Shown: piece by piece, positions 1 to 64,000 of the stretch
Layout: every line of letters begins with the position of its first letter
Numbering within the stretch: position 1 is the first letter of the stretch
IMG/VR virus record: IMGVR_UViG_3300027759_000045
Span: 62,001 to 126,000 of that record
DNA: 64,000 nt
Reading direction: 5' to 3' (one strand)
Translations under genes and position numbers: made by a program
Notes under the pieces: generated by a model
What the model was told of the DNA's origin: nothing
Databases searched by the model: none
Seen by the model: only the letters and a program-made list of their open reading frames with translations

Positions 1-29
1 ATTAAAGGAAATCTACTAAAGATACTCAC

Positions 30-230
30 ATGAGAGCTCAGGAATTTATCAAAGAAAATGCGTCAGTTGGTGCCACCAGTTCCGGCAGCGTTGCCACAGT
101 GGCCATGCCCATGGGTGGCATGCAGTCAAGAAATCCCGATAGTTTCTTTTCTGGTAAATATACAAATGACCCTTTTCCCAACACACCGAAAAGTATGAGA
201 AAGAAAGCAAGGAAAACAAATGTTAAGTGA
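30..230 (+). CDS. hypothetical protein, 66 aa
   Basis: ORF overlapping the start of the next gene; no recognisable motif. Confidence 0.6.
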   Translation: MRAQEFIKENASVGATSSGSVATVAMPMGGMQSRNPDSFFSGKYTNDPFPNTPKSMRKKARKTNVK

Positions 231-660
231 TTTACTAAAGACCTATTTGGCCAGTACATTTTCGTACTATTTGAAGGCACACTATTTTCATTGGAATGTG
301 GAAGGACCTGACTTTGGTGAATTACATGAATTCTTTTCCAACATCTACGAAGATGCCTATTCAGCTGTGGATCCCATTGCTGAGTACATCCGTACCACAG
401 AAGAATATGCTCCTGGCAGTCTCAGCCGCTTTTTAGAACTAACACAAGTACCAGATCAAACCAAAGTGCCACGTGCTCGTTTGATGCTGGAAGAATTACT
501 CGCAGACACCCAAATAATGATCAACCTTAGCCGCCAAGTTTTCGAAGCCAGTGCTGCCGAAGGTCGTGAAGACATTGCAAACTTTGCCGCAGAACGCCAA
601 AGCCAACACGGCAAGTATCAGTGGCAACTGAAAAGTTACTTGAAGGACGCGAGGGCATAA
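220..660 (+). CDS. dps: Dps / ferritin-like DNA-protection protein
   Basis: KAHYFHWNVEG..F..LHEFF..IYE....AVD.IAEYIR matches the Dps signature region. Confidence 0.9.
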   Translation: MLSDLLKTYLASTFSYYLKAHYFHWNVEGPDFGELHEFFSNIYEDAYSAVDPIAEYIRTTEEYAPGSLSRFLELTQVPDQTKVPRARLMLEELLADTQIMINLSRQVFEASAAEGREDIANFAAERQSQHGKYQWQLKSYLKDARA

Positions 661-661
661 C

Positions 662-1360
662 ATGGATGAAATTTACACGATAATGCAGAGACTTGCATTG
701 ATTGAAAGCACTATCACACCAGATAATGTTACCAAGGGATTGAACGCACAACAAAAATCTGTGCCGCAGATGCCTGCACTGTTTAAAATGCCTGATCAAG
801 GTCCTGTGTTGGGTGGCGATCCTGATAAGAAAGCCTCCAGTGCTGGTTACATGGTTGGCTCCAATGAAAGTGAAGAACCTGAGCAGGATGCACTGGAAGA
901 AGAAGTGGCCAGTGAAGACAAGCTGGACCGAGTTAAAAAGTCATTTGCCGATTACCTTGACAGCATTTCCGACGAAAAGAAAGACAGTGACTTAAAAGAC
1001 CGGGTCCGAGTAGATCGTGACATCAGCAAGCGGCCTGCGAAAGATGCCAGCATCATTGCCAAACAAGTTGTAGGTGTTGCAGAAGATCCCACAGAAGAAG
1101 ATCCCATTGTACAAATGCCCACAACCCCGGTACAAGAACCTACCTATGCTGAATCAGCGCCGGTTAAAACCGTTGCACTAGAAGACGGTCGTTCATGTGA
1201 AATACACGGAGACGAACGTGCGGGATTTGAAATTCGACACGCGGGCCGTTCATTGAAGAGTCGCTTTAAGAACTTGGACCAAGCACAGATGGCACTGGAA
1301 ATGTACCAGGCTAGACAACGCCGACAAGACGAATCAGCCGACTACGTAGAGGAAGCATAA
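662..1360 (+). CDS. hypothetical acidic protein, 232 aa
   Basis: long ORF abutting both neighbours; E/D-rich. Confidence 0.8.
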   Translation: MDEIYTIMQRLALIESTITPDNVTKGLNAQQKSVPQMPALFKMPDQGPVLGGDPDKKASSAGYMVGSNESEEPEQDALEEEVASEDKLDRVKKSFADYLDSISDEKKDSDLKDRVRVDRDISKRPAKDASIIAKQVVGVAEDPTEEDPIVQMPTTPVQEPTYAESAPVKTVALEDGRSCEIHGDERAGFEIRHAGRSLKSRFKNLDQAQMALEMYQARQRRQDESADYVEEA

Positions 1361-4122
1361 TGAACCTAAATGACCTATATGAAATGAGAGACTCACGTGA
1401 CGCATACGAACGTGATGTTGATAACAGCCAAGCGGGTATGGGCAAGCAGTCTCGTTCGGACGTCACAGGCGAGGAAGAACCCAGCGGTGTTTTTACTGTT
1501 GTGATCAACGGTAAACCTTGGAAAACTGGCTCGAGCAATGAAATGTTTGCTCTTGCCAGTCGTGTTGCCGACAAGCACTCTGACAAAAAAGTTGCTGTTA
1601 AATGGCCCACAGGTGAATTAAACACAGTTAAATCACGTGATGTAACCGAAGGTTATCATAATTCTAAAACAATAATCACTGAAGCGTTAATTACACAAAA
1701 ATTATGGGAAAATGCTGGCCGTAAGTTGATGGAAGCACAGTTAACTGCTGACCAAATTAATCAAATCTTTCAACAGGTAGAACAAGGTGCCACTGCCGCA
1801 GGCGGTAATCGTACCTTGATTGGTAAAGGCAAAGATGCTGCCGAAGCTGTTAACAAAGCCTGGGAAGATTTAAAGACCAAAGTACAGAACTCAGGACCTA
1901 TCAAAGGTGTTGATGCCATGTATGACCAAGCCGCTGAGAAACTAAAGCAAGCAACAGGCGGTGATCAAGGCGTGATGAAATACGTTCAAAAGTATCGTGA
2001 CTTTGCCAAGGCACATCCTGTGGCACAGAGTTTAATTTACGCAGCCCTGATTGCTGCCGCTGGTATTACGGGTGTGGCACCCGGTGGTGCTGCCGTACTG
2101 GGATTGTTCAAGTTAGTAGACAAGTTGTTGCAAGGTGAGAAGTTCTCCAGTGCCGCTTACTCAGGTGCCAAAACAGGCGCAATGGCTTATGGTGCTGCCA
2201 AGGTTGGCGACTATATTAAAGGGCAAATGGCAGCAAAAGCCGACCCTGGTATGGCATATAAACCCGACGTCAGGACACCCACTGCTGGCCAAGGTGCTGG
2301 TCAATCATATGATGCAGGCGGAACATTTGCTTCAACTGCAGAAAATCCCGGTGTTCGTAGATTGGCCAATTGGGCTGTTAAAAACTTTGACCAAAACACT
2401 TACGATTATGTTCCCAAGGGCATGGACGTTTTTGTTTATGATAAGGCCGGCAACTTGGTACAATCAATAACATCCGATGGTAGCATGCGACGGGCAGGCA
2501 TCTATACAGGAAAACAAATGTTAGATGTTATGAAAAAATCTGCAGGAGTATATGAATCTATCAATTTGTCAGAAAGTCAAATCTTTTTATTGATAGGAAA
2601 GATTGTTGAACGCCAACATAAAATTGATGAAGGTATCATGGATACCATCAAAGGGGCCGCAGGCAAAGCTGTTGACTGGGCCAAGACCAAAGGCACCAAT
2701 TTAACAACTAAAGTCACTGCTGACAAACTATTACAAGCATGGAAGAAGGCAGGTAGTCCAACTGACAGTGAGGCTGTGGCCAAAATAATTCAATCTGCAG
2801 GCATACCGTCTGATTCTATTAAACAAGTCTATGGTACAATGAAGATACCTTTTGCAGGTGAACCTGGCGCCGCTGCCGCACCTGCACCTGCTGCTAACCA
2901 AGCGGCAGGTGGAATACCTGCAGTTCCGGCCAAACCTGCGGCAACAGCACAAACGCCTGCGGCAGCTCCTGCACCGGCAGCTAAACCAGCAACTCCTCAA
3001 GCAACATCTACTACAGCAGGTGCACCGTCTAAGGTTACCTACGGTGGATTGTTGGCACCGAAGAAATCTGCTGCGCCTGTTGCAGACTTTAGTAAAACTG
3101 GTTTCTCAGGTTACCAGACTGCCACAGCAAAGCAACCAGCAAAGCAACCAAGCATGGCAGAAGGCCATACAGAAGTTAAAGATAAAGAAGGTAAAGTTGT
3201 AAGTTGGAAAGACGACTCAGAATGGCACCCAGCTGAAAAAAACAAGCAAGGTCAGCCCAAAGATCCACGTGGCGTAGTCACACACCTGAGTGATGTTGCT
3301 CGTCGTAAAACTGCTGCCCAGCAAGACATGGCAGAAGCCGAAGTAGACAGCGACGGATACTCTGTTGACCACGCTGACTCCGGCGAGTACGATTACGAAG
3401 GTGATCAAGCTAGAGATCAGATGAACACCATTGTACGTGCGGCTCGCAGACTTGACGGCCTGTTGGATGACAACGAGAACATGCCAGAGTGGGTGCAGAT
3501 GAAAGTTACCCTGGCTGCTGACTATCTTGACACAGCAGCTGACTACATTGAATCCAATCAAGAACCCGAACTAGAAGAAGGTTGGAAAGAAAAATTAGGT
3601 GGTGCGGCACTGGCAGGTGCACTGGCACTGGGTGCAGGCGGAGCACAAGCCAGAGTTATGCCCGGAGATGATCCTGGCGTCAACCGCTTAACAGGCAAAC
3701 CAATTGCCACACAACAGGCAACTGATACTGCACCAACTCAATCAACGTCTTCAATTAGCGTTGCAAAATCCCAGGCACAGTATGATGTTGATACTCAGAC
3801 ACTAACATACAAGGGCAAACAATACAAATGGAACTCTGATGCCCAGGCCACCGGACAAGGCGAAGTTGTTACTGCGCCGTCAATGGCTGTTGGATCTAGA
3901 AGCATGGGCTCAACCAAAGTAGAACTAAACCCAAACGGAACCTACACCAAAGTGCCTGCTAATGAATCTCAAGAAAAAGTTGGCAACATGGATGCCGACA
4001 AGTTTGATTCAGCCATGGCACGTCTTAAACAGTTGGCAGGCGCAGGTCCATTAAAGACTGTGTATGATCCTACTAAACGTGTGTACCGAAACATTCCTGT
4101 AGCAGTGCAACCTCAAAAATGA
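1360..4122 (+). CDS. large hypothetical protein (920 aa), possibly virion-associated, with Ala/Pro-rich linker
   Basis: long ORF; modular, with a low-complexity PA-rich segment and a hydrophobic GGAALAGALALGAGGAQA segment; function is inference. Confidence 0.75.
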   Translation: MNLNDLYEMRDSRDAYERDVDNSQAGMGKQSRSDVTGEEEPSGVFTVVINGKPWKTGSSNEMFALASRVADKHSDKKVAVKWPTGELNTVKSRDVTEGYHNSKTIITEALITQKLWENAGRKLMEAQLTADQINQIFQQVEQGATAAGGNRTLIGKGKDAAEAVNKAWEDLKTKVQNSGPIKGVDAMYDQAAEKLKQATGGDQGVMKYVQKYRDFAKAHPVAQSLIYAALIAAAGITGVAPGGAAVLGLFKLVDKLLQGEKFSSAAYSGAKTGAMAYGAAKVGDYIKGQMAAKADPGMAYKPDVRTPTAGQGAGQSYDAGGTFASTAENPGVRRLANWAVKNFDQNTYDYVPKGMDVFVYDKAGNLVQSITSDGSMRRAGIYTGKQMLDVMKKSAGVYESINLSESQIFLLIGKIVERQHKIDEGIMDTIKGAAGKAVDWAKTKGTNLTTKVTADKLLQAWKKAGSPTDSEAVAKIIQSAGIPSDSIKQVYGTMKIPFAGEPGAAAAPAPAANQAAGGIPAVPAKPAATAQTPAAAPAPAAKPATPQATSTTAGAPSKVTYGGLLAPKKSAAPVADFSKTGFSGYQTATAKQPAKQPSMAEGHTEVKDKEGKVVSWKDDSEWHPAEKNKQGQPKDPRGVVTHLSDVARRKTAAQQDMAEAEVDSDGYSVDHADSGEYDYEGDQARDQMNTIVRAARRLDGLLDDNENMPEWVQMKVTLAADYLDTAADYIESNQEPELEEGWKEKLGGAALAGALALGAGGAQARVMPGDDPGVNRLTGKPIATQQATDTAPTQSTSSISVAKSQAQYDVDTQTLTYKGKQYKWNSDAQATGQGEVVTAPSMAVGSRSMGSTKVELNPNGTYTKVPANESQEKVGNMDADKFDSAMARLKQLAGAGPLKTVYDPTKRVYRNIPVAVQPQK

Positions 4123-4196
4123 ACACAAACGAATATCCTGTATATCCCGAAGATGACGGATACGATCGTTTCCGCAATCCCTACTCACCAGTATAA
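4119..4196 (+). CDS. small ORF MNTNEYPVYPEDDGYDRFRNPYSPV (25 aa)
   Basis: ATGA overlap with the upstream stop and TAATG coupling to the downstream start; fills the gap exactly. Confidence 0.5.
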   Translation: MNTNEYPVYPEDDGYDRFRNPYSPV

Positions 4197-4828
4197 TGCT
4201 GTTAAGTGACTTCAGAATCAAGAACTTAGACAAACTAGATAATATTCTAGTGGATCTCTGCAGTGAAATTGTTCGAGCCAAACTTGACCACACTGACCTA
4301 GGCATGGTGGCTGCCGCAGTGTTAGATCCCGACGACAATTGTGTAAGTGCTATAAACTATCCTGCAGAGGATGGTTCACGTGTGCATGCCGAACGTGCGG
4401 CCATGGATGCTTACCTGGAACAGTTTGGCAGCATTCCTGAAGGCAGTATCATAATCACAACACTGAGTCCTTGTACAGAAGACATGCCAGATCGTCATGG
4501 CGAAAGTTGTACAGACTTGATCAATCGATCTGGTGTACACAAAGTGTATGCAGGCTATGCAGATCCATCACAGGACGAAGTGCGTAAAAAGTTTCACGTT
4601 AAGACCACAACCAACCCACGCATCCGACAACTGTGTAAAGCGTTTGCTGATACCTTTTTAAAAGATCACTTAGACGAACTATCATTCTTAGGATCGCAGT
4701 GTACCAAAGACTGCTCAGGACATCGTGCTGGATATGAATGGTCAAAGCGCAAAGGTCTAAAGCAGGGCAACTCACCCTGGTCACCAAGTTTTAACAAAGG
4801 TGCCGCACTGGCGGTTGCTGGCAAATAA
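4196..4828 (+). CDS. zinc-dependent cytidine/dCMP-deaminase-fold protein with extra C-terminal domain
   Basis: HAE motif (VHAERAA) plus TLSPC...C; C-terminal CTKDCSGH segment. Confidence 0.75.
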   Translation: MLLSDFRIKNLDKLDNILVDLCSEIVRAKLDHTDLGMVAAAVLDPDDNCVSAINYPAEDGSRVHAERAAMDAYLEQFGSIPEGSIIITTLSPCTEDMPDRHGESCTDLINRSGVHKVYAGYADPSQDEVRKKFHVKTTTNPRIRQLCKAFADTFLKDHLDELSFLGSQCTKDCSGHRAGYEWSKRKGLKQGNSPWSPSFNKGAALAVAGK

Positions 4829-4836
4829 TGTTGTAA

Positions 4837-5697
4837 ATGATTTGCACACAGCCCAACAAATTACAGTTGATAATGTACACCGGCGGGCAAGGCGGAGAGT
4901 TTTTAAGTTATCTTTTTAACCAGCATCAAGAGTGTGCTGCCACTGATATACGACAATTACCAAATAACAAATATGCCGCAGTAAGTCTCAAAGAACACGC
5001 CCAGTGGAAAATTGATTCTAACGGCAGTGATCAATTATTATTTGTACCTGTACATCCTAATCTGTCTCCTACGCTGAATGAAATTGTATATGCCAGGCAG
5101 GCAAATTTGTTTATTGCAGATGTTTCTACAAAGTATTACTTTTATTATCAGACTCTTTTTTTACTTAAAACTACATACTTTAAACTTGATATTAATACTC
5201 CTAGTGGAATTAAAACATCACTGTTAGAAAACAATGCCTGGGACAATTTTAAACAAGCAATTAACAGAAATTTTTATTACTGGTACGAAGCAGAAACATT
5301 TTTACTCACTGGTAACGTGCCTAATTTTTTAACTCATTTATCAATGACGCTGGACTCTTGGGAAGAAATCAATGTTGATGCAACTGACAGCAGAAGAACC
5401 AGCGTCTACACAGGATATTTAACATTGGGCAACACCAAGGTGTTTGATGTAGATGAATTGTACTTTGGCAATACAAAACAAGCATACACAGACCTATGTG
5501 CAATTATGGGTATCTCTTCCAACTTTAAATTTTTAGATCTAATACATACCTATCGCTTGGCCAACATTTATATAATACAAAAATATAGCAAAACTAATTT
5601 TGATGATTTTATAAATCTTGATATAGAGTCTCTAAAAAACACAGTGTATCAAACAATAGTTAAATATCACAATGAACCTCTGATCACACTACCTTAG
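4837..5697 (+). CDS. hypothetical protein, 286 aa (AT-rich)
   Basis: ORF; N-terminal YTGGQGGEFL is P-loop/sulfotransferase-like. Confidence 0.7.
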   Translation: MICTQPNKLQLIMYTGGQGGEFLSYLFNQHQECAATDIRQLPNNKYAAVSLKEHAQWKIDSNGSDQLLFVPVHPNLSPTLNEIVYARQANLFIADVSTKYYFYYQTLFLLKTTYFKLDINTPSGIKTSLLENNAWDNFKQAINRNFYYWYEAETFLLTGNVPNFLTHLSMTLDSWEEINVDATDSRRTSVYTGYLTLGNTKVFDVDELYFGNTKQAYTDLCAIMGISSNFKFLDLIHTYRLANIYIIQKYSKTNFDDFINLDIESLKNTVYQTIVKYHNEPLITLP

Positions 5698-5780
5698 GAC
5701 CAGTACTTGTTACTGACTCAAGTGTGAGGCGGCTGCTGCCTTGGACGGCCCGATTCGCTACCGGGAATCCTAAAGTGAGC
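5692..5780 (+). ncRNA. candidate structured ncRNA
   Basis: TTAGGA(5694-99)/TCCTAA(5768-73) closing helix enclosing hairpins CAGTA/TACTG, GGCGG/CTGCC and CCCG/CGGG; TAAATA motif at 5661-66 upstream. Confidence 0.45.
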
Positions 5781-5792
5781 TATAATACTACT

Positions 5793-6860
5793 ATGATCAC
5801 AATCAATAATGTTAAAGAGATACACCTAGAACTCACAACACTTTGCAACGCACGATGCCCGTTGTGTGTGAGGAATGCCAATGGATACCCACACAATTTT
5901 GGATATCCTGAAACATCTTTATCGTTGGAACAAGTTAAACAGATATTTTCTGTTGATTTTATTCGTCAATTACGGCTCATTGACTTTTGCGGCAACTTTG
6001 GTGACTTTGTGATGGCACCAGACGCTGTGGAAATTGTCGAGTGGTTCCGCAGTGTTAATCCTTCCACCAGAATCACAATCAATACCAATGGCAGTGCCAG
6101 AGATCGAGAATTCTGGACACGCATTGGTCAGTGCAATGTGGAAGTGATATTTGATTTAGACGGACTTGAAGATACTCATGCCATGTATAGAGTAGATACC
6201 AACTGGCAAAACATCATTCGTAATGCACAGACTGTGATAGCCACAGGCAGCCGTGCTATATGGAAGATGATCAAATTTCAGCACAACCTGCATCAGATCG
6301 AAGCATGTCGTGAACTGGCTCTAGACCTGGGGTTTTATAGATTTGATCTCACTGATCACGGCAGAGACTACGGACCTGCGTTTGATCGACAAGGAAATCT
6401 AACTCGTATGTTGGGTATCGTTGACGACCGTAACCAACCTCGCACCATTGATCAAATTGTACAATGGCAACACCATACAACTCCACGGCTGCCACCAGAT
6501 GAAAAAGAAACACTGGATTGTTACAGCAACCGCAGTGAAACTATTTTTATTGCTGCCAATGGAGAAGTGTATCCTTGCTGTTATCTTGGTGCATTCCCCC
6601 GAACATTTAAAGACGGACCTTGGTACGATCTGGTGCATACACAACTAAAAACCATTGTGGACCATATCAACAACAATGCACTTGAAATAGGGATTGAAGC
6701 CGCAACAGAATGGTTTAATCAAATTGAAGAACGTTGGAAAATAGAAAAATACAAGGATGGCAGATTAATATTGTGTGATTCTCATTGTGGTAGAAAGTAT
6801 CAACACTGGGAAAGACAAGTACTAAACGACAAGAAAGTAGCAAATGGAACAATGGGTTAA
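5793..6860 (+). CDS. radical SAM protein with C-terminal SPASM/twitch-like domain
   Basis: CNARCPLC (CxxxCxxC) and later CY...GEVYPCC...CDSHC; ATG 5793 chosen because the longer GTG start runs through the RNA element. Confidence 0.85.
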   Translation: MITINNVKEIHLELTTLCNARCPLCVRNANGYPHNFGYPETSLSLEQVKQIFSVDFIRQLRLIDFCGNFGDFVMAPDAVEIVEWFRSVNPSTRITINTNGSARDREFWTRIGQCNVEVIFDLDGLEDTHAMYRVDTNWQNIIRNAQTVIATGSRAIWKMIKFQHNLHQIEACRELALDLGFYRFDLTDHGRDYGPAFDRQGNLTRMLGIVDDRNQPRTIDQIVQWQHHTTPRLPPDEKETLDCYSNRSETIFIAANGEVYPCCYLGAFPRTFKDGPWYDLVHTQLKTIVDHINNNALEIGIEAATEWFNQIEERWKIEKYKDGRLILCDSHCGRKYQHWERQVLNDKKVANGTMG

Positions 6861-7566
6861 CGAGTTTTTAGATCAACACAACGACAAAAACACATTTGAG
6901 TTGTTGCCGCTGCCCGACGGAGATGTGCATTTTCAAGCTGATTGGATTTTAAAACACAGCCAGGCACCGTGGTTAGAAATTCTTGGCATTGATGCTCCGT
7001 ATGCGGAAATGTGTCGCGAAGCACAGTCATTGCGAGACATGTTTGTATTCCATCGCGGCGAAGAAGCAGGTATGAAGGGCTGGCGCAGTTTGGCTGTACA
7101 TGGCATAAGTGCTACGATGACTAATGTTCCGCAGACATATGGACTAGATCCAGACCAAGTAAAATACGACTGGACAGAAATACAAGATCAGTGCCCTGTC
7201 ACAGTGAAGTTTTTTAAAGAAGTATTTCCGTACAATCAGTATCAACGACTACGATACATGCTGGTAGAACCCGGGGGATACATTGCGCCGCATAGCGACA
7301 ATGTAAACAACACACCCGGGGCCGCTGTAAATATTTCTCTAAACAATCCTGAGGGTTGCAGACTGACCAACATACACGGCACTGTGCCTTTTAGAAACAA
7401 CGGCAGTATATTTTTGTTCAACAACCACTATCGTCATGCAGTACATAACAACAGCAACACTGATCGATTCCATATGATTGTACACGGCGCCTGGCGCAAT
7501 CCAGAGTGGAATCACCTGGTTGTAAACAGCTACAAAGAGGCATTAAAAAATGGTCGAAACATTTAA
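6844..7566 (+). CDS. Asp/Asn beta-hydroxylase-like 2OG-Fe(II) oxygenase
   Basis: PGGYIAPHSD...HAVHNNSNTDRFHMIV. Confidence 0.8.
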   Translation: MEQWVNEFLDQHNDKNTFELLPLPDGDVHFQADWILKHSQAPWLEILGIDAPYAEMCREAQSLRDMFVFHRGEEAGMKGWRSLAVHGISATMTNVPQTYGLDPDQVKYDWTEIQDQCPVTVKFFKEVFPYNQYQRLRYMLVEPGGYIAPHSDNVNNTPGAAVNISLNNPEGCRLTNIHGTVPFRNNGSIFLFNNHYRHAVHNNSNTDRFHMIVHGAWRNPEWNHLVVNSYKEALKNGRNI

Positions 7567-8215
7567 AAACGCACTGACTGACGACGACATTGCGTGGTTT
7601 AAATCTGACCTGGCTGCACTGATTGATGTTGATCCAGTAGATCGTCCCTACAGTGTTGAAGATTCACTGCGTATCTATGGACAAGAAATTACAAACATTG
7701 ATCGCAGACACATATTGCAGCCAGGCGACGAAGCTTTTCGAAGAATGGGTGATATTTTATATCGATACGTTCCACGCGGCACATTCTTTTACATGGCCTA
7801 TCAGCGACAATACCTACCGCATCAACTGCATGTTGACGGTGTATACCCTACTACAGATCTAAATTATGCCAAAAGTGCAATCATTCCTCTAGATGAAAAT
7901 ATCAATGGAGTGTTTAAAACTGTAGTATGGAATCGAGCATTCTTGACCAATGATGACTTACAACAATACTTCAGAAAATTTATTGCTGACAACAGTGAAT
8001 TTCCTGTGATAAGCACTGTGAGTGAGACTCAGGAAGTTGATCATTGCTGGGCAGGAACTCCATCCATTGTGGACACCTGGCTGTTGGACGGTGTGTACAA
8101 TTACCAGCTGGGGTCAATTGGCATGTTCGATCGCACACACGTACATTGCAGTTCCAACTGGGTACAGCATCGTTTGGTTGATCACAAAGATATTATACTA
8201 CTGCACATTGGGTAA
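7550..8215 (+). CDS. probable 2OG-Fe(II) oxygenase-fold protein
   Basis: LHVD...HVHCS His/Asp/His pattern. Confidence 0.55.
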   Translation: MVETFKNALTDDDIAWFKSDLAALIDVDPVDRPYSVEDSLRIYGQEITNIDRRHILQPGDEAFRRMGDILYRYVPRGTFFYMAYQRQYLPHQLHVDGVYPTTDLNYAKSAIIPLDENINGVFKTVVWNRAFLTNDDLQQYFRKFIADNSEFPVISTVSETQEVDHCWAGTPSIVDTWLLDGVYNYQLGSIGMFDRTHVHCSSNWVQHRLVDHKDIILLHIG

Positions 8216-9568
8216 CATGTGTTTAAGAGAACCTTGGTTCTCTAACAGAATAGACTGTACAGTATTGGCAGCAAGTTCGTTGATAAAGTTCTGAGTCTTG
8301 TTCAACGCCCAGGCCCGAGTTTTAAAAAACATCAAATAGTCCATGACAAATGCATTGCTGGTCCACAAATAAGATCCCAATGCAGATTGATTGGTAATCT
8401 TTAGTATTTTTTCAGTGGCATCAGCATCCATAAGGTCAAGGTGTACAAATGTGTGTGTCATACCACAGTACTTGATCCATCTTTGGTGAAAATCAGCTCT
8501 TGTTAATCCGGCATTGTTCAAGAACCAATCTATGTTGCTGGCGATTGACTGATGACTGTGATACATAGGCCCATAGTCTGGATGTGCTGATTGAAATTTG
8601 TGCCAGACACTTTCAAACACATCAAAATCACCGTTCCACTCTGCCAGCAGATACTGCTGCCACTCTATTGCTGCCTGGCTGATATCAAATAGATACACAC
8701 TAGTGTTGGCAACAAAATTATCATTGCCAGTTATGCAGGCAGGTTTAAGGCCGCCACATACACCAACAAAACAATCAAGCGGCTGCTGTTTCATCTCTTG
8801 CGGATCAATCAACGTTTCAGTATTCAACACATAATAACCACTGTCTAAGTTTTTGGTAATTTGCCGCATGGCAAATCCAAACCACCAAAGTGCTTCATCT
8901 TTGGGCTCGTGATTTTTATCAGCAATGAGTTTTACAATATCGTCGTGGCCATGATCAGGATAGCAATAGTTTTTCTTCTGTCTGATTTCATTGGGAATAT
9001 TAGTTATACGATGCCCGGCACGAATAAACTCAGCAATGACATTGATGCCAGTGTATTGATAGTCGCTGGCGTATTCTACTAGCTCTTCTGAATCAGGTGC
9101 CACCCACCCAGGCGTATAGTCATCGTGTGCATTGTTTGTATCACGATGTGTTTTGCGTGTGACAAACGTGACAGGTCCCGACTGTTCTTCAAATGCAGGT
9201 TGCCCAATGGCTGTCCATGCCCGTAAATCAAGTGCAAACCATTGCGGGTGTAAATGATAGTAGCCGCCGCGGTCTAATATGTGACAGGCCATTGGCGAGT
9301 TTTCTGCTTGGGCATGTTCGATTGTGTCAATTACTAATGTTTGATTTTGTAAGAAGTTTCCAGCGGCAACCACGCCGGCCCACTCGTACCCTTGCTCAGC
9401 AAGTTTTTTTAATTCTTCGGTGAGTGTTTTTGTTTGATACAGATTAAACTGATATCGGCCGCACAATTTAAACTCAGTCAAGTCAATCAAGTTTTGTGCA
9501 ATATCAGCACATTCAGGTTTTAAATTGTCGTACAGTACTACTGCAATGTTTGGAAAGTCTTTGTTCAT
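8198..9568 (-). CDS. hypothetical protein, 456 aa
   Basis: long ORF; no motif recognised. Confidence 0.8.
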   Translation of the reverse strand: MNKDFPNIAVVLYDNLKPECADIAQNLIDLTEFKLCGRYQFNLYQTKTLTEELKKLAEQGYEWAGVVAAGNFLQNQTLVIDTIEHAQAENSPMACHILDRGGYYHLHPQWFALDLRAWTAIGQPAFEEQSGPVTFVTRKTHRDTNNAHDDYTPGWVAPDSEELVEYASDYQYTGINVIAEFIRAGHRITNIPNEIRQKKNYCYPDHGHDDIVKLIADKNHEPKDEALWWFGFAMRQITKNLDSGYYVLNTETLIDPQEMKQQPLDCFVGVCGGLKPACITGNDNFVANTSVYLFDISQAAIEWQQYLLAEWNGDFDVFESVWHKFQSAHPDYGPMYHSHQSIASNIDWFLNNAGLTRADFHQRWIKYCGMTHTFVHLDLMDADATEKILKITNQSALGSYLWTSNAFVMDYLMFFKTRAWALNKTQNFINELAANTVQSILLENQGSLKHMLPNVQ

Positions 9569-9570
9569 GA

Positions 9571-10452
9571 TTAGGTAATAAGTTGGTATCCAGTGATCTG
9601 GATGTTTGGAGTATTTCTCATGTACTCAAGTGTGGACAGATTGTCAATTCTACCCGGAATACAAAATCCAGTATGATCTAATATTCGTTGTAAACTGTAT
9701 CCTAGCGTTGCTAGGTCAGGTCGATTTGCATGGTACCACTCAGTGAGCGCGGCATCCACATCATCAGGCCACGGCGCTGGCCCCCAGTGAGTACCATTGA
9801 AATTGTTGAGATGTAATTTCCAATTAAGGCTGATACGATCAATCATTTTACAGGTTTGCAACAACATAGAATTATCATTGTGCATCATGCAAAAGAATGG
9901 TTCTTTGCCCACATACGGGTAATCTAACTGTACTTCGCCAGGTTTGATTACTCTTGCAAATTTTACAGGCTCGGGCATTTGATTGTCGGTTGGGCCATTA
10001 ATAAAATAACTAATGTTAGCAAACGACCGTCCTGTAAAATTATAATCAAGAGGTGCTTCGGTAGTTTCTAAACTGTGCAGGCAACAATGCAATTCGTCAA
10101 CTAATTTTATTTGTTCGTTATCAAGTCCGGCATATTTGTTAATTCCTGCTGTTACTTCTAGATCTTTATGCATTGAATTAAAATGCAACTGGTTAGACTC
10201 GTAATGTTCCGGCCCGGCTTGAATATTGTACATGGACCAATCTACTGTATTGGTATTACGTGCTTCTTCGATTAGTTTTATAAAATGATTAATTGTGTAT
10301 TTGGTAAAGTCTGTAACGACAGGCACTGCCCGAACTGGATCTTGTTTGGTAATTTCTACATGTTGATTAAAGAACTGTTCGCCAATCGGGGTATCGTAAA
10401 TATCGATATTAAAATCAACTGCTTGATTTATTTCTACATATATTTTTGGCAT
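9571..10452 (-). CDS. hypothetical protein
   Basis: long ORF; ATG at 10452 lies 5 nt after a minus-strand TAAATA. Confidence 0.75.
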   Translation of the reverse strand: MPKIYVEINQAVDFNIDIYDTPIGEQFFNQHVEITKQDPVRAVPVVTDFTKYTINHFIKLIEEARNTNTVDWSMYNIQAGPEHYESNQLHFNSMHKDLEVTAGINKYAGLDNEQIKLVDELHCCLHSLETTEAPLDYNFTGRSFANISYFINGPTDNQMPEPVKFARVIKPGEVQLDYPYVGKEPFFCMMHNDNSMLLQTCKMIDRISLNWKLHLNNFNGTHWGPAPWPDDVDAALTEWYHANRPDLATLGYSLQRILDHTGFCIPGRIDNLSTLEYMRNTPNIQITGYQLIT

Positions 10453-10489
10453 GTAGATATTTATTTGGTAATCTTGAGTCAAACAATAT

Positions 10490-10518
10490 TTGACTTTGCG
10501 CTAGAACAAGTATATAAT
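10490..10518 (+). promoter_or_regulatory. sigma70-type promoter
   Basis: TTGACT-N17-TATAAT. Confidence 0.85.
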
Positions 10519-10537
10519 AGAAAACAAGGAGCATTTT

Positions 10538-10801
10538 ATGTCACAACCCAAACTATTCAGCGGCGATCAAAAGATCAAACTCACTCAAATTATCAACGAG
10601 GGCATGCAGGTCATGCATGAAATTGACACACTGCAAGGCGGCCTCACTGATACTGTTAAAGCCATTGCGGAAGAACTTGAAGTCAAGCCATCCACACTAA
10701 AAAAAGCAATTCGTATTGCGCACAAAGCAAGCCTGACACAAGCCAATCAAGAACATGAAGATCTTAACACTATTTTAGAAACCGTTGGCAAAACTCTATA
10801 A
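10538..10801 (+). CDS. small helical protein, possibly T4 DsbA-like dsDNA-binding protein
   Basis: 87 aa; AGGAG RBS; IAEELEVKPSTLKKAIRIAHK helix pattern; family call from recollection. Confidence 0.5.
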   Translation: MSQPKLFSGDQKIKLTQIINEGMQVMHEIDTLQGGLTDTVKAIAEELEVKPSTLKKAIRIAHKASLTQANQEHEDLNTILETVGKTL

Positions 10802-10873
10802 GTACTGTTTTACAACAGCGAGTCGTTCCCGTAAGGAACATGAATCACGGCTTACCGGCCATAAACGGAGACT

Positions 10874-13531
10874 ATGAGTTATATTGACGCCTTATACGAT
10901 CGCGAACGCGATAGAATTCACGTTGTAGAACGCCGAGACGGCGTGAGGAAATACCAAGAGTATCCTGCCAACTACATCTTTTACTTTGACGACCCACGTG
11001 GTAAGTTCCAAAGCATTTACGGCACACCTGTGAGTCGTTTCAGCACACGCAACAACAAAGAATTCCGCAAGGAAGTTCGCATGCACTCCGGCAAACAATT
11101 GTATGAGAGTGATATCAATCCCATCTTTCGTTGCCTGGAAGAAAACTACAAAGACCAAGACGCACCAGAACTCAATGTTGCATTTTTTGACATTGAAGTA
11201 GACTTTGACAAAGAGCGAGGGTTCTCGCCTGTGGATGATCCGTTCAATCCTATCACTGCAATCTCAGTCTACCTAAACTGGCTGGATCAATTGGTCACAC
11301 TGGCAGTTCCGCCTCGTGGGTTAAGTTGGGAAACTGCACAAGACCTTGTGAAGGACTTTGAAAACACCATGCTGTTTGAACGAGAAGAGGATATGATCAA
11401 AACATTCCTGGACTTGATTGAAGATGCAGATGTGCTGAGTGGGTGGAACTCAGAGGGCTACGATATTCCATACACTGTGAATCGTTGTACTCGTGTGCTG
11501 AGCAAAGACGACACTCGTAAATTCTGCCTGTGGGGACAACTGCCCAAGATGCGCATGTTCGAACGCTTTGGCAGTGAGAATCAAACTTATGATCTAGTGG
11601 GTCGTGTGCATATGGACTATATGCAACTGTATCGCAAGTACACATATGAAGAACGGCACAGCTACAGTTTAGATGCCATTGGCGAATACGAACTAGATGA
11701 ACGCAAGACACAGTTCGAAGGCACCTTGGATGCTTTGTACAATCAACACTTTAAAAAGTTTATTGAATATAACAGACAAGATACGCTGTTGTTGCATAAA
11801 CTGGATCGTAAACTACAGTTCTTAAGCCTGGCCAGCGAACTGGCACATGCCAACACAGTGCTACTACAAACCACAATGGGTGCTGTGGCAGTGACTGAGC
11901 AGGCCATTATCAATGAAGCACACGAACGTGGCATGGTGGTGCCAAATCGCAAACAACGTCTCACAGACGACGACACGCAGGCTGCAGGTGCGTATGTTGC
12001 GTATCCTAAGAAAGGCCTGCATGACTGGATTGGATCTGTTGACATCAACAGCCTGTATCCATCGGCTATTCGTGCTATGAATATGGGACCAGAAACAGTA
12101 GTAGGACAACTGCGTCCTATCATGACTGATCACTACATCAAAGAAAAGATAGCCAAGGGTGCAAGTTTTGCAGCCGCATGGGAGGGTCTGTTTGGCAGCT
12201 TGGAATACACTGCTGTGATGGAACAGCAACGTGGTACAGAGATCACCATTGACTGGCAGGATGGCACAGAAAGCACACACAGTGCCGCAGAGATCTGGAC
12301 CATTATGTTTGACAGCAACCAGCCTTGGATCATGAGTGCTAATGGAACTATCCTTACATATGAGAAGAAGGGTATCATTCCTGGCTTGCTGGAACGCTGG
12401 TATTCGGAACGTAAAGAACTGCAGGCCAAGAAAAAAACAGCCAAAGATAAAAAAGAAGAAGCATTCTGGGACAAGCGGCAACTGGTCAAGAAGATTAACT
12501 TGAACAGCCTGTATGGTGCTATTTTGAATAGTGGCTGTAGATTCTTTGATCATCGCATTGGACAAAGCACTACACTAACTGGTCGTGCCATTGCCCGGCA
12601 TATGGATGCACACATTAATGAGTGTATCACAGGTGTGTATGATCACACAGGTGAAGCCATTATCTATGGTGACACAGACTCCTGCTACTTCACTGCTTGG
12701 CCGGTGTTGAAGAAAGAAGTGGCAGAAGGTCGCATGCAGTGGTCAAAAGAAACTTGCATCCAACTGTATGATTCTGTTGCTGAACAGGTTAATGAGAGTT
12801 TTCCGGGGTTTATGGAACAGGCATTTCATTGTCCACGTGAAATGGGTGCGCTGATTGCGGCCGGGCGAGAACTGGTAGCAGATCGTGGCCTGTTTATCAC
12901 AAAGAAACGCTATGCTGTAAACATCATCGACTTAGAAGGCAAGAGACTGGATGTAGACGGCAAGAAGGGCAAGACCAAGGCCATGGGCTTGGATCTGAAA
13001 CGATCAGACACACCTAAAGTTATTCAAGACTTTTTGTTAGAAATTCTAAATAGTACACTGCATGGTGCCACACGTGAATCTATCATTGAACGTATTCGTG
13101 AATTCAAGTATGAGTTTATGGAACGGCCAGGTTGGGAAAAAGGTAGTCCCAAGCGTGTGAACAACTTGACCAAGTATGGCGCAGAAGAAGCCAGACTGGG
13201 CAAAGCAAATATGCCAGGCCATGTGCGAGCTGCCATGAACTGGAACAACATGCGTAAGATGAACGGTGACAACTACAGTATGCAAATTGTTGATGGTATG
13301 AAAACTATTGTGTGCAAACTTAAAAGCAATGCTCTTGGCTGGACCAGCATTGGCTATCCCACAGATGAGCAACGACTGCCTGCATGGTTTACAGAACTGC
13401 CGTTTGATGATGGATTGATGGAGGCAACTGTTGTGGATCAAAAGATTGATAACTTGCTGGGTGTGTTGGATTGGGACTTGGCCAGTGCCACCAACACAGA
13501 GAATACATTCCAAACATTATTTGAATGGTGA
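10874..13531 (+). CDS. polB: family B DNA polymerase (T4 gp43-like)
   Basis: exonuclease FFDIEV and GWNS..YDIPY; polymerase SVDINSLYPS, KINLNSLYG, YGDTDS, KKRY. Confidence 0.97.
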   Translation: MSYIDALYDRERDRIHVVERRDGVRKYQEYPANYIFYFDDPRGKFQSIYGTPVSRFSTRNNKEFRKEVRMHSGKQLYESDINPIFRCLEENYKDQDAPELNVAFFDIEVDFDKERGFSPVDDPFNPITAISVYLNWLDQLVTLAVPPRGLSWETAQDLVKDFENTMLFEREEDMIKTFLDLIEDADVLSGWNSEGYDIPYTVNRCTRVLSKDDTRKFCLWGQLPKMRMFERFGSENQTYDLVGRVHMDYMQLYRKYTYEERHSYSLDAIGEYELDERKTQFEGTLDALYNQHFKKFIEYNRQDTLLLHKLDRKLQFLSLASELAHANTVLLQTTMGAVAVTEQAIINEAHERGMVVPNRKQRLTDDDTQAAGAYVAYPKKGLHDWIGSVDINSLYPSAIRAMNMGPETVVGQLRPIMTDHYIKEKIAKGASFAAAWEGLFGSLEYTAVMEQQRGTEITIDWQDGTESTHSAAEIWTIMFDSNQPWIMSANGTILTYEKKGIIPGLLERWYSERKELQAKKKTAKDKKEEAFWDKRQLVKKINLNSLYGAILNSGCRFFDHRIGQSTTLTGRAIARHMDAHINECITGVYDHTGEAIIYGDTDSCYFTAWPVLKKEVAEGRMQWSKETCIQLYDSVAEQVNESFPGFMEQAFHCPREMGALIAAGRELVADRGLFITKKRYAVNIIDLEGKRLDVDGKKGKTKAMGLDLKRSDTPKVIQDFLLEILNSTLHGATRESIIERIREFKYEFMERPGWEKGSPKRVNNLTKYGAEEARLGKANMPGHVRAAMNWNNMRKMNGDNYSMQIVDGMKTIVCKLKSNALGWTSIGYPTDEQRLPAWFTELPFDDGLMEATVVDQKIDNLLGVLDWDLASATNTENTFQTLFEW

Positions 13532-13534
13532 TCT

Positions 13535-14500
13535 ATGAAACTCAGTGAATTAGTTGCGTACCGTAACCACTTGTTAGAATTTGATGTTAACAACATCCAA
13601 TATACTGCACGACATAAACTAGAAGAAATAGTGTACGGTGTACAGAATAGTGTGATACAGCCACGTGCGTTTACGCAAACTCTTAAAGAAGATCAAACTC
13701 GTGTGGTAAATGCGTTTGACCATTTTGCGTCTACCTTAAACGAATTAACAAATGAGTTAGACACCATGATCGAGACGGCTGAAAAAATACAGTACGCCGA
13801 AAGCACCAGGTTGTACACTGAAGAAATGGCACGATATGGTCGACTTGACGAGCCTACAAATAAAAAAGTCAATCAGCACATTCTAGATCGTCGTATGCCA
13901 ATGACTGCGGATGTACAACAGATGATTTCTAATCGTATCAAAAGTTATGTTGATTGGAAGTACCCAGGATTAATTATCCGTCCTGGGGTCGAAACTTTTA
14001 TACATGATTTAGTAGCTTTGGATCCGCTGTACATTGTTGATCACAGTGCAGAACTATTGCAACCTGCATTGGTTGCGTTTCCTGAAGAATACCGCCGCAG
14101 GCTACGAATGTACGAGCAAGATCCATGCTCGGCTGACGTGCTGGCCACAATGCCCAACAATCAATTTGGATTGTGCCTGGCATTTAACTTTTTTGAGTTT
14201 ACTCCAATTGAAGTGCTAGAACAATACTTGAAAAATATTTTTAACAAGTTACGCCCAGGGGGCATATTAGCAATGACATTCAACGATTGCGATCGAGCAC
14301 ACTGTGTTGCGTTAGTTGAAAAGAATTTCTGCTTCTATACTCCGGGACAACGAGTTAAGGCAACTGCAAAATCAATTGGATATAAACAAATGTTCAGTTG
14401 GACAGACGCAGGTAATCTAACTTGGTTAGAATTACGAAAACCTGGCGAACTTGAAAGCATCCGTGGTGGACAGACTTTGGCAAAAATAGTTAACAAATAA
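13535..14500 (+). CDS. class I SAM-dependent methyltransferase-like protein
   Basis: C-terminal YLKNIFNKLRPGGILAMTFND. Confidence 0.7.
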   Translation: MKLSELVAYRNHLLEFDVNNIQYTARHKLEEIVYGVQNSVIQPRAFTQTLKEDQTRVVNAFDHFASTLNELTNELDTMIETAEKIQYAESTRLYTEEMARYGRLDEPTNKKVNQHILDRRMPMTADVQQMISNRIKSYVDWKYPGLIIRPGVETFIHDLVALDPLYIVDHSAELLQPALVAFPEEYRRRLRMYEQDPCSADVLATMPNNQFGLCLAFNFFEFTPIEVLEQYLKNIFNKLRPGGILAMTFNDCDRAHCVALVEKNFCFYTPGQRVKATAKSIGYKQMFSWTDAGNLTWLELRKPGELESIRGGQTLAKIVNK

Positions 14501-14501
14501 C

Positions 14502-14530
14502 TTGCAAAATCTAAATAAACCATATACAAT
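14502..14530 (+). promoter_or_regulatory. sigma70 promoter with nested TAAATA late-type motif
   Basis: TTGCAA-N17-TACAAT; TAAATA at 14512-17. Confidence 0.65.
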
Positions 14531-14550
14531 ACACAATAGGAGAATTAAAC

Positions 14551-15273
14551 ATGAGAGATCATTTATTAGACTTGGTTGAACACACACTTGATTTGGGTGT
14601 GATCGATTTGGTAAAAATTACAGGCACAGAAGAAGACACAGTTATTTCCGGGCTGGCAGAAGATAGGTCTGTGGTAGTTGAAGGCAAGTTTGCTAACCCA
14701 GTGCCAGACTTCGTTGGCAACTTTGGTATGCCTAACTTGAGCAAACTAAAAATCTTGTTGAACTTACAAGAGTATCGTGAGGATGCCAAACTCAGTATCA
14801 CACGTCGCACTACAGGCGAGCCTGACGGCATTAATTTTGAAAACAAGCTAGGTGACTTTAAAAACAGTTATCGCTTTATGGCCAGTGAGATTGTGAATGA
14901 GAAACTTAAGACTGTTAAGTTTAAAGGAGTTAACTGGCACATTGAATTTGAGCCAACCAATGCCAGCATCATGCGTCTAAAGATGCAGGCACAGGCCAAC
15001 AGTGAAGAAACAAACTTCCAGGCAAAAACAGAAAATGGCAATTTAATGTTTTTCTTTGGTGACCATTCAACACATGCAGGCAACTTTGTGTTCCAGCCTG
15101 GTATCACTGGTCAATTGAAACGTGCGTGGTCATGGCCCATCAAAACATTCATTTCCATCATGGATCTCACCGGTGACAAAGTTGTGAAGATCAGTGACGA
15201 TGGTGCCGCAATGATTACAGTGGACTCTGGACTGGCTGTTTACAACTATATCTTACCAGCACAGAGCAAGTAA
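14551..15273 (+). CDS. probable DNA sliding clamp (gp45-like)
   Basis: 240 aa, alternating beta/alpha pattern, near the polymerase, AGGAG RBS; call from size, context and recollection. Confidence 0.6.
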   Translation: MRDHLLDLVEHTLDLGVIDLVKITGTEEDTVISGLAEDRSVVVEGKFANPVPDFVGNFGMPNLSKLKILLNLQEYREDAKLSITRRTTGEPDGINFENKLGDFKNSYRFMASEIVNEKLKTVKFKGVNWHIEFEPTNASIMRLKMQAQANSEETNFQAKTENGNLMFFFGDHSTHAGNFVFQPGITGQLKRAWSWPIKTFISIMDLTGDKVVKISDDGAAMITVDSGLAVYNYILPAQSK

Positions 15274-15482
15274 TGGAAACTAAAAAACGCACAGTGGTCA
15301 GGATGCTGACTTATCGTCTGACTGCATGGCTATTTACAATCTTTTGGACTTATATGTTCACAGGCAACATTGCCAATGCCACAGGTTTTGCTACTGCACT
15401 ACATATTCTTTTAAGTGTTGACTATTACATACATGAACGAATCTGGCTCAAAATCAAATGGGGCAGAATTGACTCAAGATAA
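15273..15482 (+). CDS. DUF2061-like small membrane protein
   Basis: ETKKRT...YR...YYIHERIW.KIKWG pattern with two hydrophobic segments. Confidence 0.75.
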   Translation: METKKRTVVRMLTYRLTAWLFTIFWTYMFTGNIANATGFATALHILLSVDYYIHERIWLKIKWGRIDSR

Positions 15483-17037
15483 TCTCACTGCCAAGCAGAA
15501 TGACTATGCTGTGTTCTTGCCTGCTATATCTGGCTTCTATGCCACGTTCATAGGCAAACAACGTGATCCAGTTAATGGACCTTATATAGAACCTGCACGT
15601 ATGCCACAGGGCATGCCGGATATGGAACAGATGAATTGGCTCAACAGTCAAACAGGTCTGTTCCCATACCGGTGGAGCCTGTATTCAGGCGGCCATGCCA
15701 ACTTGGACTTAAACAAACCGGACTGGTCTGAAGATATGGTTCGCAATCGTGAGCCCGGCACAGTGATCTTAGGTGACTCTGGTGGATTCCAGATTGCTAA
15801 AGGCTTGTGGGAAGGTGACTGGAAAGCCAACTCAGGTTGTGCCAAAGCACAGAAGAAACGTGATGCTGTGCTTAAATGGTTGGATGGTGTGTCTGATTAC
15901 GGCATGATCTTGGATATTCCAACCTGGGTTATTCACGATAAAAAAGCCAGTGCCGCTTGTCAGATTACTACACTGCAAGAAGCAGTTGACGCTACCAAGT
16001 ATAACAACGATTACTTTATGAAACACCGCAAAGGTGTTAAAAATGGCGGTGCCAAGTTCTTAAACGTGTTGCAAGGTGCCAATCATGCTGATGCAGATCG
16101 TTGGTACGACATGATGAAAGAGTATTGTGATCCTGCAAAATATCCCGACACACACTTCAATGGGTGGTCAATGGGCGGACAGAACATGTGCGATGTGCAC
16201 CTGGTGCTACGACGATTGGTGGCACTGCGACATGATAACCTACTACAACCAGGTGTTCATGATTGGATGCACTTCTTGGGCACAAGCAAGTTGGAATGGG
16301 CTGTGTTGCTCACCGTGATTCAAAGGGCAGTACGTAAATATGTGAATCCACAATTTACTATCAGCTTTGATTGTGCCAGCCCATTCCTTGCCACAGCCAA
16401 CGGTCAAGTGTACCACGAGATTGTGTTGCCGCACAACGGCAAGTGGAGTTACAGAATGAATCCTATTGTGGATGACAAGAAGTACGCTGCCGACACACGC
16501 CCATTTAGTCAAGGCGTTGTAGCAGATGGATTGGTTGATACGTTTGAAGACAGTCCTATCAGTCGGCATTTGCAAATGAAAGATATTTGCTACTACCGAC
16601 CCGGTGACCTAAATAAAATTGGCAAAGAAGGCAAGACCAGTTGGGACAGTTTCAGCTATGCATTGCTGATGGGCCATAATGTTTGGTTGCATTTGGAATC
16701 AGTGCAACGTGCCAATCGTGAGTTTGATGCTGGCAACAGGCCCAGGATGATGTGGGACACATGCGGTGACCACACTAAATTTGAGGACATTGTAGAAGCA
16801 ATCTTTGCCACTGCCGATCGTGCAGAAGCAGAAGCTATCATCGAGCAGTATGATCGTTACTGGATGGATATTGTGGGCACACGTGGCTTCAAAGGTAAAA
16901 AGGCCAAAAACGCACACACTCAATTTAATAGTCTGTTCGAAACTGTTGACACAGATACAGAAGATAGTGTACAATTAGATGAAGAGGAATTGTCTGTAGA
17001 TAATTTGGATAAACTTGAACAGGAACAATCTAAATGA
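15469..17037 (+). CDS. dpdA: DpdA / tRNA-guanine-transglycosylase-like base-exchange enzyme
   Basis: ILGDSGGFQ TGT motif, LDIP, HFLG, SFDCASPF; probable TTG start at 15469; pathway genes nearby. Confidence 0.8.
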   Translation: MTQDNLTAKQNDYAVFLPAISGFYATFIGKQRDPVNGPYIEPARMPQGMPDMEQMNWLNSQTGLFPYRWSLYSGGHANLDLNKPDWSEDMVRNREPGTVILGDSGGFQIAKGLWEGDWKANSGCAKAQKKRDAVLKWLDGVSDYGMILDIPTWVIHDKKASAACQITTLQEAVDATKYNNDYFMKHRKGVKNGGAKFLNVLQGANHADADRWYDMMKEYCDPAKYPDTHFNGWSMGGQNMCDVHLVLRRLVALRHDNLLQPGVHDWMHFLGTSKLEWAVLLTVIQRAVRKYVNPQFTISFDCASPFLATANGQVYHEIVLPHNGKWSYRMNPIVDDKKYAADTRPFSQGVVADGLVDTFEDSPISRHLQMKDICYYRPGDLNKIGKEGKTSWDSFSYALLMGHNVWLHLESVQRANREFDAGNRPRMMWDTCGDHTKFEDIVEAIFATADRAEAEAIIEQYDRYWMDIVGTRGFKGKKAKNAHTQFNSLFETVDTDTEDSVQLDEEELSVDNLDKLEQEQSK

Positions 17038-17570
17038 ATAGAGAAGGACACGAAAATGTTAAGTTTTTCACAGGTGTAGAAGTAGAACATACTCCTGCCT
17101 ATGACAAGAAAACATTATTTGTAGTAGGGTTACAGCCAGTCAGTGAAATTCAAGATTGGATAGATGATTTTGCCGCCTATGAAGATGCCGCACAGCACAT
17201 TGAGCACATTTACTTTGGTGCCAATCAGAGCTTTCCTAATCTAAAAGTCAATGACGGTGCTGAGTGGGCCAAGTGGGAAACTATGATTTACCACTTCCTA
17301 GATCGAGACTATGTCTGCACATTAGATGTAGATGTGTCAAGTGTCGAAGGTTTAGTCGAAGGCGGATTTTGTGAACGTCACAACTTCATTCCGATGATTT
17401 CAGTAAAATTACCCTATGTACAACTGCTAGGATACAATGCTACAATCAAGTTAGACGATAAAGATTTTTCAGCCACCAACCCCGGTGTTTGGTGCCATAG
17501 TTTGCATACGTTACAAAATCGAAACAAATTCACTCCATGGTCTAAATACACAAAGGACAAAACAATATGA
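17034..17570 (+). CDS. hypothetical protein coupled between dpdA and dpdL
   Basis: ORF overlapping both neighbours by 4 nt; HIYFGANQSF. Confidence 0.85.
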   Translation: MNREGHENVKFFTGVEVEHTPAYDKKTLFVVGLQPVSEIQDWIDDFAAYEDAAQHIEHIYFGANQSFPNLKVNDGAEWAKWETMIYHFLDRDYVCTLDVDVSSVEGLVEGGFCERHNFIPMISVKLPYVQLLGYNATIKLDDKDFSATNPGVWCHSLHTLQNRNKFTPWSKYTKDKTI

Positions 17571-18025
17571 CACAACGAGAACAAGCACTAGCAGAGCAGG
17601 CTATTAGAATTATGGGTAGTGCGGAACGTAAAATTTGGGTCACGTTCCGCAAAGAAGGGATCCACAAATATCCCGCGGCAGCAACAGACCCTTCATTAGC
17701 AACAGGAGATGAATATGATGTATCGTTTTTGGGCTATCCTCATCGCCATATTTTTCATTTCAGGGTTTGGATTGACGTATTCCACAACGACCGAGATGTG
17801 GAATTTATACAATTCAAGCGATGGCTCGAAAAACTGTATTCTAGCAACCAAGGTGTATTGTCGCTAGATTACAAAAGTTGTGAAATGATCAGCGATGATC
17901 TGTACTTACAAATTGCCGCACGTTACCCCGACCGTGCAGTCTGGATCGAAGTGGCCGAAGATGGCGAGAACGGCGCTTTGATCAAATATGAAATTTCTCG
18001 TCCTAGTCTTAACATTAAAATTTAA
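17567..18025 (+). CDS. dpdL: QueD-paralogous T-fold protein, DpdL-like (putative CDG decarboxylase)
   Basis: LGYPHRHIF fits the LxxxHRHxF motif I recall for DpdL; also DRDVEFI and SCEMIS (T-fold pattern). Confidence 0.65.
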   Translation: MTQREQALAEQAIRIMGSAERKIWVTFRKEGIHKYPAAATDPSLATGDEYDVSFLGYPHRHIFHFRVWIDVFHNDRDVEFIQFKRWLEKLYSSNQGVLSLDYKSCEMISDDLYLQIAARYPDRAVWIEVAEDGENGALIKYEISRPSLNIKI

Positions 18026-18036
18026 AAGGATTTACC

Positions 18037-18258
18037 ATGGGTAAACAAGCAGTGTATTCTAACCCCAAGGCCCAGGCCGCGCAGGATGAGCTGGATCGTT
18101 TTCTAGACTTCTGCCGCGATTTTGGATATCGCTTTAACGAAGCAGACTTGTATAACTTCAAGAGTTATGCATGGCAACAATACAACAAGTTTTCACAGGG
18201 CAAGAATGCTCGTGACATGTGGGCCGAGGATGCTCGTCGTTTGAATAGACCTATCTAA
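18037..18258 (+). CDS. hypothetical protein, 73 aa
   Basis: ORF with AAGGA RBS. Confidence 0.75.
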   Translation: MGKQAVYSNPKAQAAQDELDRFLDFCRDFGYRFNEADLYNFKSYAWQQYNKFSQGKNARDMWAEDARRLNRPI

Positions 18259-18259
18259 C

Positions 18260-19462
18260 ATGAGAAAACTATACTACATGGGCCTAGAAAGTTACGAAGC
18301 CCGTTACACACTACAACTTACAGAATGGAACCGACGTGTGTTTGACCGTAGAGGTCTTGACGTGGTTTACGTTCCTGGTACAACTATTGATAACAGCCAA
18401 GCAATCAGCGTAGGCCAAGTGCTGGACGCACACGGACGCAGTTACTTTGGCATGAGTCAGATGATGAACTTGGTTCAGATGATGCGTCGAGGTGAAGTTA
18501 CTGGGGAAGATGTTATCTACTTTGAAGACATGTTTCAACCTGGCATCGAGTCCTTGCCATATATATTTGATCAGATTCCTGCTGACCAGCGTCCCAGGGT
18601 ATATGTACGCTGTCTAGCCCAGAGTATTGATCCCGATGACTTTGTGCATGTATGGGGCATGGCCAAGTGGATGGGCCTGTACGAACACATGGTCAATGAG
18701 TTTGTCACCGGAGTTCTCGCCACAAACGAAGAGATGGTTGCTCACATGCGCATTGCCGGATGGCGTGCTCCTATATACAATATTAGTGGCTTGGCATTTG
18801 GTAAAGAAGAAGTGCTAGAGCGCATCGGTGGTGCAGAGAATATCCGACCATTTGGTGAACGCAAACGTCGTGTAGGATTTGCCGCACGATTTGACCAAGA
18901 GAAGCAACCAGACTTCTACATGGACTTGATTGAAATGTATGGCCAGTTGACCAAAGAACCGTGCGAGTTTGCCATCTTCTCTGGTGGTCCTTTACGCAGT
19001 AACAACCCCAAGTATCTTGAACGTGCTAGAATGTACGAACAAGAAGGCAAGTTAAAAATTTATGATAATCTAAGCAAAAATGACTACTATAATCTTGTTA
19101 ATGATACTCGGGTGCTATTCAATTGTGCTTTACAAGACTGGGTATCCAATACTGTTTCTGAAGCCGATACTCTTGGGTGTAATGTGTTATATCCTGCTTA
19201 TCGTAGTTTCCCCGAGACATTCGCTAATGACCCTAATAGGCTCTACGTGCCTTGGAGCATAGATGATGCCTATCACAAGATGCAAAACTTATTGCGCGAT
19301 CCGCATCACAACATGGGCTTGATTTCAGATTGGAACGACGGCACCATTGATCGCGTTATTGACGTCATGACCGGACAAGGCGAGCAATGGAATCGTGCAG
19401 GCAATCGTTATCGCGACCATACTGCACACGAAAAATATCAAGTGAGAAGAATAGAAGAATGA
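18260..19462 (+). CDS. GT-B glycosyltransferase (GT4 / phage DNA glucosyltransferase-like)
   Basis: GFAARFDQEKQP...DWVSNTVSEADTLGCNVLYP (Ex7E-like motif). Confidence 0.75.
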   Translation: MRKLYYMGLESYEARYTLQLTEWNRRVFDRRGLDVVYVPGTTIDNSQAISVGQVLDAHGRSYFGMSQMMNLVQMMRRGEVTGEDVIYFEDMFQPGIESLPYIFDQIPADQRPRVYVRCLAQSIDPDDFVHVWGMAKWMGLYEHMVNEFVTGVLATNEEMVAHMRIAGWRAPIYNISGLAFGKEEVLERIGGAENIRPFGERKRRVGFAARFDQEKQPDFYMDLIEMYGQLTKEPCEFAIFSGGPLRSNNPKYLERARMYEQEGKLKIYDNLSKNDYYNLVNDTRVLFNCALQDWVSNTVSEADTLGCNVLYPAYRSFPETFANDPNRLYVPWSIDDAYHKMQNLLRDPHHNMGLISDWNDGTIDRVIDVMTGQGEQWNRAGNRYRDHTAHEKYQVRRIEE

Positions 19463-19656
19463 CGCCTCGGGAACAAAGTTTCTGCTATCTCAAGCAGTAT
19501 ATTTGTGCTCAAACAACCGCTCCTTGGATTGCCAAAATGAACGACGTAGAAGATCGGGCTCGTTGTGCGTTACAGCACTTGGGTGGCATGGCAGGAGATT
19601 GGTATCCGTATCGTCATGAATGCCAGTACTATTATCCACAAAGGAAACAAGAATGA
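19459..19656 (+). CDS. hypothetical protein, 65 aa
   Basis: ATGA overlaps at both ends. Confidence 0.55.
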   Translation: MTPREQSFCYLKQYICAQTTAPWIAKMNDVEDRARCALQHLGGMAGDWYPYRHECQYYYPQRKQE

Positions 19657-20597
19657 ATGTAGTAGTCACCGGCTCAGCCGGATACATTGGCGGGCAAGTT
19701 GCCTTGCAGTTGAAAGACGCAGGGCATACAGTTTTGGGCATTGACCGTAGACCTTTGCAGCCACATCAAAAAGGTCTACTTGATAGTTTTGTACTGGCAG
19801 ACTTTGATAGTGATACAGCATTTAAAAAGTTATTAAACGTGCGGCCTGATGCCATTGTGCATTGTGCAGGCACCAGTCTGGTTGGCCCTAGCATTAAGAA
19901 TCCAAGTGAGTACTACTTTAACAATGTGGCCAAGACACTGGAGTTGATTACTTTCATAACACGGGCCATGCCTCGGACTAGAATTATCTTTAGTTCTAGT
20001 GCGGCAACCTATGGTGAACCTGTGATGAATCCCATCTGCGAAGTGGATCCAACCGAGCCAGTCAGTCCATATGGACAAAGTAAACTGATGATTGACATGA
20101 TGTTAGAATCGTATCGCCGGGCATACGGGCTTGACTATGTTAGTTTCCGCTACTTTAACGCATGTGGTGCGGATCCCCGAGCCAGACACGGACAAGAACC
20201 CGGCGCTACACACATCATTGCTCGAGTGTTAGAAAGTATTAGAGATGATCAAGAGTTCACACTTTACGGTGATAACTATCCTACCGCAGATGGCACTTGC
20301 ATTCGAGACTATGTACACGTGGATGATATTGCTCGTGCTCATGTGTTGGCGTTGGATCAAACAATTCCTGCAGGCATTTACAATCTTGGGTCAAACACAG
20401 GCACTAGTAATCGTGAAATTATTGCGGCAGCCGAACGTATCACAGGTAAGACATTAAAGTTTACAATAGGAGAACAACGTGTGGGCGATCCTCCTATGCT
20501 GACAGCCAGTGCAGATAAGTTTAATGCTGTGGCCGGTACATGGCAATTGCATAATTTAGATGACATGATTCGTCATGCCTGGGCCTGGTATGTTTGA
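19653..20597 (+). CDS. galE: UDP-glucose 4-epimerase
   Basis: TGSAGYIG, FSSSAATYG, SPYGQSK, RYFNACGAD, DGTCIRDYVHV. Confidence 0.92.
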   Translation: MNVVVTGSAGYIGGQVALQLKDAGHTVLGIDRRPLQPHQKGLLDSFVLADFDSDTAFKKLLNVRPDAIVHCAGTSLVGPSIKNPSEYYFNNVAKTLELITFITRAMPRTRIIFSSSAATYGEPVMNPICEVDPTEPVSPYGQSKLMIDMMLESYRRAYGLDYVSFRYFNACGADPRARHGQEPGATHIIARVLESIRDDQEFTLYGDNYPTADGTCIRDYVHVDDIARAHVLALDQTIPAGIYNLGSNTGTSNREIIAAAERITGKTLKFTIGEQRVGDPPMLTASADKFNAVAGTWQLHNLDDMIRHAWAWYV

Positions 20598-21186
20598 TAA
20601 AATTCTACAATTTGAACAAGCACTAGCAGAGTTTACTGGTGCCCCATATGTGGTCATGACCGATTGCTGTACACACGCCATTGAACTGTGCTTACGTTAC
20701 GACCAAGTTACAGAGTGTAGGTTTACTCCGTACACTTACTTGAGCATCCCAATGACCATGCACAAGCTGGGCATCAAATACAAACTACTAGACCACGAAT
20801 GGCAACGCTGGGTCGGTGAATACCCATTTCTCGAAACACGTATCTGGGATTCAGCACGTAGACTTGAAAAGGACATGTACCGCGAAGGTACAATGCAATG
20901 TTTGAGTTTTGGGCATGGCAAACCTTTGCAGATCGGACGTGGCGGAGCAATCTTGCTAGATGATGTTGTTGCATACGATACCATGTTGGCTCAAAGGTAC
21001 GATGGTAGAGATTTGACTATTACGCCATGGGAATCGCAACAGGTGTTCCGAGTGGGGTATCATTACAAACCCACAATCGAAGAAGCTGTACAAGGACTTG
21101 CACTACTCGAAGGTGTCAAACAAAATCGGCCCGTGCCAATACCGGTTGATTACCCAGATTGCAGAAAAATAACTATTGTTCCTTGA
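20590..21186 (+). CDS. short DegT/DnrJ/EryC1/StrS-like PLP aminotransferase
   Basis: FEQALAEFTGAPYVV..DCCTHAIEL...WDSA...LSFGHGKPLQIGRGGAI. Confidence 0.7.
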   Translation: MFDKILQFEQALAEFTGAPYVVMTDCCTHAIELCLRYDQVTECRFTPYTYLSIPMTMHKLGIKYKLLDHEWQRWVGEYPFLETRIWDSARRLEKDMYREGTMQCLSFGHGKPLQIGRGGAILLDDVVAYDTMLAQRYDGRDLTITPWESQQVFRVGYHYKPTIEEAVQGLALLEGVKQNRPVPIPVDYPDCRKITIVP

Positions 21187-21211
21187 CACTGACCTAAATA
21201 CCCTGTATAAT
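21183..21211 (+). promoter_or_regulatory. consensus sigma70 promoter with nested TAAATA
   Basis: TTGACA-N17-TATAAT; TAAATA at 21195-21200. Confidence 0.9.
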
Positions 21212-21252
21212 AACACAATGGCAATCCACTGCCTTAACATCGGAGACTATGA

Positions 21253-22083
21253 TTGAAAAAAGAATTTGCACCAGATCCAGTATTTCACTCGGATACTAAA
21301 AAGAAGTTTATACCAGACCGCCTGGACCACAATGCCACAGAGCCATCCCCAATTACCACAGCAACTGAAATTATGTCAGACAAAGATTACCAAGAAGGTT
21401 ACCTAGGCGATGCCATTCGCTTTAAGATGAAACGTGACAACAAACGTTTCTGGGCAGGCGATAATATCAGTGACTACCTGCACGAAGGTGATCGAGAACG
21501 ACTAATTGACGAAGCCTCAGAAGCATTTGAGACAGTGCTGGATCGGTTGTTGATCGATCGTGAAACAGATCCCAACTCAAAAGGCACAGCAAGACGTTTG
21601 GCCAAAATGTACTTTAATGAAATAATGGCAGGAAGATATGAACCAGAACCAGATGCAACCGCTTTCCCTAATGACTCAGCGGATCGATATGAAGGAATGC
21701 TTGTGGTGCGTAGTGAGCTTCGCAGTATGTGCAGTCATCACCACCAACCTGTCAGTGGCGTTGCTTATATCGGGATTATTGCCGCTCAAAAGCTCATTGG
21801 CCTTAGCAAGTACACTCGTATTGCTCAGTGGTGTGCTCGTCGTGGCACACTACAAGAAGAACTTGCTAATGACATTGCCCGCGAGATAATGCGGGCCACA
21901 GATGCCACAGACGTTGGTGTGTATATTCAAGCAGTGCATGGATGTTGCGAGAATCGCGGCATCATGGCACATAGTAGCCTCACACAGACCACAGTGCTTA
22001 AAGGTGCGTTTAACACAGATCAAAGTACAAAGAAAGAATTCTTTGACAATATCAAACTACAACAGGACTTTGCTCCACGATGA
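21253..22083 (+). CDS. folE: GTP cyclohydrolase I
   Basis: [30 protein letters not shown]; TTG start after GGAG. Confidence 0.95.
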
Positions 22084-22412
22084 CCTATGTTGTAACTGAC
22101 GACTGCATTTTATGCAAACACACAGACTGTGTTGATGTGTGTCCTGTGGATTGCTTTGTAGAAGGTCCAAACTTTTTGGCCATCAATCCGGATGAGTGCA
22201 TTGACTGTGCAGTGTGCGTTCCAGAATGTCCGGTAAATGCAATTTATGCTGAAGAGGATCTACCGGAAACGCAACGTGCATTTACAGTCATCAATGCTGA
22301 ACTGGCAAAGCTATGGCCTGCTATTACCAAAAGTAAGGCACCGCTGCCAGACCATGAAAAATGGACCAACGTGCCCGATAAACTACAGTACCTAGACCGT
22401 GGCACAGCGTAA
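22080..22412 (+). CDS. fdxA: 7Fe ferredoxin (FdxA type)
   Basis: [18 protein letters not shown]...[12 protein letters not shown]. Confidence 0.93.
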
Positions 22413-22998
22413 AAACTTTGTTGTCTACGGACACGGGAGAACCGGCAGCCACTGGGTTGAATCAATTCTAATCGGATTGTTGGCACCAACTTCATTCCGG
22501 TATTCAAACTGTTCTCTTTTGCCCGACGGCTGGATATATCACACCAACCACATTCAAGAGTTATTGGAAATACCTCGAGAGATACGAGATTCTGTCACAT
22601 TGATTGTGTGTGATAGGTCAAATTATTTTGATGCGGCCGTCAGTTACAATGTAGCAAAACATACAGATGAATTTTTTACTTACACAGATACCCCAGTGGC
22701 GCCATTCAATGTGGATCCTGACGACTTTACAAATTTATTAAATGCACAGCACCATACATATCAATTGGTTGGTTCAGAAGTCATACCAAGGTACAACAGT
22801 GTGATACGCATCGACTACGACAGTTTGGTAGCTGCCGCTGTTCCGGAAAAGTATGTGGCCGACCAATTGGGTGTTGATTACACAGTAAATTCCGAGTACA
22901 CGCACCAAAGTGTTAAAAACCCAAGAAATTACAAAGATTTAATTTTAAATTGGGAAGAATTGTACCAACTTTATCAAGAATGGCTAGTTGACCACTAA
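22399..22998 (+). CDS. sulfotransferase-like P-loop protein
   Basis: [17 protein letters not shown]-binding-like motif. Confidence 0.65.
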
Positions 22999-23016
22999 TT
23001 CTTAATTTGTTATAAT
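22988..23016 (+). promoter_or_regulatory. sigma70-type promoter
   Basis: TTGACC-N17-TATAAT. Confidence 0.75.
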
Positions 23017-23050
23017 ACGTGTACATTGAACAACTCTTGGTGGAAATATT

Positions 23051-24295
23051 ATGCGCTTTATTATTAGCACAATTGGACTGGTTTTAGTCCTAGCTAGTTG
23101 TAGCGGTTGTGGCGGAGGCGGTGGTGGTGGCACCACACCCACAACGATGGTGCAGTCTGCAACTGCATCATCCTGTGTTGTTAAACCTGTAATAGGCTCT
23201 GACAAATACCGCAGTGCAATCATGGACATGCGATTTGAACAGTACACCGATTTCACTGCCGATGGCAAATTGGTGGCATCGTATGATGCTGTGTCTCGAG
23301 TCATTGATAAGATTGATTGTGTTGGATTTAATACAATTGTTTTTCAGACCAATATTCCCATTGACGTCAAAACTGGGCATTTAGAATTGTATGACTCAAG
23401 CCCGGTGGCCTACAACCGTGATAAGAATATACCTAAGGATTTTTGGCGATTGGTCAAGTACTCTAAAGACCAAGGACTCCGTGTGTTTATCAAAGCAATT
23501 CCAGTCAATCACATCACAGATTCAACCATCTGTCCCAGCTGTACCAGTTCTGAATTTGCATTGCCGCCTACATTCTCCACTGCAAATTTCTTTAACACGT
23601 TAGTCTCGTATCAACGAATCTTGGCCACAGAAGCAGAGAAATACAAAGTGGATGGGTTTTACATCGGAACCATGAACCTCGGGCTTGACACAACCCCTTA
23701 CATGGCCAACTGGGACAACGTTATAGCTCAGATCAAAACTGTGTACACAGGTAAATTGATTTACGAATCCTGTGATCGTTGTACCACACCAGTATGGAAT
23801 CGAGTAGATCTTGTTGCAGTGCATGTTGGCGCTCAGGTAACCAAATCCTCTGCCACCACAGTGGCCAGCTTAATCAACGATACTCAGATATTTAATTTGA
23901 TTGTTGATATTCAGCGCATTGCTACTCTATACCAGAAACCAATTTTGTTAGATACCATCATGATTGGAGCAACAGGTAAAGATTATGACTATGGCAGCAT
24001 CACCAGTGGGCAAACTCCGTACACAAGCCTACAGCCCAATTATGAATTGCAAGCTGTGAAAATTGCCACAGTGTTTGAATTGCTTGGCTCCAAACTCCCC
24101 AAACAAGTAGTGGGGGTGCAATGGTCAGAATACATGCCATGGAGCCAGGCTGCCTGGATACAAAATCCCACCAATACTACATCGTGGACCTGGCATCATG
24201 TTCAGTTCTATGGAATTGATTTGTTAAACAACAAGTCAGCACAAAATAAATTGTCTGAATATTTTGCTAAGCCATGGGGCTACACAGTTAACTAA
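23051..24295 (+). CDS. lipoprotein with GH113-like TIM-barrel domain
   Basis: signal peptide with lipobox (VLASC), Gly/Thr linker, AEKYKVDGFYIG...IKTVYTGKLIY...KPIL pattern. Confidence 0.6.
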   Translation: MRFIISTIGLVLVLASCSGCGGGGGGGTTPTTMVQSATASSCVVKPVIGSDKYRSAIMDMRFEQYTDFTADGKLVASYDAVSRVIDKIDCVGFNTIVFQTNIPIDVKTGHLELYDSSPVAYNRDKNIPKDFWRLVKYSKDQGLRVFIKAIPVNHITDSTICPSCTSSEFALPPTFSTANFFNTLVSYQRILATEAEKYKVDGFYIGTMNLGLDTTPYMANWDNVIAQIKTVYTGKLIYESCDRCTTPVWNRVDLVAVHVGAQVTKSSATTVASLINDTQIFNLIVDIQRIATLYQKPILLDTIMIGATGKDYDYGSITSGQTPYTSLQPNYELQAVKIATVFELLGSKLPKQVVGVQWSEYMPWSQAAWIQNPTNTTSWTWHHVQFYGIDLLNNKSAQNKLSEYFAKPWGYTVN

Positions 24296-24305
24296 AGGAT
24301 CAACT

Positions 24306-24725
24306 ATGAGTTTACCGCACACAAAAGAAATCATTCCGGGAATCGGCCCAGAGATTAATAAACAACTTGCACCGTGGACTGAACTGGTTCGAGAGGACTT
24401 TCATGTTCAAGTATTTGAAGATATCTATCCTGTGACTCCGGGACACTTGTTATTCGTACCTAAATACAACACAGTAGGTGTGCTGATGGATGCTGTACAA
24501 GATGCAATCTATCACGGGCAGGCGCAGGTCGAATCGGGTGCCTGGGATGGATTTAACATTGGATTAAACTATGGTTCGGCAGCCGGGCAGACAGTGCCTT
24601 GGCCACATGTACACTTGATTCCTCGTCTGACAGGTGATGTTGCTGACCCTATTGGCGGTGTCCGAAATACAATTCCCGGGCAAGGTAACTATCGCACAGG
24701 TAGTTATAAACACCCCAATGCGTAA
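24306..24725 (+). CDS. HIT family nucleotide hydrolase
   Basis: DIYPVTPGHLLFVP...GFNIGLN.G.AAGQTVPWPHVHLIPR. Confidence 0.9.
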   Translation: MSLPHTKEIIPGIGPEINKQLAPWTELVREDFHVQVFEDIYPVTPGHLLFVPKYNTVGVLMDAVQDAIYHGQAQVESGAWDGFNIGLNYGSAAGQTVPWPHVHLIPRLTGDVADPIGGVRNTIPGQGNYRTGSYKHPNA

Positions 24726-24800
24726 TACAATAAATATTTCTTTACAACATCAAACTTCAACAAGAATTTGATCCTCAATGGGTTATTAAGAAAATAATAA

Positions 24801-25652
24801 ATGGACTATACAATACATCAAAACGGCTGGACAGTTATGTTGGGTGATCAGTTCAGCTTCAAGACTGCCACCCAAGACAACATCAACGAAATAGCACGCC
24901 TGCTTGCATCAAACACCTTGGTAGTTGCCAAAAAACAAAACTTGACAGTTCAAGAAGAGTTGCGTGTTATCAACATGTTCAAGGATCCTGAGGCCGCGCC
25001 TGAACAGTTGCCAATGGCTCGACGATTATGTGTTCCTGACACACAAGGCAAGATAGTTAGAGTAACTGGCGAACTTGATGAACACGGAGAACCTGGACTG
25101 TTTGGTCATGTCAGCGATCTTGATTGGCACTGTAACAAACCAGCTGTGCCCGATCGCAGACCAATTGTGTGGCTGTATGGAGTAAAAGGCACAGCTGGTT
25201 CCAGAACGTCATGGAACAACAACATACTGTCTTACCAAGATCTTGAACAAGACACTAAAAATCTGTTGGATCCGTTGGAGGGAATATTTGGATACGAAAA
25301 CGGGCGCTATACTGACATGCAATTTGAGAATGTTCCAACAAAAAGTATCAACACCCACTACACTCCAAAAATTGTTACCACAAATATTGCAGGCAAGAAA
25401 GGGCTGTTTTTTCCTTTCTTGCAGTTGTTCTATTTCAAAGGAATGAGCGAGGAAGATAGTATCAAGATTATTGATCCAATCAGCCAACATATTACACAGG
25501 ATAAGTACTGTTATCATCATGACTGGGATGATGGAGACGTTGTGATTGCCGAGCAAGTGCTAGGCATACACAAAAGATGGGCGTTTGACGGTATGCCGAA
25601 CAGGGTACTACATCGAGCTACCATGCAATTCCCAGATCAAATATATCAGTGA
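24801..25652 (+). CDS. TauD/TfdA-like 2OG-Fe(II) dioxygenase
   Basis: DWHCN...YHHDWDDGDVVI....IHKR...RVLHR. Confidence 0.8.
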   Translation: MDYTIHQNGWTVMLGDQFSFKTATQDNINEIARLLASNTLVVAKKQNLTVQEELRVINMFKDPEAAPEQLPMARRLCVPDTQGKIVRVTGELDEHGEPGLFGHVSDLDWHCNKPAVPDRRPIVWLYGVKGTAGSRTSWNNNILSYQDLEQDTKNLLDPLEGIFGYENGRYTDMQFENVPTKSINTHYTPKIVTTNIAGKKGLFFPFLQLFYFKGMSEEDSIKIIDPISQHITQDKYCYHHDWDDGDVVIAEQVLGIHKRWAFDGMPNRVLHRATMQFPDQIYQ

Positions 25653-25656
25653 TCTC

Positions 25657-25722
25657 AGCGGCCTGTTCGGCATCATCCCGCTTTACAAACTCTGCTGCCT
25701 ATGCTATAATTAACATAGGAGA
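25657..25722 (+). promoter_or_regulatory. candidate riboswitch-like leader of queD
   Basis: AGCGG/CCGCT stem; loop GGCA complementary to TGCC; alternative CCTATG/CATAGG hairpin sequesters the SD. Confidence 0.4.
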
Positions 25723-25727
25723 AAATA

Positions 25728-26234
25728 ATGGCACAATTTGAATCAGTACAATACAAATACACTTCTACCAAGGAGTATCACGATGCGTTTCCCTGCGCAT
25801 ATCGGCAATGGCGAGCAGACAGTCACTGTAATCTAATTCACGGTTACAGCTTCAGTATGAAGTTCTACTTTGGTACTAATGACCTAGATGTGCGTAACTG
25901 GGCCGCTGACTACGGTGGGCTTAAAGAGCTCAAGAAGACCTTGGAAGATCAATTTGATCATACATTGATTGTGGCAGCGGATGATCCTGAAATGGCCACA
26001 TATAACTTGTTGGTAGAAAAGAAAATGGCCAAGGTAGTTGTGTTACCAAAATTAGGATGTGAAGGTCTCAGTGACATGCTGTACAAGTATGTGAATGGGG
26101 TTTACGTTCCAGAAATGTGGGGACCCGGAGAGGCCACTCGTTTGTGGTGCTATCGTGTAGAAGTGCGTGAAACACAAGCCAACATGGCGTATCGTGAAGG
26201 GCATCGTGAATGGAATGAGGATCTGTTTGCGTGA
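25728..26234 (+). CDS. queD: 6-carboxy-tetrahydropterin synthase / PTPS family
   Basis: SHCNLIHGYS...DYGGLKELK..LEDQFDH...VEVRET. Confidence 0.88.
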   Translation: MAQFESVQYKYTSTKEYHDAFPCAYRQWRADSHCNLIHGYSFSMKFYFGTNDLDVRNWAADYGGLKELKKTLEDQFDHTLIVAADDPEMATYNLLVEKKMAKVVVLPKLGCEGLSDMLYKYVNGVYVPEMWGPGEATRLWCYRVEVRETQANMAYREGHREWNEDLFA

Positions 26235-26851
26235 ACTTGTTTGTAACCGGTGGCAGTTCTGGTGTTGGTCAAGCATGTGTAGAACTGTTTGATCAATACA
26301 CAATTACAGCACCAACAAGGAACGAACTAGATTTGTCTGACTTTGAAGCAATAGCTCAATTGGATTTATCTCAGTACGATATTGTTATCAACTGTGCAGG
26401 TGCCAATGTAGGTGCATTTCGGGGCTGGCAAGATAATACTTGGCAAAATCAGCAAAATCAAGTTGATGTAAACTTCACTGGTGCATTGCTGTTGGCCAAG
26501 CAATACGTTAAGCAACGTGCCACCGGACATTTCATTTATATCACCAGCAGTAACATCGATGATCCCATTGTGTATAACATATTTTACACTGCTGCCAAGG
26601 CCGCACTGCATTACAGTATGAATACAGTGAAGAAACAGTATCCCGATGTGCTCTTTACAGAAATCAGGCCTGGTAAAATACGTAGTAATATGTTAAATCA
26701 AAATTATCAAGGTGCAAAAACTCCTGATGAAATCGAAGAACTCTATGCCAAAGGGCCTGCACTGGCACCTGCAGATATTGCCGAGGCCATTGCGACTGCT
26801 ATTAAATACAAGATAGAACAAATCACAATAACTCCCCATGACAAATCGTGA
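26231..26851 (+). CDS. short-chain dehydrogenase/reductase
   Basis: VTGGSSGVG, INCAG, YTAAK. Confidence 0.9.
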   Translation: MNLFVTGGSSGVGQACVELFDQYTITAPTRNELDLSDFEAIAQLDLSQYDIVINCAGANVGAFRGWQDNTWQNQQNQVDVNFTGALLLAKQYVKQRATGHFIYITSSNIDDPIVYNIFYTAAKAALHYSMNTVKKQYPDVLFTEIRPGKIRSNMLNQNYQGAKTPDEIEELYAKGPALAPADIAEAIATAIKYKIEQITITPHDKS

Positions 26852-27659
26852 ATTTAAAATAGCTGTACTACTTCCCACGCACAAACGAACAGATGCACTG
26901 AGCCGCAGTGTGTTTAGTCTGCTGGATAATGCCCACGACTTGAGTCAAATACAATTTGTGTTTGGTATTGACAGTAACGATGAAATTGGACGTGAACATT
27001 TTGTCAATGAAATTCAACCTGTATTAGATGAACGAGATGTGACATATACCGCACTGGAGTTTGAACCTTTGGGTTACGGAGCACTCAATCGTTATTTTAA
27101 CACACTGGCTGAACATGCCAACGCTGATTGGTTGTTTGTTTGGTGTGACGACGCTATCATGTCAACCCAGGCATGGGATCAACGCATCATCGAATGCACA
27201 GGCGAGTTCAAGTTGTTAAAAGTGCATACACACAACGAGCATCCTTATAGCATATTTCCCATTATACCTGCAGAGTGGCCAGAGCTAACAGGTTATCTTA
27301 GCAAGCATCAATTGATCGATGCTGAAGTTAGTCAAATGGCCTACTTGCTGGACATAATGAAAATTATCGAAGTAGATGTCACACACGATCGTCATGATCT
27401 AACTGGTAATAATGCAGATGAAAATGCCAAAAAGAAAAAGTACTTTGAAGGCAATCCAAAAAATCCCGAAGACTTCCATAACAAGTATGTTACACACAAT
27501 CGGCTTGTGGATGTGAACAAATTGTTCAAATATATGAAGTCCAAGAATCTTGACACTAGTCATTGGGAGGCAGCGGTCGCAGGAAAAATTGATCCATGGG
27601 CACTTATGAAGGCCAATGATCCAAACAATCAAACAACACAATTTAAACTTCCAAAATGA
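26838..27659 (+). CDS. GT-A (GT2-like) glycosyltransferase
   Basis: VLLPTHKR...WLFVWCDDA. Confidence 0.8.
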   Translation: MTNREFKIAVLLPTHKRTDALSRSVFSLLDNAHDLSQIQFVFGIDSNDEIGREHFVNEIQPVLDERDVTYTALEFEPLGYGALNRYFNTLAEHANADWLFVWCDDAIMSTQAWDQRIIECTGEFKLLKVHTHNEHPYSIFPIIPAEWPELTGYLSKHQLIDAEVSQMAYLLDIMKIIEVDVTHDRHDLTGNNADENAKKKKYFEGNPKNPEDFHNKYVTHNRLVDVNKLFKYMKSKNLDTSHWEAAVAGKIDPWALMKANDPNNQTTQFKLPK

Positions 27660-28888
27660 CAACAGACATAACACACAGCAGACAGTTAGACACATGTTTA
27701 ATCACCACAGAACCAGTGACCAAGGTATTGGACTTTGGGCAACACGCCTACGCAGACACGTTTGTGTCCCGGGATCAGTTGAATCTAAGTGAGCCAGTAT
27801 TTCCTTTACAAGTTCATTTAAATCCCAACTCAGGCATGTTGCAATTAGGATATGTCAGCAATGCCGAAGCAAGATATAACCTGTACAGTTACAGTTACAC
27901 ATCCAGCAACTCAAAGACAGCAAGAGATCACTGGGACGAGTTTGCCGCAACTATCAAATCAAAATATAACACTGCGGGTCTTGTGGTTGAAATTGGCAGT
28001 AACGATGCATACCTAATTCGACAATTCAACAATGAATCAACTGCCACACTGGGAATTGATTCAAGCAGTGCAATGTGTGCTATTGCACAAGAGCAAGGTG
28101 TTACAGCACTACAGGCATTATTTCATCCTAATGTTGCTTATGATCTTGTTCCCAAATATGGTCGTGCCGCGGTTGTTATTGCCAACAATGTGTTTAACCA
28201 TGCTAACGATCCCGTGGAGTTTGCACATGGTGTAAGTTTCTTGCTGGACAAGGATGGTGTATTTGTGTTTGAAGTTCCTTACTGGCTGGAAATGGTCTAC
28301 AGTGGTCGTTTTACAGACATGGTGTACCACGAACATATCAGTTATTTTACCATCAAGAGCCTACATAATCTGTTGGCCATTGCTGGGTTAGAAATTATCG
28401 ACTTTGATGTGGTCGACTATCACGGTGGTAGTCTGCGTGTGGTGGCAAAGAAAGCCAGCGGCAATCCAATATCTGAAAAAGTCGCGCAGGCCATTGTTAA
28501 AGAAACTGAACTGGGGTTGTTTGATGTGGTCTTTTATGCTGGTTTGCAGAAAAGATTTGAACGTCAACGCAATGAATGGATGTCCAAGTTCTATCAAATA
28601 CTACAAGACGAGCCTGGTGCAGTTGTTATCGGCGTAGGTGCTGCCGCCAAAGCAAACACATGGCTTGCATGGCACGGCCTAAATAAAACACACCTGCATT
28701 GTATTACCGATGCCAGCGAACACAAGCAAGGTAAGTATACTCCACTTAGCCGTATACCAATCTTGGACGATAATGAATTTGCAAAGCATCCTACCCCATA
28801 TGCTCTAATCTTAAGTTGGAACATTGGCGAAGGTCTTAAGCGAGCATTATTACGCATCAATCCCAACACAAGGTTTATATCACAATGA
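27656..28888 (+). CDS. NDP-sugar C-methyltransferase family
   Basis: VVEIGSNDA, ANNVFNH, YHEHISYF, HGGSLR, GAAAKANT, KQGKYTP, ILSWN. Confidence 0.88.
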   Translation: MTTDITHSRQLDTCLITTEPVTKVLDFGQHAYADTFVSRDQLNLSEPVFPLQVHLNPNSGMLQLGYVSNAEARYNLYSYSYTSSNSKTARDHWDEFAATIKSKYNTAGLVVEIGSNDAYLIRQFNNESTATLGIDSSSAMCAIAQEQGVTALQALFHPNVAYDLVPKYGRAAVVIANNVFNHANDPVEFAHGVSFLLDKDGVFVFEVPYWLEMVYSGRFTDMVYHEHISYFTIKSLHNLLAIAGLEIIDFDVVDYHGGSLRVVAKKASGNPISEKVAQAIVKETELGLFDVVFYAGLQKRFERQRNEWMSKFYQILQDEPGAVVIGVGAAAKANTWLAWHGLNKTHLHCITDASEHKQGKYTPLSRIPILDDNEFAKHPTPYALILSWNIGEGLKRALLRINPNTRFISQ

Positions 28889-29301
28889 AACAATACAACA
28901 TTTACAACAACAACGAAACAGGTCTAGGAACGTTCACCGACGATCGTGGCACAATCACTGATATCTTTTACAAAGCCAGTGTTAATCACGCCTGTTTGAT
29001 TACCAACACAGCCGGGGCAGTGCGCGGCAATCACTATCACAAATACACTACTCAATATACCTATGTGCTCACAGGCAGCATGGTGTATTACAGTAAACCC
29101 GTAGACAGTGATGGAACGCCTACAGAATTCTTAGCCAGAAAAGGTGACTTTATTATCAGTCCACCCAATGAGATTCATGCCATGCAAACCACCGTGGATG
29201 GCTGTACATTTATTGCGTTTGCCGAAGGTCCACGTGGCGGCGAAGATTATGAAACCGACACATACAGAGTGGATTCAATCATTCCGGGAGATAGCAAATG
29301 A
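28885..29301 (+). CDS. cupin, sugar epimerase/isomerase-like
   Basis: DDRGTI...GAVRGNHYHK...PNEIHAM. Confidence 0.8.
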   Translation: MKQYNIYNNNETGLGTFTDDRGTITDIFYKASVNHACLITNTAGAVRGNHYHKYTTQYTYVLTGSMVYYSKPVDSDGTPTEFLARKGDFIISPPNEIHAMQTTVDGCTFIAFAEGPRGGEDYETDTYRVDSIIPGDSK

Positions 29302-30071
29302 ACGTGGGCGTAATTGGAAAAGGTACTGTTGGCAAAGCAGTGTACGAAGGACTAGAGTATCTGGGACATAACATGTGCTTCTTTGATCCTGCATACGAAG
29401 GATCCTCTATCATGGACGTTGTAGACGCTGATTGTGTTTTTGTCAGTGTGCCAACTAATCAAGCAGCCAACGGCGACTGCGATACATCTATTGTAGAAAA
29501 TGTAATCAAAGACTTGGATGGATTAAACTACAAAGGATTGATTGCGGTCAAAAGTACAGTGGTTCCGGGCACAAGCGAACGACTCAGTGCAGAATATCCA
29601 CGCATGAAAATCTGTAGTGTGCCGGAGTTCCTACGTGCCAAGACAGCACTGGCAGACTTTATTCACAATCATGACCTGTTGGTCATTGGCAGTCACCGCG
29701 AAGAAGACTTTGAATTGATCAAAAAGATTCATGGTTTCTATCCCAAGCATGTGGCCTGCGTTAAACCTACAGAAGCAGAAATTGTCAAGTATTTCAACAA
29801 CGTACACCATGCCATGCAAGTGACCTTTGCCAACGTCACTTATGAAGTGTGTCAAAAACTAGATGCCAACTACATGAATGTGTACAATGCCATCACACAA
29901 CGTGATTGTATTAATCCTGCATATTTGATGGCCAATAAAAACACACGTGGCTATGGCGGCCATTGTTTGCCCAAAGATACCAGTGCCTGGAATAACTTGA
30001 TCAAGAAACTGGGTCTTGACTTTAACCTGATTCAAAGTGTAATCGACGACAACGAGAAATTTATCAAATGA
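29298..30071 (+). CDS. ugd: UDP-glucose/GDP-mannose 6-dehydrogenase family
   Basis: GKGTVG, VKSTVVPGT, PEFLR, EIVKYFNN, GYGGHCLPKD. Confidence 0.9.
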   Translation: MNVGVIGKGTVGKAVYEGLEYLGHNMCFFDPAYEGSSIMDVVDADCVFVSVPTNQAANGDCDTSIVENVIKDLDGLNYKGLIAVKSTVVPGTSERLSAEYPRMKICSVPEFLRAKTALADFIHNHDLLVIGSHREEDFELIKKIHGFYPKHVACVKPTEAEIVKYFNNVHHAMQVTFANVTYEVCQKLDANYMNVYNAITQRDCINPAYLMANKNTRGYGGHCLPKDTSAWNNLIKKLGLDFNLIQSVIDDNEKFIK

Positions 30072-30979
30072 AAATATTAGTAACCGGTGCCAGCGGCTTA
30101 TTGGGCACAGAAATTTGCCGACAACTCAAACACGATAAAAAAAATGTAGTATGGGCCATGGACAACCATAGTCGCAGTTCAACTATACCACTCTGTGACA
30201 AGTTTATCGACGTAGACTTGACTGCTGGCGATGTGGCCTACGCAGACTTGCCTGTGGACTTTGATTACATCTATCACTATGGTGCAATCAACGGAACCAA
30301 AAACTTTTACGAGCGTCCCAACCAAGTGTTATGGAACAACATGGTGGGCGACTTCAATGTGTTTGAATTTGCTGGCATGAATAAACAGTTAAAAAAACTA
30401 GTGTATGCTTCCAGCAGTGAAGTGGTAAGCGACGATCCTGTTAGCCCTGTGGCCGAGCACACAGACATCACAATCAACAATATCCACAATGCCAGATGGA
30501 GTTATCGTTTGCCCAAGATCTGTGCGGAAAACTATTTGGCCAACTCACCGTTGCCCTATGTGATGATACGTTACTTTAACGTGTACGGTGACAACAGCAA
30601 GGCCGGTCATTTCTTAGCAGATCAAATTGCCAAGATTCAAAATGGTGTATTTGAAGTTGTTGGCCCCGAAGAAACACGCAGTTTTTGTCATGTAGAAGAT
30701 GCTGTTCGAGCCACGATATTCTGCGCCAAAACACAAACACGTGAACTGTTCAATATTGGTAACGATAGAGAAATTACCATTCGAGATGCAGTAAAAGTCA
30801 TTGCTGAAGAACTGGGCCACACCGACCCTGAGTGGACTACTTCTCCTGGCAAGGCCGGCAGTACTGCAACACGTAGACCCAACATTGCCAAACTGAGATC
30901 CGTCATGTCCGATTATAAACCAATGTCCTTTGAGCAAGGTGTCAAACGAATTGTTAAGAATTTAGTTGACAAGTCTTAA
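30068..30979 (+). CDS. NAD-dependent epimerase/dehydratase (UDP-glucuronate decarboxylase-like)
   Basis: TGASGLLG, YASSSEV, RWSYRLPK, RYFNVYG, RSFCHVED. Confidence 0.88.
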   Translation: MKILVTGASGLLGTEICRQLKHDKKNVVWAMDNHSRSSTIPLCDKFIDVDLTAGDVAYADLPVDFDYIYHYGAINGTKNFYERPNQVLWNNMVGDFNVFEFAGMNKQLKKLVYASSSEVVSDDPVSPVAEHTDITINNIHNARWSYRLPKICAENYLANSPLPYVMIRYFNVYGDNSKAGHFLADQIAKIQNGVFEVVGPEETRSFCHVEDAVRATIFCAKTQTRELFNIGNDREITIRDAVKVIAEELGHTDPEWTTSPGKAGSTATRRPNIAKLRSVMSDYKPMSFEQGVKRIVKNLVDKS

Positions 30980-30995
30980 ACAATTATCGTATAAT
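30966..30995 (+). promoter_or_regulatory. sigma70-type promoter; ATG only 5 nt after the -10 box
   Basis: TTGACA-N18-TATAAT. Confidence 0.65.
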
Positions 30996-31000
30996 AGTGT

Positions 31001-31876
31001 ATGAAATTAAAAGTATCTGAACTATTCTATTCGGCACAAGGCGAAGGACGCTTTGTTGGTGTACCCAGTGTGTTTCTGCGCACATTCGGTTGTAACTTTA
31101 AGTGTGCTGGCTTTGGTATGCCACCGGGTGAAGTGAGTCACGAAGCCACTGACATTGCGGCCACACACACTATGATTCAACCGTTTGCAAAGTTTGAAGA
31201 CTTGCCGTTGGTCAATACTGGCTGCGACAGTTATGCCAGTTGGCATCCAGACTTTAAAGACCTAAGTCCAACTATTGATACTGACAAGTTGGTGGATCAG
31301 ATGCTGGCACGGACACCCAATCACAAGTGGATGCAAGACAACGGCAATGACGTACACTTGGTTATCACAGGCGGCGAACCCTTGCTGGGTTGGCAACGCA
31401 CATACGAAGAGTTGATCGGTAATCCTGGCATGAGTGATCTACGTAATATTACATTTGAAACCAATGGCACTCAAAAATTACAACCTAGTTTTAAAAACTT
31501 CATGCACGAGTGGAGTCGGAATCCCCCATTTGTTTCTAGAGAAGTTACATTTTCAGTCAGTGCTAAACTCAGTGCCAGTGGCGAAAAGTGGGAAGAAGCT
31601 ATCTGTCCCGACATTGTTGCAAGTTATCAAGACATTGGTACCACTTATCTTAAATTTGTTGTGGAAACAACAGAACACTTTGCAGAAGTTGAACGTGCGG
31701 TAAAAGAATTTAGAGACGGCGGCTTTACTGGTGTTGTATATGTCATGCCACAGGGCGGTGTAGTTACTCCGTATGCACAAAATCGTGTACGAGTAGCCGA
31801 CTGGGCTTGCAGTAAGGGCTATTACTATAGTCCTCGCCTACACGTTGACCTTTGGGGCAATGGGTGGGGAAAATAA
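31001..31876 (+). CDS. queE: 7-carboxy-7-deazaguanine synthase (radical SAM)
   Basis: SELFYSAQGEG..VG.PSVFLRTFGCNFKC...GCDS, ITGGEPLL, ETNGT, PRLHV. Confidence 0.9.
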   Translation: MKLKVSELFYSAQGEGRFVGVPSVFLRTFGCNFKCAGFGMPPGEVSHEATDIAATHTMIQPFAKFEDLPLVNTGCDSYASWHPDFKDLSPTIDTDKLVDQMLARTPNHKWMQDNGNDVHLVITGGEPLLGWQRTYEELIGNPGMSDLRNITFETNGTQKLQPSFKNFMHEWSRNPPFVSREVTFSVSAKLSASGEKWEEAICPDIVASYQDIGTTYLKFVVETTEHFAEVERAVKEFRDGGFTGVVYVMPQGGVVTPYAQNRVRVADWACSKGYYYSPRLHVDLWGNGWGK

Positions 31877-31886
31877 AAGGAAATTA

Positions 31887-32987
31887 ATGAGTTATCTATT
31901 TACAAGTGAAAGTGTATCCGAAGGACACCCGGATAAAATTGCAGATGCTATCAGTGATGCAGTGTTAGATTTGGTAATGTCCAAGGAAAATACTGCACTT
32001 CGCTGTGCTTGCGAAACACTTGTTACTACCAATCGTGTTGTGGTTGCTGGCGAATACAAAGGCGTCTTGCATGCCGAAGAAGTTGAATCAGCAGTACGCA
32101 GAGTTATTAAAGACGTTGGGTACGAACAGTCTGGATTTGATTGGCGTACTGTTGAAATCACCAACTTGTTACACGGACAAAGTGCAGATATTGCACTGGG
32201 CACAGACACATTTGGTGCCGGCGACCAAGGGCTGATGTTTGGGTATGCTTGCAACGAAACTGATAATCACATGCCCAGTGCTATCTACTACAGTCACAAG
32301 ATTGTGGAGCACTTGGCACAAGTACGTCGAACAGGCAAATTGCATTGGCTTGGTCCAGATGCCAAAAGCCAAGTGACATTTGAATACAATGATAACGGCT
32401 CGCCCAAGCGCATTGCCAAAGTTGTGTGTTCAACCCAGCACAGTGATGACATGTCAATTGACGTTGTTCGTGCCGCAGTAGAAGAAATTATTCGTCAAGT
32501 TTTACCGATGAAGTTTGTGGATGAGAATACTGAGTTTCATATTAACCCCACTGGTCGATTTGTTATTGGTGGTCCTGATGGTGACACAGGGCTCACTGGT
32601 CGTAAGATTATTGTTGACACTTATGGTGGGTATAGCCCTCATGGTGGCGGAGCCTTCTCAGGAAAAGATCCTACTAAAGTTGATCGAAGTGCTGCCTACT
32701 TGACACGCTGGATTGCCAAGAACATTGTGGCTAGCGGCCGAGCAGACTGGGCCACTGTGCAGATCAGTTATGCCATTGGTCTAGCACAGCCCATGAGCTT
32801 TTATGTTGAAACTGACCACAAACCGCAAAGTCGCGAATTGACCAAATGGGTGCAAGACAACGTTGACCTAACACCCCGAGGCATTATTGAACGATTTGAT
32901 CTCTTCCGTCCTATCTACAGTAGCACCACCAACTACGGACACTTTGGCAAAGACTATTTGCCATGGGAAACTGTAGATTTATTCTAA
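31887..32987 (+). CDS. metK: S-adenosylmethionine synthetase
   Basis: FTSESVSEGHPDK, GAGDQG, GGGAFSGKDPTKVDRS. Confidence 0.97.
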   Translation: MSYLFTSESVSEGHPDKIADAISDAVLDLVMSKENTALRCACETLVTTNRVVVAGEYKGVLHAEEVESAVRRVIKDVGYEQSGFDWRTVEITNLLHGQSADIALGTDTFGAGDQGLMFGYACNETDNHMPSAIYYSHKIVEHLAQVRRTGKLHWLGPDAKSQVTFEYNDNGSPKRIAKVVCSTQHSDDMSIDVVRAAVEEIIRQVLPMKFVDENTEFHINPTGRFVIGGPDGDTGLTGRKIIVDTYGGYSPHGGGAFSGKDPTKVDRSAAYLTRWIAKNIVASGRADWATVQISYAIGLAQPMSFYVETDHKPQSRELTKWVQDNVDLTPRGIIERFDLFRPIYSSTTNYGHFGKDYLPWETVDLF

Positions 32988-32996
32988 GGAAACTAT

Positions 32997-33386
32997 ATGG
33001 GATTTTTTGATAGATTTAAAAAGAAGCCAGAGCCTGAGCCCAAAGTCAAGTCAGAGCCTAAACCTAAGGCACCAGTAAAAACTGAAAAAGAAATTGCCAC
33101 AGAAAAAGGCGAGCCGTATGTGGCAATTCTCAGCATGCATGTAGATCCAGAGAACATGCACCAAGGTGCGTTTGAGCTAGACTGGAATGATAAGTTTATT
33201 GCCAATTTGGTTCGTGCGGGATATCAAGGCAAGCCCGATGATAAAGATTCAGACATTGTGGATCGATGGTTCCAAAATGTTTGCCGACATGTTGTGATGG
33301 AAACATGGGAACAAGAAATGGCAAATAATCCTAGTCGTGTGGTAAAAACTCGAGACATTGGCGACGGACGTTCCGAAGTATCCTGA
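32997..33386 (+). CDS. hypothetical protein, 129 aa
   Basis: ORF with AAGGA RBS. Confidence 0.85.
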   Translation: MGFFDRFKKKPEPEPKVKSEPKPKAPVKTEKEIATEKGEPYVAILSMHVDPENMHQGAFELDWNDKFIANLVRAGYQGKPDDKDSDIVDRWFQNVCRHVVMETWEQEMANNPSRVVKTRDIGDGRSEVS

Positions 33387-34072
33387 TGTTAATATATTTT
33401 AATGGTGACAGCAATGTAGCCGGTACAGAGTTACCAGAGTCCACACACGGCATGGCACCTAAGTTGGCCGAAAAATTTGACGGGCAATACAAAACAAAAT
33501 TTATCAACGATGCAACCCCAGGTGCAAGTAATGATTTAATTTACGAACAAACACTGGATTTTTTAAACAATCCCAGCAGTCCAACTCCTGATCTAGTGGT
33601 GATTGGGTGGACACAGTTTAGTCGTGTACAATGGTTTTTAGTGGACCAGTGGGGCAAGGGACGATTTTGGGAAATAAACCAAATTGGGGTAGGTATTCCT
33701 GTTCCCGAGGAATATAACGATCGATATAAACATTATGTTGAAAATGTGCAACACAATGGGCACTGGAGAATGGTGCAAGGTGCCTACTGGCACAATAAAA
33801 TTTTTAACATACACAAGCTATTAGAGTACAAAAAAATTCCGCATTTGTTTTTCAATGCATTTGACGAGTTTATTTTGCCAGTTGAAGTTACTCAACTTGA
33901 CTGGAACAATGTATTTTTAACACCATATTCTAAAGAGCTAATCTACACTGAATGGTGCCAGCGCCAAGGTTATAAAGAAATAACCCCAGGATGGCAACAC
34001 TACGAAAGTGCGGCTCATACTCAGTGGGCAAATGTTATGCACGAATATATTACAAAACACAACATTGTATGA
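33386..34072 (+). CDS. SGNH-hydrolase-like protein
   Basis: N-terminal GDS (FNGDSN), GASN, C-terminal His. Confidence 0.6.
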   Translation: MLIYFNGDSNVAGTELPESTHGMAPKLAEKFDGQYKTKFINDATPGASNDLIYEQTLDFLNNPSSPTPDLVVIGWTQFSRVQWFLVDQWGKGRFWEINQIGVGIPVPEEYNDRYKHYVENVQHNGHWRMVQGAYWHNKIFNIHKLLEYKKIPHLFFNAFDEFILPVEVTQLDWNNVFLTPYSKELIYTEWCQRQGYKEITPGWQHYESAAHTQWANVMHEYITKHNIV

Positions 34073-34770
34073 TTCTTTATGTAAACGGCGACAGCCACAC
34101 TGCGGCTGCTGAAGCAGTTAATCCGCATGCATTTGCCATGGACGACGGACAGTTGTTTTACATGGGTCGTGCACCACACCCTGAAAATCTAGCAGTGAGT
34201 TGGGGGAGACGATTGAGCGATGCACTACGAGCCAGTTTTCACTGTGATGCTGAAAGCGCCAGTAGTAACACTAGAATTTTGCGCACAACTAGAGATTGGT
34301 TAAAAAAAATACATCACCCAGAAGAAGTGCTGATGGTAATACAATGGAGTACCTGGGAACGAGAAGAGTGGCTACTTGACGGAGTACATTATCAAATTGG
34401 CGCCAGCGGCTTAGATGATGTTCCTGACGAGCATAAGCAACGCTACAAAGAGTTTGTGGTCAGTGTAGATTGGAAACAAAAAACTCAACAAGCACACGAT
34501 GAAATTTGGAAGTTACATACCGAATTGAACAAACTGGGTGTTAATCATATCTTTTTTAATGGTAATAATGATTTCAGCAGTATTAAGAAACCAAAAAAAT
34601 GGGGCAACAGTTACATTGACCCATATAGTCCTGCAGGCACATACAACGCCCAAATTAGGGCCGCAGGAATAGAAACAGTTGCACCCAATTCATGGCATTT
34701 TGGCAAGGATGGCCATAGCTTTTGGAATCGTTTTATGTTACAATATATCAATACCCACAACAAAGTCTAA
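34069..34770 (+). CDS. SGNH-hydrolase-like protein (paralogue of the preceding gene)
   Basis: VNGDSH, ASSN, WHF..DGH. Confidence 0.6.
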   Translation: MILYVNGDSHTAAAEAVNPHAFAMDDGQLFYMGRAPHPENLAVSWGRRLSDALRASFHCDAESASSNTRILRTTRDWLKKIHHPEEVLMVIQWSTWEREEWLLDGVHYQIGASGLDDVPDEHKQRYKEFVVSVDWKQKTQQAHDEIWKLHTELNKLGVNHIFFNGNNDFSSIKKPKKWGNSYIDPYSPAGTYNAQIRAAGIETVAPNSWHFGKDGHSFWNRFMLQYINTHNKV

Positions 34771-34778
34771 GGTTTCCC

Positions 34779-35786
34779 ATGCGTTATGTGTTAATTGACA
34801 CAGCTAATATGTTTTTTCGTGCCAGGCACACTGCTTTTCGTGCCAGCGACCCTTGGGAAAAAGTTGGGGTAGCACTGCACACAACGTTGATGAGTGCTAA
34901 TAAGGTTGTCAAACGTTTTGAAGCAGACCATGTTGTGTTTGCACTAGAGGGACGTAGCTGGCGCAAAGATCACTACAAACCCTACAAAGCAAATCGTGCT
35001 GTAGCCCGGGCCGCACTGACTGAAGCAGAAGCAGAAGAAGACAAGATGTTCTGGGAAGCATTTGACAGTTTGACTAAATACTTGTCAGAAAGAACCAACT
35101 GTAGCGTAGTACGATGCGCCACTGCCGAAGGCGATGATATCATTGCACGTTGGATTGCCCTACATCCCCAAGACGAACACATAGTAATTTCAAGCGACAC
35201 AGATTTTGTACAGTTGGTGGCCGCAAACGTAAAACAATACAATGGCATCACCGACGAACTTATCACCACAGAAGGCATTTATGATGCCAAAGGTCGCCCT
35301 GTAGTTGATAAGAAAACCAAGGAACCCAAACAGATTCCTGATCCTGCATGGTTGTTGTTCGAGAAATGTATGCGTGGTGATACCAGCGACAATGTGTTTA
35401 GTGCATTTCCTGGTGTGCGAACCAAAGGCACCAAGAACAAGGTGGGTCTACAAGAAGCATTTGCAGATCGCAACCAGCGTGGTTATTTTTGGAACAATCT
35501 CATGTTGCAAAGATGGACTGATCACAACGGTGAAGAACACCGTGTGCTGGATGACTATGAACGTAACCGTCAGTTAATTGATCTCACACATCAACCACAG
35601 GCAGTAAAAGACACAGTGGATCTTGCCATCATTGAACAAATCTCACACAAGGATATCGGGCAGGTGGGCGTGAGGTTTATGCAATTTTGTGGCAAATATG
35701 ATCTAGTGCGGTGTAGTGAAAATGCCGAAGGGTTTGGCCGTTGGTTAAATGAAACATACAAAGGAGTTTTAAATGTTAGTAGCTAA
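34779..35786 (+). CDS. rnh: RNase H / 5'-3' exonuclease (T4 rnh, FEN family)
   Basis: LIDTAN, EGRSWRK...YKANR, EGDDIIA, SSDTDF, GDTSDN. Confidence 0.9.
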   Translation: MRYVLIDTANMFFRARHTAFRASDPWEKVGVALHTTLMSANKVVKRFEADHVVFALEGRSWRKDHYKPYKANRAVARAALTEAEAEEDKMFWEAFDSLTKYLSERTNCSVVRCATAEGDDIIARWIALHPQDEHIVISSDTDFVQLVAANVKQYNGITDELITTEGIYDAKGRPVVDKKTKEPKQIPDPAWLLFEKCMRGDTSDNVFSAFPGVRTKGTKNKVGLQEAFADRNQRGYFWNNLMLQRWTDHNGEEHRVLDDYERNRQLIDLTHQPQAVKDTVDLAIIEQISHKDIGQVGVRFMQFCGKYDLVRCSENAEGFGRWLNETYKGVLNVSS

Positions 35787-36210
35787 AGTCGTAGCAGATA
35801 AACAGTTTTGGATCTTACAAGAAGATGATCGCAAAGTTGGAAATATTGAAGCATGGAATGGTGGATATCAAGTTCGTATCAACAATCAAGTAAAGCAATT
35901 TAAAACAATTAAACTTGCGGCACGTGAATCAAACATTGTATTTGCCGAAGAAAAAGTTGTGTCAAAGCCAGACAACACCGCTGTACACGGATATCCGGTA
36001 GCGGGTCGTTGTTATAATCCTGTGTGGGACGTGGTGCATCACTTGCCAATTTATACCAAGACTGCCAAAAGCAAAAGTTGGTTTGCCGCAGGATGGTATT
36101 CCATCAAGCGTGGACGAAATTGGAAAATCATTCAGGATCCCAAATTGATTGCACTACAACGCTATCCTTACCAAGGCCCGTTTAAGAACAAAGAACAAGT
36201 GACACTATGA
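35773..36210 (+). CDS. hypothetical protein, 145 aa
   Basis: coupled ORF with GGAG RBS. Confidence 0.8.
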   Translation: MLVAKVVADKQFWILQEDDRKVGNIEAWNGGYQVRINNQVKQFKTIKLAARESNIVFAEEKVVSKPDNTAVHGYPVAGRCYNPVWDVVHHLPIYTKTAKSKSWFAAGWYSIKRGRNWKIIQDPKLIALQRYPYQGPFKNKEQVTL

Positions 36211-36575
36211 CCAATCCATTCCGAGATCAAGAGAAGTTCATGAAGGCCTGTGATCAAAAGGTCGATGCCTACTCTATTTCACAATACAAGATGTATCTGA
36301 ATCTAATAGACGAAGAACACCGAGAACTGCAAGAAGCAGTCGAAGCTGATGACTTGACTGAACAACTGGATGCGCTGATCGATATATTGGTTGTTACAAT
36401 TGGTGCCATTCATTCAGCAGGATTTGATGGCGAAGGTGCATGGAAAGAAGTTATGGCAACCAACTTTGCCAAGATTGATCGAGAAACAGGCCGGGTTCGC
36501 AAACGTGAAGATGGCAAAGTTCTCAAGCCTGACGGTTGGACTGCGCCAGACTTAAAAGGATACTTGACAAGATGA
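36207..36575 (+). CDS. MazG-like / PRA-PH nucleotide pyrophosphohydrolase
   Basis: LIDEEHREL....DALIDILVV...EV..TNFAK...REDGKVLKP. Confidence 0.85.
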   Translation: MTNPFRDQEKFMKACDQKVDAYSISQYKMYLNLIDEEHRELQEAVEADDLTEQLDALIDILVVTIGAIHSAGFDGEGAWKEVMATNFAKIDRETGRVRKREDGKVLKPDGWTAPDLKGYLTR

Positions 36576-36778
36576 TACACATTCAGCGATTCATTGAGCG
36601 ACTGCAAGGCTTTGAAGCACGTGGTGCCAGAGACTTTACCATGCCCATCCGAGACGCCAAAGACCTCCATGCTGACCTCACAAGGCTGTTGATCGCACTA
36701 CAGGCCGCAAGGGAATCTGCTGTAAGCACTGCACAACAAAGCGAAATCACAGTGGAAATGAAGGGCGGATCATTCTAA
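36572..36778 (+). CDS. hypothetical protein, 68 aa
   Basis: ATGA overlap. Confidence 0.7.
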   Translation: MIHIQRFIERLQGFEARGARDFTMPIRDAKDLHADLTRLLIALQAARESAVSTAQQSEITVEMKGGSF

Positions 36779-36821
36779 AAGTCCCTATATTTGTCATAAA
36801 TAAAATGTAGGAGTTTAATGA

Positions 36822-37118
36822 ATGTCAAGACCAAAACCCAAAGTTCTTCTAGAACTAACAAACAAAACCACATACAAAACTGAACAGGTTTTATCGTCGG
36901 CGGGGGTGTGGGCTGTGTTCTTCGATGACTCTCCTATCAATCTCAAAACCAGCAACATGTTGGTTCAACATCCTGGGCCCAAATACAAAAAAGTCAGTTT
37001 CTCTAATCCAGGGCATGCACACAATCTTTCAAAGAAACTAAACGCACAGTTCAAAACAGACAAGTTCACTGTGGTATTGTTGACACAGGGCAACACTGTT
37101 CAGCCCGGTGGTGCGTGA
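36822..37118 (+). CDS. hypothetical protein, 98 aa
   Basis: AGGAG RBS, TAAATA upstream. Confidence 0.8.
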   Translation: MSRPKPKVLLELTNKTTYKTEQVLSSAGVWAVFFDDSPINLKTSNMLVQHPGPKYKKVSFSNPGHAHNLSKKLNAQFKTDKFTVVLLTQGNTVQPGGA

Positions 37119-37473
37119 TAAACTAAAATTAACCCAAGCACTGGTAACCAATCTACCAGAAGAATTTGCCGAGCCTGCGGAAGTTGCTGTCAAGACCTGG
37201 TGGGCAAACATTCGCAAGACCGGAGGAATGCGCCTCACTGAACATGGATTTTATGTATTCAGTCGTGTGTTAGAATTAGATCACTATGAATTAGAAATCA
37301 AACCAACTCCTGGCAACCGACGCATTGTGCTGACACTTGACCGTAAACTGCAAAGTCCATATTACATCAGAATAGACAAACGTATACCCGCCAGTGTTTA
37401 TATGTTTGGCAGTCGCGAAGCAGTCATGGCACAACTGTATGGTGATTTAGAAAAGTTCCTGCGTAACTATTGA
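37108..37473 (+). CDS. hypothetical protein, 121 aa
   Basis: GTG start overlapping the previous gene. Confidence 0.7.
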   Translation: MVRDKLKLTQALVTNLPEEFAEPAEVAVKTWWANIRKTGGMRLTEHGFYVFSRVLELDHYELEIKPTPGNRRIVLTLDRKLQSPYYIRIDKRIPASVYMFGSREAVMAQLYGDLEKFLRNY

Positions 37474-38379
37474 CTGCAACTCTGGTCGCTGTTGGGCTTT
37501 TTCTAACACATCTTTTAAAAACACATTTTGTTGCAACAGATCATAATTGTGCTGTACACGTACTAAATCAACACTGCGGTGTGCCAGATCAAAGTTGGTC
37601 AGCAATCCAAGATTAAGTTCCACTGCAAGATCACATCTGCGACCAGGATCCGATTCTGTTTGGTAACTGTGATCAACAATGTCATTGAATACATCAAATC
37701 CCATGCTGGCCATATAGTCTGCTATGCGCCATCCACCAACCCAGATTGGAATGGTTCCGGCGTACAACGCCATCAGTGTTTTTTCTGTCACAATGGTTTC
37801 TCGTTCATAGTAAGCAGGCTCAGTTATCAAAGAAACACAAGCAGGCTCAAACACTGTGTTCTGCAACAATTTATTATATGTGTGTGCATTTTTAAATGAG
37901 CCGTTACGAACTCCTTGGTCCATCGCAACTTCGGGTCCAAACACATAGTTGGTAACAGCTATGTTGTTGACGTCATTTATTTTCCATGCAAGAGAATGGC
38001 AGTAGTCGGTTAACCGGTGCTGTTCAATCAATGACAACAACCGACGTCTATTGGACCTGGGTTTGTTGATCATAAAATTAAATGTGGCTATTTTACGGCT
38101 CCAATCCGGTTGTATGTTTTGATGTACAAATTCTCGATTTTCTCGGGCCAAAAACATAGGTAAACAAACATACGGATATTTGGTCAATCCTTCTTGTATC
38201 ACAACATGATCAAATACCAACAGGTGTTGTTGCGGATCGCATAAGCTGTTTTCCAGTAATTTTTCCACATGATAACAATGTTCGTAAGGATTATAGTGGT
38301 GATCCCGAACCAGAATAATTTCAGGACTAGACAGAATCTCACCCGAGTAGGTGTAGGTAGGACCGTGTATTTCAATCAT
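37447..38379 (-). CDS. GT10 (alpha-1,3-fucosyltransferase)-like protein
   Basis: LITE.....IVTEKTLMALYAGTIPIWVGG resembles the GT10 TEK..A...G.VPI..G motif. Confidence 0.55.
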   Translation of the reverse strand: MIEIHGPTYTYSGEILSSPEIILVRDHHYNPYEHCYHVEKLLENSLCDPQQHLLVFDHVVIQEGLTKYPYVCLPMFLARENREFVHQNIQPDWSRKIATFNFMINKPRSNRRRLLSLIEQHRLTDYCHSLAWKINDVNNIAVTNYVFGPEVAMDQGVRNGSFKNAHTYNKLLQNTVFEPACVSLITEPAYYERETIVTEKTLMALYAGTIPIWVGGWRIADYMASMGFDVFNDIVDHSYQTESDPGRRCDLAVELNLGLLTNFDLAHRSVDLVRVQHNYDLLQQNVFLKDVLEKAQQRPELQSIVTQELF

Positions 38380-38406
38380 GACCTGTATTTACAAGTAAAT
38401 ATTGCT

Positions 38407-39060
38407 ATGACAGATATAATAAAAACAGCACTGGGGTCAACATACTGTATGTTTTACCATCCAGCATTTCCCATTGCACAACTAACTCCAGTGCAGACAC
38501 TAGCAGGATCTTGTTCTGTGGTAAATCAAGCATTAGACTCGCATGGTACCGATTTATTGTCTTGGCCAGCGGGACTGCAAGACGAAATCACAAGATTACT
38601 GTGGGTCAACCAATTTTATCAAAATTTACACAAAGAGCCCATACGCAAGCCATTGTTAATACACTGGCAACAGGAACAGTACATAGTAGACTGCGGCGAC
38701 ACACGACTGATGACACTGCAACTGAATTCCGAAATATCCACAGTCAGTGTTGTTACAACATGCACAGTGTCCGATGCTGGCCGATATCAGGACTGGCAAC
38801 GGATTACCTCTGATTCAGACCTGACACGATTGACTCAGTTTGATACTAACAACACAACAATATTAATTACTACCACACAGCCTGGCACTGACTACGGACT
38901 TGAGTGGTTAGAAATTGGCGATCACAGCACCGGACATCATTTGCACAGTGTTGATCTCAGATTGACAATGATGCAAAATTATCTTAATGCACAAGTTACA
39001 AATTTTAAATTTGACACCGAATGGGCGAAGTCGCCCGTGGATTGGCTAGCGTTTGTGTAA
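38407..39060 (+). CDS. hypothetical protein
   Basis: ATG 5 nt after TAAATA; divergent from the previous gene. Confidence 0.7.
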   Translation: MTDIIKTALGSTYCMFYHPAFPIAQLTPVQTLAGSCSVVNQALDSHGTDLLSWPAGLQDEITRLLWVNQFYQNLHKEPIRKPLLIHWQQEQYIVDCGDTRLMTLQLNSEISTVSVVTTCTVSDAGRYQDWQRITSDSDLTRLTQFDTNNTTILITTTQPGTDYGLEWLEIGDHSTGHHLHSVDLRLTMMQNYLNAQVTNFKFDTEWAKSPVDWLAFV

Positions 39061-40099
39061 GCAGGTTGGTCCACTGAACAAAGTCATTGGGCCATTCAGC
39101 AGCCATTTCTGCCAATACAGTTTGGTTGTGTGTGGCAGCACGTTGACATCTACTTTGTAATACAGCCAATTCTTTAGACTTTATTGCTCGAACAATTTCA
39201 AGACTTTTCCATACAAATATACGTTGCTTCTCTTGTACTTCTATTAGCCGGTCGTAGTGATTGTGATCTACCAGGTCTGATAGAGTATCAAATCCCAAAC
39301 TAGTTAGATAGGCCACTGTGTATCGGCCCGACGACACTGTCCATGGAGCAGGTGTTACCAATGCTCGAAATATTTTTTCACTAAGTGATATGTTGTTGTC
39401 ACTACTGTAGGTTTCAGCTACAATACTAAGAAATGACCGATTAAAAATTTCATCATGATCTATTTCATAATTGCGCACAGGCATTTGTGCTGTGAGCAAT
39501 TCATAACTTTTTTGATATTTTAATTTATCTTCGTCACTGGCATGAGACCAATGTTCGTTCCAGTACTCCAATGCACTGGTTGTGGAAATAAGAGCAGGGT
39601 CCGACACCACAGAATTCCCTGGACGGTAACAGTTGAAATTTACATGGCCTTTGTGCAAATGTACTCTGAGTCCAATTTCCAACATCAGCATAAATCTACG
39701 TTGGTCAATTCGATTTACTGCAAAAGAAAAATCTCGTTCCGGAGTCCAGGATTGGTTGCTAGGCACATAATGATAAATTCCCAAGAAACTTGTGGGTAAT
39801 CTTATCACACGGTACTGAGTAGGACAGGTGATGTAGTTGTCTGTTATAACTGTGGTGTTGGGATCAAACAGATAAGGCAAGTCACTGTGATAGTCTGTGC
39901 TACAACTGCGTATGTCGTCCACAAGGCACACAATCACAGTTTGGGTGCCTTTTTTCCATATCCGTGGGTTGTCAGTTACACTAAACCCAGTATCATGTAG
40001 TGTTTGATAGATTGTGTTATTGATGTTGTATTCGTGTACTAGACATTGACTTTGATTCCAAATCTCGCCGCTGTGTACTCCGTTAAATGCCTGTTGCAT
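39005..40099 (-). CDS. GT10-like protein (paralogue)
   Basis: IVAETY......LSEKIFRALVTPAPW...GFDTLSDLVDH..YD; ATG 4 nt after TAAGTA. Confidence 0.5.
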   Translation of the reverse strand: MQQAFNGVHSGEIWNQSQCLVHEYNINNTIYQTLHDTGFSVTDNPRIWKKGTQTVIVCLVDDIRSCSTDYHSDLPYLFDPNTTVITDNYITCPTQYRVIRLPTSFLGIYHYVPSNQSWTPERDFSFAVNRIDQRRFMLMLEIGLRVHLHKGHVNFNCYRPGNSVVSDPALISTTSALEYWNEHWSHASDEDKLKYQKSYELLTAQMPVRNYEIDHDEIFNRSFLSIVAETYSSDNNISLSEKIFRALVTPAPWTVSSGRYTVAYLTSLGFDTLSDLVDHNHYDRLIEVQEKQRIFVWKSLEIVRAIKSKELAVLQSRCQRAATHNQTVLAEMAAEWPNDFVQWTNLLTQTLANPRATSPIRCQI

Positions 40100-40157
40100 A
40101 GTGTACTTATTAAGGCAAATATCTTGAAAAAAATTTGCATTTTGAGCAACCAACGGG

Positions 40158-40186
40158 TTGACATTGTATAAATAAACCTATACAAT
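40158..40186 (+). promoter_or_regulatory. sigma70 promoter with nested TATAAATA, heading the RNA-gene region
   Basis: TTGACA-N17-TACAAT; TATAAATA at 40167-74. Confidence 0.85.
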
Positions 40187-40234
40187 ACACACATGCGCTG
40201 ATAAAAAGGTGTATGTAAATTTAGAGAAACAAAA

Positions 40235-40375
40235 ATGCAAACAAACGTATTACATTCTATATCAAATTGTTCAGCCAAACAGGCCGGCTTCGTGCCCTCT
40301 ATTTGGTCGGCAATCAATAGCATGTCATATGATCGCACACCAGAGGGTACCAGGGTCCAGGAGACCATGTTGTAA
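40235..40375 (+). CDS. putative attenuator leader peptide MQTNVLHSISNCSAKQAGFVPSIWSAINSMSYDRTPEGTRVQETML
   Basis: hand-translated 46-codon ORF between the promoter and a terminator; contains all 20 amino acids; last codons carry the antiterminator strand. Confidence 0.65.
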   Translation: MQTNVLHSISNCSAKQAGFVPSIWSAINSMSYDRTPEGTRVQETML

Positions 40376-40400
40376 ATAAAAATTTACACACAAACTCCAA

Positions 40401-40438
40401 GGACCCTAGGATTAAAAACCCTAGGGTTTTTTGTTTTT
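40401..40438 (+). terminator. intrinsic terminator (attenuator)
   Basis: ACCCTAGG(40403-10)/CCTAGGGT(40420-27) stem, then TTTTTGTTTTT. Confidence 0.85.
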
Positions 40439-40450
40439 AGAAAAGGAAAA

Positions 40451-40612
40451 ATGAAGAAATTAGATTTAGAAAAACGAATGCGTGAAGTAAAGTACACAAC
40501 AGAGCACACGCTGACTCCGGAACAACGTGAAAAGTTGATTCGGGAAAAGTTGGAACGTGCCAGATTGATGCGTGAAACTCGTACGCGAGTCGAAAATCAA
40601 CTTTGGGCATAG
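40451..40612 (+). CDS. charged helical protein, 53 aa (MKKLDLEKRMREVK...NQLWA)
   Basis: AAGGA RBS; first ORF after the terminator. Confidence 0.65.
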   Translation: MKKLDLEKRMREVKYTTEHTLTPEQREKLIREKLERARLMRETRTRVENQLWA

Positions 40613-40714
40613 ATCCTAAAGTGTTGACAGGAAACGAGGTCCTGTGCTACACTATAAACAAGCACAAACGGGCGGCGACTAGGATGGAATCCCTTTTGTG
40701 GGACTAAAAATTAG
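40613..40714 (+). ncRNA. candidate structured RNA (may instead or also be a promoter)
   Basis: ATCCTA/TAGGAT, AGTGT/ACACT, ACAGGA/TCCTGT, GTGCT/AGCAC, TCCC/GGGA; also TTGACA-N18-TACACT at 40624-53. Confidence 0.4.
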
Positions 40715-40804
40715 ATCGTATTAAAGCATTCTTTAAGAACAGTCAGACTAAGTATTTTAGAGTGCTTTAATACACACATTGGAAACAGTGTGTTCGACGT
40801 ATAT

Positions 40805-40879
40805 GCACAGGTGGCGGAATGATTACGCAACGGATTGCAAATCCGTATCATGCAGGTTTGAGTCCTGTCCTGTGTTCCA
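40805..40879 (+). tRNA. tRNA-Cys(GCA)
   Basis: cloverleaf; ACGGA-TTGCAAA-TCCGT; U73; encoded CCA. Confidence 0.92.
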
Positions 40880-40898
40880 ATTTTTACAAAGTAAAGAT

Positions 40899-41660
40899 AT
40901 GAAATTATTTGCCACTGTGTTTTTTTGTGCAGTTTTATCCAATGTGTCAGCTCGCACCAGTGAGCCCACAGTGTTGGTCTACAACATTAATGCACAGCGC
41001 ACAGAACAGAGTCAACACGCCGATCAAGTCAGATCTATGGCCAGTGTGACCAAATTGATGACTGCTATGGTTGCATTGGATCACAACAGAAATCTACAAC
41101 AGACGGTGATGCTGGGGAAACACACCGGTAGTCGATTGCCGCCTGGTCTATACACTAGAGAACAGTTGTTGCTGGCCATGCTGGTCAGCAGTGACAACGG
41201 TGCAGCCGAGGCCATTGCACAGGACTATCCCGGAGGTCGATCTGCGTTTGTGGCTGAGATGAATCGACATGCTAAAATGTGGAATCTTGGAGATACTAAG
41301 TTTGTAGATCCTTCGGGTCTGGGTGTGTTCAATGTGTCCACTGCGCAGGACCTGGCAGAGATGGTACAGATTGCTGCCAGCTATTGGTTTATACAAGAAG
41401 CCAGCGGGCAGTCTACTGTACAATTGAAAAAGCCGGATCGAACTCGTGGCAACACTGTGAATCTTATTCACACATCCCGTCAACTGTTAGCAGAATTTGA
41501 CCGTGTGGTTGTGAGCAAGACTGGATTTACCAATCCCGCCGGTTGGTGTGTGGCCATGCTGGTGGAACGGAACAAACAACAGTATGTGGTCATTGTGTTG
41601 GGTGCCAGTACTAAACTGGATCGCAGTGAGATTATAAAGAAAGCGTTTAAAAATTTGTGA
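40899..41660 (+). CDS. peptidase S11 (D-Ala-D-Ala carboxy/endopeptidase, PbpG-like), secreted
   Basis: signal peptide; SxxK (ASVTK), SDN, KTG; start moved past tRNA-Cys. Confidence 0.9.
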   Translation: MKLFATVFFCAVLSNVSARTSEPTVLVYNINAQRTEQSQHADQVRSMASVTKLMTAMVALDHNRNLQQTVMLGKHTGSRLPPGLYTREQLLLAMLVSSDNGAAEAIAQDYPGGRSAFVAEMNRHAKMWNLGDTKFVDPSGLGVFNVSTAQDLAEMVQIAASYWFIQEASGQSTVQLKKPDRTRGNTVNLIHTSRQLLAEFDRVVVSKTGFTNPAGWCVAMLVERNKQQYVVIVLGASTKLDRSEIIKKAFKNL

Positions 41661-41693
41661 TACTAGCACTGTATTACATTCAAAGGAGTGGCC

Positions 41694-42293
41694 ATGTCAA
41701 AAGTATTTTATCTCAACTTACCTCAACTTCCAGACAAAATTTATAATAAATTAGTCGAAATTTGTTATTCAACTGTGCTAAATGAACAATCTCGTCTTTG
41801 GACACATGATTTTCATCGTGGCGAGTTGGTGGTTGCCACAATCGATGGTGGAATAGTTGTACCAGATGATTTGTTGGTAAAAGAGTTAGACCTACTTTAC
41901 AAAGATTATTTTCCCGGCCAAGAACTTCTTTTCACTACTTCTAGAATCAGCAATGTGGTTGGACAAAAAAGTATATTGCCACCGCACTGTGATCGCAAAA
42001 GAAAACTGGCCATCAACTATGTTTTAAAAACTGGTGGGTCACAAGTTTCGACTTGTTTTTACAAAGAACGTAGATCTACTCCAACACTCGACACTGCTGA
42101 GAATAGATATTACAAGGATCTCACTGTTGACTTTCTTGAGGTAATTCCTGAAAAAACTTGGCACTGTTTTGATGTTCAAACTTTTCACAGTGTCAACGAT
42201 ATAGAGACAGATAGATTTTTCTTTTCAATAATTTTAAAAACAACCAACCCTTCAATAGAAGAATTTTCTTTGAAGTACAAGAATTTAATGTAG
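41694..42293 (+). CDS. 2OG-Fe(II) oxygenase-like protein
   Basis: LPPHCD...FHSV....R. Confidence 0.6.
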   Translation: MSKVFYLNLPQLPDKIYNKLVEICYSTVLNEQSRLWTHDFHRGELVVATIDGGIVVPDDLLVKELDLLYKDYFPGQELLFTTSRISNVVGQKSILPPHCDRKRKLAINYVLKTGGSQVSTCFYKERRSTPTLDTAENRYYKDLTVDFLEVIPEKTWHCFDVQTFHSVNDIETDRFFFSIILKTTNPSIEEFSLKYKNLM

Positions 42294-42322
42294 GTGTGGG
42301 TCGAGTCCTGTCACCTATTCCA
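42291..42322 (+). pseudogene. tRNA 3'-half remnant / minihelix ending TCCA
   Basis: TAGGTG/CACCTA stem, GGGTCGAGTCC T-loop-like sequence, CCA. Confidence 0.45.
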
Positions 42323-42328
42323 ATTTCA

Positions 42329-42420
42329 GGAAGATGATGCAGCGGGGTTGGTCCTGCGACTGGCCTTGAAAACCAGGTTCTCTTAACAGGGATGGGGTTC
42401 GACTCCTCCGTCTTCCGCCA
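42329..42420 (+). tRNA. tRNA-Ser(TGA), 8/4 fold
   Basis: 8-bp acceptor GGAAGATG/CGTCTTCC, 4-bp T stem, long variable arm, G73, loop CTTGAAA. Confidence 0.85.
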
Positions 42421-42424
42421 ACAA

Positions 42425-42514
42425 GGTGTGGTCCTATAATGGTATTAGAGCAGATTGCTAATCTGTCGCTCGGCGTAATCCGAGTTCTGAGTTCGAGTCT
42501 CAGTCACACCGCCA
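42425..42514 (+). tRNA. tRNA-Ser(GCT)
   Basis: GCAGA-TTGCTAA-TCTGT, long variable arm, G73. Confidence 0.92.
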
Positions 42515-42519
42515 ACATT

Positions 42520-42595
42520 GCCGACGTAGCTCATCAGGTAGAGCACCAGACTGAAAATCTGGGTGTGACTGGTTCGAGTCCAGTCGTTGGTACCA
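42520..42595 (+). tRNA. tRNA-Phe(GAA)
   Basis: CCAGA-CTGAAAA-TCTGG. Confidence 0.93.
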
Positions 42596-42599
42596 ATCT

Positions 42600-42674
42600 G
42601 GGTCTTTGGTGAAATGGATATCATGCTTGGCTTCGAACCAAGTGGTGTGGGTTCGATTCCTGCAGGACCCGCCA
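42600..42674 (+). tRNA. tRNA-Arg(TCG)
   Basis: CTTGG-CTTCGAA-CCAAG. Confidence 0.92.
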
Positions 42675-42678
42675 ACAC

Positions 42679-42752
42679 AGCCCGTTAGCTCAATGGTAGA
42701 GCACTCGACTGATAATCGAGCGACAGAGGATCGTTACCTCTACAGGCTACCA
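42679..42752 (+). tRNA. tRNA-Ile(GAT), non-canonical T loop
   Basis: CTCGA-CTGATAA-TCGAG; T arm AGAGG-ATCGTTA-CCTCT. Confidence 0.88.
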
Positions 42753-42775
42753 ACAATTTTTACAGAGTAGAATTA

Positions 42776-43318
42776 ATGAAAGATTTAATATTAATCGCAT
42801 TGAAAGAAGAAGCACCCAACATAGCTTTCAGTATGAAAGTTTTTTTCACTGGGGTAGGAAAAGTAAATGCCGCAATGACTACAGCTGAAATGATTGCTAA
42901 GTACCGCCCCGATCGTATTATCAACTTTGGTACAGCTGGTGGAGTCACTGTTAAGTCAGGATTTCACCAAGTGACCAAGTTTATACAACGTGACATGATG
43001 TGCTGTGAGTTGGGTAGTCTGCCAGGTCAAACACCATTCGAAGATGGTGTTGTTTTAGATTTTGGCAAGGGGTTGACCTGCAGTACAGGTGATAACTTTG
43101 TTACTGATAGTAATCTATTGATACCAGCCGACGTAGTGGATATGGAAGCATACGCTATAGCAAAGGCATGTAAAAAACATAACGTAGAATTTTTATGTTA
43201 CAAGTTTGTTAGTGATGGTGCTAATGAAGATTCATTAAATGATTGGCGCACAACTGTTAGTCAAGGGCAACTTCACTATCTAAATAAACTTAAAGAATTA
43301 AATGTATCTCTGGTGTAA
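42776..43318 (+). CDS. mtnN: 5'-methylthioadenosine/SAH nucleosidase
   Basis: ALKEE, TGVGKVNAA, NFGTAGG, STGDNF, VDMEAYAIAKAC, KFVSD. Confidence 0.9.
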   Translation: MKDLILIALKEEAPNIAFSMKVFFTGVGKVNAAMTTAEMIAKYRPDRIINFGTAGGVTVKSGFHQVTKFIQRDMMCCELGSLPGQTPFEDGVVLDFGKGLTCSTGDNFVTDSNLLIPADVVDMEAYAIAKACKKHNVEFLCYKFVSDGANEDSLNDWRTTVSQGQLHYLNKLKELNVSLV

Positions 43319-43377
43319 TGGCAGCACCGCGGTCTCCAAAACCGTCAGTCAAGGTTCGAGTCCTTGGAGGTACGCCA
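43304..43377 (+). tRNA. tRNA-Trp(CCA)
   Basis: GCGGT-CTCCAAA-ACCGT; 5' end overlaps the mtnN stop. Confidence 0.9.
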
Positions 43378-43382
43378 GTTTA

Positions 43383-43456
43383 GCTCTTATAGTATAATGG
43401 CATTACATGCCCTTGGTAAGGGTAAAACACAAGTTCAATTCTTGTTAAGAGCACCA
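43383..43456 (+). tRNA. tRNA-Thr(GGT)
   Basis: TGCCC-TTGGTAA-GGGTA. Confidence 0.88.
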
Positions 43457-43460
43457 AATA

Positions 43461-43579
43461 ACCCTACAGTGAGCAGGGTATACTAAAGTACTAAGTTGAC
43501 CATTTAATGCCGTTTTGCTATAATAGAAACAAGTTAAGAAATTAGCTGGATCTGCAAATAACCCTACACAGTGTAGGGT
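43461..43579. repeat. two 19-bp palindromic sites 100 bp apart
   Basis: ACCCTACAGTGAGCAGGGT (43461-79) and perfect ACCCTACAC-A-GTGTAGGGT (43561-79), both preceded by AAATA. Confidence 0.75.
43496..43524 (+). promoter_or_regulatory. sigma70 promoter (first of tandem pair)
   Basis: TTGACC-N17-TATAAT. Confidence 0.85.
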
Positions 43580-43593
43580 GTTTGCAAAACAAA

Positions 43594-43622
43594 TTGACTA
43601 GATATAGCCATTGTGTTATACT
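43594..43622 (+). promoter_or_regulatory. sigma70 promoter (second of tandem pair)
   Basis: TTGACT-N17-TATACT. Confidence 0.8.
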
Positions 43623-43627
43623 AGAGA

Positions 43628-43661
43628 CTAGTTAGGAAATTAACTAGACGTTCTTTAAAAA
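43628..43661 (+). promoter_or_regulatory. boxB-like hairpin plus boxA-like antitermination signal
   Basis: CTAGTTA-GGAAAT-TAACTAG then CGTTCTTTAAAAA. Confidence 0.6.
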
Positions 43662-43691
43662 GTTATTGTTTTTGGTAACCCGCAAGGGTTG

Positions 43692-43906
43692 CTATTTTAA
43701 AATGTATTAAAGGTTACCTACACCGTTAGGGATCTAAGGCGAGGACAGTGGGGCCGCCCACGCTCAAGCTAGGTCTATGAAACCGGGCAGAAATGTCCAG
43801 AAAAGCGGCGGAGCATGTAGGCAGTAATGACCGTGCAGGCCTATAGCAGACGGTGCTATAGGTAGACATAGATGCACAATGGTTCCTTTAGTATGTTTTA
43901 AAATAG
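43692..43906 (+). ncRNA. unidentified ~215-nt multibranched RNA
   Basis: 22-bp closing stem with three G-U pairs and at least five internal helices. Confidence 0.65.
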
Positions 43907-43913
43907 TAGAATT

Positions 43914-43989
43914 TGGTCTGTTCGTATAGAGGTTATTACTGTGGATTGTCTATCCACTTACGGGGGTTCGATTCCCCCACAGACCGCCA
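43914..43989 (+). tRNA. tRNA-Asp(GTC)
   Basis: GTGGA-TTGTCTA-TCCAC; G73. Confidence 0.92.
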
Positions 43990-43995
43990 AGTTTT

Positions 43996-44060
43996 GAGAG
44001 TCACATCGCCTGGACACTTCCTTTGGTAACGAAGCACTAGGTCCTGCAACCGTGGCTCTC
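43996..44060 (+). ncRNA. 65-nt rod-like structured element
   Basis: GAGAGTCAC/GTGGCTCTC, CCTGG/CTAGG, CTTC/GAAG nested. Confidence 0.4.
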
Positions 44061-44068
44061 CCCTTTTT

Positions 44069-44143
44069 GCTCGATTCGTCTATCGGTTAGGACATCTGGT
44101 TTTCATCCAGGCAAGAGCGGTTCGATTCCGCTATCGAGTACCA
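44069..44143 (+). tRNA. tRNA-Glu(TTC)
   Basis: TCTGG-TTTTCAT-CCAGG. Confidence 0.92.
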
Positions 44144-44144
44144 A

Positions 44145-44343
44145 ATCCCGTTACTATTTTCGTTAAAATAGCGTTTGATTAGCGATAGAGATCCGGTGGC
44201 AGAAGACCGTAAGTGTAGGGCTGGAAACTACCCCTCGGAATCTGATAGGCAGTATCCTTCTGCACACAGACATTAGAATAAAAAGGATGGACAGAGTAAC
44301 CGCTCAATTAAGGGCTGGCATGGAAACCAGTAGCTTATCCTAA
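44145..44343 (+). ncRNA. unidentified structured RNA domain A
   Basis: no ORF; CTATTTT/AAAATAG, GCAGAAG/CTTCTGC, CTGG/CCAG, GGAT/ATCC. Confidence 0.55.
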
Positions 44344-44346
44344 CAT

Positions 44347-44431
44347 GGAGATGCCGCCGTAATGGTATGGCAGGAGACTGTAAATCTTCCGACTTCGGTC
44401 ACAACAGGTTCGATCCCTGTCATCTCCACCA
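44347..44431 (+). tRNA. tRNA-Tyr(GTA)
   Basis: GGAGA-CTGTAAA-TCTTC, long variable arm. Confidence 0.92.
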
Positions 44432-44432
44432 G

Positions 44433-44630
44433 AACCCGCCGGGGTAACGCCTGGCTAGTATGACCCGTACGAGAGAAGTGAGTTCGTTACTCAAGGGTGG
44501 TAGTCTTCTTACCAAAAGGCCGCTGGCAATGCGATAACGGTTCCTGTCGGGAAGCGGGTGGAAGGTACGAGTGAGGGGTATGATAGCGTCATATCTTTCT
44601 GTACTATAATTACCGCCGGGGGATGCAGAG
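44433..44630 (+). ncRNA. unidentified pseudoknotted RNA domain B
   Basis: GC-rich non-coding stretch, at least five hairpins, and a long-range GGTGGTAGT(44496-504)/ATTACCGCC(44609-17) pairing. Confidence 0.6.
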
Positions 44631-44635
44631 CATTT

Positions 44636-44711
44636 GGGGGATTGGTATACTTGGCTAACACACCTGGTTTGCAACCAGGAGCAAACGGTTCGAATCCGTT
44701 ATCCTCCACCA
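44636..44711 (+). tRNA. tRNA-Ala(TGC)
   Basis: CCTGG-TTTGCAA-CCAGG; G3-U70. Confidence 0.92.
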
Positions 44712-44730
44712 TTTTATAAAAGGAAATTGT

Positions 44731-44874
44731 ATGAAACGTAAACCGATCGTGCGCGAACGTAACTGCTTCGTTCGTCTGGCACTGTTCCGCAAAGCAGGTG
44801 CGCATCGCAAGAGCAACAAGGCTCTGCGTCGAGCACAAAAACAAAGCCCATTAGGGGGTGAAACTTTAAGGTGA
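44731..44874 (+). CDS. small very basic protein, 47 aa (MKRKPIVRERN...FRKAGAHRKSNKALRR...)
   Basis: AAGGA RBS; 3' end overlaps tRNA-Lys. Confidence 0.55.
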   Translation: MKRKPIVRERNCFVRLALFRKAGAHRKSNKALRRAQKQSPLGGETLR

Positions 44875-44927
44875 AGTAACGGACTTTTAATCCGTAAAAC
44901 AGGGATCGTTCCCCTGCACCCCTACCA
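44854..44927 (+). tRNA. tRNA-Lys(TTT), non-canonical T loop
   Basis: ACGGA-CTTTTAA-TCCGT; T arm CAGGG-ATCGTTC-CCCTG. Confidence 0.87.
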
Positions 44928-45020
44928 TATAAAAGCACTCTAAACTGGACGCAGGTTCTGTGAAGTAACACCTCGGATTGATCGCCGAGAAGGTATGGAG
45001 AATAAGAGTGTTTCTATATG
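44926..45020 (+). other. long stem (15/16 bp) enclosing ~63 nt
   Basis: CATATAAAAGCACTCT / AGAGTGTTTCTATATG. Confidence 0.55.
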
Positions 45021-45048
45021 GTAAGAATACCAGTCAATAAATAATGTT

Positions 45049-45783
45049 ATGAAAATTAAACTACCTCAAGAATTGCACTGGTTCTGCCCAGTGGCAGCAC
45101 CTGACCTAATTAGATTAGGTGGAAAAATGGATGGTGGCTACATTGTGCCACGTTCAGCAGTGGAACAAGCACAGGGCCTGCTGAGTTTTGGACTGGGTGA
45201 CGATTTTACATTTGACCAAGACTGGCATGATCTCAAGCCCCAGGATCCAATTCAGATGTATGACGCCAGTGTTACCAGAGATACCATGCGTATCAGCATC
45301 AATACGCCGGTTCGCGGACATCTGGACATTCGAACCATGTACGATGAATTCTTTCAGGGCAATGTAAAACATTGGCCAGAGTTTATTGGTCCTGAGAACT
45401 TTGTTCGAGCCCTGGACAGAATGGGCGTGGATCAAGTGTTTATTAAAATGGATATCGAAGGTGGCGAATACAGTTTGATTGAAAGTATTTTACAACATCG
45501 AGATCGTATCGTGGGTGTCGCAATGGAATGGCATAACTGTGCAAATCGTAGCGAGCAATGGCGCCGAGCTGTGCAACGCTGGCAAGAGCACTATGCTATA
45601 GTACATGTACACGGAAATAACCATGTGGGATTTGATTCAGATGGTGTGTTTGGATGTATGGAACTGACACACATTCGCCGAGACTTGGTTCCTGGAAATG
45701 AACTGCGTAAAGAGTCTTACATACACGGTTTAGATTATTCTAACGTGGCTGGTCTTACTGATATTGAATACTATTTTGATTAA
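45049..45783 (+). CDS. FkbM-like methyltransferase
   Basis: LIRLGGKMDGGY, LSFGLGDD, FIKMDIEGGEY, HVHGNN. Confidence 0.75.
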   Translation: MKIKLPQELHWFCPVAAPDLIRLGGKMDGGYIVPRSAVEQAQGLLSFGLGDDFTFDQDWHDLKPQDPIQMYDASVTRDTMRISINTPVRGHLDIRTMYDEFFQGNVKHWPEFIGPENFVRALDRMGVDQVFIKMDIEGGEYSLIESILQHRDRIVGVAMEWHNCANRSEQWRRAVQRWQEHYAIVHVHGNNHVGFDSDGVFGCMELTHIRRDLVPGNELRKESYIHGLDYSNVAGLTDIEYYFD

Positions 45784-45786
45784 TTT

Positions 45787-45862
45787 GGTGATGTAGCTTA
45801 GACGGTAGAGCAATTGCTTCATACGCATTAGGTCGGTGGTTCGATACCACCCATCACCACCA
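45787..45862 (+). tRNA. tRNA(CAT), elongator Met or Ile2
   Basis: loop TTCATAC; paired 1:72, so not initiator; identity unresolved. Confidence 0.8.
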
Positions 45863-45872
45863 AACAAATAAT

Positions 45873-45948
45873 GCGGCTGTAGCTCAGTTGGTAGAGTACT
45901 TGCTTGCCAAGCAAGACGTCACCGGTTCGAACCCGGTTAGCCGCTCCA
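45873..45948 (+). tRNA. tRNA-Gly(GCC)
   Basis: CTTGC-TTGCCAA-GCAAG; U73. Confidence 0.94.
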
Positions 45949-45959
45949 ACATTTATTAC

Positions 45960-46033
45960 TGGGGGTTAGTGTAGCGGTAACACTACAGACTTTGACTCTG
46001 TCATCACTGGTTCGATCCCAGTACCCTCTGCCA
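45960..46033 (+). tRNA. tRNA-Gln(TTG)
   Basis: ACAGA-CTTTGAC-TCTGT; unpaired 1:72, G73. Confidence 0.92.
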
Positions 46034-46057
46034 TCTCTGCCCTTATCTTGGGTGGTA

Positions 46058-46867
46058 TCAAAGATTCTGTTGGGTTGATCCAATAATAATGCTGTTGGGT
46101 TGATCCAACAGCAGATCAACAACCAAATGCACACGTTGGGTTGTTCCTTGATTTTGAACTTGATGCCACGTTAAATTGTTAAGTCTGTACAGCCAACCTA
46201 AAGACATGTGTTCTTGACTGTCAGATTTTCCAGTAAAAGTTACTTGACGGTTGGTTTGCAGTGGTATGTGAAATCTACAATAGTGTTCAAAATAACGACC
46301 TCCGTCGATATGTAGCAGAACACTACCACCTGGCTGCATGCAGTTTAAAACACTGGTACCAATGGCCTTGGCATTCATTTTTTGTTGTGTCCAGTGTAAA
46401 AGTTTAGTCACACCGGGCAGTCGCACTTGCCATTCAGTGTCTACTGAGTCAAGATTTTTGTAATAATCCTTCAACTCAGTTATATTATCATTCGATGCGT
46501 GAGTGCGCAGAAAAATTGATTGGGTTTTATTTACAAAATTCTGTTGGACTGGTGAAGTAGTGTCAGTGACACTATCATGATGTTTAGCTAGGTAAGTTTG
46601 GATATATAAATCTGGTTGTGTCTGCGCCCAATCTATGTTGTCTATTTCGGCTATAGCCGCATTCAGTATAGATTCGGGTACCTGGCTGATTGCATGCGCT
46701 AACAACGGTGGGCGGGCAGCCTGCTTGAAACTGCCTGGTACATAACTATGCACGGTCTCGCATTCCTGACGTATGAAATCAGGTAGAAGTGGATAAGAAT
46801 CTTCGGTGGCACAGTCAGGCCATGCAGGATCTCTTACTGCTTGATAAAATTGATGCCAGTCATTCAT
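46058..46867 (-). CDS. Asp/Asn beta-hydroxylase-like 2OG-Fe(II) oxygenase
   Basis: PGGSVLLHIDGG...RFHIPL...WHQVQNQG...RVHLVVD; TAAATA upstream. Confidence 0.8.
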   Translation of the reverse strand: MNDWHQFYQAVRDPAWPDCATEDSYPLLPDFIRQECETVHSYVPGSFKQAARPPLLAHAISQVPESILNAAIAEIDNIDWAQTQPDLYIQTYLAKHHDSVTDTTSPVQQNFVNKTQSIFLRTHASNDNITELKDYYKNLDSVDTEWQVRLPGVTKLLHWTQQKMNAKAIGTSVLNCMQPGGSVLLHIDGGRYFEHYCRFHIPLQTNRQVTFTGKSDSQEHMSLGWLYRLNNLTWHQVQNQGTTQRVHLVVDLLLDQPNSIIIGSTQQNL

Positions 46868-46892
46868 GATCTGATATTTACCAATTAATGTT

Positions 46893-46968
46893 AGGGGACA
46901 TAAATTAACGGCCAACGCAACTGGCTTTTGCCCAGTAAATCAGAGTTCAATTTTTGTACCCTCTGCTA
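46893..46968 (+). pseudogene. degenerate tRNA, Gln-like body
   Basis: ACTGG-CTTTTGC-CCAGT arm; 3' GTACCCTCTGCTA nearly identical to the tRNA-Gln end; broken D and T arms, no CCA. Confidence 0.6.
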
Positions 46969-46970
46969 TT

Positions 46971-47045
46971 CTCGCTTTAGTATAATGGATAATACAAAGA
47001 GCTTCTACCTCTTGAATGTGGGTTCGATTCCTGCAAGCGAGACCA
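46971..47045 (+). tRNA. tRNA-Arg(TCT)
   Basis: AAGAG-CTTCTAC-CTCTT. Confidence 0.92.
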
Positions 47046-47050
47046 AACAT

Positions 47051-47126
47051 GGAGTTGTTAGTGTAAAGGTCAACACCACGGATTGTGATTCCGTTAATAC
47101 GGGTTCGATTCCCGTACGACTCCCCA
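47051..47126 (+). tRNA. tRNA-His(GTG)
   Basis: ACGGA-TTGTGAT-TCCGT; encoded G-1:C73. Confidence 0.92.
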
Positions 47127-47130
47127 AACG

Positions 47131-47319
47131 TTATTGATAATCTTCTTTAAAAGACTTGATCCAACTGACCGCAGAGTCATGATCACTAAAGTAACGCATA
47201 ATTAGCCGATCATTGAAAATATCATTGACAAAAATGTAAGATGTGTTATACTCACTAAGTGACAGGTGCACTTGCAAATGTCCACTGGTTGAAATAAAAT
47301 CTTGTGTTTGCGTCTGCAT
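47131..47319 (-). CDS. hypothetical protein, 62 aa
   Basis: minus-strand TATAAATA 5 nt before the ATG. Confidence 0.6.
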   Translation of the reverse strand: MQTQTQDFISTSGHLQVHLSLSEYNTSYIFVNDIFNDRLIMRYFSDHDSAVSWIKSFKEDYQ

Positions 47320-47376
47320 GCACATATTTATACCTCAATCCTGTACCAATAAATACCCCACACAACAAGGAAACAA

Positions 47377-47532
47377 ATGAAAACCACATCAGCATTTAAA
47401 CTCAGCAAAAGAACAAAAACATTATTGGCATTGCTAAAGTTTAGAGATCAACATGATCGTAATGGATTTAAAAGAGCCATGGTTGACGCACAAGCAACCC
47501 CAGTGGCATTTTCGCCCAAAGACCGCAAGTAA
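47377..47532 (+). CDS. small basic protein, 51 aa (MKTTSAFKLSKRTK...KDRK)
   Basis: TAAATA plus AAGGA RBS. Confidence 0.65.
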   Translation: MKTTSAFKLSKRTKTLLALLKFRDQHDRNGFKRAMVDAQATPVAFSPKDRK

Positions 47533-47538
47533 GATTAT

Positions 47539-47614
47539 TCCCCAATAGCTCAGTCGGTAGAGTAGCAGACTGTTAATCTGTTGGTCCGTGGTTCGAGCCC
47601 ACGTTGGGGAGCCA
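47539..47614 (+). tRNA. tRNA-Asn(GTT)
   Basis: GCAGA-CTGTTAA-TCTGT. Confidence 0.94.
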
Positions 47615-47621
47615 ATTAAAA

Positions 47622-47706
47622 GGGGATGTGGCGTAATTGGTAGCCGCACTGGATTTAGGTTCCAGCGAGTAAAATCGTGAGAGTTCGAGTCTCTCCATCC
47701 CCACCA
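47622..47706 (+). tRNA. tRNA-Leu(TAG)
   Basis: CTGGA-TTTAGGT-TCCAG, long variable arm. Confidence 0.92.
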
Positions 47707-47718
47707 AGGTAAACTATT

Positions 47719-48219
47719 ATGGAAAAAATCAATCTCGCCAAGGTAAAAAAGTTCATTGAGGCGCAGACACCCGAAACTCGAATTTATCTCGGCTGTGACT
47801 CTGAGCGCCTTAGAGTAAACGGGGTCTGGCATGCCGACTATGTGTTGGCTGTTGTGGTTCACATCAACGGCAACAACGGTTGCAAACTATTTGGCGAAGT
47901 ACAGCGTGAGCGAGACTTTGATCAAAAAACTTCTCGTCCCAGTATGCGATTGATGAATGAAGTTTACAAAGTATCCGAACTGTACCTAAAGCTGGGCGAA
48001 GTGCTAGAAGGCCGTCATGTTGAAGTGCATTTGGATATTAACCCAGATGATCAGTACGGTTCTAGCTGTGTGATATCACAGGCAGTGGGCTATATCAAAG
48101 GCACTTGCAATGTGACACCATCAGTTAAACCCAATGCGTTTGCTGCCAGCTATGCTGCCGATCGTTTTAAAGGATTATCAACTGCATGTCATCGTGCCAG
48201 AATCAACGAAAGATTCTAA
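47719..48219 (+). CDS. RNase H-like YkuK/DUF458 family protein
   Basis: IYLGCDS...RLMNEVYK...EVHLDIN...VKPNAFAASYAAD. Confidence 0.8.
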   Translation: MEKINLAKVKKFIEAQTPETRIYLGCDSERLRVNGVWHADYVLAVVVHINGNNGCKLFGEVQRERDFDQKTSRPSMRLMNEVYKVSELYLKLGEVLEGRHVEVHLDINPDDQYGSSCVISQAVGYIKGTCNVTPSVKPNAFAASYAADRFKGLSTACHRARINERF

Positions 48220-48226
48220 AAAGTTG

Positions 48227-48254
48227 TTGACTTTTAATTTTTTTCTGTTATAAT
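48227..48254 (+). promoter_or_regulatory. sigma70 promoter, extended -10
   Basis: TTGACT-N16-TATAAT with TGn. Confidence 0.75.
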
Positions 48255-48264
48255 TACAACTGTA

Positions 48265-48354
48265 GGAAGCGTGTCCGAGTGGCCGATGGAACTGGTCTAC
48301 TAAACCAGCATACGAGTAATCGTATCGTGAGTTCGAATCTCACCGCTTCCGCCA
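48265..48354 (+). tRNA. tRNA-Ser(ACT), rare A34 anticodon
   Basis: CTGGT-CTACTAA-ACCAG; Ser-type long variable arm and G73. Confidence 0.85.
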
Positions 48355-48360
48355 AGTTAC

Positions 48361-48435
48361 CGCGGGGTACGTCAGTGGTAGACCGCCAGGCTCATAACCT
48401 GGAAGCCGGAGGTTCGAGTCCTTCCCCCGCAACCA
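48361..48435 (+). tRNA. initiator tRNA-fMet(CAT)
   Basis: C1:A72 mismatch, CGCGGGG acceptor, loop CTCATAA. Confidence 0.88.
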
Positions 48436-48453
48436 TTTGTTTTAGGAAGCATT

Positions 48454-48840
48454 ATGAACTCTAATCCTGAGCGCAAGAACAATTTAGAATACGACTTGCG
48501 GAATACCAAGTGGATCTGCGACAAGGCCAAGGCCAGCGAATTTTACGCACAAAATCTGTATGCTGCCATGTGCAATCAAGACTGGCAAAAAAATGAAGTT
48601 TGGCCGTTGCTCAAAAGCGAAACATACAGTTGCAGTTGGCGCTATGCCGGTGGCATTGTGGCCGACATGGTCGAAAAGGGTGACTATATCGATTGGTACT
48701 GCTCAGGTATTCGTGGAGAACAAGGCATCGATTACGAGCCTCCTCTAACTTTTGTGCCCGAAGGTACAGTCACAGAAGAAATACGCGAAGACTTTTTTAA
48801 ATTAGGATGGATTCCTATTGATCAAGTAGACGATGAATAA
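48454..48840 (+). CDS. hypothetical protein, 128 aa
   Basis: ORF with AGGA RBS. Confidence 0.8.
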   Translation: MNSNPERKNNLEYDLRNTKWICDKAKASEFYAQNLYAAMCNQDWQKNEVWPLLKSETYSCSWRYAGGIVADMVEKGDYIDWYCSGIRGEQGIDYEPPLTFVPEGTVTEEIREDFFKLGWIPIDQVDDE

Positions 48841-48849
48841 ATAAGTGTT

Positions 48850-49270
48850 ATTGCTGTATGAAGCAAAGAGAAAAGTGTTCTGGACGGGGGTGCGAATCCC
48901 CCCAGGTCCACCAAAAAGACTTTTACCCTAGACCGCAAGAGCCAACTACATGTTGCGGAAAAGGATGTGAAGGATGTGTCTGGATTAGCTATTTTGAAGC
49001 ACTAGCTAGATGGGAGAGTCTTTTTGGAGGGCCTGACCTAGATTCGACAGGGCAACAAGTAAATTAGTGGACAGCTCGGGAATGTGAAACCCGTAGGGTT
49101 GGGGAGACTCGGCCGAAGAAGCAAAAAACGTAAATGCAAACGTAAACAAAACCGTAACTGTTTCAGGCAAGAATATCAAGTTCTCTGCTCGTTCAGCCAA
49201 GGAAGCATTGGCAGTCTAAACACTGCCTAGGGTTTTTGGTAATTTATCCTCGTAACAGAATTAAATTACC
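48850..49270 (+). ncRNA. ssrA: circularly permuted two-piece tmRNA
   Basis: acceptor piece first (T arm GGGGG-TGCGAAT-CCCCC, CAGGTCC-A-CCA ending 48913); coding piece from GGGCCTGAC..ATTCGAC at 49029 with G3-U70; tag ANVNKTVTVSGKNIKFSARSAKEALAV at 49136-49219; 5' end approximate. Confidence 0.9.
48858..49067 (+). CDS. Oxidored-like (CC..GC..CVW..Y) small protein nested in the tmRNA gene
   Basis: PRPQEPTTCCGKGCEGCVWISYFEALARWE encoded in the tmRNA spacer. Confidence 0.5.
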   Translation: MKQREKCSGRGCESPQVHQKDFYPRPQEPTTCCGKGCEGCVWISYFEALARWESLFGGPDLDSTGQQVN

Positions 49271-49275
49271 TTTTT
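49238..49275 (+). terminator. hairpin plus U-tract at the tmRNA 3' end
   Basis: GGTAATTTA/TAAATTACC then TTTTT. Confidence 0.6.
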
Positions 49276-49299
49276 ATTCAATAACAAAAATCCACCGGC

Positions 49300-50589
49300 A
49301 TGAACATTCCCTTAGACAATTTGTACCACTGGGTGCAATCGATCATACCTGTTCCTGCAGTAATCTATAGATTTTATCCACACGGTAGTAAAAATATTGT
49401 TGATCTTACTTCACTGAGTCCCCGACCCGATGAGGAACATTATGTTGATATTCCAGTTGTTGTCCACGACCAGGAACCATTGGATTATAATCTGTACACA
49501 AATATTGATCTGGCATCATTGCAGCAATTGTGGCAAACCATGGCGTTAAGCAATCCTGTTGCCACAGAAATAAGATGCCAGGCCTTAGTTGATAAAAATT
49601 TATTGGCAATACCATTAGCAGGTGGATCGCTTCATGACCAGGCAATTTTACTGCATTCTGAAAAAAATTCTGTTGACTTAGAACAGTATTCTCAAAATAA
49701 TTTTTTGCCGGTTTACCATTGGTGTCATGCAATTATTGCTCGTGACTGGTATAGATTTGCTGAAATAGATGCTCGGCTTGTTCCACAATCTCATATACAA
49801 GAAAAATTCCTTATATATAATCGCGCATGGGGCAATACCAGAGAATACAGATTAAAGTTCATGGAGTTATTGATTAAACATGGATTACATGAATCAAGTA
49901 AAACCAGTATATCAGCCAGAGCCGAAGGCAATCAAGGACATCATTATCATGATCATAAATTTAAAAATGTCAATTTTGCGCTTGAAGACAGCACTGTATT
50001 AGATCTGCTCGAAGATAATCAATTCAACAGCAACGAAAGCGCACAGTACAATCATGATGATTTCAATTCAACTGCAATAAGTGTAGTTTTAGAAACCATG
50101 TTTGACGACTCAAGAATTCACTTGACAGAAAAGACACTGAGACCAATTGCCTGCGGTCATCCATTTGTATTGGCAGCGGGGCCACGCAGTTTAGAGTATC
50201 TTAGAAGTTACGGATTTCGAACATTTGCTCCATGGATTGACGAAAGTTATGATCATGAACCTGACAGTTTGCGCAGACTTGAAAAAATTATCAACAGCAT
50301 GAATAAAATTAATTTGCTTGATGCCGAGGAGTTTGATCAATTTCTAATAGAAATCAAACACATAGCCGATTTTAACAAAAAACATTTTTTCAGCGATGCA
50401 TTTCAACAACAGGTGATTGAAGAATTAAAAACTAATTTAACACATGCAATTCAACACATTAAAAAACCACGTGGCATATTTCCAAGAGCATTGAAAAAAA
50501 AAATATTAAAAGCAGATCCCAGTTTCTTTGATACAAAATGTCATTATGACTATTATTGCGAAGTGATTCGGTTGCTGAGATCTCAATGA
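49300..50589 (+). CDS. GT10-like protein (paralogue)
   Basis: VVLETMF....IHLTEKTLRPIACGHPFVLAAG...GFRTF...IDESYD. Confidence 0.5.
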   Translation: MNIPLDNLYHWVQSIIPVPAVIYRFYPHGSKNIVDLTSLSPRPDEEHYVDIPVVVHDQEPLDYNLYTNIDLASLQQLWQTMALSNPVATEIRCQALVDKNLLAIPLAGGSLHDQAILLHSEKNSVDLEQYSQNNFLPVYHWCHAIIARDWYRFAEIDARLVPQSHIQEKFLIYNRAWGNTREYRLKFMELLIKHGLHESSKTSISARAEGNQGHHYHDHKFKNVNFALEDSTVLDLLEDNQFNSNESAQYNHDDFNSTAISVVLETMFDDSRIHLTEKTLRPIACGHPFVLAAGPRSLEYLRSYGFRTFAPWIDESYDHEPDSLRRLEKIINSMNKINLLDAEEFDQFLIEIKHIADFNKKHFFSDAFQQQVIEELKTNLTHAIQHIKKPRGIFPRALKKKILKADPSFFDTKCHYDYYCEVIRLLRSQ

Positions 50590-50701
50590 GTACACCCCAC
50601 CTTTTTGGTGTGTTTCTTCATTGAAAAAGCCGGGGATCATGTACCGTGACTAAGTATTATTCTAGCCGATGAAAGTCGGCTTTAATTTAAAGGAAAATAA
50701 A

Positions 50702-51244
50702 ATGAAAAAAATCTTCGCAATTTTGGCTTTGGCCGTTTCTAGTTCTGCTTTCGCAGTATCATATGTTTCAGTTGACGTTGACAGCGTTTCTGGACTCAAG
50801 GGCGCTGGCGACAGTACAGCACAATACATTCGTGCTGGTAAAGAAATTGGCGGAATCCAATTTGGTTTGCAAGGCCGTACTGCTACATTGAACAACAACT
50901 CAGGTATGTTGAGTAGCGTAGAAGTCACAGCGGGAAAGAATTCCAAAGGCATTACACCATTCATTGGTGCAGGTCATGACAATGGAGTCAATGCAGGCAC
51001 ACCTTACAACTACGGGTTGGTTGGTGCAACATATGGTCTGCCAGCTGGCCCAGGTTACTTGTTAACAGGTGTCAAGACTCGTGTTGGTTCAACAGAAAAT
51101 GGCGCACGTACAAAGCAGACAGTTGGCTTTGCTACATACTCAATTCCAGTTACCAAGGGCGTTGCTGTTAACTTGAATGCTAGCCGTTCTGGTCAAGACA
51201 TCAAAGAAAAGGCGTTTGGCGTAGGTTTAGGTTTTAGTTTTTAA
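50702..51244 (+). CDS. outer-membrane beta-barrel protein
   Basis: signal peptide MKKIFAILALAVSSSAFA, amphipathic strands, C-terminal GLGFSF. Confidence 0.75.
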   Translation: MKKIFAILALAVSSSAFAVSYVSVDVDSVSGLKGAGDSTAQYIRAGKEIGGIQFGLQGRTATLNNNSGMLSSVEVTAGKNSKGITPFIGAGHDNGVNAGTPYNYGLVGATYGLPAGPGYLLTGVKTRVGSTENGARTKQTVGFATYSIPVTKGVAVNLNASRSGQDIKEKAFGVGLGFSF

Positions 51245-51265
51245 TTTAATTAATGCTTGCCACAA

Positions 51266-51288
51266 ACCCGCTTCGGCGGGTTTTCTTT
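51266..51288 (+). terminator. intrinsic terminator
   Basis: ACCCGC-TTCG-GCGGGT then TTTCTTT. Confidence 0.9.
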
Positions 51289-51345
51289 ATTAATTTTTCC
51301 TATTGCTGTCATTAAGATATAGTTGACAAAAATTCAACAATGTTG

Positions 51346-51374
51346 TTGACTTCGTGGATATATACTAGTATACT
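51346..51374 (+). promoter_or_regulatory. sigma70 promoter
   Basis: TTGACT-N17-TATACT. Confidence 0.75.
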
Positions 51375-51419
51375 ACACACTAGTGGTAAACACTAGTTCA
51401 TTTTTAACAAGGAGAAGAT

Positions 51420-51977
51420 ATGAAAACAGTTGGCGATAAGTTAGAAAAATTTACGGTCACAGGCGTCCGTCCCGGACAACCAGAAGATGCGTTCTTTGAC
51501 ATCACAGATGAGAGTTTTCCAGGCAAGTGGAAAGTAATTGTTTACTATCCCAAGGACTTTACATTTGTATGCCCTACAGAAATTGTAGCCTACGACAAGT
51601 TGACACAAGACTTTGCGGATCGTGATGCAGTATTACTCACAGGAAGCACAGACAATGAGTTCTGTAAAGTGGCATGGCAAAAGAGCCACAGTGATTTAAT
51701 CAAGATCACACACAATCAATTTGCTGACACACAGCGTTATGATCCAAAAACATGTGATGACTTGAGCTTGATTGAACAACTTGGTGTATTCTATGCTCCA
51801 GCAGGTGCGGCACTTCGCGCCACATTTATCGTTGACCCTAGCAATGAAATCCAACACGTCACTGTGAACAACTTGAATGTGGGCCGTAACCCAGAAGAAA
51901 CACTTCGTGTTCTTGATGCGCTACAAACTGGCGAACTGTGTGCTTGTAACCGCACTGTTGGTGGCGAGACTCTGTAA
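51420..51977 (+). CDS. ahpC: 2-Cys peroxiredoxin
   Basis: YPKDFTFVCPTEI, RATFIVDP, GRNPEE.LR.LDALQ..ELC. Confidence 0.95.
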   Translation: MKTVGDKLEKFTVTGVRPGQPEDAFFDITDESFPGKWKVIVYYPKDFTFVCPTEIVAYDKLTQDFADRDAVLLTGSTDNEFCKVAWQKSHSDLIKITHNQFADTQRYDPKTCDDLSLIEQLGVFYAPAGAALRATFIVDPSNEIQHVTVNNLNVGRNPEETLRVLDALQTGELCACNRTVGGETL

Positions 51978-52031
51978 TGTTAGAAAAACAACTAGACCAT
52001 ATAATAGAAAACAGAAATAAAGGAGAAAATT

Positions 52032-52721
52032 ATGTTTGGAACAAGTTATACAGGCGGAATGACATATCGTTCTGCCAGTGAAATCAATTCAGCAATGGGC
52101 CGCGTGTATGGACACATGAGTCTAGCAGTGATTGTGTCAATGTTTGTGAGTTACTTTGTGGGCTCTAGTCCAGAGTTACTGGCATTCTTTTTTACAGGCG
52201 TAATGAAATGGATTGTGATCTTTTCACCCTTGGCAGCAATTTTTGGTGTCAGCTATGTGCTAGGAAACAATCCTAGCAAAGGTACTGCACAGCTATGCTT
52301 ACATGGATTTGCGGCACTGATGGGTCTGAGTTTTGCCACAATATTTGCTGTGTTCACTATGGGCAGTATTGTGTCAGCATTCATGGGTGCAGGCATCTTG
52401 TTTGCGGTAATGAGTGGCTATGGCTACTTTACCAAACAGAGTCTAGACAGCATGGGCAAGTTTATGTTTGTGGGATTAATTGCAATTGTGATTGCCAGCA
52501 TCGTTAATATCTTTATTGGATCAACTGTGATGCAGATGGTGATCTCCGCACTGGCTATCATTATCTTCCTTGGACTAACTGCTTACGACACACAGAAGAT
52601 TCGTGAAGAACTTTCAGTAGAAACCAGTGACAGTGCAGAAATTCGCGGAGCATTAACTTTGTACATGGACTTTATCAACTTGTTTATCAATCTGTTACAA
52701 CTGTTCGGAGATAGAAAATAA
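52032..52721 (+). CDS. Bax inhibitor-1 / YccA family membrane protein
   Basis: about seven TM helices; LTAYDTQKI...ALTLYMDFINLF. Confidence 0.92.
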   Translation: MFGTSYTGGMTYRSASEINSAMGRVYGHMSLAVIVSMFVSYFVGSSPELLAFFFTGVMKWIVIFSPLAAIFGVSYVLGNNPSKGTAQLCLHGFAALMGLSFATIFAVFTMGSIVSAFMGAGILFAVMSGYGYFTKQSLDSMGKFMFVGLIAIVIASIVNIFIGSTVMQMVISALAIIIFLGLTAYDTQKIREELSVETSDSAEIRGALTLYMDFINLFINLLQLFGDRK

Positions 52722-53356
52722 TGAGTTATATTGTAGGATCTCTTCCGCCCATCAAATGTTTTGTCAAGCGTGAATTTCTCTACAATTTTGAAAAAGGTCA
52801 CGGAGAATTAGAACCTGCCATCTGGGTCAGTCTCAAAGCTCTACGTGGACAGGTGTTTCGTATTGAGAGCTTGTTGCCCAACTACGGAGCACTGTACGAC
52901 AAACTGCCTATCCATGCTTATGTTTGGCAGGAGAACTACACTGGCAACTTGCCCGTAGATATCTTGCAACTCTGGGACTGCATGGGCTATCGTTTCACTA
53001 TAGTTGAAAAAATTGGTTTGCGTAATCTAGGTGTGAAGTTTTTAGGTAAAGATCGAGAATGGCATCACGGCACTTATTTGTTTACAGTAGATTTTTGTGC
53101 TGACGGTATGGATGTGGACACAGGCTTTACTGAGGTTGCAGAAGAACACAAGAGCTTTAACTTTATCAGATTAGAAAACGGACAGTTTGCCTGTCAGCCC
53201 AACAACCGATGTTTGTGGTATGACCAAAGTTTGATTTCAGGCAATGTCAAGTTTCCAGACTTTCAGGCCGCACAAACTATATTCGCAGTGGATGGCACAC
53301 GCAAGTGGTCAGCAGGAGATGATTGGTTTTATAATATAGAAGAAAGAAAAGAATGA
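52721..53356 (+). CDS. hypothetical protein, 211 aa
   Basis: TAATG-coupled ORF. Confidence 0.8.
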   Translation: MSYIVGSLPPIKCFVKREFLYNFEKGHGELEPAIWVSLKALRGQVFRIESLLPNYGALYDKLPIHAYVWQENYTGNLPVDILQLWDCMGYRFTIVEKIGLRNLGVKFLGKDREWHHGTYLFTVDFCADGMDVDTGFTEVAEEHKSFNFIRLENGQFACQPNNRCLWYDQSLISGNVKFPDFQAAQTIFAVDGTRKWSAGDDWFYNIEERKE

Positions 53357-53859
53357 GTTTTATTGAATCAGTAAAAGGTGCGTTGCCAGACTATGCCAAA
53401 GATACAAAATTAAATTTGGATGCTGTGTTACTGCGTAGCACACTAGATGCAGATGTGGCCATGGGCTGTGCTGTGGCCGCATTGGCCGCAACCGGTAATG
53501 GTAAAATCTTGTCAGTAATACTAGCAGATGCTCCTGTACACGCAGAGTCAGCAATGACAGCAGCCAGTATCATGGCACAGAACAATGTGTGGTATCCTTA
53601 TGTCGAAATGACAGATGATCCTGCACTGAAAGGCCTTCCAGCACAGTTACGCATGAATGCTATTACGTCACATGGTGGTACTACCAAGAGCAACTTTGAA
53701 GCATTTAGTTTGGCCGCAAGTATTGTTGGCCGGTGCCATTTTTGTGTGAAAGCACATTATGAAACACTCAAGCAAGAAGGCTATAGTGTGGAACAACTTC
53801 GTGACATTGGTCGTATTGCCGCAGTGATGAATTCAGTTGCCAAAGTGTTAAACAGTTAA
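53353..53859 (+). CDS. ahpD: alkylhydroperoxidase AhpD
   Basis: LPDYAKD.KLNL...MAQNNVWY...LRMN...SIVGRCHFCVKAH. Confidence 0.92.
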   Translation: MSFIESVKGALPDYAKDTKLNLDAVLLRSTLDADVAMGCAVAALAATGNGKILSVILADAPVHAESAMTAASIMAQNNVWYPYVEMTDDPALKGLPAQLRMNAITSHGGTTKSNFEAFSLAASIVGRCHFCVKAHYETLKQEGYSVEQLRDIGRIAAVMNSVAKVLNS

Positions 53860-53869
53860 ACATTTCTGG

Positions 53870-53898
53870 TTGACAATTAACTCGATTTATTGTATAAT
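53870..53898 (+). promoter_or_regulatory. consensus sigma70 promoter for the second tRNA block
   Basis: TTGACA-N17-TATAAT. Confidence 0.9.
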
Positions 53899-53915
53899 AT
53901 ATACAAGTTAGAAAT

Positions 53916-54002
53916 GCGAGTGTGGTGAAATAGGTAGACACAAGAGACTTAAAATCTCTCGCTTTAAAAGGCATGCCGGTTCGATTCCGGCCACTCGCAC
54001 CA
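53916..54002 (+). tRNA. tRNA-Leu(TAA)
   Basis: AGAGA-CTTAAAA-TCTCT, long variable arm. Confidence 0.93.
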
Positions 54003-54020
54003 GTCTATAAATAAAAACAA

Positions 54021-54096
<76 letters not shown>

Positions 54097-54108
54097 AGTT
54101 AAGTTTTT

Positions 54109-54182
54109 CTCGGTATGGTGAAATGGTATCACTGAACGTTTGGGACGTTCGAGCGTAGGTTCGATTCCTGCTACCGAGACCA
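54109..54182 (+). tRNA. tRNA-Pro(TGG)
   Basis: GAACG-TTTGGGA-CGTTC. Confidence 0.93.
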
Positions 54183-54195
54183 AAGAAGAATAGAA

Positions 54196-54270
54196 GCCTG
54201 GATAGCTCAGGGGTAGAGCGTCTCCTTTACACGGAGAGGGTCCGCGGTTCGAAACCGTGTCCAGGTACCA
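54196..54270 (+). tRNA. tRNA-Val(TAC)
   Basis: TCTCC-TTTACAC-GGAGA. Confidence 0.93.
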
Positions 54271-54279
54271 AGTTAGTAT

Positions 54280-54353
54280 GCGGGGTTAGTTTAATGGCAA
54301 AACAGCAGATTTCCAATCTTCGGTCGAGAGTTCGATTCTCTCACTCCGCTCCA
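54280..54353 (+). tRNA. tRNA-Gly(TCC)
   Basis: loop TTTCCAA; U73. Confidence 0.92.
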
Positions 54354-54364
54354 TTATAAATAGT

Positions 54365-54712
54365 ATGTTAGCATTTAAAAAATCATTAAAGATTTATCTG
54401 TTTAAAGATAAACAGTCAGTTGATATCACAATACGTGTCACAGACAGTCATGCACACACGTATGCAATGTCTGCAGAACAGTTTGAATATCTACTAGATA
54501 ATTGGCTTGACAACAACGGTTGCTCTTTTACGACACCTAATCAGCATTGGTTTATTCATTACAAAACCACAACGCCCAGGCCCGAAAGTGCTCCAGCAAG
54601 TTATGTAAGAATATCAGTTAATCATCAACAATACAGAGTTGATCACAGCGACATGACGGATTTAGTAAAAGATTATTATTTTCAAAAAAATAACCAAATG
54701 TATTGGGATTAA
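54365..54712 (+). CDS. hypothetical protein, 115 aa
   Basis: ATG 2 nt after TATAAATA. Confidence 0.7.
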   Translation: MLAFKKSLKIYLFKDKQSVDITIRVTDSHAHTYAMSAEQFEYLLDNWLDNNGCSFTTPNQHWFIHYKTTTPRPESAPASYVRISVNHQQYRVDHSDMTDLVKDYYFQKNNQMYWD

Positions 54713-54717
54713 TCAAA

Positions 54718-54924
54718 ATGCAAATATCAAGAGCCGAACAAAGTGTTATAAAGTACAATCTAGAACAGTATCAACTAGATCAGACTCGTATGGACCGGCA
54801 ACGAGAACAAGATTACAGTAAAAAAATTGAAGAACGAAGACTTGATCAAATCATAGCAGAACGTGTGAGCAGAAATCTCCGACTAGACTTAGACAAAGGT
54901 CGACACATTGACATCGAGTGCTGA
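54718..54924 (+). CDS. hypothetical coiled-coil protein
   Basis: ORF filling the gap. Confidence 0.6.
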   Translation: MQISRAEQSVIKYNLEQYQLDQTRMDRQREQDYSKKIEERRLDQIIAERVSRNLRLDLDKGRHIDIEC

Positions 54925-54929
54925 CGTGC

Positions 54930-55415
54930 ATGGATGACTCAGATCACACAAACTCCGCCAAAGGTAGAACCAGTTTTGATATTGCTACAGGCAATACCCT
55001 GGTTCATTTTTTTAACCGCAATGTAACACCATATGCCACTGAATCCGGTGGCCCCAAGTTTGATCTAATTCCAGTTGAAAAACAAAAGGATATAATGATC
55101 AATCATGCTAGGATGTATGCCCAGCAAGAGTATGATCGTATTATGGAACTGGTCTCAGTATTAGAAAAACAAGCACAAGCGATCAAACGACGGCTTGACG
55201 TAACTGATGCTGTATATGCCGCAGAGTACCATTTTCAAATTGTCATGGGCAACTGCTATTGGTTGGTGTGGCACCGACGGCATGAGAAAAATCTGCTGGT
55301 GCTTAATGGACCCACGGATTGGAACACTGGTATTCCGGAAGATTATCAGTACATAATGCAGGTCAAGTACATGGGTGATCACACCTGGCAAGAAGTAATA
55401 CTTTCTGCTGATTGA
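54930..55415 (+). CDS. DUF2452-like hypothetical protein
   Basis: QAQAIKRRLDVTDAVYAAEYHF...G.CYWL; family call from recollection. Confidence 0.6.
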   Translation: MDDSDHTNSAKGRTSFDIATGNTLVHFFNRNVTPYATESGGPKFDLIPVEKQKDIMINHARMYAQQEYDRIMELVSVLEKQAQAIKRRLDVTDAVYAAEYHFQIVMGNCYWLVWHRRHEKNLLVLNGPTDWNTGIPEDYQYIMQVKYMGDHTWQEVILSAD

Positions 55416-55440
55416 CCAAATATACCCAAAATGTTATAAT
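55412..55440 (+). promoter_or_regulatory. sigma70 promoter
   Basis: TTGACC-N17-TATAAT. Confidence 0.85.
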
Positions 55441-55465
55441 ATTACATTAAAGAAAGGAGCACACA

Positions 55466-56068
55466 ATGCCAGCAGTATTTTTAACTAGCGACACACACTT
55501 TGGTCATGCCGGCGTGTGCCGATTCACAGAAGCAGACGGGATCACAAAGATTCGGCCATGGACTGATCCAGATGAAATGGATGAGGAAATGATAAAGCGT
55601 TGGAATGATCGTGTTCGGCCTAACGACAAGGTGTACCATTTAGGCGATGTTGTTATTAACCGCAAGAGTTTAAAAACATTACATCGGTTAAACGGAGACA
55701 AGGTGTTGATCCGCGGCAATCACGACATCTTCCGTGACGACGAATACAGAGAATACTTTCGCGAGTTGCGGGCGTACCATGTGATGAACGGAATGATCTT
55801 GAGTCATATTCCTGTGCATGAAGCCAGCTTGGGTCGGTTTGGTACTAACATACATGGGCACTTGCACACCAATCGTGTGAAACGGGCTCGTGGAGTCGAT
55901 GCTCGAACAGGCGCTGTGTTATACAGTGACGAGAACGATGTGCGGTATCATTGCGTATGCGTGGAGCAAACCGACTTTACTCCTATCTTGTTTGAAGATG
56001 CTATCAAACGCATCGAAGCAGAAGGCGGCACAGTGGGCTTTAAAAACGGCAATGGTCCTGCAATGTGA
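55466..56068 (+). CDS. calcineurin-like metallophosphoesterase
   Basis: SDTHFGH, HLGD, GNHD, SHIP, IHGHLH. Confidence 0.93.
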   Translation: MPAVFLTSDTHFGHAGVCRFTEADGITKIRPWTDPDEMDEEMIKRWNDRVRPNDKVYHLGDVVINRKSLKTLHRLNGDKVLIRGNHDIFRDDEYREYFRELRAYHVMNGMILSHIPVHEASLGRFGTNIHGHLHTNRVKRARGVDARTGAVLYSDENDVRYHCVCVEQTDFTPILFEDAIKRIEAEGGTVGFKNGNGPAM

Positions 56069-56102
56069 CTAGTCAAGGCCTAGTGCCTTGACTAGTCTTA
56101 AT
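56067..56102 (+). terminator. 13-bp hairpin, probable terminator
   Basis: GACTAGTCAAGGC-CTAGT-GCCTTGACTAGTC. Confidence 0.7.
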
Positions 56103-56222
56103 TTAATCAGCATACAAATTGGAAAAATGATTGCGGCGGCGCTGAGTAGGATTGGATCGATTGTAGAACGAGTAATTTTCATACAAATAGTTATGCACCA
56201 CTATATTTAAATAAATAGGTAT

Positions 56223-57143
56223 ATGAAATTATCAATCGATCCAAACGGCTGGGTGATTCATATCACCGATTTTGACATTTTTAATATTGATCCAGCAGAT
56301 GCCAACGTCTTAAAAAAACTGCCTTACATGAATTTGTTAGCAGTGATTCATAACAAAGAAAAGTTGACACTGGAACAATATCATCATTTTTCGCAACAGG
56401 TGTTTGAAGGCCTTAACAATGATCTTCCAGCCAAAGAGAAAGTGTTTATGGAAGGCACTAACAAAGAAGTGATTCGTGTTACTGGTCGTAGAGACGAAAC
56501 TGGAGAGATGTTGGGATTATTCGGTATGCCCGAACATTTGCCATGGCATTGCAACGAACCGGGTAGAACTGCTGAAGAAAGACCCGATGCTTTATGCTTG
56601 TATGCAGTTGAGCATACAGAAGGTAGTGCCACACTTTTTAGCAACAGCATAGCGGCATTAAAAGATTTGAGATCAGCAGATAATGCACCCAATGGTTTAC
56701 TTGAAAATTTAGATAAAATTTATTGCTATTACAATTATCAAGGCAGCACCGACAACGGACCAGGTGCGGTCGATGTGAATTATCAAGGTCGGGTAGGCTT
56801 TAACAAACTGGTTAATTCCAACAAGTCCGGACAGCAAGGGATACACTGGAGCCCAATGCAATATCCTAAATTTTACATAGATCAGCAACCCGTTTCTAAA
56901 CGTCAGCAAATTCAGTGGCATCATTTTTTATTAGAGTTTTTAACTCAGCCCAAATACTGCTATTCTCAAAATTGGGTCGATAACGAAATTATTATAAATT
57001 GTCAGTGGCTCAGCATGCATGCTAGAGATCCGTTTGAACACATTCAAGATCGATTGTTATGGAGAATCATGGGATACACTTCAAAGTTTGATTCTTCTGA
57101 TGTGGATATTTCAACTCTGGAAAAATATCCATGCGCCCTGTAA
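56223..57143 (+). CDS. TauD/TfdA-like dioxygenase
   Basis: PWHCN...YSQNWVDNEIII....MHAR...RLLWR. Confidence 0.78.
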   Translation: MKLSIDPNGWVIHITDFDIFNIDPADANVLKKLPYMNLLAVIHNKEKLTLEQYHHFSQQVFEGLNNDLPAKEKVFMEGTNKEVIRVTGRRDETGEMLGLFGMPEHLPWHCNEPGRTAEERPDALCLYAVEHTEGSATLFSNSIAALKDLRSADNAPNGLLENLDKIYCYYNYQGSTDNGPGAVDVNYQGRVGFNKLVNSNKSGQQGIHWSPMQYPKFYIDQQPVSKRQQIQWHHFLLEFLTQPKYCYSQNWVDNEIIINCQWLSMHARDPFEHIQDRLLWRIMGYTSKFDSSDVDISTLEKYPCAL

Positions 57144-57814
57144 TTTTTTTAGGAACAAGCACAAACTTAGAAGTTCCTTTGCGTATCTGCCAGCTAAGTA
57201 ATATACCAGTGGCCGGTATTGTCGATAGTGATTACTATGGAAACACTGACAAAAAAAATGGTGTAGAAATCATCGGCAGTGAACATTCATTTGATTTTGA
57301 TGCGGCCCGAGATCAATTTGATTTTTTCATTGGACAATCATACTCTACTCAAGATCAGAGGTCTAGAAAAAAGAGATTAGATTACATATCAATAATTAAC
57401 CACCATAATCTAAATTGTGCAACTCTGATCCATCCCGGTAGCGAAATATATGATGGGGTAGAAATAGGACCAGGTTGCTTGATTGGGTTTTGTGCCGGCA
57501 TTTCTCACCATGTTACCATTGGCGCTCACTCTCGTCTTGACAGTTTTTCAATAATCGGACACCATGTAGAAATAGGAGATAATTGTTATATAAACTCGTA
57601 TAGTATGATTTCTACTAATACCATTATCAAAGACAATGTATCGATCATGCCAGGCGCGGCAATTTTACGAACTGGAAAAAATCACACTGTTGTGGGCAAC
57701 GATGCAATTATTTATCCCAGAGTCACTGTTGCAAGAGATGTCGAACCCAGGGAAATAGTATCATTGGCAGGCAGCAATACAAGAAGAATTTATGGAGAAG
57801 TAATACGGTCATGA
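57131..57814 (+). CDS. hexapeptide-repeat acyltransferase (NeuD/PglD-like)
   Basis: ATLIHPGSEIYDGVEIGPG...IGHHVEIGDN left-handed beta-helix repeats. Confidence 0.85.
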   Translation: MRPVIFLGTSTNLEVPLRICQLSNIPVAGIVDSDYYGNTDKKNGVEIIGSEHSFDFDAARDQFDFFIGQSYSTQDQRSRKKRLDYISIINHHNLNCATLIHPGSEIYDGVEIGPGCLIGFCAGISHHVTIGAHSRLDSFSIIGHHVEIGDNCYINSYSMISTNTIIKDNVSIMPGAAILRTGKNHTVVGNDAIIYPRVTVARDVEPREIVSLAGSNTRRIYGEVIRS

Positions 57815-58707
57815 AAATAGAACTAGATAAAAATGGATGGACTTCGATCATTACCGGCATCGATTTACGTTCTGCTTCACAGCAAGAGATGAACACCATA
57901 GCTTGGTTAGCCGCTAAAGACACTGTGGTTGTAATTCGCAATCAACATCTTTTTCCAGGCGACGAAGTTGACATCTGTGAAAGAATTGGTGTGTGTGAGC
58001 AACTTGCGCTGCCGGATGCTCCGACTCAAGGCACAAAATTTGTAGAAGGCGGATGTGGGAAAATTGTTAGAGTCGGCGGGGGCAATCATCACGGCGGGGT
58101 GGCCGGAGTGTTTGAACATGTGAGTGACATGGATTGGCACAGTAATCGAACTGGCGACGAGGCTAGGGATCCGTTGATTTGGCTGTATGGCGTCAAAGAC
58201 TCACAAGGCAGTAGGACCAGTTGGATCAACAACATCATGAGCTATCAGGATCTTGACCAAGAGCTCAAAGAACAAATCAAAGATTTAAAACTAGTAATGG
58301 GGTTTGACGCAAAAGTAATCTCTGAAGACACTTACTCAATCACCGCTCGAGATTCAAATGCCATCAATAATAACTGGCATCCAAATTTAATACACACCAA
58401 TCAGGCCGGTGTCACAGGCATGTTTTTTTCGTTTTTGCAAATTCATCAGATTCTGGGATTTGACAAAGACAAAAGTGATGCTCTAATTCAAAAATTACGA
58501 CTACATGTTGAGCAAGAAAAATACACATATCACCATGACTGGCAAGATGGTGATATTGTGTTGAGTGAACAATGGTTAAGTATTCACAAAAGATGGCGCT
58601 GTGAAAATATTCAAAATCGAGTGGTGCATCGTATTGCTCTTAATTTTAATCACTGCGACATTTCTAGGACAGTAGCAAGAACACCAGAAGAATTTATAAA
58701 AATATAA
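57811..58707 (+). CDS. TauD/TfdA-like dioxygenase
   Basis: DWHSN...YHHDWQDGDIVL....IHKR...RVVHR. Confidence 0.8.
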   Translation: MKIELDKNGWTSIITGIDLRSASQQEMNTIAWLAAKDTVVVIRNQHLFPGDEVDICERIGVCEQLALPDAPTQGTKFVEGGCGKIVRVGGGNHHGGVAGVFEHVSDMDWHSNRTGDEARDPLIWLYGVKDSQGSRTSWINNIMSYQDLDQELKEQIKDLKLVMGFDAKVISEDTYSITARDSNAINNNWHPNLIHTNQAGVTGMFFSFLQIHQILGFDKDKSDALIQKLRLHVEQEKYTYHHDWQDGDIVLSEQWLSIHKRWRCENIQNRVVHRIALNFNHCDISRTVARTPEEFIKI

Positions 58708-58720
58708 TAAGGGATTTAAA

Positions 58721-59458
58721 ATGAAAAATCGAAAACAATTGCCTTGTTTTGGTTATCTTAAAGATCATGTGGTTGACATTGCTTCGTTGGCCAGTTACCT
58801 TGATGATCACAGTATACTGGATATACAGCAGTACAATGATATCAGGCTCAGTGCTGACAGTGACATGAAAACGTATATCAGCATCAATGAAGACTGTTAC
58901 AATAACTTTTTTAAAGATGCTGACGAACCCGGCTTGGAAAGTTTGAAATTTAGGCAAATAGCATTGACCAAATTTGACACCACCAAGGCTTTGCAAAACA
59001 ACAATACTTCTCCTGATACATTTTTTAATCGGCTAAAGCGACGAGATCCAAATCACAAAAATTATATACCGCATGCCGACGAATTGAATTATGGCGAGAG
59101 AAACGAACTAGTAGCAGGTGAACTTGCAAAAGTTTTAGATCTTTTCAAGTCACAACTTACCAGAGCAAGATTGACGTACATTGCAGCCGGGCATGATATA
59201 AAGCCTCATGTGGATCATGATCCAAGTTATGTAACTCGCTATCATATCCCAATCATTACTCATCCCGGTGTTATTATGCACATGGAACGCCAAGGCAAGC
59301 AATATTCCATGCACATGCCAGCAGATGGTAGAATTTATTTTTTCAACACTGGAGTAAAGCATTGGGTCACAAATCAATCCCCTGTTGACCGGCTGCACCT
59401 AATCATTGACGTACACGGTCAGTCAGAGTTGGAAAGTCTAGTGAGCTTAGACGAGTGA
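58721..59458 (+). CDS. Asp/Asn beta-hydroxylase-like oxygenase
   Basis: IKPHVD...RYHIPI...HWVTNQSPVDRLHLIID. Confidence 0.82.
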   Translation: MKNRKQLPCFGYLKDHVVDIASLASYLDDHSILDIQQYNDIRLSADSDMKTYISINEDCYNNFFKDADEPGLESLKFRQIALTKFDTTKALQNNNTSPDTFFNRLKRRDPNHKNYIPHADELNYGERNELVAGELAKVLDLFKSQLTRARLTYIAAGHDIKPHVDHDPSYVTRYHIPIITHPGVIMHMERQGKQYSMHMPADGRIYFFNTGVKHWVTNQSPVDRLHLIIDVHGQSELESLVSLDE

Positions 59459-59459
59459 T

Positions 59460-60200
59460 ATGAAATTAGTAATGGACAACCGTAATACCACCATTGCCTA
59501 CTACGCTGGGGCTTTGGGATTGGCATATGCTATGTTCAACTGGGATTGGAATCTGTTTGTGATGGCACTGGCCATCCACTTTGTGCTGATTTCAATATTC
59601 AGTGCTGTCACACATAGATATTTTTCTCATCGTGCGTTTGCTGCCAACCCGCATGTGATGTGGTGCTTGGCTGCCTTGACTGTTTGTTACTCATATGCCA
59701 GTCCTATAAATTGGTCGTATCTACATCTAGCACACCATAGGTACGCCAATACTGAAAAAGACTCACATATCAAGGGACTGCGTGGGTTTTTAACTGCCAG
59801 CTATAAACTGCCAGACAAAAAGTTTTTGGTTCCGGGCCGTTGGTTTTCTAATCAACAACATCTGTTTTTGCACAACAATGCTGTGTTGTTTGTATTGGGA
59901 TTTGGGTTGCTATCTGCTTTGGTATCTATGGACTTTTTTGTGTGGGGATATCTGTTGCCCATATTCTTTTTGCATTTTGGACAAGGCTTTCACAAAACGT
60001 TTAGCCACAACAAAGACAGCGCAACCAATCATTGGTGGCTGGAATTTGTTGTCCCAATGGGCGGCGAGTGGCTGCATCACAAGCATCACGACATTGCATC
60101 CGATGCTAAATTCAAAAACAAGTGGTACGAATTTGACGCAGGCTGGTTGATTGTAAAAATGCTAAAACAGGACGGGGTAAATGCAAACGCTGCTTCGTAA
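59460..60200 (+). CDS. membrane fatty-acid desaturase (delta-9 type)
   Basis: His boxes THRYFSH, HLAHH, LHHKHH; TM segments. Confidence 0.85.
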   Translation: MKLVMDNRNTTIAYYAGALGLAYAMFNWDWNLFVMALAIHFVLISIFSAVTHRYFSHRAFAANPHVMWCLAALTVCYSYASPINWSYLHLAHHRYANTEKDSHIKGLRGFLTASYKLPDKKFLVPGRWFSNQQHLFLHNNAVLFVLGFGLLSALVSMDFFVWGYLLPIFFLHFGQGFHKTFSHNKDSATNHWWLEFVVPMGGEWLHHKHHDIASDAKFKNKWYEFDAGWLIVKMLKQDGVNANAAS

Positions 60201-60930
60201 AATCCACTATTTCTTTTTTGTGCCTGTGATGCACATTGCGTTGCTGTTTGGCCTTTACAACACAAACTTTTGGTTGGTTGTTGCGTTGACTGTGCTGTTT
60301 TATTATCCTTTGCATAGTCTGGCCACAGTGATCGGCTACCATAAGCTACTGTCGCATCGGGCATTTGCACCCAAACCAGGTTTGGTCAAAACAGTGTCCT
60401 GGATGTCGATGTTGATGTTTTCTGGACAACCGCTGGCATGGGCAGCCACTCATCGGTTGCATCACAAATATTCTGACACTGATCAGGATCCGCACAGCCC
60501 AATTCATGGCAGACTTCATGCTTACTACACCTGGTTGGTGTCGTACAAAATGCCGGAGTCAGACAAGTTCATTGTCAAAGACCTGATCAAGGAACACCCT
60601 TGGATGTTGTCCATGTGGAAATACGAGAGTATTGCGCCTGCTGTGTTTTACGCTGTGTTGTTTGCCCTGAACACAACTCTGGCAACTGTGATACTGTTTG
60701 CGGCAATACTGTCGTTTCACAAAGGCATGTTGGTGAACATGATCAGTCACGATCCTTTGTTACCAGGACCAAACAAGTCCACGGATCGTGTTTGGTTGGC
60801 AAGATTACTATCTCCAACATTCTTGCACCGTGACCACCATCAGCACAGCAACAAATACGATTACACCAACAGTCAAGTGACTGACTACAGTGCGTGGTTT
60901 ATACAAGTATTTCTTGCCAAGAAAGTATAA
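60181..60930 (+). CDS. membrane fatty-acid desaturase (delta-9 type)
   Basis: GYHKLLSH, THRLHHKYSDT..DPHSP, LHRDHH. Confidence 0.88.
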   Translation: MQTLLRKIHYFFFVPVMHIALLFGLYNTNFWLVVALTVLFYYPLHSLATVIGYHKLLSHRAFAPKPGLVKTVSWMSMLMFSGQPLAWAATHRLHHKYSDTDQDPHSPIHGRLHAYYTWLVSYKMPESDKFIVKDLIKEHPWMLSMWKYESIAPAVFYAVLFALNTTLATVILFAAILSFHKGMLVNMISHDPLLPGPNKSTDRVWLARLLSPTFLHRDHHQHSNKYDYTNSQVTDYSAWFIQVFLAKKV

Positions 60931-60932
60931 CG

Positions 60933-60957
60933 CAAACTGATTAATGATCAGTTTGTT
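60933..60957 (+). terminator. hairpin, probable terminator
   Basis: CAAACTGAT-TAATG-ATCAGTTTG. Confidence 0.55.
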
Positions 60958-61058
60958 GACAATCTTGGCAAAGAACCAGTTGATAAATGGCCCTACAATG
61001 TAGTGTTGCGTAAAAACAACACTATATTCTGCTTAAAAAATAGACACTTTTTGCCCGG

Positions 61059-61087
61059 TTGACCCATAATTCCCATTTTGCTATAAT
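61059..61087 (+). promoter_or_regulatory. sigma70 promoter
   Basis: TTGACC-N17-TATAAT; TAGTGTTG/CAACACTA inverted repeat upstream. Confidence 0.85.
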
Positions 61088-61118
61088 ACTTGTATTGTAA
61101 CTTAATTAGGAGCCAACT

Positions 61119-61508
61119 ATGCATACATACACAAAACAAGAACGCCTCAGCGATATCGACACTAACGACATTGGTGAACACATTGAAGACTTTGGTAACG
61201 AAACGCTAAACAAGGCGTTTGGCAAGTTCTGCATTATGGACGACGAAATGGCTCTCCACAATGTGCTGACAGACGAGATGGGCTACGATGATGACGAGGT
61301 AGACTCCAGCCACGTAGACATTGTGCAAAAAACAGTGGAAGAAACTCTTAAACAAGTTAACCTTGTGTTTAAGAACTTGGGCATTGCTTTGGAGTTTAAA
61401 GAAGCAGACATGGTGGAGTACACTGCCTACATGCTCACAGGCAAAGGCGACACAGAAGAAGACATGGGTGTACGCATCCGTAGGCTGGTTGACGGAAAAA
61501 CAGTTTAA
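61119..61508 (+). CDS. hypothetical acidic protein, 129 aa
   Basis: AGGAG RBS. Confidence 0.8.
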   Translation: MHTYTKQERLSDIDTNDIGEHIEDFGNETLNKAFGKFCIMDDEMALHNVLTDEMGYDDDEVDSSHVDIVQKTVEETLKQVNLVFKNLGIALEFKEADMVEYTAYMLTGKGDTEEDMGVRIRRLVDGKTV

Positions 61509-61543
61509 CAGTATAATACATACATTAGCAACAAGGAAGCACT

Positions 61544-62629
61544 ATGTCAGATACCCGTACCGTTACCTCTACGCAGGCTCGCAAGAGTTTGTTAAAAGCA
61601 TTTAAAGTTAAACGCCCGCTGTTCCTTTGGGGTCCTCCCGGTATCGGTAAAAGTGAACTGGTAGAGGAACTTGCAAACGAACTAGGCGGTATCATGTACG
61701 ACTGCCGACTGGGACAGATGGAGCCCACAGACATTCGAGGCATTCCTTTTTACAATAAAGAAATCGGCAAGATGGACTGGGCACCTCCGATCGACTTGCC
61801 GGACGAGGAAACTGCCAGCCAGTATCCTATTGTAGTCTTGTTCTTAGACGAGATGAACAGTGCCGCAGGCAATGTACAGGCTGCCGCTTACCAACTTATT
61901 TTGAACCGTCGTGTAGGCAAGTATAAACTGCCGGACAATGTTGTTATGGTGGCCGCTGGCAACAGAGAAAGCGACAAAGGCGTTACCTATCGCATGCCTA
62001 CTCCGCTTGCCAATCGTTTCATCCACCAAGAGATGAAAGTGGACTTTGCCAGTTACCAGGCCTGGGCTGTTCAGCACAACATCCACAAAGACGTTGTGGG
62101 CTATTTGAGCTTTGCCAAACAGGACCTGTACGACTTTGACGCCAAGAGTGCCAGCCGTGCCTTTGCTACTCCGCGCTCGTGGACTTTTGTGAGCCAGTTG
62201 TTGGATGACGAGGACACAGACAACGACACATTGACCAACTTAATTGCCGGTACAATTGGCGAAGGTCTTGCTGTTAAATTTATGGCTCATCGTAAGATCA
62301 GTTCTAAACTGCCCAAGCCCGAGGACATTTTGTCAGGCAAGGTAACCGACCTGTCTGTTAAAGAAGTCAGTGCCATGTACAGTTTGGTTATCTCCATGTG
62401 CTATGAGCTCAAAGATGCAGTGGCCCGTAAAGTGCCAGACAAAGAGTTTCATAACATGTCCGACAACTTCCTGGGCTACATGATGAAGAACTTTGAGACA
62501 GAACTAGTTGTTATGGGTGCTCGTATTGCTCTTACCACGTACGACCTGCCATTCCAGCCTACCAAGCTGAAGAACTTTGACGAGTTCCATCAAAAGTACG
62601 GCAAGTACATTTTGCAAGCCAGATCTTAA
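61544..62629 (+). CDS. MoxR-like AAA+ ATPase
   Basis: Walker A GPPGIGKS, Walker B LFLDEMN, AAGN, PLANRF. Confidence 0.92.
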   Translation: MSDTRTVTSTQARKSLLKAFKVKRPLFLWGPPGIGKSELVEELANELGGIMYDCRLGQMEPTDIRGIPFYNKEIGKMDWAPPIDLPDEETASQYPIVVLFLDEMNSAAGNVQAAAYQLILNRRVGKYKLPDNVVMVAAGNRESDKGVTYRMPTPLANRFIHQEMKVDFASYQAWAVQHNIHKDVVGYLSFAKQDLYDFDAKSASRAFATPRSWTFVSQLLDDEDTDNDTLTNLIAGTIGEGLAVKFMAHRKISSKLPKPEDILSGKVTDLSVKEVSAMYSLVISMCYELKDAVARKVPDKEFHNMSDNFLGYMMKNFETELVVMGARIALTTYDLPFQPTKLKNFDEFHQKYGKYILQARS

Positions 62630-62641
62630 TTAAGGAATTGT

Positions 62642-63949
62642 ATGAGCGCCAAAAAAGGTACCACCGCAGATTCTAAAGACAGCGACAAGTTTAAAGATCT
62701 CATTGGTAAAATGGATCCCAAACTGGATCGAGAAGTACGAGAAATCTTGACCACTGCTCGTGTGGGCCTGTTGCTAAAGGCCAGTTTCTTTGGTAACTTG
62801 GCAACTCGTTTAAAACTGGTCAACGCAGACGAGTGGTGTCCTACTGCCGCAACAGATGGACGTAATTTCTATTATAACTGTAAGTTTATTAAACTGCTCC
62901 GTCCCAAAGAAGTAGAATTCCTGTTTGGACACGAAGTGTTGCATTGTGTATATGACCACTTTGGACGTTGCGGAGAACGAGATCCCATGTTGTGGAATAT
63001 TGCAGACGACTATTGTGTAAATGGTGACTTGAAGAAGCACGGTGTCGGCGAGTTTATCACCAGTGTGCCTTGTTTATACGACAAAAAATATGAAGGTCTC
63101 TGCGCCGAGGAAGTGTACGATATCCTGTATGAGAAAGCAGACAAGATCGACATTGGCAAGTTGATGGACCAGATGATTGACGAGCACCTGGATGGCGAAG
63201 GCGATGACGACAGTGGCGGTTCAGGTGAGGAAGGTGAAGACGGAGACAAAAAAGGCAAGGGTCGTCCTAAACTGAGTGCCGAGGATCGTCAACAGATCAA
63301 GGACGAGATTAAAGAAGCTATGTTGTCGGCTGTGGCCGCAGATGCAGATGGCGCAGGCAACTTGCCCGCAGGCGTTCGTCGTATCTTAAAGGACTTGACA
63401 GAGCCCAAGATGAACTGGCGCGAACTGCTCCGCATGCAGTTAGAAAGCACTATTAAGAGTGACTATACCTGGATGAAAACCGGCCGTAAAGGCTGGGACA
63501 TGGATGCCATCATGCCCGGCATGAAGCTGGAGCCCATGATCGATATTGCAGTGGCAATTGACACGTCTGGATCCATTGGTGAAGCCATGTTGAAGGACTT
63601 CTTAAGTGAGATCCAAGGCATTATGGAATCGTTTCCAGCATACAAGATCCATGTTGTTAGCTTTGATACAGAAACTTATAATCCTGTGCAATACGATAGT
63701 GACAACTTGGACACAATCTGTGACTACGAGCCAGCAGGTGGCGGTGGCACAGATTTTGATTGTGTGTACCAGTATTTAAAACACAACGAGATTGAGCCCA
63801 AACGCTTGGTCATGTTCACAGACGGATACCCATATGGTAGCTGGGGCGACGAGAACTATACAGAAACTGTGTTCATCTTGCATGGTACTAGAACTATTGT
63901 TCCTCCATTCGGGCAATATGCCTACTACGGTGAAGAAGAAGAAAATTGA
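62642..63949 (+). CDS. metallopeptidase-like plus vWA domain protein (DUF2201 type)
   Basis: TAATDG, HEVLH, acidic linker, AIDTSGSI, GGGGTDF, FTDGY. Confidence 0.88.
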   Translation: MSAKKGTTADSKDSDKFKDLIGKMDPKLDREVREILTTARVGLLLKASFFGNLATRLKLVNADEWCPTAATDGRNFYYNCKFIKLLRPKEVEFLFGHEVLHCVYDHFGRCGERDPMLWNIADDYCVNGDLKKHGVGEFITSVPCLYDKKYEGLCAEEVYDILYEKADKIDIGKLMDQMIDEHLDGEGDDDSGGSGEEGEDGDKKGKGRPKLSAEDRQQIKDEIKEAMLSAVAADADGAGNLPAGVRRILKDLTEPKMNWRELLRMQLESTIKSDYTWMKTGRKGWDMDAIMPGMKLEPMIDIAVAIDTSGSIGEAMLKDFLSEIQGIMESFPAYKIHVVSFDTETYNPVQYDSDNLDTICDYEPAGGGGTDFDCVYQYLKHNEIEPKRLVMFTDGYPYGSWGDENYTETVFILHGTRTIVPPFGQYAYYGEEEEN

Positions 63950-64000
63950 GGAGTGCCAGAAATGATTGTTGTATTATTAATTACATTAGCAGTAGTGGTG

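What the first reader, a model, noticed from the sequence alone, without database searches (positions are those of the whole stretch)
15469..31876. 7-deazaguanine DNA modification pathway predicted to end at unsubstituted 7-deazaguanine
Seen: TGT-like gene (DSGGFQ), LxxxHRHxF T-fold gene, folE, queD and queE, spread over 16 kb. No queC, queF or Gat-QueC was seen in the window. Known: FolE-QueD-QueE make CDG; DpdA enzymes insert deazaguanines into DNA; from recollection DpdL decarboxylates CDG. Inference: genomic G is partly replaced by dDG (or dCDG) to resist restriction. The ~520-aa DpdA is longer than typical TGTs and may be a distinct subfamily.
Basis: partly seen in the sequence, partly recalled or inferred. 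Interest (0 to 1): 0.7.

Follow-up and report, generated by a model that had tools for sequence, protein, structure and literature searches.

The report
QueC-less deazaguanine DNA module plus glycosyltransferase

Summary
FolE (21253-22083), QueD (25728-26234), QueE (31001-31876), a DpdL with the exact LxxxHRHxF signature (17567-18025) and a TGT-fold protein (15415/15469-17037) are all present. The complete 346,856-bp genome has no QueC, QueF or Pfam-type TGT.

The TGT-like protein escapes the Pfam, PHROG, NCBIfam and PADLOC models. Its AlphaFold model (pLDDT 89) matches tRNA-guanine transglycosylases at Z 17-18, and its family profile aligns to the validated DpdA2 of Vibrio phage VH7D (96% probability). 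It is a divergent DpdA clade shared with Pseudomonas jumbo phage PA5oct.

The interpretation (dDG or dCDG) is only partly supported. A GT4 glycosyltransferase (18260-19462) sits beside DpdL here and in ACP17, PA5oct, Phosso, Xanthomonas X1/BUDD, BCSR5 and cyanophage BUCT-ZZ01. A 178-aa unknown protein is shared with ACP17 and PA5oct. GalE, a short DegT-like protein and a second glycosyltransferase are conserved in relatives, and the QueD-QueE interval holds a swappable NDP-sugar cassette.

The core is a new member of a known system. The conserved link to a glycosyltransferase was not discussed in the papers I read, and it suggests a glycosylated deazaguanine. This needs mass spectrometry.

The parts
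15415..17037 (+). Divergent DpdA-type guanine transglycosylase (540 aa from the GTG start; alternative starts ATG 15433 and TTG 15469). Carries DSGGFQ (D121-Q126), LDIPT (D167), HFLG (H286) and SFDCASP (D319); acidic, disordered C-terminal ~50 aa.
   Evidence: No hit in Pfam, PHROG, NCBIfam, PADLOC or PDB by sequence. AF2 model pLDDT 89. The Foldseek top 50 are all TGT at probability 1.0. VIA Z 17-18 over ~305 residues. hhalign gives 96.7% to ACP17 gp123 and 96.4% to VH7D DpdA2. Invariant residues are listed.
17034..17570 (+). p178, a conserved protein of unknown function. Homologues are ACP17 gp122 (directly upstream of that phage's DpdA) and PA5oct EST35_0364.
   Evidence: blastp/tblastn: 43% identity to PA5oct, 32% to ACP17. 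Present in all related loci. AF2 pLDDT 80 with no convincing fold match, best Z 6.5.
17567..18025 (+). DpdL, a QueD-like T-fold paralogue proposed to be a CDG decarboxylase. Motif LGYPHRHIFHF.
   Evidence: phrog_17812 E 2e-36. tblastn: 58% to the ACP17 DpdL, 35% to the phiST DpdL. Motif and shared His/Glu residues in alignment A4. Family definition in PMC10516641.
18037..18258 (+). p73, a small conserved ORF between DpdL and GT4. Function unknown.
   Evidence: Conserved at 55-100% identity in related loci. No family hit.
18260..19462 (+). GT4-type (GT-B, retaining) glycosyltransferase, the only Glycos_transf_1 gene in the genome. Its homologues lie next to DpdL in seven other phage lineages.
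   Evidence: Pfam Glycos_transf_1 at 20.9 bits, below the cut-off; the X1 homologue scores 45.5 bits, above it. D/E-x7-E motif and invariant R..EK.P. PDB profile hits are GT4 enzymes. Synteny. Single copy in the genome.
19620..20597 (+). GalE, UDP-glucose 4-epimerase.
   Evidence: NCBIfam TIGR01179 at 293 bits, above the cut-off of 262. Conserved directly after GT4 in related loci.
20575..21186 (+). Short (203 aa) DegT/DnrJ-like protein, half the normal length but conserved.
   Evidence: Pfam DegT_DnrJ_EryC1 E 6e-12. 55-100% identity in relatives.
21253..22083 (+). FolE, GTP cyclohydrolase I, with an ~80-aa N-terminal extension.
   Evidence: Pfam E 2e-39, phrog_2197 E 4e-44.
22080..22412 (+). 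7Fe-type ferredoxin (Fer4 + DUF3470). A possible reductant for the radical-SAM QueE (inferred).
   Evidence: Pfam DUF3470 E 4e-18, Fer4. Present in only part of the relatives.
24264..24725 (+). HIT-family protein, conserved just upstream of QueD in the lineage. Role unknown.
   Evidence: Pfam HIT E 1.5e-8. Conserved in G001-G005.
25728..26234 (+). QueD-like CPH4 synthase (motif CNLIHGY, that is CxxxHGY, as in the ACP17 and phiST QueD).
   Evidence: Pfam PTPS E 8e-15, phrog_2389 E 1e-34. 48% identity to the ACP17 QueD. Alignment A4.
26231..30979 (+). NDP-sugar tailoring cassette: SDR (26231-26851), glycosyltransferase GT273 (26838-27659), sugar C-methyltransferase (27656-28888), cupin (28885-29301), truncated UDP-glucose dehydrogenase-like protein (29298-30071) and epimerase/dehydratase (30068-30979).
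   Evidence: Pfam, PHROG and NCBIfam hits. Same cassette in G001, G004 and G005; replaced by other sugar genes in G002 and G003.
31001..31876 (+). QueE, the radical-SAM CDG synthase.
   Evidence: phrog_2076 E 2e-49. NCBIfam QueE models match the N-terminal signature but score below their cut-offs.
31845..32987 (+). MetK, S-adenosylmethionine synthetase, overlapping the end of QueE. Probably supplies SAM (inferred).
   Evidence: All three Pfam S-AdoMet_synt domains, E 1e-32 to 2e-58.

Best explanation
This is a DpdL-type, QueC-less 7-deazaguanine DNA-modification module in an uncultured freshwater jumbo phage that is distantly related to Pseudomonas phage PA5oct.

Proposed pathway:
1. FolE, QueD and QueE convert GTP to 7-carboxy-7-deazaguanine (CDG). 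The neighbouring ferredoxin and MetK plausibly supply electrons and SAM.
2. Because the genome lacks QueC, the pathway cannot reach preQ0, ADG, preQ1 or G+.
3. DpdL, probably a metal-dependent decarboxylase, is expected to turn CDG into 7-deazaguanine.
4. A divergent DpdA, nearest to the DpdA2 subfamily, exchanges genomic guanines for that base after replication.
5. A GT4 glycosyltransferase and the unknown p178 are conserved partners of DpdL and DpdA. I infer that they complete the reaction, most likely by adding a sugar to the deazaguanine in DNA or to the free base. GalE would supply the donor, and the variable NDP-sugar cassette may diversify the sugar.

What is shown: gene identities, the TGT fold, the motifs, the genome-wide absence of QueC and QueF, and the synteny. 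What is inferred: DNA rather than tRNA as the target, decarboxylation by DpdL, and any role of GT4, p178 or the sugar genes in the modification.
For: - Gene identities.
- No QueC, QueF or Pfam TGT in the complete genome.
- DpdA: TGT fold; profile match to the validated DpdA2 running from the DSGG motif to the nucleophile Asp; invariant D121, S122, G124, D319.
- DpdL: motif and homology to the named DpdLs.
- The arrangement PolB...DpdA-GT4-DpdL...QueE is shared with PA5oct. PA5oct DNA resists G-containing restriction sites and is targeted by nucleases specific for modified G (PMC12191111).
- The four-gene set p178/DpdA/GT4/DpdL also occurs in ACP17.
- GT4 lies next to or near DpdL in Phosso, X1/BUDD, BCSR5 and BUCT-ZZ01.
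- 18 of 28 DpdL-positive phage records carry this GT4 subfamily, and it was not found in DpdA2 phages that lack DpdL.
- Gene order is conserved in 80 related loci and in five long relatives.
- There is no ThyA-family hydroxymethylase that could give GT4 a hydroxymethyl-pyrimidine target.
- Chemical precedent: GT4-type enzymes N-glycosylate the 2-amino group of 7-deazapurines in huimycin and dapiramicin.
Against: - No chemical data exist for this phage or for any GT4-carrying relative.
- DpdL activity has never been demonstrated.
- In phiST, which lacks this GT4, the product is plain dDG. DpdL-type systems therefore do not need a glycosyltransferase.
- RHph_I1_18 and Ahp1 have DpdL with no detectable GT4 within 8 kb.
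- 7-Deazaguanine has no obvious hydroxyl acceptor.
- The sugar genes could be an unrelated cargo island, for example for virion or host-surface glycans, that happens to sit among accessory genes.
- The GT4 here scores below Pfam's cut-off.
- The phage encodes its own Asp, Asn, His and Tyr tRNAs, so a tRNA role for the transglycosylase is not excluded.
Confidence: 0.7

Rival explanations
1. The pathway ends at unsubstituted 2'-deoxy-7-deazaguanosine (dDG), as in Cellulophaga phage phiST. GT4, p178 and the sugar genes would have nothing to do with DNA and would serve virion, host-envelope or other glycans.
For: phiST has FolE, QueD, QueE, DpdL and a DpdA, and dDG fully replaces dG there (PMC10516641). 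The same five functions are present here. The sugar cassette is variable, like a cargo island. DG offers no hydroxyl for glycosylation.
Against: GT4 is adjacent to DpdL or DpdA in eight phage lineages from different families and hosts. It is the only GT-B gene in this genome. Co-expressing dpdL and dpdA from ACP17, a GT4-carrying phage, gave no dDG, and the authors themselves suggested missing enzymes.
Confidence: 0.3
2. DpdL is not a decarboxylase, and the base inserted is CDG itself (dCDG) or a carboxyl-derived conjugate, such as an ester or amide with a sugar or amino sugar.
For: CDG is the last product the recognised enzymes can make without QueC. VH7D DpdA2 can insert CDG at low efficiency, and dCDG occurs in the virus STSV-2 (PMC10516641). 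The lineage conserves a DegT-like protein, a HIT protein and glycosyltransferases that could act on a carboxylate.
Against: The only DpdL-encoding phage analysed (phiST) contained dDG and no dCDG. The DpdL here keeps the family's signature and metal ligands. The DegT-like protein is half the normal length.
Confidence: 0.12
3. The TGT-like enzyme modifies tRNA, either the phage's own GUN-anticodon tRNAs or host tRNAs, rather than DNA.
For: The fold is that of tRNA-guanine transglycosylases. The phage encodes tRNA-Asp, -Asn, -His and -Tyr with GUN anticodons.
Against: There is no match to the Pfam TGT model. No cysteine is invariant in the family, so the TGT zinc site does not appear to be conserved. 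The nearest characterised relative by profile is a DNA-acting DpdA2. There is no QueC or QueF to make preQ1, the bacterial TGT substrate. The gene sits next to the DNA polymerase, as it does in PA5oct, ACP17 and X1, and PA5oct DNA behaves as G-modified.
Confidence: 0.05

Closest known systems
DpdL-type dDG system of Cellulophaga phage phiST (FolE, QueD, QueE, DpdL, DpdA3; Hutinet et al. 2023, PMC10516641)
   Same: The same QueC-less logic applies. DpdL carries the LxxxHRHxF signature (35% identity), and FolE, QueD (CxxxHGY type) and QueE are homologous.
   Different: The transglycosylase here is not a DpdA3 (259 aa); the hhalign match to it is only 70% probability over 83 columns. phiST lacks the GT4 and p178 partners, has a MazG instead, and has no sugar genes.
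Acidovorax phage ACP17 cluster gp119-gp126 (QueD, FolE, gp122, gp123 DpdA, gp124, gp125 DpdL, QueE)
   Same: All four module genes have homologues here: gp122 = p178, gp123 = DpdA (hhalign 96.7%), gp124 = GT4, and gp125 = DpdL (58% identity). Both clusters lie next to PolB.
   Different: The ACP17 DpdA belongs with the Vibrio DpdA2 proteins (34-36% identity), whereas ours is detectable only by profile comparison. Gene order differs. ACP17 has no GalE or NDP-sugar cassette.
Pseudomonas jumbo phage PA5oct (Wroclawvirus) EST35_0316-0322
   Same: It is the closest cultured relative of this DpdA clade (32% identity over 95% of the protein). It shares the PolB-structural protein-DpdA-GT4-DpdL...QueE-RNaseH synteny. 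Its DNA is reported as G-modified (PMC12191111), and a deazaguanine system was noted for it in PMC7824862.
   Different: PA5oct has no large sugar cassette in this interval. Its p178 homologue lies 26 kb away. Its DpdL motif reads HFH rather than HRH.
DpdA2 of Vibrio phage VH7D (experimentally validated DNA transglycosylase)
   Same: The profile alignment runs from DSGGxQ to the S-[FY]-D catalytic Asp at 96.4% probability. Size is similar, 458 versus 522-540 aa.
   Different: There is no pairwise BLAST similarity. VH7D uses preQ1 and preQ0 and has QueC and QueF; it has no DpdL or GT4.
Huimycin/dapiramicin glycosyltransferases (HuiG) and eukaryotic QTMAN
   Same: GT-B/GT4-type enzymes that put sugars on 7-deazaguanine derivatives. 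HuiG acts on the 2-amino group of a free base, and QTMAN acts on queuosine in tRNA (an Atlas lead).
   Different: No specific homology was shown. Those enzymes act on a secondary metabolite or on tRNA, not on DNA.

Membership tests
DpdA (7-deazaguanine DNA transglycosylase, TGT superfamily) | TGT-type (beta/alpha)8 barrel fold | tested here: met
   AF2 pLDDT 89. Foldseek top 50 are all TGT at probability 1.0. VIA Z 17-18 with ~305 aligned residues to bacterial, archaeal and human TGT.
DpdA (7-deazaguanine DNA transglycosylase, TGT superfamily) | Catalytic aspartates: the DSGG(F/L)Q motif Asp and the nucleophile Asp in the S-x-D motif | tested here: met
   D121, S122, G124 and D319 are invariant in 57 family members. 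They align with the same motifs of VH7D DpdA2 and ACP17 gp123.
DpdA (7-deazaguanine DNA transglycosylase, TGT superfamily) | Recognition by existing family HMMs (Pfam PF01702 TGT, the PADLOC Dpd models) | tested here: not met
   No hit. Membership rests on fold and profile-profile evidence only.
DpdA (7-deazaguanine DNA transglycosylase, TGT superfamily) | Homology to an experimentally validated DpdA | tested here: met
   hhalign of A1 against VH7D DpdA2: probability 96.4%, E 1e-9, 171 columns. VH7D activity is reported in PMC10516641.
DpdA (7-deazaguanine DNA transglycosylase, TGT superfamily) | Exchanges guanine in DNA (not tRNA) for a 7-deazaguanine | not testable with these tools
   Needs an enzyme assay or nucleoside mass spectrometry.
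Bacterial tRNA-guanine transglycosylase (bTGT) | Zinc site (CxCxxC...H) and a match to the TGT family model | tested here: not met
   No invariant cysteine in alignment A1. No PF01702 match in the protein or the genome.
DpdL (proposed CDG decarboxylase, QueD paralogue) | Signature LxxxHRHxF in place of QueD's CxxxHGH | tested here: met
   LGYPHRHIFHF. The definition is in PMC10516641.
DpdL (proposed CDG decarboxylase, QueD paralogue) | Sequence homology to the named DpdL proteins of phiST and ACP17 | tested here: met
   tblastn: 58% identity (E 2e-39) to ACP17 and 35% (E 3e-10) to phiST.
DpdL (proposed CDG decarboxylase, QueD paralogue) | Genomic context: FolE, QueD, QueE and a DpdA present, QueC absent | tested here: met
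   on the whole complete genome.
DpdL (proposed CDG decarboxylase, QueD paralogue) | Decarboxylates CDG to 7-deazaguanine | not testable with these tools
   Unproven even for the founding members.
QueD / QueE / FolE (CDG synthesis) | Family HMM matches | tested here: met
   Pfam and PHROG matches are strong. NCBIfam equivalog cut-offs are not reached. QueD has CxxxHGY, as in other phage QueDs.
GT4 retaining glycosyltransferases (GT-B) | Glycos_transf_1 domain and E-x7-E motif | tested here: inconclusive
   The window protein scores 20.9 bits against a cut-off of 26.4. Homologues reach 26.5 bits (BUCT-ZZ01) and 45.5 bits (X1). A D/E-x7-E motif and an R..EK.P motif are conserved. PDB profile hits are GT4 enzymes at E 1e-5.
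QTMAN (tRNA-queuosine mannosyltransferase) | QTMAN_N (PF12038) N-terminal domain | tested here: not met
   No match in the genome at E <= 10 or in the homologues. The only link is a language-model neighbourhood score of 0.97.

The most novel reading that the evidence does not exclude
In this lineage and in ACP17, PA5oct, Phosso, X1, BCSR5 and BUCT-ZZ01, the DpdL-type pathway may not stop at 7-deazaguanine. The conserved GT4, possibly with p178, would glycosylate the deazaguanine, for example on N2 as in huimycin or on the electron-rich C7. That would give the first sugar-bearing purine in any DNA. The swappable NDP-sugar cassette between QueD and QueE would diversify the sugar among phage strains under pressure from modification-dependent host nucleases.
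Probability: 0.3. Interest if true: 0.85.

Novelty: new variant of a known kind. Interest (0 to 1): 0.58.

Why it matters
7-Deazaguanines are the main known purine modifications of phage DNA, and they defeat many restriction systems. Three points follow from this work.

1. The DpdL-type branch is far more widespread than the few cultured phages suggest. The DpdA clade found here has over 900 representatives at 50% identity clustering, in lake and ocean metagenomes. Current HMMs miss it, so surveys will undercount it.
2. The conserved partners GT4 and p178 are concrete candidates for the "missing enzymes" that would explain why dpdL plus dpdA could not be reconstituted in E. coli.
3. If GT4 acts on the base, this would be a glycosylated purine in DNA, a chemistry known so far only for pyrimidines. 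The strain-variable sugar cassette would be the counterpart of the variable glucosylation and arabinosylation of T-even phages.

Cultured phages with the same module (PA5oct, ACP17, BUCT-ZZ01) make the question directly testable.

Tried and rejected
- Sequence-only identification of the TGT-like protein failed. Pfam, PHROG, NCBIfam, PADLOC, PDB phmmer and a PDB search with the family profile all found nothing meaningful.
- Megablast of the 17-kb region against phage genomes gave no match.
- p178: no family hit. Atlas neighbours (PHP_C) scored only 0.90. Fold searches gave at best Z 6.5 (STAS domain) or a Z 5.6 partial-barrel match to QueE, with no convincing AFDB cluster apart from one unnamed entry (33% identity, Foldseek E 2e-12, TM 0.67), which gives no function. 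Its function stays unknown. Phosso gp222, annotated as a glycosylase, is not a p178 homologue.
- Complex prediction of DpdA with p178 returned no verdict (score 0.00). It is not evidence either way.
- The QTMAN lead for GT4 was not confirmed: there is no QTMAN_N domain.
- A second homologous-protein search, on GT4, returned only >86% identical sequences and added no diversity.
The job was rerun with only the window and IMG/VR rows.
- A pre-replicative route through a phosphoribosyltransferase, as BUCT-ZZ01's gene suggests, was considered. No PRTase is present in this genome.
- Glycosylation of hydroxymethyl-pyrimidines was considered as the role of GT4. No ThyA-family gene is present.
- Laying reads showed only that the phage and many strain variants occur in lake metagenomes, plus two short exact metatranscriptome contigs. 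This does not inform on the modification.
- The supplementary tables of PMC10516641, which give the DpdA subfamily assignment of ACP17, are not held.

Full report
**Context.** The window is bases 62001-126000 of a single 346,856-bp virus contig with direct terminal repeats and a CheckV completeness of 100%. It is a jumbo phage. Nearly identical sequence and many strain variants occur in freshwater and lake metagenomes. The flagged region lies just downstream of a family-B DNA polymerase (10874-13531), on the + strand, in tightly packed and often overlapping genes.

**Observation.**
- FolE, 21253-22083: Pfam GTP_cyclohydroI E 2e-39, phrog_2197 E 4e-44.
- QueD, 25728-26234: Pfam PTPS E 8e-15, phrog_2389 E 1e-34. 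Its motif is CxxxHGY, as in the QueDs of ACP17 and phiST.
- QueE, 31001-31876: phrog_2076 E 2e-49. NCBIfam QueE models match its N-terminal signature but score below their cut-offs.
- These identifications rest.
- The 152-aa ORF at 17567-18025 carries LGYPHRHIFHF. This is exactly the LxxxHRHxF signature that Hutinet et al. 2023 (PMC10516641) use to tell DpdL from QueD. It is 58% identical to the DpdL of Acidovorax phage ACP17 and 35% to that of Cellulophaga phage phiST.
- Searches of the whole genome with PF06508 (QueC), PF14489 (QueF), PF01702 (TGT) and PF00156 (phosphoribosyltransferase) found nothing, while the control genomes matched.

**The transglycosylase.** ORF 15415-17037 (540 aa, or 522 aa from the TTG at 15469) has no match in Pfam, PHROG, NCBIfam, PADLOC or PDB sequences.
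- It belongs to a very large metagenomic family: more than 7,000 clusters at 90% identity and 943 representatives at 50%.
- An alignment of 57 diverse members has invariant S91, D121, S122, G124, P169, H286 and D319. These fall in the motifs DSGGFQ, HFLG and S-F-D-C-A-S-P.
- The AlphaFold2 model is confident (pLDDT 89, pTM 0.89).
- Foldseek's best 50 PDB matches are all tRNA-guanine transglycosylases at probability 1.0.
- VIA-align gives Z 17-18 over about 305 residues to bacterial TGT, archaeosine TGT and human QTRT1.
- Profile-profile comparison aligns the family, from the DSGG motif through the nucleophile aspartate, to ACP17 gp123 (96.7%) and to VH7D DpdA2 (96.4%).
- VH7D DpdA2 was shown experimentally to insert preQ1, preQ0 and some CDG into DNA (PMC10516641). 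The match to phiST DpdA3 is weaker (70%).
- ACP17 gp123 itself is 34-36% identical to the Vibrio DpdA2 proteins.
- The only cultured phages with pairwise-detectable homologues of the window protein are the PA5oct group (32% over 95% of the length), Sinorhizobium phage Phosso and one Vibrio phage.

I conclude that this is a DpdA-type enzyme of a divergent clade nearest to DpdA2. Its length is not exceptional, but current HMMs do not see it. No cysteine is invariant in the family, so the zinc site of canonical TGT does not appear to be conserved.

**Synteny.** The corresponding PA5oct region reads DNA polymerase, structural protein, small ORF, DpdA homologue, a 353-aa protein, DpdL, three small ORFs, QueE, two ORFs, RNase H. 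BLAST links each of these to the window.
- The 353-aa protein matches the window's 400-aa ORF at 18260-19462.
- In ACP17 the four consecutive genes gp122-gp125 correspond to p178 (17034-17570), DpdA, the 400-aa protein and DpdL.
- The 400-aa protein is a GT4-type glycosyltransferase. Glycos_transf_1 matches all homologues: above the cut-off for Xanthomonas X1 (45.5 bits) and just above it for BUCT-ZZ01 (26.5 bits), and below it here (20.9 bits).
- The family conserves a D/E-x7-E motif and an R..EK.P motif. Its profile finds GT4 enzymes in the PDB.
- Homologues lie beside or near DpdL in Phosso (DpdL then GT4), X1 and BUDD (GT4, DpdA, DpdL, QueE), BCSR5 (GT4 about 3 kb from DpdL), and the freshwater cyanophage BUCT-ZZ01 (DpdL then GT4, 68% identical to ours).
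- Of the 28 phage records with a DpdL, 18 carry this GT4 subfamily.
- It was not detected in the DpdA2 phages that lack DpdL.
- It was also not detected near DpdL in phiST, RHph_I1_18 or Ahp1.
- A weaker group of hits, in PhiXhv-type Xanthomonas phages, sits in an unrelated GlmS context.
- It is the only Glycos_transf_1 gene in this genome.

**The rest of the 16 kb.** The remaining genes, by interval:
- Between GT4 and FolE: GalE (TIGR01179 293 bits, above its cut-off) and a 203-aa DegT-like protein.
- After FolE: a 7Fe ferredoxin, a 199-aa unknown, a GH113-like protein, a HIT protein and a TauD-family dioxygenase.
- After QueD: an SDR, a second glycosyltransferase (phrog_14945), a sugar C-methyltransferase, a cupin, a truncated UDP-glucose dehydrogenase-like protein and an epimerase/dehydratase.
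- After QueE: MetK.

Conservation of this gene set in relatives:
- In 80 related IMG/VR loci (DpdA identity 73-100%) the order PolB, methyltransferase-like, structural protein, DpdA, p178, DpdL, p73, GT4, GalE, short DegT, FolE ... HIT, QueD is kept wherever the contig reaches.
- In five long relatives the DpdA-QueE span ranges from 14.7 to 22.4 kb.
- Three of them keep the same QueD-QueE sugar cassette.
- One replaces it with a 4,6-dehydratase, two methyltransferases, a full-length DegT, a transketolase-like protein and another epimerase.
- Another replaces it with a B12-radical-SAM enzyme and a second copy of the glycosyltransferase.

Sugar-nucleotide tailoring genes are therefore a constant, strain-variable feature wedged between the deazaguanine genes.

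**Mechanism.**
- *Shown:* the enzymes to make CDG are present; the enzymes to go further along the canonical route are absent; DpdL and a DpdA-type transglycosylase are present.
- *From the literature:* phiST, which has the same core, carries dDG in place of all dG. DpdL is the proposed but unproven decarboxylase. PA5oct DNA resists enzymes with G in their sites and is attacked by nucleases that sense modified G (PMC12191111). A deazaguanine system in PA5oct was already noted in PMC7824862.
- *Inferred:* this phage replaces G with a CDG-derived 7-deazaguanine after replication. The ferredoxin and MetK support QueE. GT4 and p178 belong to the pathway.

The inference about GT4 and p178 rests on conserved adjacency across unrelated phage families. 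It also rests on the reported failure to obtain dDG from the ACP17 dpdL and dpdA genes alone. The genome has no ThyA-type hydroxymethylase that would offer a pyrimidine acceptor. GT4-type enzymes that N-glycosylate the 2-amino group of 7-deazapurines in huimycin and dapiramicin provide a chemical precedent. No data show what GT4 modifies.

**Rivals.** The four alternatives and my probabilities:
- Plain dDG with unrelated sugar genes: 0.3.
- dCDG or a carboxyl conjugate: 0.12.
- A tRNA-only role: 0.05. The phage does encode all four GUN tRNAs among its 27 tRNAs. However, the enzyme lacks the bTGT hallmarks, and its substrate preQ1 cannot be made.
- Some 7-deazaguanine in DNA, of whatever final form: I hold this at about 0.8-0.85.

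**Novelty and verdict.** The core is a new, uncultured and environmentally abundant member of the DpdL-type system described in 2023. Its DpdA clade is shared with PA5oct. The papers I could read do not discuss the conserved GT4 and p178 partnership or the interleaved, swappable sugar cassette. These make this a variant worth testing. Interest is 0.58. The glycosylated-deazaguanine reading has a probability of about 0.3 and would be of high interest if true.

Noticed in passing
window 40805-54353 (tmRNA 48821-49310): An array of 27 tRNA genes, including Asp, Asn, His and Tyr with GUN anticodons, plus a permuted (two-piece type) tmRNA called by ARAGORN. Permuted tmRNAs are typical of alpha-proteobacteria and cyanobacteria (from my own knowledge), so this may hint at the host.
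   Followed up: partly
window 26231-30979; relatives L102 (G002) and L104 (G003): The QueD-QueE interval is a swappable NDP-sugar cassette. Three relatives keep the window's set. One has a 4,6-dehydratase, two methyltransferases, a full-length DegT, a transketolase-N-like protein and an epimerase. Another has a 641-aa B12-binding radical-SAM enzyme and a duplicated glycosyltransferase.
   Followed up: partly
window 22080-24295; L101:8109-10619, L105:9641-12127: Where this phage has ferredoxin, p199 and a GH113-like protein between FolE and HIT, relatives carry a ~830-aa protein with FG-GAP repeats.
   Followed up: partly
window 16880-17037 (DpdA residues ~489-540): The transglycosylase ends in a strongly acidic tail that is predicted to be disordered (pLDDT < 50). 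It recalls the acidic C-termini of phage ssDNA-binding and replisome proteins, and the gene sits next to the DNA polymerase.
   Followed up: no
window 20575-21186 and 29298-30071: Two sugar enzymes are truncated yet conserved in relatives: a DegT-like protein of 203 aa (normal ~370) and a UDP-glucose-dehydrogenase-like protein of 257 aa that lacks the N-terminal Rossmann start and the C-terminal domain. They may be repurposed rather than decayed.
   Followed up: partly
L084:4093-4554 (Synechococcus phage BUCT-ZZ01): This cyanophage, whose GT4 is 68% identical to the window's, has an annotated xanthine-guanine phosphoribosyltransferase between QueE and QueD. That hints at a nucleotide-level, possibly pre-replicative, route in some DpdL/GT4 phages. 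No such gene exists in the window's genome.
   Followed up: partly
L001:10763-11140 (PA5oct DpdL): The PA5oct DpdL reads LGYPHFHYF, with HFH in place of the HRH of the family signature.
   Followed up: no
window 13535-14500: A methyltransferase-like gene lies between PolB and the structural-protein homologue. Its position is conserved but it evolves very fast (29-100% identity among relatives whose DpdA is 73-100% identical).
   Followed up: no
window 5724-6860 and 61544-63949: A radical-SAM/SPASM protein lies upstream of the polymerase. A MoxR-type AAA ATPase followed by a DUF2201 metallopeptidase/VWA protein lies at the end of the window.
   Followed up: no
window 17425-17588 and 18860-19010: Two short contigs from a lake metatranscriptome match exactly, one across the p178/DpdL junction and one inside GT4. 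This is weak evidence of transcription, and DNA carry-over is not excluded.
   Followed up: partly

Follow-up and report, generated by a model that had tools for sequence, protein, structure and literature searches.

Is the short leader in front of a jumbo phage's queD gene a riboswitch-like RNA, as the pairings in its sequence suggest, or do these pairings merely coincide with other signals? The leader lies in a 64,000-nt stretch of DNA (hereafter, the window) corresponding to bases 62001-126000 of the 346,856-bp virus record IMGVR_UViG_3300027759_000045, which has direct terminal repeats. The DNA polymerase encoded by this record is closest to those of Sinorhizobium phage Phosso (51%), Agrobacterium phage Atu_ph07 (47%) and the E. 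coli 121Q group (42%), which places it among the T4-related jumbo phages. An earlier note, made from the sequence alone, had described in the 75-nt gap between a TauD-family ORF and a PTPS/QueD-family ORF a P1 helix, a loop able to pair with a tail after an A-rich linker, and a competing hairpin that hides the Shine-Dalgarno (SD) sequence, and had inferred a variant sensor for a pathway metabolite or a protein-bound operator. All of the motifs in this description were found where the note had placed them (Table 1), and the observation is therefore confirmed. The interpretation is partly supported: the pseudoknot, its competition with the SD-hiding hairpin and its failure to match preQ1-I all hold, while binding of a metabolite remains an inference and a protein-bound operator remains possible. 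The note did not recognize a sigma-70 promoter on the same bases, nor that the element in this genome is not at an mRNA 5' end.

Table 1. Features of the queD leader and its surroundings, in window coordinates.
Position	Strand	Feature	Sequence	Remarks
21253-22083		FolE		
24640-24745		End of a HIT-family gene, followed by the late-type motif	ends in ...TTTCTTTAC	Aligns with the DNA immediately 5' of P1 in two related loci (L037 and L006); homology breaks at 24745
24731-24737	+	Late-type (T4-late-like) promoter motif; promoter activity inferred	ATAAATA	In relatives it lies 5-8 nt before P1
about 24746-25656		Inserted segment carrying the TauD-family ORF		
24801-25652	+	TauD/TfdA-family dioxygenase ORF		Pfam PF02668, E = 1.2e-20
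25657-25661	+	P1 5' arm	AGCGG	Pairs with 25678-25682
25662-25668	+	L1	CCTGTTC	
25669-25672	+	P2 5' strand, inside the P1 loop	GGCA	Pairs with 25696-25699
25673-25677	+	L2	TCATC	Ends in C25677, directly before the P1 3' arm
25678-25682	+	P1 3' arm	CCGCT	
25682-25710	+	Internal sigma-70-type promoter	TTTACA (25682-25687), 17-nt spacer, TGc-TATAAT (25702-25710)	Predicted start at about 25716-25718
25683-25695	+	L3 linker	TTACAAACTCTGC	13 nt
25696-25699	+	P2 3' strand	TGCC	Last two C's are also the first two bases of the SD-hiding hairpin
25698-25719	+	Sequestor hairpin	CCTATG (25698-25703) / CATAGG (25714-25719)	Pairs the AGG of the SD sequence
25717-25721	+	SD sequence	AGGAG	6 nt before the ATG
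25728-26234	+	QueD-like (PTPS family) gene, the regulated gene in our interpretation		ATG at 25728; 168 aa; Pfam PTPS, E = 7.9e-15
31001-31876		Radical-SAM ORF resembling QueE		

Taken by itself, the window sequence was unremarkable. Its minimum free energy (MFE) was -18.5 kcal/mol (z = -1.54), and 12 of 200 shuffles folded as well, so the single-sequence argument was dropped in favor of comparison. A consensus scan, on the other hand, showed that the linker and the hairpin loop are overlaid by a near-consensus sigma-70 promoter that matches 11 of 12 positions and has an extended -10. The genome holds 63 sites at 11/12 or better, 55 of them on the gene strand and mostly just before start codons, and many members of this set share a CATAG near the start. 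At that point a plain promoter appeared to account for the whole region.

To distinguish these possibilities, we compared the leader with those of related phages, covariation among which had been named beforehand as the check on the proposal. A scan of IMG/VR guided by the QueD-like protein returned at least 594 relatives, of which 80 were fetched, and their leaders were found to be conserved and to change in a paired way. Further loci were collected with DNA patterns on the linker and with two other QueD subfamilies. Among about 570 fetched loci with the motif, at least 271 distinct aptamer sequences were counted, effectively one per locus, although loci from different scans can be the same contig. 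The common element consists of a 5-bp P1, an L1 that starts with N-C-U-U and varies in length (about 4-9 nt), the P2 5' strand, an L2 of U-C-A-Y-C, the P1 3' arm, a linker with the consensus W-U-A-Y-A-A-A-Y-U-C-U-G-C, and the P2 3' strand. In a MAFFT alignment of 130 distinct sequences (A1), T17 and C21 of L2 and A29, A31, A33, T35, C36 and G38 of the linker were invariant. Over a set of 191 distinct aptamers, the last base of L2 was C in 100% and the linker was 13 nt in 191 of 191, but part of this set was selected with TCAYCCC, and part of the loop and linker conservation in general was imposed by the DNA patterns used to fetch loci.

Covariation of P1 was tested on sites selected without reference to the 5' arm, using only L2, a 3' arm different from CCGCT, and the linker. 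Of 162 distinct sites, 158 had the exactly complementary 5' arm 10-26 nt upstream, where about 1.5% is expected by chance: CCGCA with TGCGG in 88 of 88, CCGGT with ACCGG in 67 of 70, CCGGA with TCCGG in 2 of 2, and CCGAT with ATCGG in 1 of 1. AGAGG/CCTCT, AGTGG/CCACT and AGTCG/CGACT were also seen in addition to the AGCGG/CCGCT of the window, and a 4-bp AAGG/CCTT form was accompanied by a linker shortened to 10 nt. RNAalifold predicted P1 independently.

The loop-to-tail helix P2 covaries through at least 10 pair combinations. In A1, the four core P2 pairs formed a standard pair in 84% of cells, against 50.9 +/- 1.8% in shuffles, and the covariation score was 0.738 against 0.242 +/- 0.019, while sliding the partner by 1-3 columns gave at most 0.158. 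P1 and P2 together reached 90% paired, which 0 of 500 shuffles matched. Some rows are out of register, which counts against the structure, and part of the count of pairs with both sides changed reflects a one-pair extension of the helix (GGCA/UGCC against GGCAU/AUGCC) rather than substitutions. In addition, many of the sequences are closely related, so the shuffle statistics overstate independence and are not probabilities. An alignment-free test, in which each loop was paired with its own tail or a permuted one, gave 3.79 against 3.36 +/- 0.08, with 0 of 500 permutations reaching the observed value. The clearest evidence is the table of classes: GGCA/UGCC, GGCG/CGCC, GGCU/AGCC, GGUG/CACC (3 of 3), GGGC/GUCC or GCCC (10 of 10), GACA/UGUC, GACGU/AUGUC and GACGC/GUGUC, with AUGC/GCAU, AACG/CGUU and GCAA/UUGC in the other subfamilies. 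Wobble intermediates also occur; for example, GGUG/CGCC, with a U-G wobble, lies between GGCG/CGCC and GGUG/CACC. The proposed check thus came out strongly positive.

The element is tightly associated with one gene. Of 278 distinct sites chosen by DNA motif alone, 274 were followed by a QueD-like ORF, at a median of 35 nt after the linker, and these ORFs come from four divergent subfamilies. In sets chosen by protein, nearly every leader carried the motif: by our reading, all 78 leaders with upstream sequence in the window's own subfamily, one of them with a terminal P1 mismatch, while for the other two subfamilies a strict pattern found 52 of 66 and 49 of 55, with most of the rest being variants by inspection. 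Among 282 distinct upstream segments, 106 (38%) had a sigma-70 promoter whose -10 ends 6-10 nt before P1 (7 nt in 80 of them), 130 had a TAARTA motif ending 3-13 nt before P1, and 46, including the window, had neither. NTAAATA is about 17-fold enriched in the intergenic DNA of this genome and, by analogy with T4 late promoters, is probably a late promoter. In most leaders (236 of 282) the RNA would therefore begin at or next to P1, as inferred from sequence. In the window, the TauD-family gene is an insertion between the late-type motif and P1 that was found at this place in no other locus, so that the pseudoknot here is intercistronic but intact.

While the sensor is constant, the expression platform takes at least three forms. 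In group 1, to which the window belongs, the sequestor hairpin is part of the MFE fold and covers the AGG of the SD sequence; its stem covaries to CCUAUA/UAUAGG (loci L125 and L173) and CUCUAUU/AAUAGAG (locus L153). In groups 2 and 3, a longer helix forms between the P2 3' strand plus following bases and the GAUGGCA start region, and in several of these leaders the P2 5' strand in the loop (for example AUGGCAU) nearly copies the start site. In every type the P2 3' strand is shared between the pseudoknot and the sequestor. In knot-free MFE folds, at least one of its four bases paired with the SD-to-AUG region in 119 of 130 leaders. Imposing the knot lowered the paired fraction of the SD from 0.70 to 0.35, but AUG pairing rose from 0.65 to 0.82, so the predicted gain in start-codon accessibility is not consistent, and the folds cannot model pseudoknots.

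The internal promoter is probably real as well. In 76 distinct group-1 leaders, the loop of the sequestor hairpin starts with a hexamer kept as T 97%, A 97%, variable, A 93%, A 95%, T 97%, located 17-18 nt after TTTACA or TATACA, whereas the rest of the loop varies in length and sequence. Across 310 distinct leaders, an internal sigma-70 promoter (9/12 or better) was found in 3 of 110 that already have one upstream of P1 and in 154 of 200 that do not (Fisher p = 2e-41, inflated by relatedness). Each queD therefore appears to keep one sigma-70 promoter, either before the switch or inside it. Transcripts from the internal promoter of the window would lack both the sensor and the 5' arm of the sequestor. 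Its sequence fits the sigma-70 early promoters of T4-like phages, but it is embedded in a structured RNA element, with its -10 in the loop of the sequestor hairpin and its -35 over the P1/L3 junction.

We next asked whether the element belongs to a known family. Rfam 15 gave no match to the site at E <= 10, either in the window or in ten variant loci, with only chance hits elsewhere; at gathering thresholds, the window showed only tRNAs and a permuted tmRNA, which together with the polymerase kinship hints at alpha-proteobacterial-type hosts. A dedicated search of the whole genome with the preQ1-I model (RF00522; threshold 39 bits) gave only weak hits away from the site. The architecture nonetheless resembles preQ1-I as described (PMC10622847): a minimal H-type pseudoknot of about 35-45 nt with a P1 of 5-6 bp, a P2 between the P1 loop and the 3' tail, a cytidine at the end of L2 where preQ1-I has its specificity cytidine, a linker that starts A-rich, and a location directly upstream of a queuosine/7-deazaguanine pathway gene with inferred action on the ribosome-binding site. 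However, two of the three ligand-contact positions of preQ1-I are not conserved: the first L1 base is A 17%, C 34% and U 48% rather than a conserved U, and the base before the P2 3' strand is C (99%), preceded by UCUG, rather than A. L1 is also longer, L3 is 13 nt and ends in a conserved CUCUGC instead of running A-rich into P2, the SD is not part of P2, and the inferred polarity is ON. Other pseudoknot riboswitches (SAM-II/SAM-V, fluoride, guanidine-III, NAD+-II, preQ1-II/III) likewise couple a small pseudoknot aptamer to SD accessibility, but none of their Rfam models matched and their conserved loop and linker sequences are different. A pattern scan of one representative genome for each of about 185,000 prokaryotic species gave 16 hits, roughly the number expected by chance; fifteen have no P1 and no queD, and the only real one (L219) is on a 5.9-kb contig, probably phage, binned with a Bacteroidetes MAG. 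Megablast of the region against cultured phages found nothing, and the cultured relatives with a QueD-like gene, Acidovorax phage ACP17, Dinoroseobacter phage R5C and Sinorhizobium phage Phosso, have no such leader. Full-text literature searches found no description of the element. The genome has a single copy, and apparent second sites in other loci were false positives of a loose pattern, except for one decayed copy in locus L086.

Taken together, a structured cis-regulatory RNA is very likely. The best single reading, held with moderate confidence, is that the leader encodes a roughly 43-nt H-type pseudoknot that is the conserved sensor domain of a cis-acting translational switch for QueD, the second enzyme of 7-deazapurine synthesis, in a large clade of uncultured jumbo phages related to Atu_ph07, Phosso and 121Q. 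Because the pseudoknot and the ribosome-site sequestor exclude each other, whatever stabilizes the pseudoknot should open the ribosome site, which is ON logic. The most likely stabilizer is a small molecule, which would make this a new riboswitch class resembling preQ1-I in architecture but not in sequence; candidates, by conjecture, are guanine-like pathway compounds, namely CDG, preQ0/preQ1, 7-deazaguanine, a pterin intermediate, or GTP/guanine. In this view, early host-polymerase transcripts from the internal promoter would skip the switch, and only longer ones, here probably from the late-type promoter upstream of the inserted TauD gene, would be subject to it. What the analysis establishes is the structure and its conservation, the gene association, the absence from Rfam and the conservation of the promoter sequence, whereas transcript starts, promoter activity and timing, ON polarity, and ligand binding with its effect on expression are inferred from sequence. 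ON logic is unusual for a biosynthetic gene, and in the window the internal promoter would bypass an element that is intercistronic, both of which count against this reading. A fuller version is more tentative and somewhat less likely than not: a phage-only class sensing a guanine-like 7-deazapurine or pterin pathway compound, with the loop acting as a decoy of the start site, and wired into the early/late transcription program by an early promoter placed either before or inside the switch.

The main rival, unlikely but not excluded, is that the same pseudoknot binds a phage or host protein, or a small RNA, as a translational operator like the 5' pseudoknot of the T4 gene 32 mRNA. Covariation shows structure and not ligand type, these phages belong to a T4-related polymerase group, T4 uses protein translational repressors, and the motif is confined to one phage clade and absent from bacteria in the genomes scanned. 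The gene 32 knot is also an H-type pseudoknot at the 5' end of a phage mRNA leader, upstream of the ribosome site, but it nucleates binding of its own single-strand-binding product, whereas here the gene encodes an enzyme and the knot competes directly with an SD/AUG sequestor. Moreover, the invariant single-stranded bases packed around the P1/P2 junction and the fixed linker length tied to P1 length are as in small-molecule pseudoknot aptamers, the motif is tied to one enzyme gene from four divergent subfamilies rather than to a regulator gene, and there is one copy per genome where a regulon operator would be expected at several genes. A very divergent preQ1-I member that still binds preQ1, preQ0 or a close 7-deazaguanine is about equally doubtful. 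The shared architecture and the que-gene context speak for it, but the sequence differences given above, the lack of any covariance-model hit and the inferred ON polarity, where preQ1-I switches are OFF, speak against it, and the phage lacks QueF and any recognizable QueC, so it cannot make preQ0 or preQ1 itself.

A ligand-independent device, such as a 5'-end stabilizer, a thermometer or Mg2+ sensor, or a co-transcriptional folding timer setting basal QueD translation, is unlikely. The element does sit at the very 5' end of the inferred transcript in many leaders and is a small, marginally stable knot with alternative pairing to the ribosome site, but simple stabilizers and thermometers do not need invariant loop and linker bases or a strict 13-nt linker, and the window copy is fully intact although not at a 5' end. 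Least likely by far is that the region is only a promoter, plus a weak hairpin after the upstream gene, with incidental RNA pairings. The promoter match, its many counterparts in the genome, the conserved -10 and the unremarkable fold energy fit this view, but compensatory changes in P1, P2 and the sequestor stem cannot be explained by a DNA promoter, groups 2 and 3 keep the pseudoknot without any -10 at that place, and TTTACA is TATATA, TATAAA or TTAAAA in many leaders. The promoter is thus a second, overlapping feature and not an alternative explanation.

Phage riboswitches are rare, and this would be a well-populated class that appears to be specific to jumbo phages. The step it would regulate commits GTP-derived pterin to 7-deazapurines, which phages use to modify their DNA against host restriction. 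The aptamer is small enough to be easy to test and could also yield a compact new sensor part. The promoter overlap is unusual and shows how one stretch of DNA can carry a promoter and an RNA switch at once.

The genomic context fits the 7-deazapurine pathway, and the queD label is reasonable. The protein is 46% identical to QueD of Pseudomonas phage Iggy, whose DNA carries dPreQ0 (PMC10484667), and 46-53% identical to phage QueD proteins, with a shared RQWRA-SHC-HGY block; its NCBIfam QueD match is weak and below cut-off. The radical-SAM ORF that resembles QueE gave weak NCBIfam hits and E = 8e-12 against Iggy QueE. No recognizable QueC, TGT/DpdA or DUF6610 was found in the genome. Phages that stop at CDG are known (PMC10516641). 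Because these phages have FolE, QueD and a QueE-like gene but no QueC or DpdA, the ligand would also show what they make. A pterin rather than a 7-deazapurine pathway was considered because of a neighboring SDR gene and the lack of QueC, but this was weakened by the QueE-like gene and by the conserved FolE...QueD...QueE neighborhood, in which FolE lies upstream of the switch in 158 loci and the QueE-like gene downstream in 135. MetK is also present in the genome, and a 273-aa gene follows queD.

The TauD-family dioxygenase gene is an insertion between a late-type promoter and the candidate queD switch, since relatives have the promoter directly before P1 and none has TauD at this place. A stretch elsewhere in the window is weakly similar (74% over 69 nt), which suggests that the ORF in which it lies encodes a TauD paralogue. 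Two classes of promoter were identified across the whole genome. One is a near-consensus sigma-70 set comprising 63 sites that match at 11/12 positions or better, 55 of which are on the gene strand, and it includes a repeated family of the form TTGACC..AATTCCC..TTGC-TATAAT..CATAG..AAAAGGAG. The other is NTAAATA, a motif about 17-fold enriched between genes that is probably a late promoter. The phage genome was also found to contain a permuted (two-piece type) tmRNA gene, which was matched to Rfam family RF04321 with a score of 104.7 bits and is located next to 26 tRNA genes.

Positions of the additional features observed around the queD locus and elsewhere (window coordinates unless another locus is named)
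Feature	Position
Insertion carrying the TauD-family dioxygenase gene	24746-25656
Stretch weakly similar to the TauD insertion	about 58528-58596
ORF suggested to encode a TauD paralogue	57811-58707
Permuted tmRNA gene (RF04321)	48852-49219
tRNA genes (26)	spread over 40805-54353
Example sites for the two promoter classes	21183, 30966, 53870, 61059
FolE gene	21253-22083
QueD-like gene	25728-26234
QueE-like radical-SAM gene	31001-31876
MetK gene	31845-32987
273-aa ORF following queD	26838-27659
Decayed second aptamer copy	L086, 4-60

Genes for FolE, a QueD-like protein, a QueE-like radical-SAM protein and MetK are present in the genome, whereas no QueC, TGT/DpdA or DUF6610 was found. The genes of this 7-deazapurine-type pathway, as inferred from gene content, are interleaved with nucleotide-sugar genes (epimerases, DegT, C-methyltransferase, cupin, and UDP-glucose dehydrogenase-like). 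In addition, a 273-aa ORF with no Pfam or NCBIfam hit directly follows queD, or lies near it, in 60-86 related loci. Based on the sequence pattern alone, the conserved IAxLLPTRGR...DxDD signature of its product resembles a GT-A glycosyltransferase.

Only one true copy of the motif was detected in the prokaryotic genome collection. It is found on a short contig of 5860 bp (L219; JGI/GTDB contig CAIJZG010000025.1) that was binned with an uncultured Bacteroidetes MAG. This contig is therefore probably a mis-binned phage fragment, and is at best a weak hint as to the host. Variant forms of the predicted aptamer were also observed. In five leaders of the 149-aa QueD subfamily (L534, L540, L542, L545, and L552), a 4-bp P1 (AAGG/CCTT) comes with a linker shortened from 13 to 10 nt, such that P1 length and linker length change together. 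In a further locus, L588, the otherwise invariant fourth P1 pair is flipped (AGTCG/CGACT). Finally, the related locus L086 contains a decayed second copy of the aptamer (P1 ACCAG/CTGGT, linker ATACAAACTTCGC), which lies about 1 kb upstream of the intact one and is followed by an unrelated ORF.

What the first reader, a model, noticed from the sequence alone, without database searches (positions are those of the whole stretch)
40158..40440. Candidate 'all-amino-acid' transcription attenuator heading the phage tRNA region
Seen: a promoter (40158-86), then a 46-codon ORF (40235-375) MQTNVLHSISNCSAKQAGFVPSIWSAINSMSYDRTPEGTRVQETML. All 20 amino acids occur by codon 37, and H, C, K, F, W, Y and D occur once each. 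Synonymous codons are widely sampled: all three Ile codons, UCN and AGC Ser, CAA/CAG, CGC/AGG, TTA/TTG. Codons 39-43 (CCAGGGTCC-A-GGAG, 40350-63) are complementary to CTCC-AA-GGACCCTAGG (40395-410). That segment is also the 5' arm of a strong terminator (ACCCTAGG/CCTAGGGT + U-tract), so the two helices exclude each other. TGTAAATTT (40214-22) and AAATTTACA (40380-88) can also enclose the whole leader. Known: trp/his/leu attenuators use this geometry but with runs of one amino acid. Inference: a ribosome stalled at any codon leaves the antiterminator strand free and allows read-through. The phage could thus sense starvation or host anticodon-nuclease cleavage of any tRNA and respond by expressing its full tRNA set. 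A rough hand estimate puts all-20 coverage by chance at a few percent or less; I did not compute it rigorously. Caveat: further promoters lie downstream (possibly 40624, and 43496, 43594, 48227, 53870), so control may be partial.
Basis: partly seen in the sequence, partly recalled or inferred. Interest (0 to 1): 0.95.

Follow-up and report, generated by a model that had tools for sequence, protein, structure and literature searches.

The report
Phage leader peptide sensing all tRNAs
A short gene at the head of a giant phage's tRNA cluster, conserved in many related uncultured phages, almost always encodes all 20 amino acids and is wired to a transcription stop signal like a classical attenuator, so it probably lets the phage detect a shortage of any charged tRNA.

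Summary
On its own, all-20 coverage in the window ORF is not significant: the chance is about 4% for 46 codons, and 3 of 142 ORFs of similar size in the window show it.

Comparison with relatives changes the picture. The same module recurs in uncultured freshwater phage contigs: sigma-70-type promoter, 34-51 codon ORF, GC hairpin plus T-run, a ~50-aa ORF 12-25 nt further on, then tRNA arrays.
- The peptides have no invariant column except Met1, yet 42 of 57 unique versions contain all 20 amino acids.
- In an independent profile search, 99 of 130 cluster representatives do too (5.8 expected).
- Rare residues change position between lineages, and counts per residue are under-dispersed.
- The ORFs cover more tRNA decoding classes than synonymous resampling gives.
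- The terminator stem covaries.
- In all 68 variants, the terminator's 5' arm pairs in the nascent RNA with the last 4-31 nt of the ORF, in a helix stronger than the terminator.

This is the geometry of ribosome-mediated attenuation, with a leader that samples the whole tRNA pool. I found no description of it in the literature. Translation, termination and response to tRNA shortage are untested, and the window has a second promoter before its first tRNA.

The parts
40158..40186 (+). Sigma-70-type promoter of the leader transcript (TTGACA, 17-nt spacer, TACAAT); transcription start expected near 40193.
   Evidence: 11 of 12 matches. Conserved in all relatives.
40166..40175 (+). GTATAAATAA motif in the promoter spacer. 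It may be an overlapping phage-specific promoter of the T4-late TATAAATA type.
   Evidence: Invariant block in alignment A2. Present in the spacer of nearly all family members, often with a second copy upstream. Its function is not tested.
40193..40214 (+). 5' UTR hairpin, found in the window's clade only. Most relatives are leaderless, with the -10 hexamer ending 6-10 nt before the ATG.
   Evidence: Minimum-energy fold. One-sided changes keep the pairing. Leaderless relatives are shown.
40235..40375 (+). Leader ORF, 46 codons plus TAA. It contains all 20 amino acids and 28 of 32 tRNA decoding classes.
   Evidence: Open in all 57 unique homologues, while the other two frames carry stops in all 12 other cluster representatives.
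40274..40307 (+). Mid-ORF hairpin (codons 14-25), a candidate RNA polymerase pause or 'region 1' structure. This role is inferred.
   Evidence: -11.1 kcal/mol, z = -2.0. A hairpin at the same relative place occurs in all 13 clusters, with z from -0.6 to -3.5.
40339..40348 (+). ACCAGAGGGU (Thr-Pro-Glu-Gly codons), which can pair with the terminator's 3' arm when the antiterminator is formed.
   Evidence: Minimum-energy fold of 40330-40429. Lies within the strongly conserved GATCGCACACCAGAG block. Its role is inferred.
40350..40363 (+). 5' strand of the antiterminator (codons 39-43, CCAGGGTCCAGGAG).
   Evidence: Pairs with 40395-40410 in the minimum-energy folds. The equivalent strand lies 4-31 nt before the stop codon in all 68 variants.
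40371..40388 (+). Apical hairpin of the antiterminator stem-loop; it contains the stop codon TAA (40373-75).
   Evidence: The stop codon lies between the two antiterminator strands in all family members.
40395..40410 (+). 3' strand of the antiterminator (CTCCAAGGACCCTAGG). Positions 40401-10 are also the terminator's 5' arm.
   Evidence: Each ORF tail pairs better with its own terminator arm than with arms from other clusters: -21.5 against -16.2 kcal/mol.
40401..40439 (+). Intrinsic terminator: stem 40401-10 / 40420-29, 9-nt loop ATTAAAAAC, then TTTTTTGTTTTT.
   Evidence: -14.2 kcal/mol. Across the family, 98.8% of cells are paired and 5 of 10 pairs show compensatory changes.
40451..40612 (+). 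53-aa ORF starting 21 nt after the terminator stem, with an AAGGA ribosome-binding site and no room for a promoter of its own. It is the first product of read-through.
   Evidence: Conserved family with the motif EHxLTxEQxxKLIxxKLERARLM; matches phrog_20536. Predicted as a two-helix hairpin, pLDDT 86. Function unknown.
40624..40653 (+). Second sigma-70-type promoter (TTGACA, 18-nt spacer, TACACT, with TG) between the 53-aa ORF and tRNA-Cys.
40805..54353 (+). tRNA region: 26 tRNA genes covering all 20 amino acids, plus a permuted tmRNA, interspersed with protein genes. tRNA-Cys at 40805-40879 is the first.

Best explanation
This is a ribosome-mediated transcription attenuator. Its leader peptide has evolved to contain every amino acid, and most tRNA decoding classes, about once each. 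It therefore reports the decoding capacity of the infected cell as a whole.

Proposed mechanism:
1. Host RNA polymerase starts at the sigma-70-type promoter. In most relatives the transcript begins at or next to the AUG. In the window's clade there is a 42-nt A-rich 5' UTR.
2. A ribosome translates the 34-51 codon ORF close behind the polymerase. A mid-ORF hairpin may pause the polymerase so that the two stay in step.
3. If the ribosome reaches the last codons and the stop codon, it sits on the 5' strand and apex of the antiterminator stem-loop. The terminator hairpin then forms and the transcript ends.
4. If the ribosome is held up at any earlier codon because the matching charged tRNA is scarce, or if translation fails altogether, the stronger antiterminator forms first. 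The polymerase then reads through into the ~50-aa ORF and the tRNA genes behind it.

What is shown: the sequence anatomy, its conservation, the covariation, and selection for complete amino-acid and codon-class coverage.

What is inferred: that the ORF is translated, that the hairpin terminates transcription, the direction of the switch, the pausing role of the mid-ORF hairpin, the physiological trigger (starvation, host tRNA loss or tRNA-cleaving defences), and how much of the tRNA array depends on read-through.
For: Family and architecture:
- Loci came from the flanking 382-aa gene and from the ~50-aa downstream protein.
- In the loci where the module was found, the stop codon lies 21-31 nt before an 8-10 bp GC hairpin plus T-run. 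The next ATG follows 12-25 nt later, 46-50 nt in two loci.
- tRNA arrays follow on the same strand in almost all loci. Where a tRNA was in reach, about half have no strong promoter in between.

Coverage:
- 42 of 57 unique leaders carry all 20 residues.
- 7-8 of 13 clusters do, against 0.4 expected, P = 1e-8 to 6e-11. Excluding the discovery cluster gives P = 1.7e-7.
- A nucleotide-shuffle null gives P = 1.2e-10.
- Independent profile search: 99 of 130 against 5.8 expected.
- No peptide column is invariant except M1.
- Cys occupies 38 different positions relative to Trp. Counts per residue have variance far below the mean.
- D33N is accompanied by N28D in L033, with L027 carrying both Asp.

Codon level: 354 decoding classes are covered, against 329 under synonymous resampling (0 of 5000 reach it) and 286 for random ORFs.

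RNA:
- Terminator 98.8% paired, with 5 covarying pairs.
- In 68 of 68 variants the nascent RNA pairs 7-10 nt of the terminator's 5' arm upstream, beginning 4-24 nt before the stop codon and mostly within its last 31 nt.
- The cognate antiterminator duplex averages -21.5 kcal/mol against -16.2 for non-cognate pairs, z = -4.2 against shuffles. The terminator hairpins are weaker, -12.6 to -19.
- In the window: -25.7 against -14.2 kcal/mol.
- Modelled terminator probability in the window is 0.016 with no ribosome, about 0 with a ribosome on codons 15-36, and about 0.5 on codons 38 to stop.

Position: residues needed for full coverage lie ahead of the antiterminator strand, permutation P = 1.5e-4.

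Conservation: the region is more conserved than the neighbouring genes.
Against: - There are no expression, ribosome-footprint or termination data, and no cultured phage carries the module.
- The window's clade has no Shine-Dalgarno sequence before the leader ORF.
- About a quarter of family members lack 1-3 residues, mostly Cys.
- The last residue to appear, usually Glu in the DRTPE motif, lies a median of 7 nt before the antiterminator strand. With a strict 12-nt ribosome margin, only 16-20 residues fall in the sensing zone.
- The equilibrium ribosome-mask model gives a clean switch in 8 of 13 representatives only.
- Column-wise covariation of the antiterminator is weak, because the alignment shifts register and the CCC core never varies.
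- The terminator loop is 9 nt, longer than in typical strong terminators.
- A further promoter precedes the first tRNA in the window and in about half of the loci where a tRNA was in reach.
- The ~50-aa protein also occurs without a leader in some phages.
Confidence: 0.7

Rival explanations
1. The element is a general sensor of translation failure. It responds to any slowing or loss of ribosomes on the leader, for example from host shut-off, ribosome-targeting toxins or loss of elongation factors, rather than to individual tRNAs. Full amino-acid coverage would then be a secondary refinement.
For: With no ribosome, the antiterminator is the favoured fold, so read-through is the default state. 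Leaderless starts couple the ORF closely to transcription. Known uORFs such as toiL sense several kinds of ribosome inhibition (PMC12121999).
Against: A pure coupling sensor needs no particular composition. Yet coverage of all 20 residues and of decoding classes is strongly selected. This rival overlaps with the best explanation rather than replacing it.
Confidence: 0.15
2. The ORF encodes a small functional protein, and the hairpin is just its ordinary terminator. The pairing between the ORF's end and the terminator arm is incidental, or serves mRNA stability.
For: The ORF is conserved, with a semi-conserved Trp and Asp-Arg. It has its own promoter and terminator.
Against: - No column is invariant apart from Met1, and peptide identity between clusters is 9-30%.
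- Selection acts on the presence of residues, not their position, and on synonymous codon classes.
- The conserved ~50-aa ORF begins 12-25 nt after the terminator and has no promoter of its own, so read-through must happen.
- The antiterminator co-varies with the terminator arm.
- The leader matches no Pfam or PHROG family.
Confidence: 0.07
3. The transcript is a non-coding small RNA of about 240 nt, and the open frame is a by-product of RNA constraints.
For: The region is conserved at all codon positions among close relatives, more than the flanking genes. It folds well, z = -4.1. The window's clade has no Shine-Dalgarno sequence.
Against: - No Rfam family matches.
- The frame stays open through extensive sequence change, while the other two frames close.
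- RNA constraints cannot explain amino-acid completeness.
- Most members start with AUG or AUGAUG at the predicted 5' end.
Confidence: 0.03
4. The switch works in the opposite direction: a ribosome that finishes the leader prevents termination, so downstream genes are expressed only when translation is healthy.
For: Ribosomes closely following the polymerase can suppress intrinsic terminators in some systems. This rests on general knowledge and was not tested here.
Against: The stop codon lies 21-31 nt before the terminator's 5' arm. That is beyond the reach of a ribosome sitting at the stop codon. What that ribosome covers is the antiterminator's 5' strand and apex. In the model, terminator probability rises when the ribosome is on the last codons.
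Confidence: 0.05

Closest known systems
Leader-peptide transcription attenuators of amino-acid operons (trpL, hisL, leuL, pheL, thrL, and the multivalent ilvGMEDA / ilvBN leaders)
   Same: A short translated leader ORF, an intrinsic terminator before the regulated genes, and an antiterminator that uses the terminator's 5' arm. The antiterminator's other strand lies where a ribosome finishing the leader covers it. There may also be a pause hairpin inside the leader.
   Different: - The classical leaders carry runs of one to three regulatory amino acids. This one carries about one of each of the 20, with no runs.
- The regulated genes are a ~50-aa protein and tRNA genes of a phage, not biosynthetic enzymes.
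- Without translation, the default here appears to be read-through, because the antiterminator forms in every nascent-RNA fold. In trp, a 1:2 pairing gives termination by default.
- Most members are leaderless.
Polycysteine leaderless short ORFs of mycobacteria that attenuate operon expression in response to cysteine (10.1101/834739)
   Same: The leader ORF begins at the 5' end of the transcript, with no 5' UTR. Its codon content decides what is sensed.
   Different: Those ORFs sense one amino acid through consecutive Cys codons, and they are cellular. Here all residues are present, Cys typically once, and the element belongs to phages.
uORFs and leaders that sense ribosome stalling in general, such as toiL of E. 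coli (PMC12121999) and the antibiotic-responsive attenuators found by Term-seq
   Same: A stalled ribosome at various positions in a short upstream ORF changes RNA folding and switches on the downstream genes. These elements sense translation stress rather than a metabolite.
   Different: Those respond to drugs bound to the ribosome at particular codons or peptide contexts. No selection for complete amino-acid content has been reported for them, as far as my searches show.
T-box riboswitches
   Same: They couple tRNA charging status to read-through of a terminator by way of an antiterminator.
   Different: A T-box binds one specific uncharged tRNA directly and needs no translation. The window has no T-box match, and this element needs a ribosome.

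Membership tests
Ribosome-mediated (leader-peptide) transcription attenuator | A short ORF between the promoter and the regulated genes, conserved as an open frame | tested here: met
   34-51 codons, open in all 57 unique versions. The other two frames carry stops in all 12 other cluster representatives; in the window itself one alternative frame is also open.
Ribosome-mediated (leader-peptide) transcription attenuator | The leader ORF is actually translated | not testable with these tools
   Only indirect signs: selection on amino-acid and codon-class content, and AUG or AUGAUG at the predicted 5' end. There are no footprint or reporter data.
Ribosome-mediated (leader-peptide) transcription attenuator | An intrinsic terminator between the leader and the downstream gene | tested here: met
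   8-10 bp GC stem plus T-run in every locus that has a leader. 98.8% of cells are paired and 5 pairs show compensatory changes. Termination activity itself is not tested.
Ribosome-mediated (leader-peptide) transcription attenuator | An antiterminator that excludes the terminator and has one strand inside or next to the end of the leader ORF | tested here: met
   In 68 of 68 variants the 5' arm pairs with the last 4-31 nt of the ORF. Cognate pairs are stronger than non-cognate pairs, z = -4.2. In the window, -25.7 against -14.2 kcal/mol. Column-wise covariation is weak.
Ribosome-mediated (leader-peptide) transcription attenuator | Clustered regulatory codons for the amino acid(s) sensed | tested here: not met
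   There are no runs. Each residue occurs about once: Cys 1.0, Trp 1.1, Asp 1.1-1.6 and His 1.2-1.4 per peptide, with under-dispersed counts. This is the feature that makes it a variant of the class.
Ribosome-mediated (leader-peptide) transcription attenuator | A pause hairpin that keeps the polymerase and the ribosome in step | tested here: inconclusive
   A mid-ORF hairpin of -10 to -16 kcal/mol is present at codons ~7-28 in all 13 clusters. Individual z scores are only -0.6 to -3.5. Pausing is not testable here.
T-box riboswitch | Match to the T-box covariance model (specifier loop, T-box sequence) | tested here: not met
   No Rfam match in 40150-40450, even at E up to 1.
Known small-protein families (Pfam, PHROGs) | Profile match of the 46-aa product | tested here: not met
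   No Pfam or PHROG family matches.

The most novel reading that the evidence does not exclude
A family of uncultured freshwater phages, the window's 347-kb jumbo phage among them, carries a universal tRNA-pool gauge. It is a roughly 45-codon test message that contains every amino acid and about 27 of 32 decoding classes. Its speed of translation sets, by attenuation, the transcription of a small helical protein and of the phage's own tRNA array. This would be a homeostatic loop and a built-in answer to host defences that deplete or cleave tRNAs: any missing tRNA would raise phage tRNA output.
Probability: 0.5. Interest if true: 0.92.

Novelty: new variant of a known kind. Interest (0 to 1): 0.88.

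Why it matters
Attenuators have been textbook examples for fifty years, but each known one watches one to three amino acids. A leader selected to contain all twenty, and to spread its codons over tRNA decoding classes, would be the first sensor of the whole charged-tRNA pool.

It also bears on why phages carry large tRNA sets and how they are regulated. Recent work ties phage tRNAs to host tRNA loss and to tRNA-cleaving defences (PMC10264068, PMC11464382). A sensor that switches on when any tRNA runs short would make that idea directly testable.

The element is compact, about 280 nt. It uses standard promoter and terminator signals, so it should work in laboratory E. coli or in cell-free systems. 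It could also serve as a reporter of decoding capacity.

Gene callers mostly miss the ORF. A word-indexed search found only two homologues, whereas a profile search found about 130 clusters.

Tried and rejected
- **DNA search against GenBank phages:** a search with 39900-41000 found only tRNA-Cys matches.
- **Protein searches against GenBank phages:** the flanking 382-aa protein, the 53-aa protein and the leader peptide found nothing or only chance hits at E of 7-8. No cultured model phage was identified.
- **Rfam:** no family matches the leader, even at permissive thresholds.
- **L019:** the most distant relative of the flanking gene has neither tRNAs nor a leader nearby.
- **Column-based covariation of the antiterminator:** this gave weak numbers because of register shifts in the alignment. 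I replaced it with a comparison of each ORF tail against its own and other clusters' terminator arms.
- **RNAalifold on 24 full leaders:** it returned only the terminator and a 2-bp helix.
- **Equilibrium ribosome-mask model:** informative for 8 of 13 representatives. For the rest it was flat, probably because it ignores co-transcriptional order.
- **The 53-aa protein:**
  - The profile search against PDB sequences gave only spurious TALE-repeat matches through the LTPEQ motif.
  - NCBIfam gave nothing useful.
  - Foldseek against PDB gave no match.
- **Leader tuned to the phage's own tRNAs:** rejected. In the window, six of the seven Ser codons (UCN) plus CGC, GCC, CCC and GUC have no directly matching phage anticodon. 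Three classes that the phage does supply (CUR, CGR, GGR) are absent from the leader. This is my hand comparison.
- **Missing residues reflecting missing phage tRNAs:** rejected. L045 lacks Glu in its leader but has a tRNA-Glu.
- **A second copy of the module in the window:** none found.
Full report
**1. What is in the window**

The window is part of IMGVR_UViG_3300027759_000045, a 346,856-bp phage contig. Its family-B DNA polymerase is 43-51% identical to those of Rak2/121Q-like jumbo phages, Atu_ph07 and Phosso. From 40805 to 54353 it carries 26 tRNA genes covering all 20 amino acids, plus a permuted tmRNA.

- promoter TTGACA, 17-nt spacer, TACAAT at 40158-86;
- a 46-codon ORF at 40235-40375 that contains all 20 amino acids, the last new one being E37;
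- a strand at 40350-63 that pairs with 40395-410;
- a hairpin 40401-10 / 40420-29 followed by TTTTTTGTTTTT.

The antiterminator stem-loop folds at -25.7 kcal/mol (z = -5.5). The terminator hairpin folds at -14.2 kcal/mol. The two use the same ten bases, 40401-10.

**2. Is the window ORF by itself remarkable? No.**

For peptides of this phage's composition, the chance of all-20 coverage is 1.3% at 40 residues and 3.5-3.8% at 46 residues. This holds both for independently drawn residues and for real protein windows. Three of the 142 ATG-ORFs of 34-51 codons in the window reach it.

**3. Relatives**

The flanking 382-aa gene gave 20 loci. The 53-aa ORF behind the hairpin, and then an alignment of its homologues, gave about 150 more from viral and metagenome collections.

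The leader region is a conservation peak. In the 72%-identity relatives it is 86-93% identical, against 61-78% in the neighbouring gene.

In the loci where the module was found, the layout is the same:
- a sigma-70-type promoter;
- an ORF of 34-51 codons;
- a stop codon 21-31 nt before an 8-10 bp GC hairpin with a T-run;
- the ATG of a ~50-aa ORF 12-25 nt later (46-50 nt in two loci).

A minority of phages have the ~50-aa gene behind a 69-aa membrane protein instead, with no leader. tRNA arrays follow on the same strand in almost all loci. Among loci where a downstream tRNA was in reach, about half show no strong promoter-like site between the small ORF and the first tRNA, which lies 163-1,184 nt (mostly under 600 nt) downstream. 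The rest, including the window (40624-53), have one.

**4. The all-20 property is selected**

The 57 unique leader peptides fall into 13 clusters at about 45% identity. An alignment of 38 of them has no invariant column except Met1 and a mean column identity of 27%. Even so:
- 42 contain all 20 amino acids, 9 contain 19, 5 contain 18 and 1 contains 17.
- Taking one member per cluster, 7-8 of 13 are complete against 0.4 expected (P = 1e-8 to 6e-11).
- Leaving out the discovery cluster and taking the worst member of each other cluster still gives P = 1.7e-7.
- A null drawn from the family's own composition gives P = 7e-9.
- A null made by shuffling each ORF's nucleotides gives P = 1.2e-10. In the 12 other cluster representatives the other two frames carry 1-7 stops; the window's own +1 frame is open.

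As an out-of-sample test, I searched a profile of the peptides against 1.84 billion representative proteins. It returned 135 hits, 130 of them short proteins, each from a different 50%-identity cluster. Of these, 99 have all 20 residues against 5.8 expected.

The composition is not flat, since Ser is 2.3-fold enriched. Instead, counts per residue are under-dispersed. For example, Cys has mean 1.05 and variance 0.29, Trp 1.13 and 0.11, and His 1.21 and 0.18.

Rare residues are not held in place. Cys occupies 38 different positions relative to Trp. One compensated swap is visible among close relatives: L033 has D33N together with N28D, and L027 carries both Asp.

Selection therefore acts on presence, not position. 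A folded micro-protein would not be expected to show this, and an RNA cannot.

**5. Codon level**

I grouped codons into 32 wobble decoding classes. The 13 cluster representatives cover 354 classes in total, about 27 each. Resampling synonymous codons for the same peptides gives 329 (0 of 5000 reach the observed value), and random ORFs give 286. The caveat is that I applied the window's codon usage to all phages.

The window's leader covers 28 of 32 classes. These include Ser UCN, CGC and others for which the phage has no matching anticodon (my comparison). The leader therefore samples the combined host and phage tRNA pool, not the phage set alone.

**6. RNA switch**

- The terminator stem is 98.8% paired across 43 sequences, with compensatory changes in 5 of 10 pairs.
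- In all 68 unique sequences, the minimum-energy fold of the nascent RNA (up to the terminator loop) pairs 7-10 nt of the terminator's 5' arm with upstream sequence. That pairing begins 4-24 nt before the stop codon and lies mostly within the last 31 nt of the ORF.
- The stop codon always lies between the two antiterminator strands, at the apex of that stem-loop.
- Each ORF tail pairs better with its own terminator arm (-21.5 kcal/mol) than with arms from other clusters (-16.2). Only 12.5% of non-cognate pairs are as good, and z = -4.2 against shuffled tails.
- The antiterminator is stronger than the terminator hairpin, which ranges from -12.6 to -19 kcal/mol.
- Column-wise covariation of the antiterminator is weak, because of alignment register shifts and an invariant CCC core.

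I also modelled a ribosome as an unpaired footprint. In the window this gives a terminator probability of 0.016 with no ribosome, about 0 with the ribosome on codons 15-36, and about 0.5 (the ceiling of the strict criterion) on codons 38 to stop. Eight of 13 representatives show such a step; five do not at equilibrium.

Residues needed for full coverage lie upstream of the antiterminator strand more than permutation predicts (P = 1.5e-4). However, the last one, usually Glu in a conserved DRTPE motif, is only a median of 7 nt ahead of the strand.

Every cluster has a hairpin at codons ~7-28, of -10 to -16 kcal/mol. This could be a pause structure, but that is inference.

**7. Initiation**

In most clusters the -10 hexamer ends 6-10 nt before the ATG, and many ORFs begin ATGATG. 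The message is therefore leaderless or nearly so. The window's clade has instead a 42-nt A-rich 5' UTR with a hairpin and no Shine-Dalgarno sequence. A motif, (G)(T)ATAAATAA, sits in the promoter spacer throughout the family. It may be an overlapping phage-specific promoter.

**8. Interpretation**

The anatomy is that of ribosome-mediated attenuation:
- A ribosome that reaches the end of the leader occupies the antiterminator's 5' strand and apex. The terminator then forms.
- A ribosome held up earlier, or absent, leaves the stronger antiterminator to form first. The polymerase then reads into the ~50-aa ORF, which has no promoter of its own, and on towards the tRNA genes.

A ribosome at the stop codon cannot reach the terminator itself, which starts 21-31 nt away. 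The opposite logic is therefore unlikely.

What is new is the leader's content: one of everything. The simplest reason for selection on that content, and on codon classes, is that a stall at any codon is meant to count. That makes the element a gauge of the whole charged-tRNA pool.

The physiological trigger is not known. It could be starvation, loss of host tRNAs during infection, or tRNA-cleaving defences as discussed in PMC10264068 and PMC11464382.

The first regulated product is a two-helix protein (pLDDT 86) with no recognisable relatives of known function.

**9. Comparison with what is known**

The element works like trp/his/leu/ilv attenuators, but it fails their 'run of regulatory codons' criterion. 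It shares the leaderless start with the mycobacterial Cys-responsive short ORFs (10.1101/834739). It shares generality with stalling-sensing uORFs such as toiL (PMC12121999). It is not a T-box.

Four full-text searches found no description of an all-amino-acid leader, or of attenuation control of phage tRNA arrays. That library does not cover all journals.

**10. Weak points**

- Nothing here is experimental.
- No cultured phage has the module.
- A quarter of members are incomplete, mostly lacking Cys.
- Late-appearing residues may be poorly sensed.
- Further promoters dilute control over the tRNAs in about half of the loci, including the window.
- The family statistics treat clusters as independent, which they are not strictly. 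The changing positions of rare residues argue that inheritance alone does not explain the pattern.

**11. Verdict**

The window ORF alone is within chance, but the family shows strong selection for complete amino-acid and broad codon-class coverage, inside a conserved and covarying terminator/antiterminator switch at the head of phage tRNA arrays. The best explanation is a pan-tRNA attenuator (confidence about 0.7). It is a new variant of a known kind, and of high interest.

Noticed in passing
48821-49310 (+): The phage encodes a permuted (two-piece) tmRNA. Rfam RF04321 scores 104.7 bits at 48852-49219. ARAGORN reads the tag peptide as ANVNKTVTVSGKNIKFSARSAKEALAV.
   Followed up: no
42329-42416 (+): A sub-threshold match to the selenocysteine tRNA model (36.6 bits against a 47-bit cut-off, E = 3.6e-4). 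It lies directly before tRNA-Ser at 42425. ARAGORN does not call it.
   Followed up: no
48265-48354 (+): A tRNA called Ser with the unusual anticodon ACT. It may be a mis-read anticodon loop or an odd tRNA.
   Followed up: no
40166-40175; also + strand copies of ATAAATAA starting at 36796, 45037, 48837, 54007: The motif (G)(T)ATAAATAA lies in the spacer of the leader's promoter in nearly all family members, often with a second copy 35-40 nt upstream. It resembles the T4 late promoter TATAAATA and may be a phage-specific promoter overlapping the host-type one.
   Followed up: partly
40330-40345 (GATCGCACACCAGAG): This block is almost invariant (Asp-Arg-Thr-Pro-Glu codons) across several clusters, and GATCG / Asp-Arg recurs in others. 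Part of it can pair with the terminator's 3' arm in the window. The degree of conservation is not fully explained.
   Followed up: partly
40654-40804 (+): The ~145-nt stretch between the second promoter and tRNA-Cys is about 90% conserved in relatives whose flanking genes are 61-78% identical. It contains a long inverted repeat at about 40720-40775. It may be a processed RNA or a 5' leader element of the tRNA transcript.
   Followed up: no
40451-40612 (+) and loci L048-L052, L123-L124, L174-L177: The ~50-aa two-helix protein (phrog_20536-like) is associated with tRNA arrays even in phages that lack the leader, where a 69-aa membrane protein precedes it. Its function is unknown.
   Followed up: partly
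40899-41660, 42776-43318 (+), 46058-46915 (-): Protein genes are interspersed in the tRNA region: a D-Ala-D-Ala carboxypeptidase (Peptidase_S11), a PNP_UDP_1 phosphorylase and an Asp/Arg beta-hydroxylase-like gene. Gene content between the tRNAs differs among close relatives, so the region is mosaic.
   Followed up: no
40209-40379 (+): A 56-codon GTG-started ORF in another frame overlaps the leader and has no stop in the window. The same frame has 1-7 stops in all 12 other cluster representatives, so it is not conserved.
   Followed up: yes
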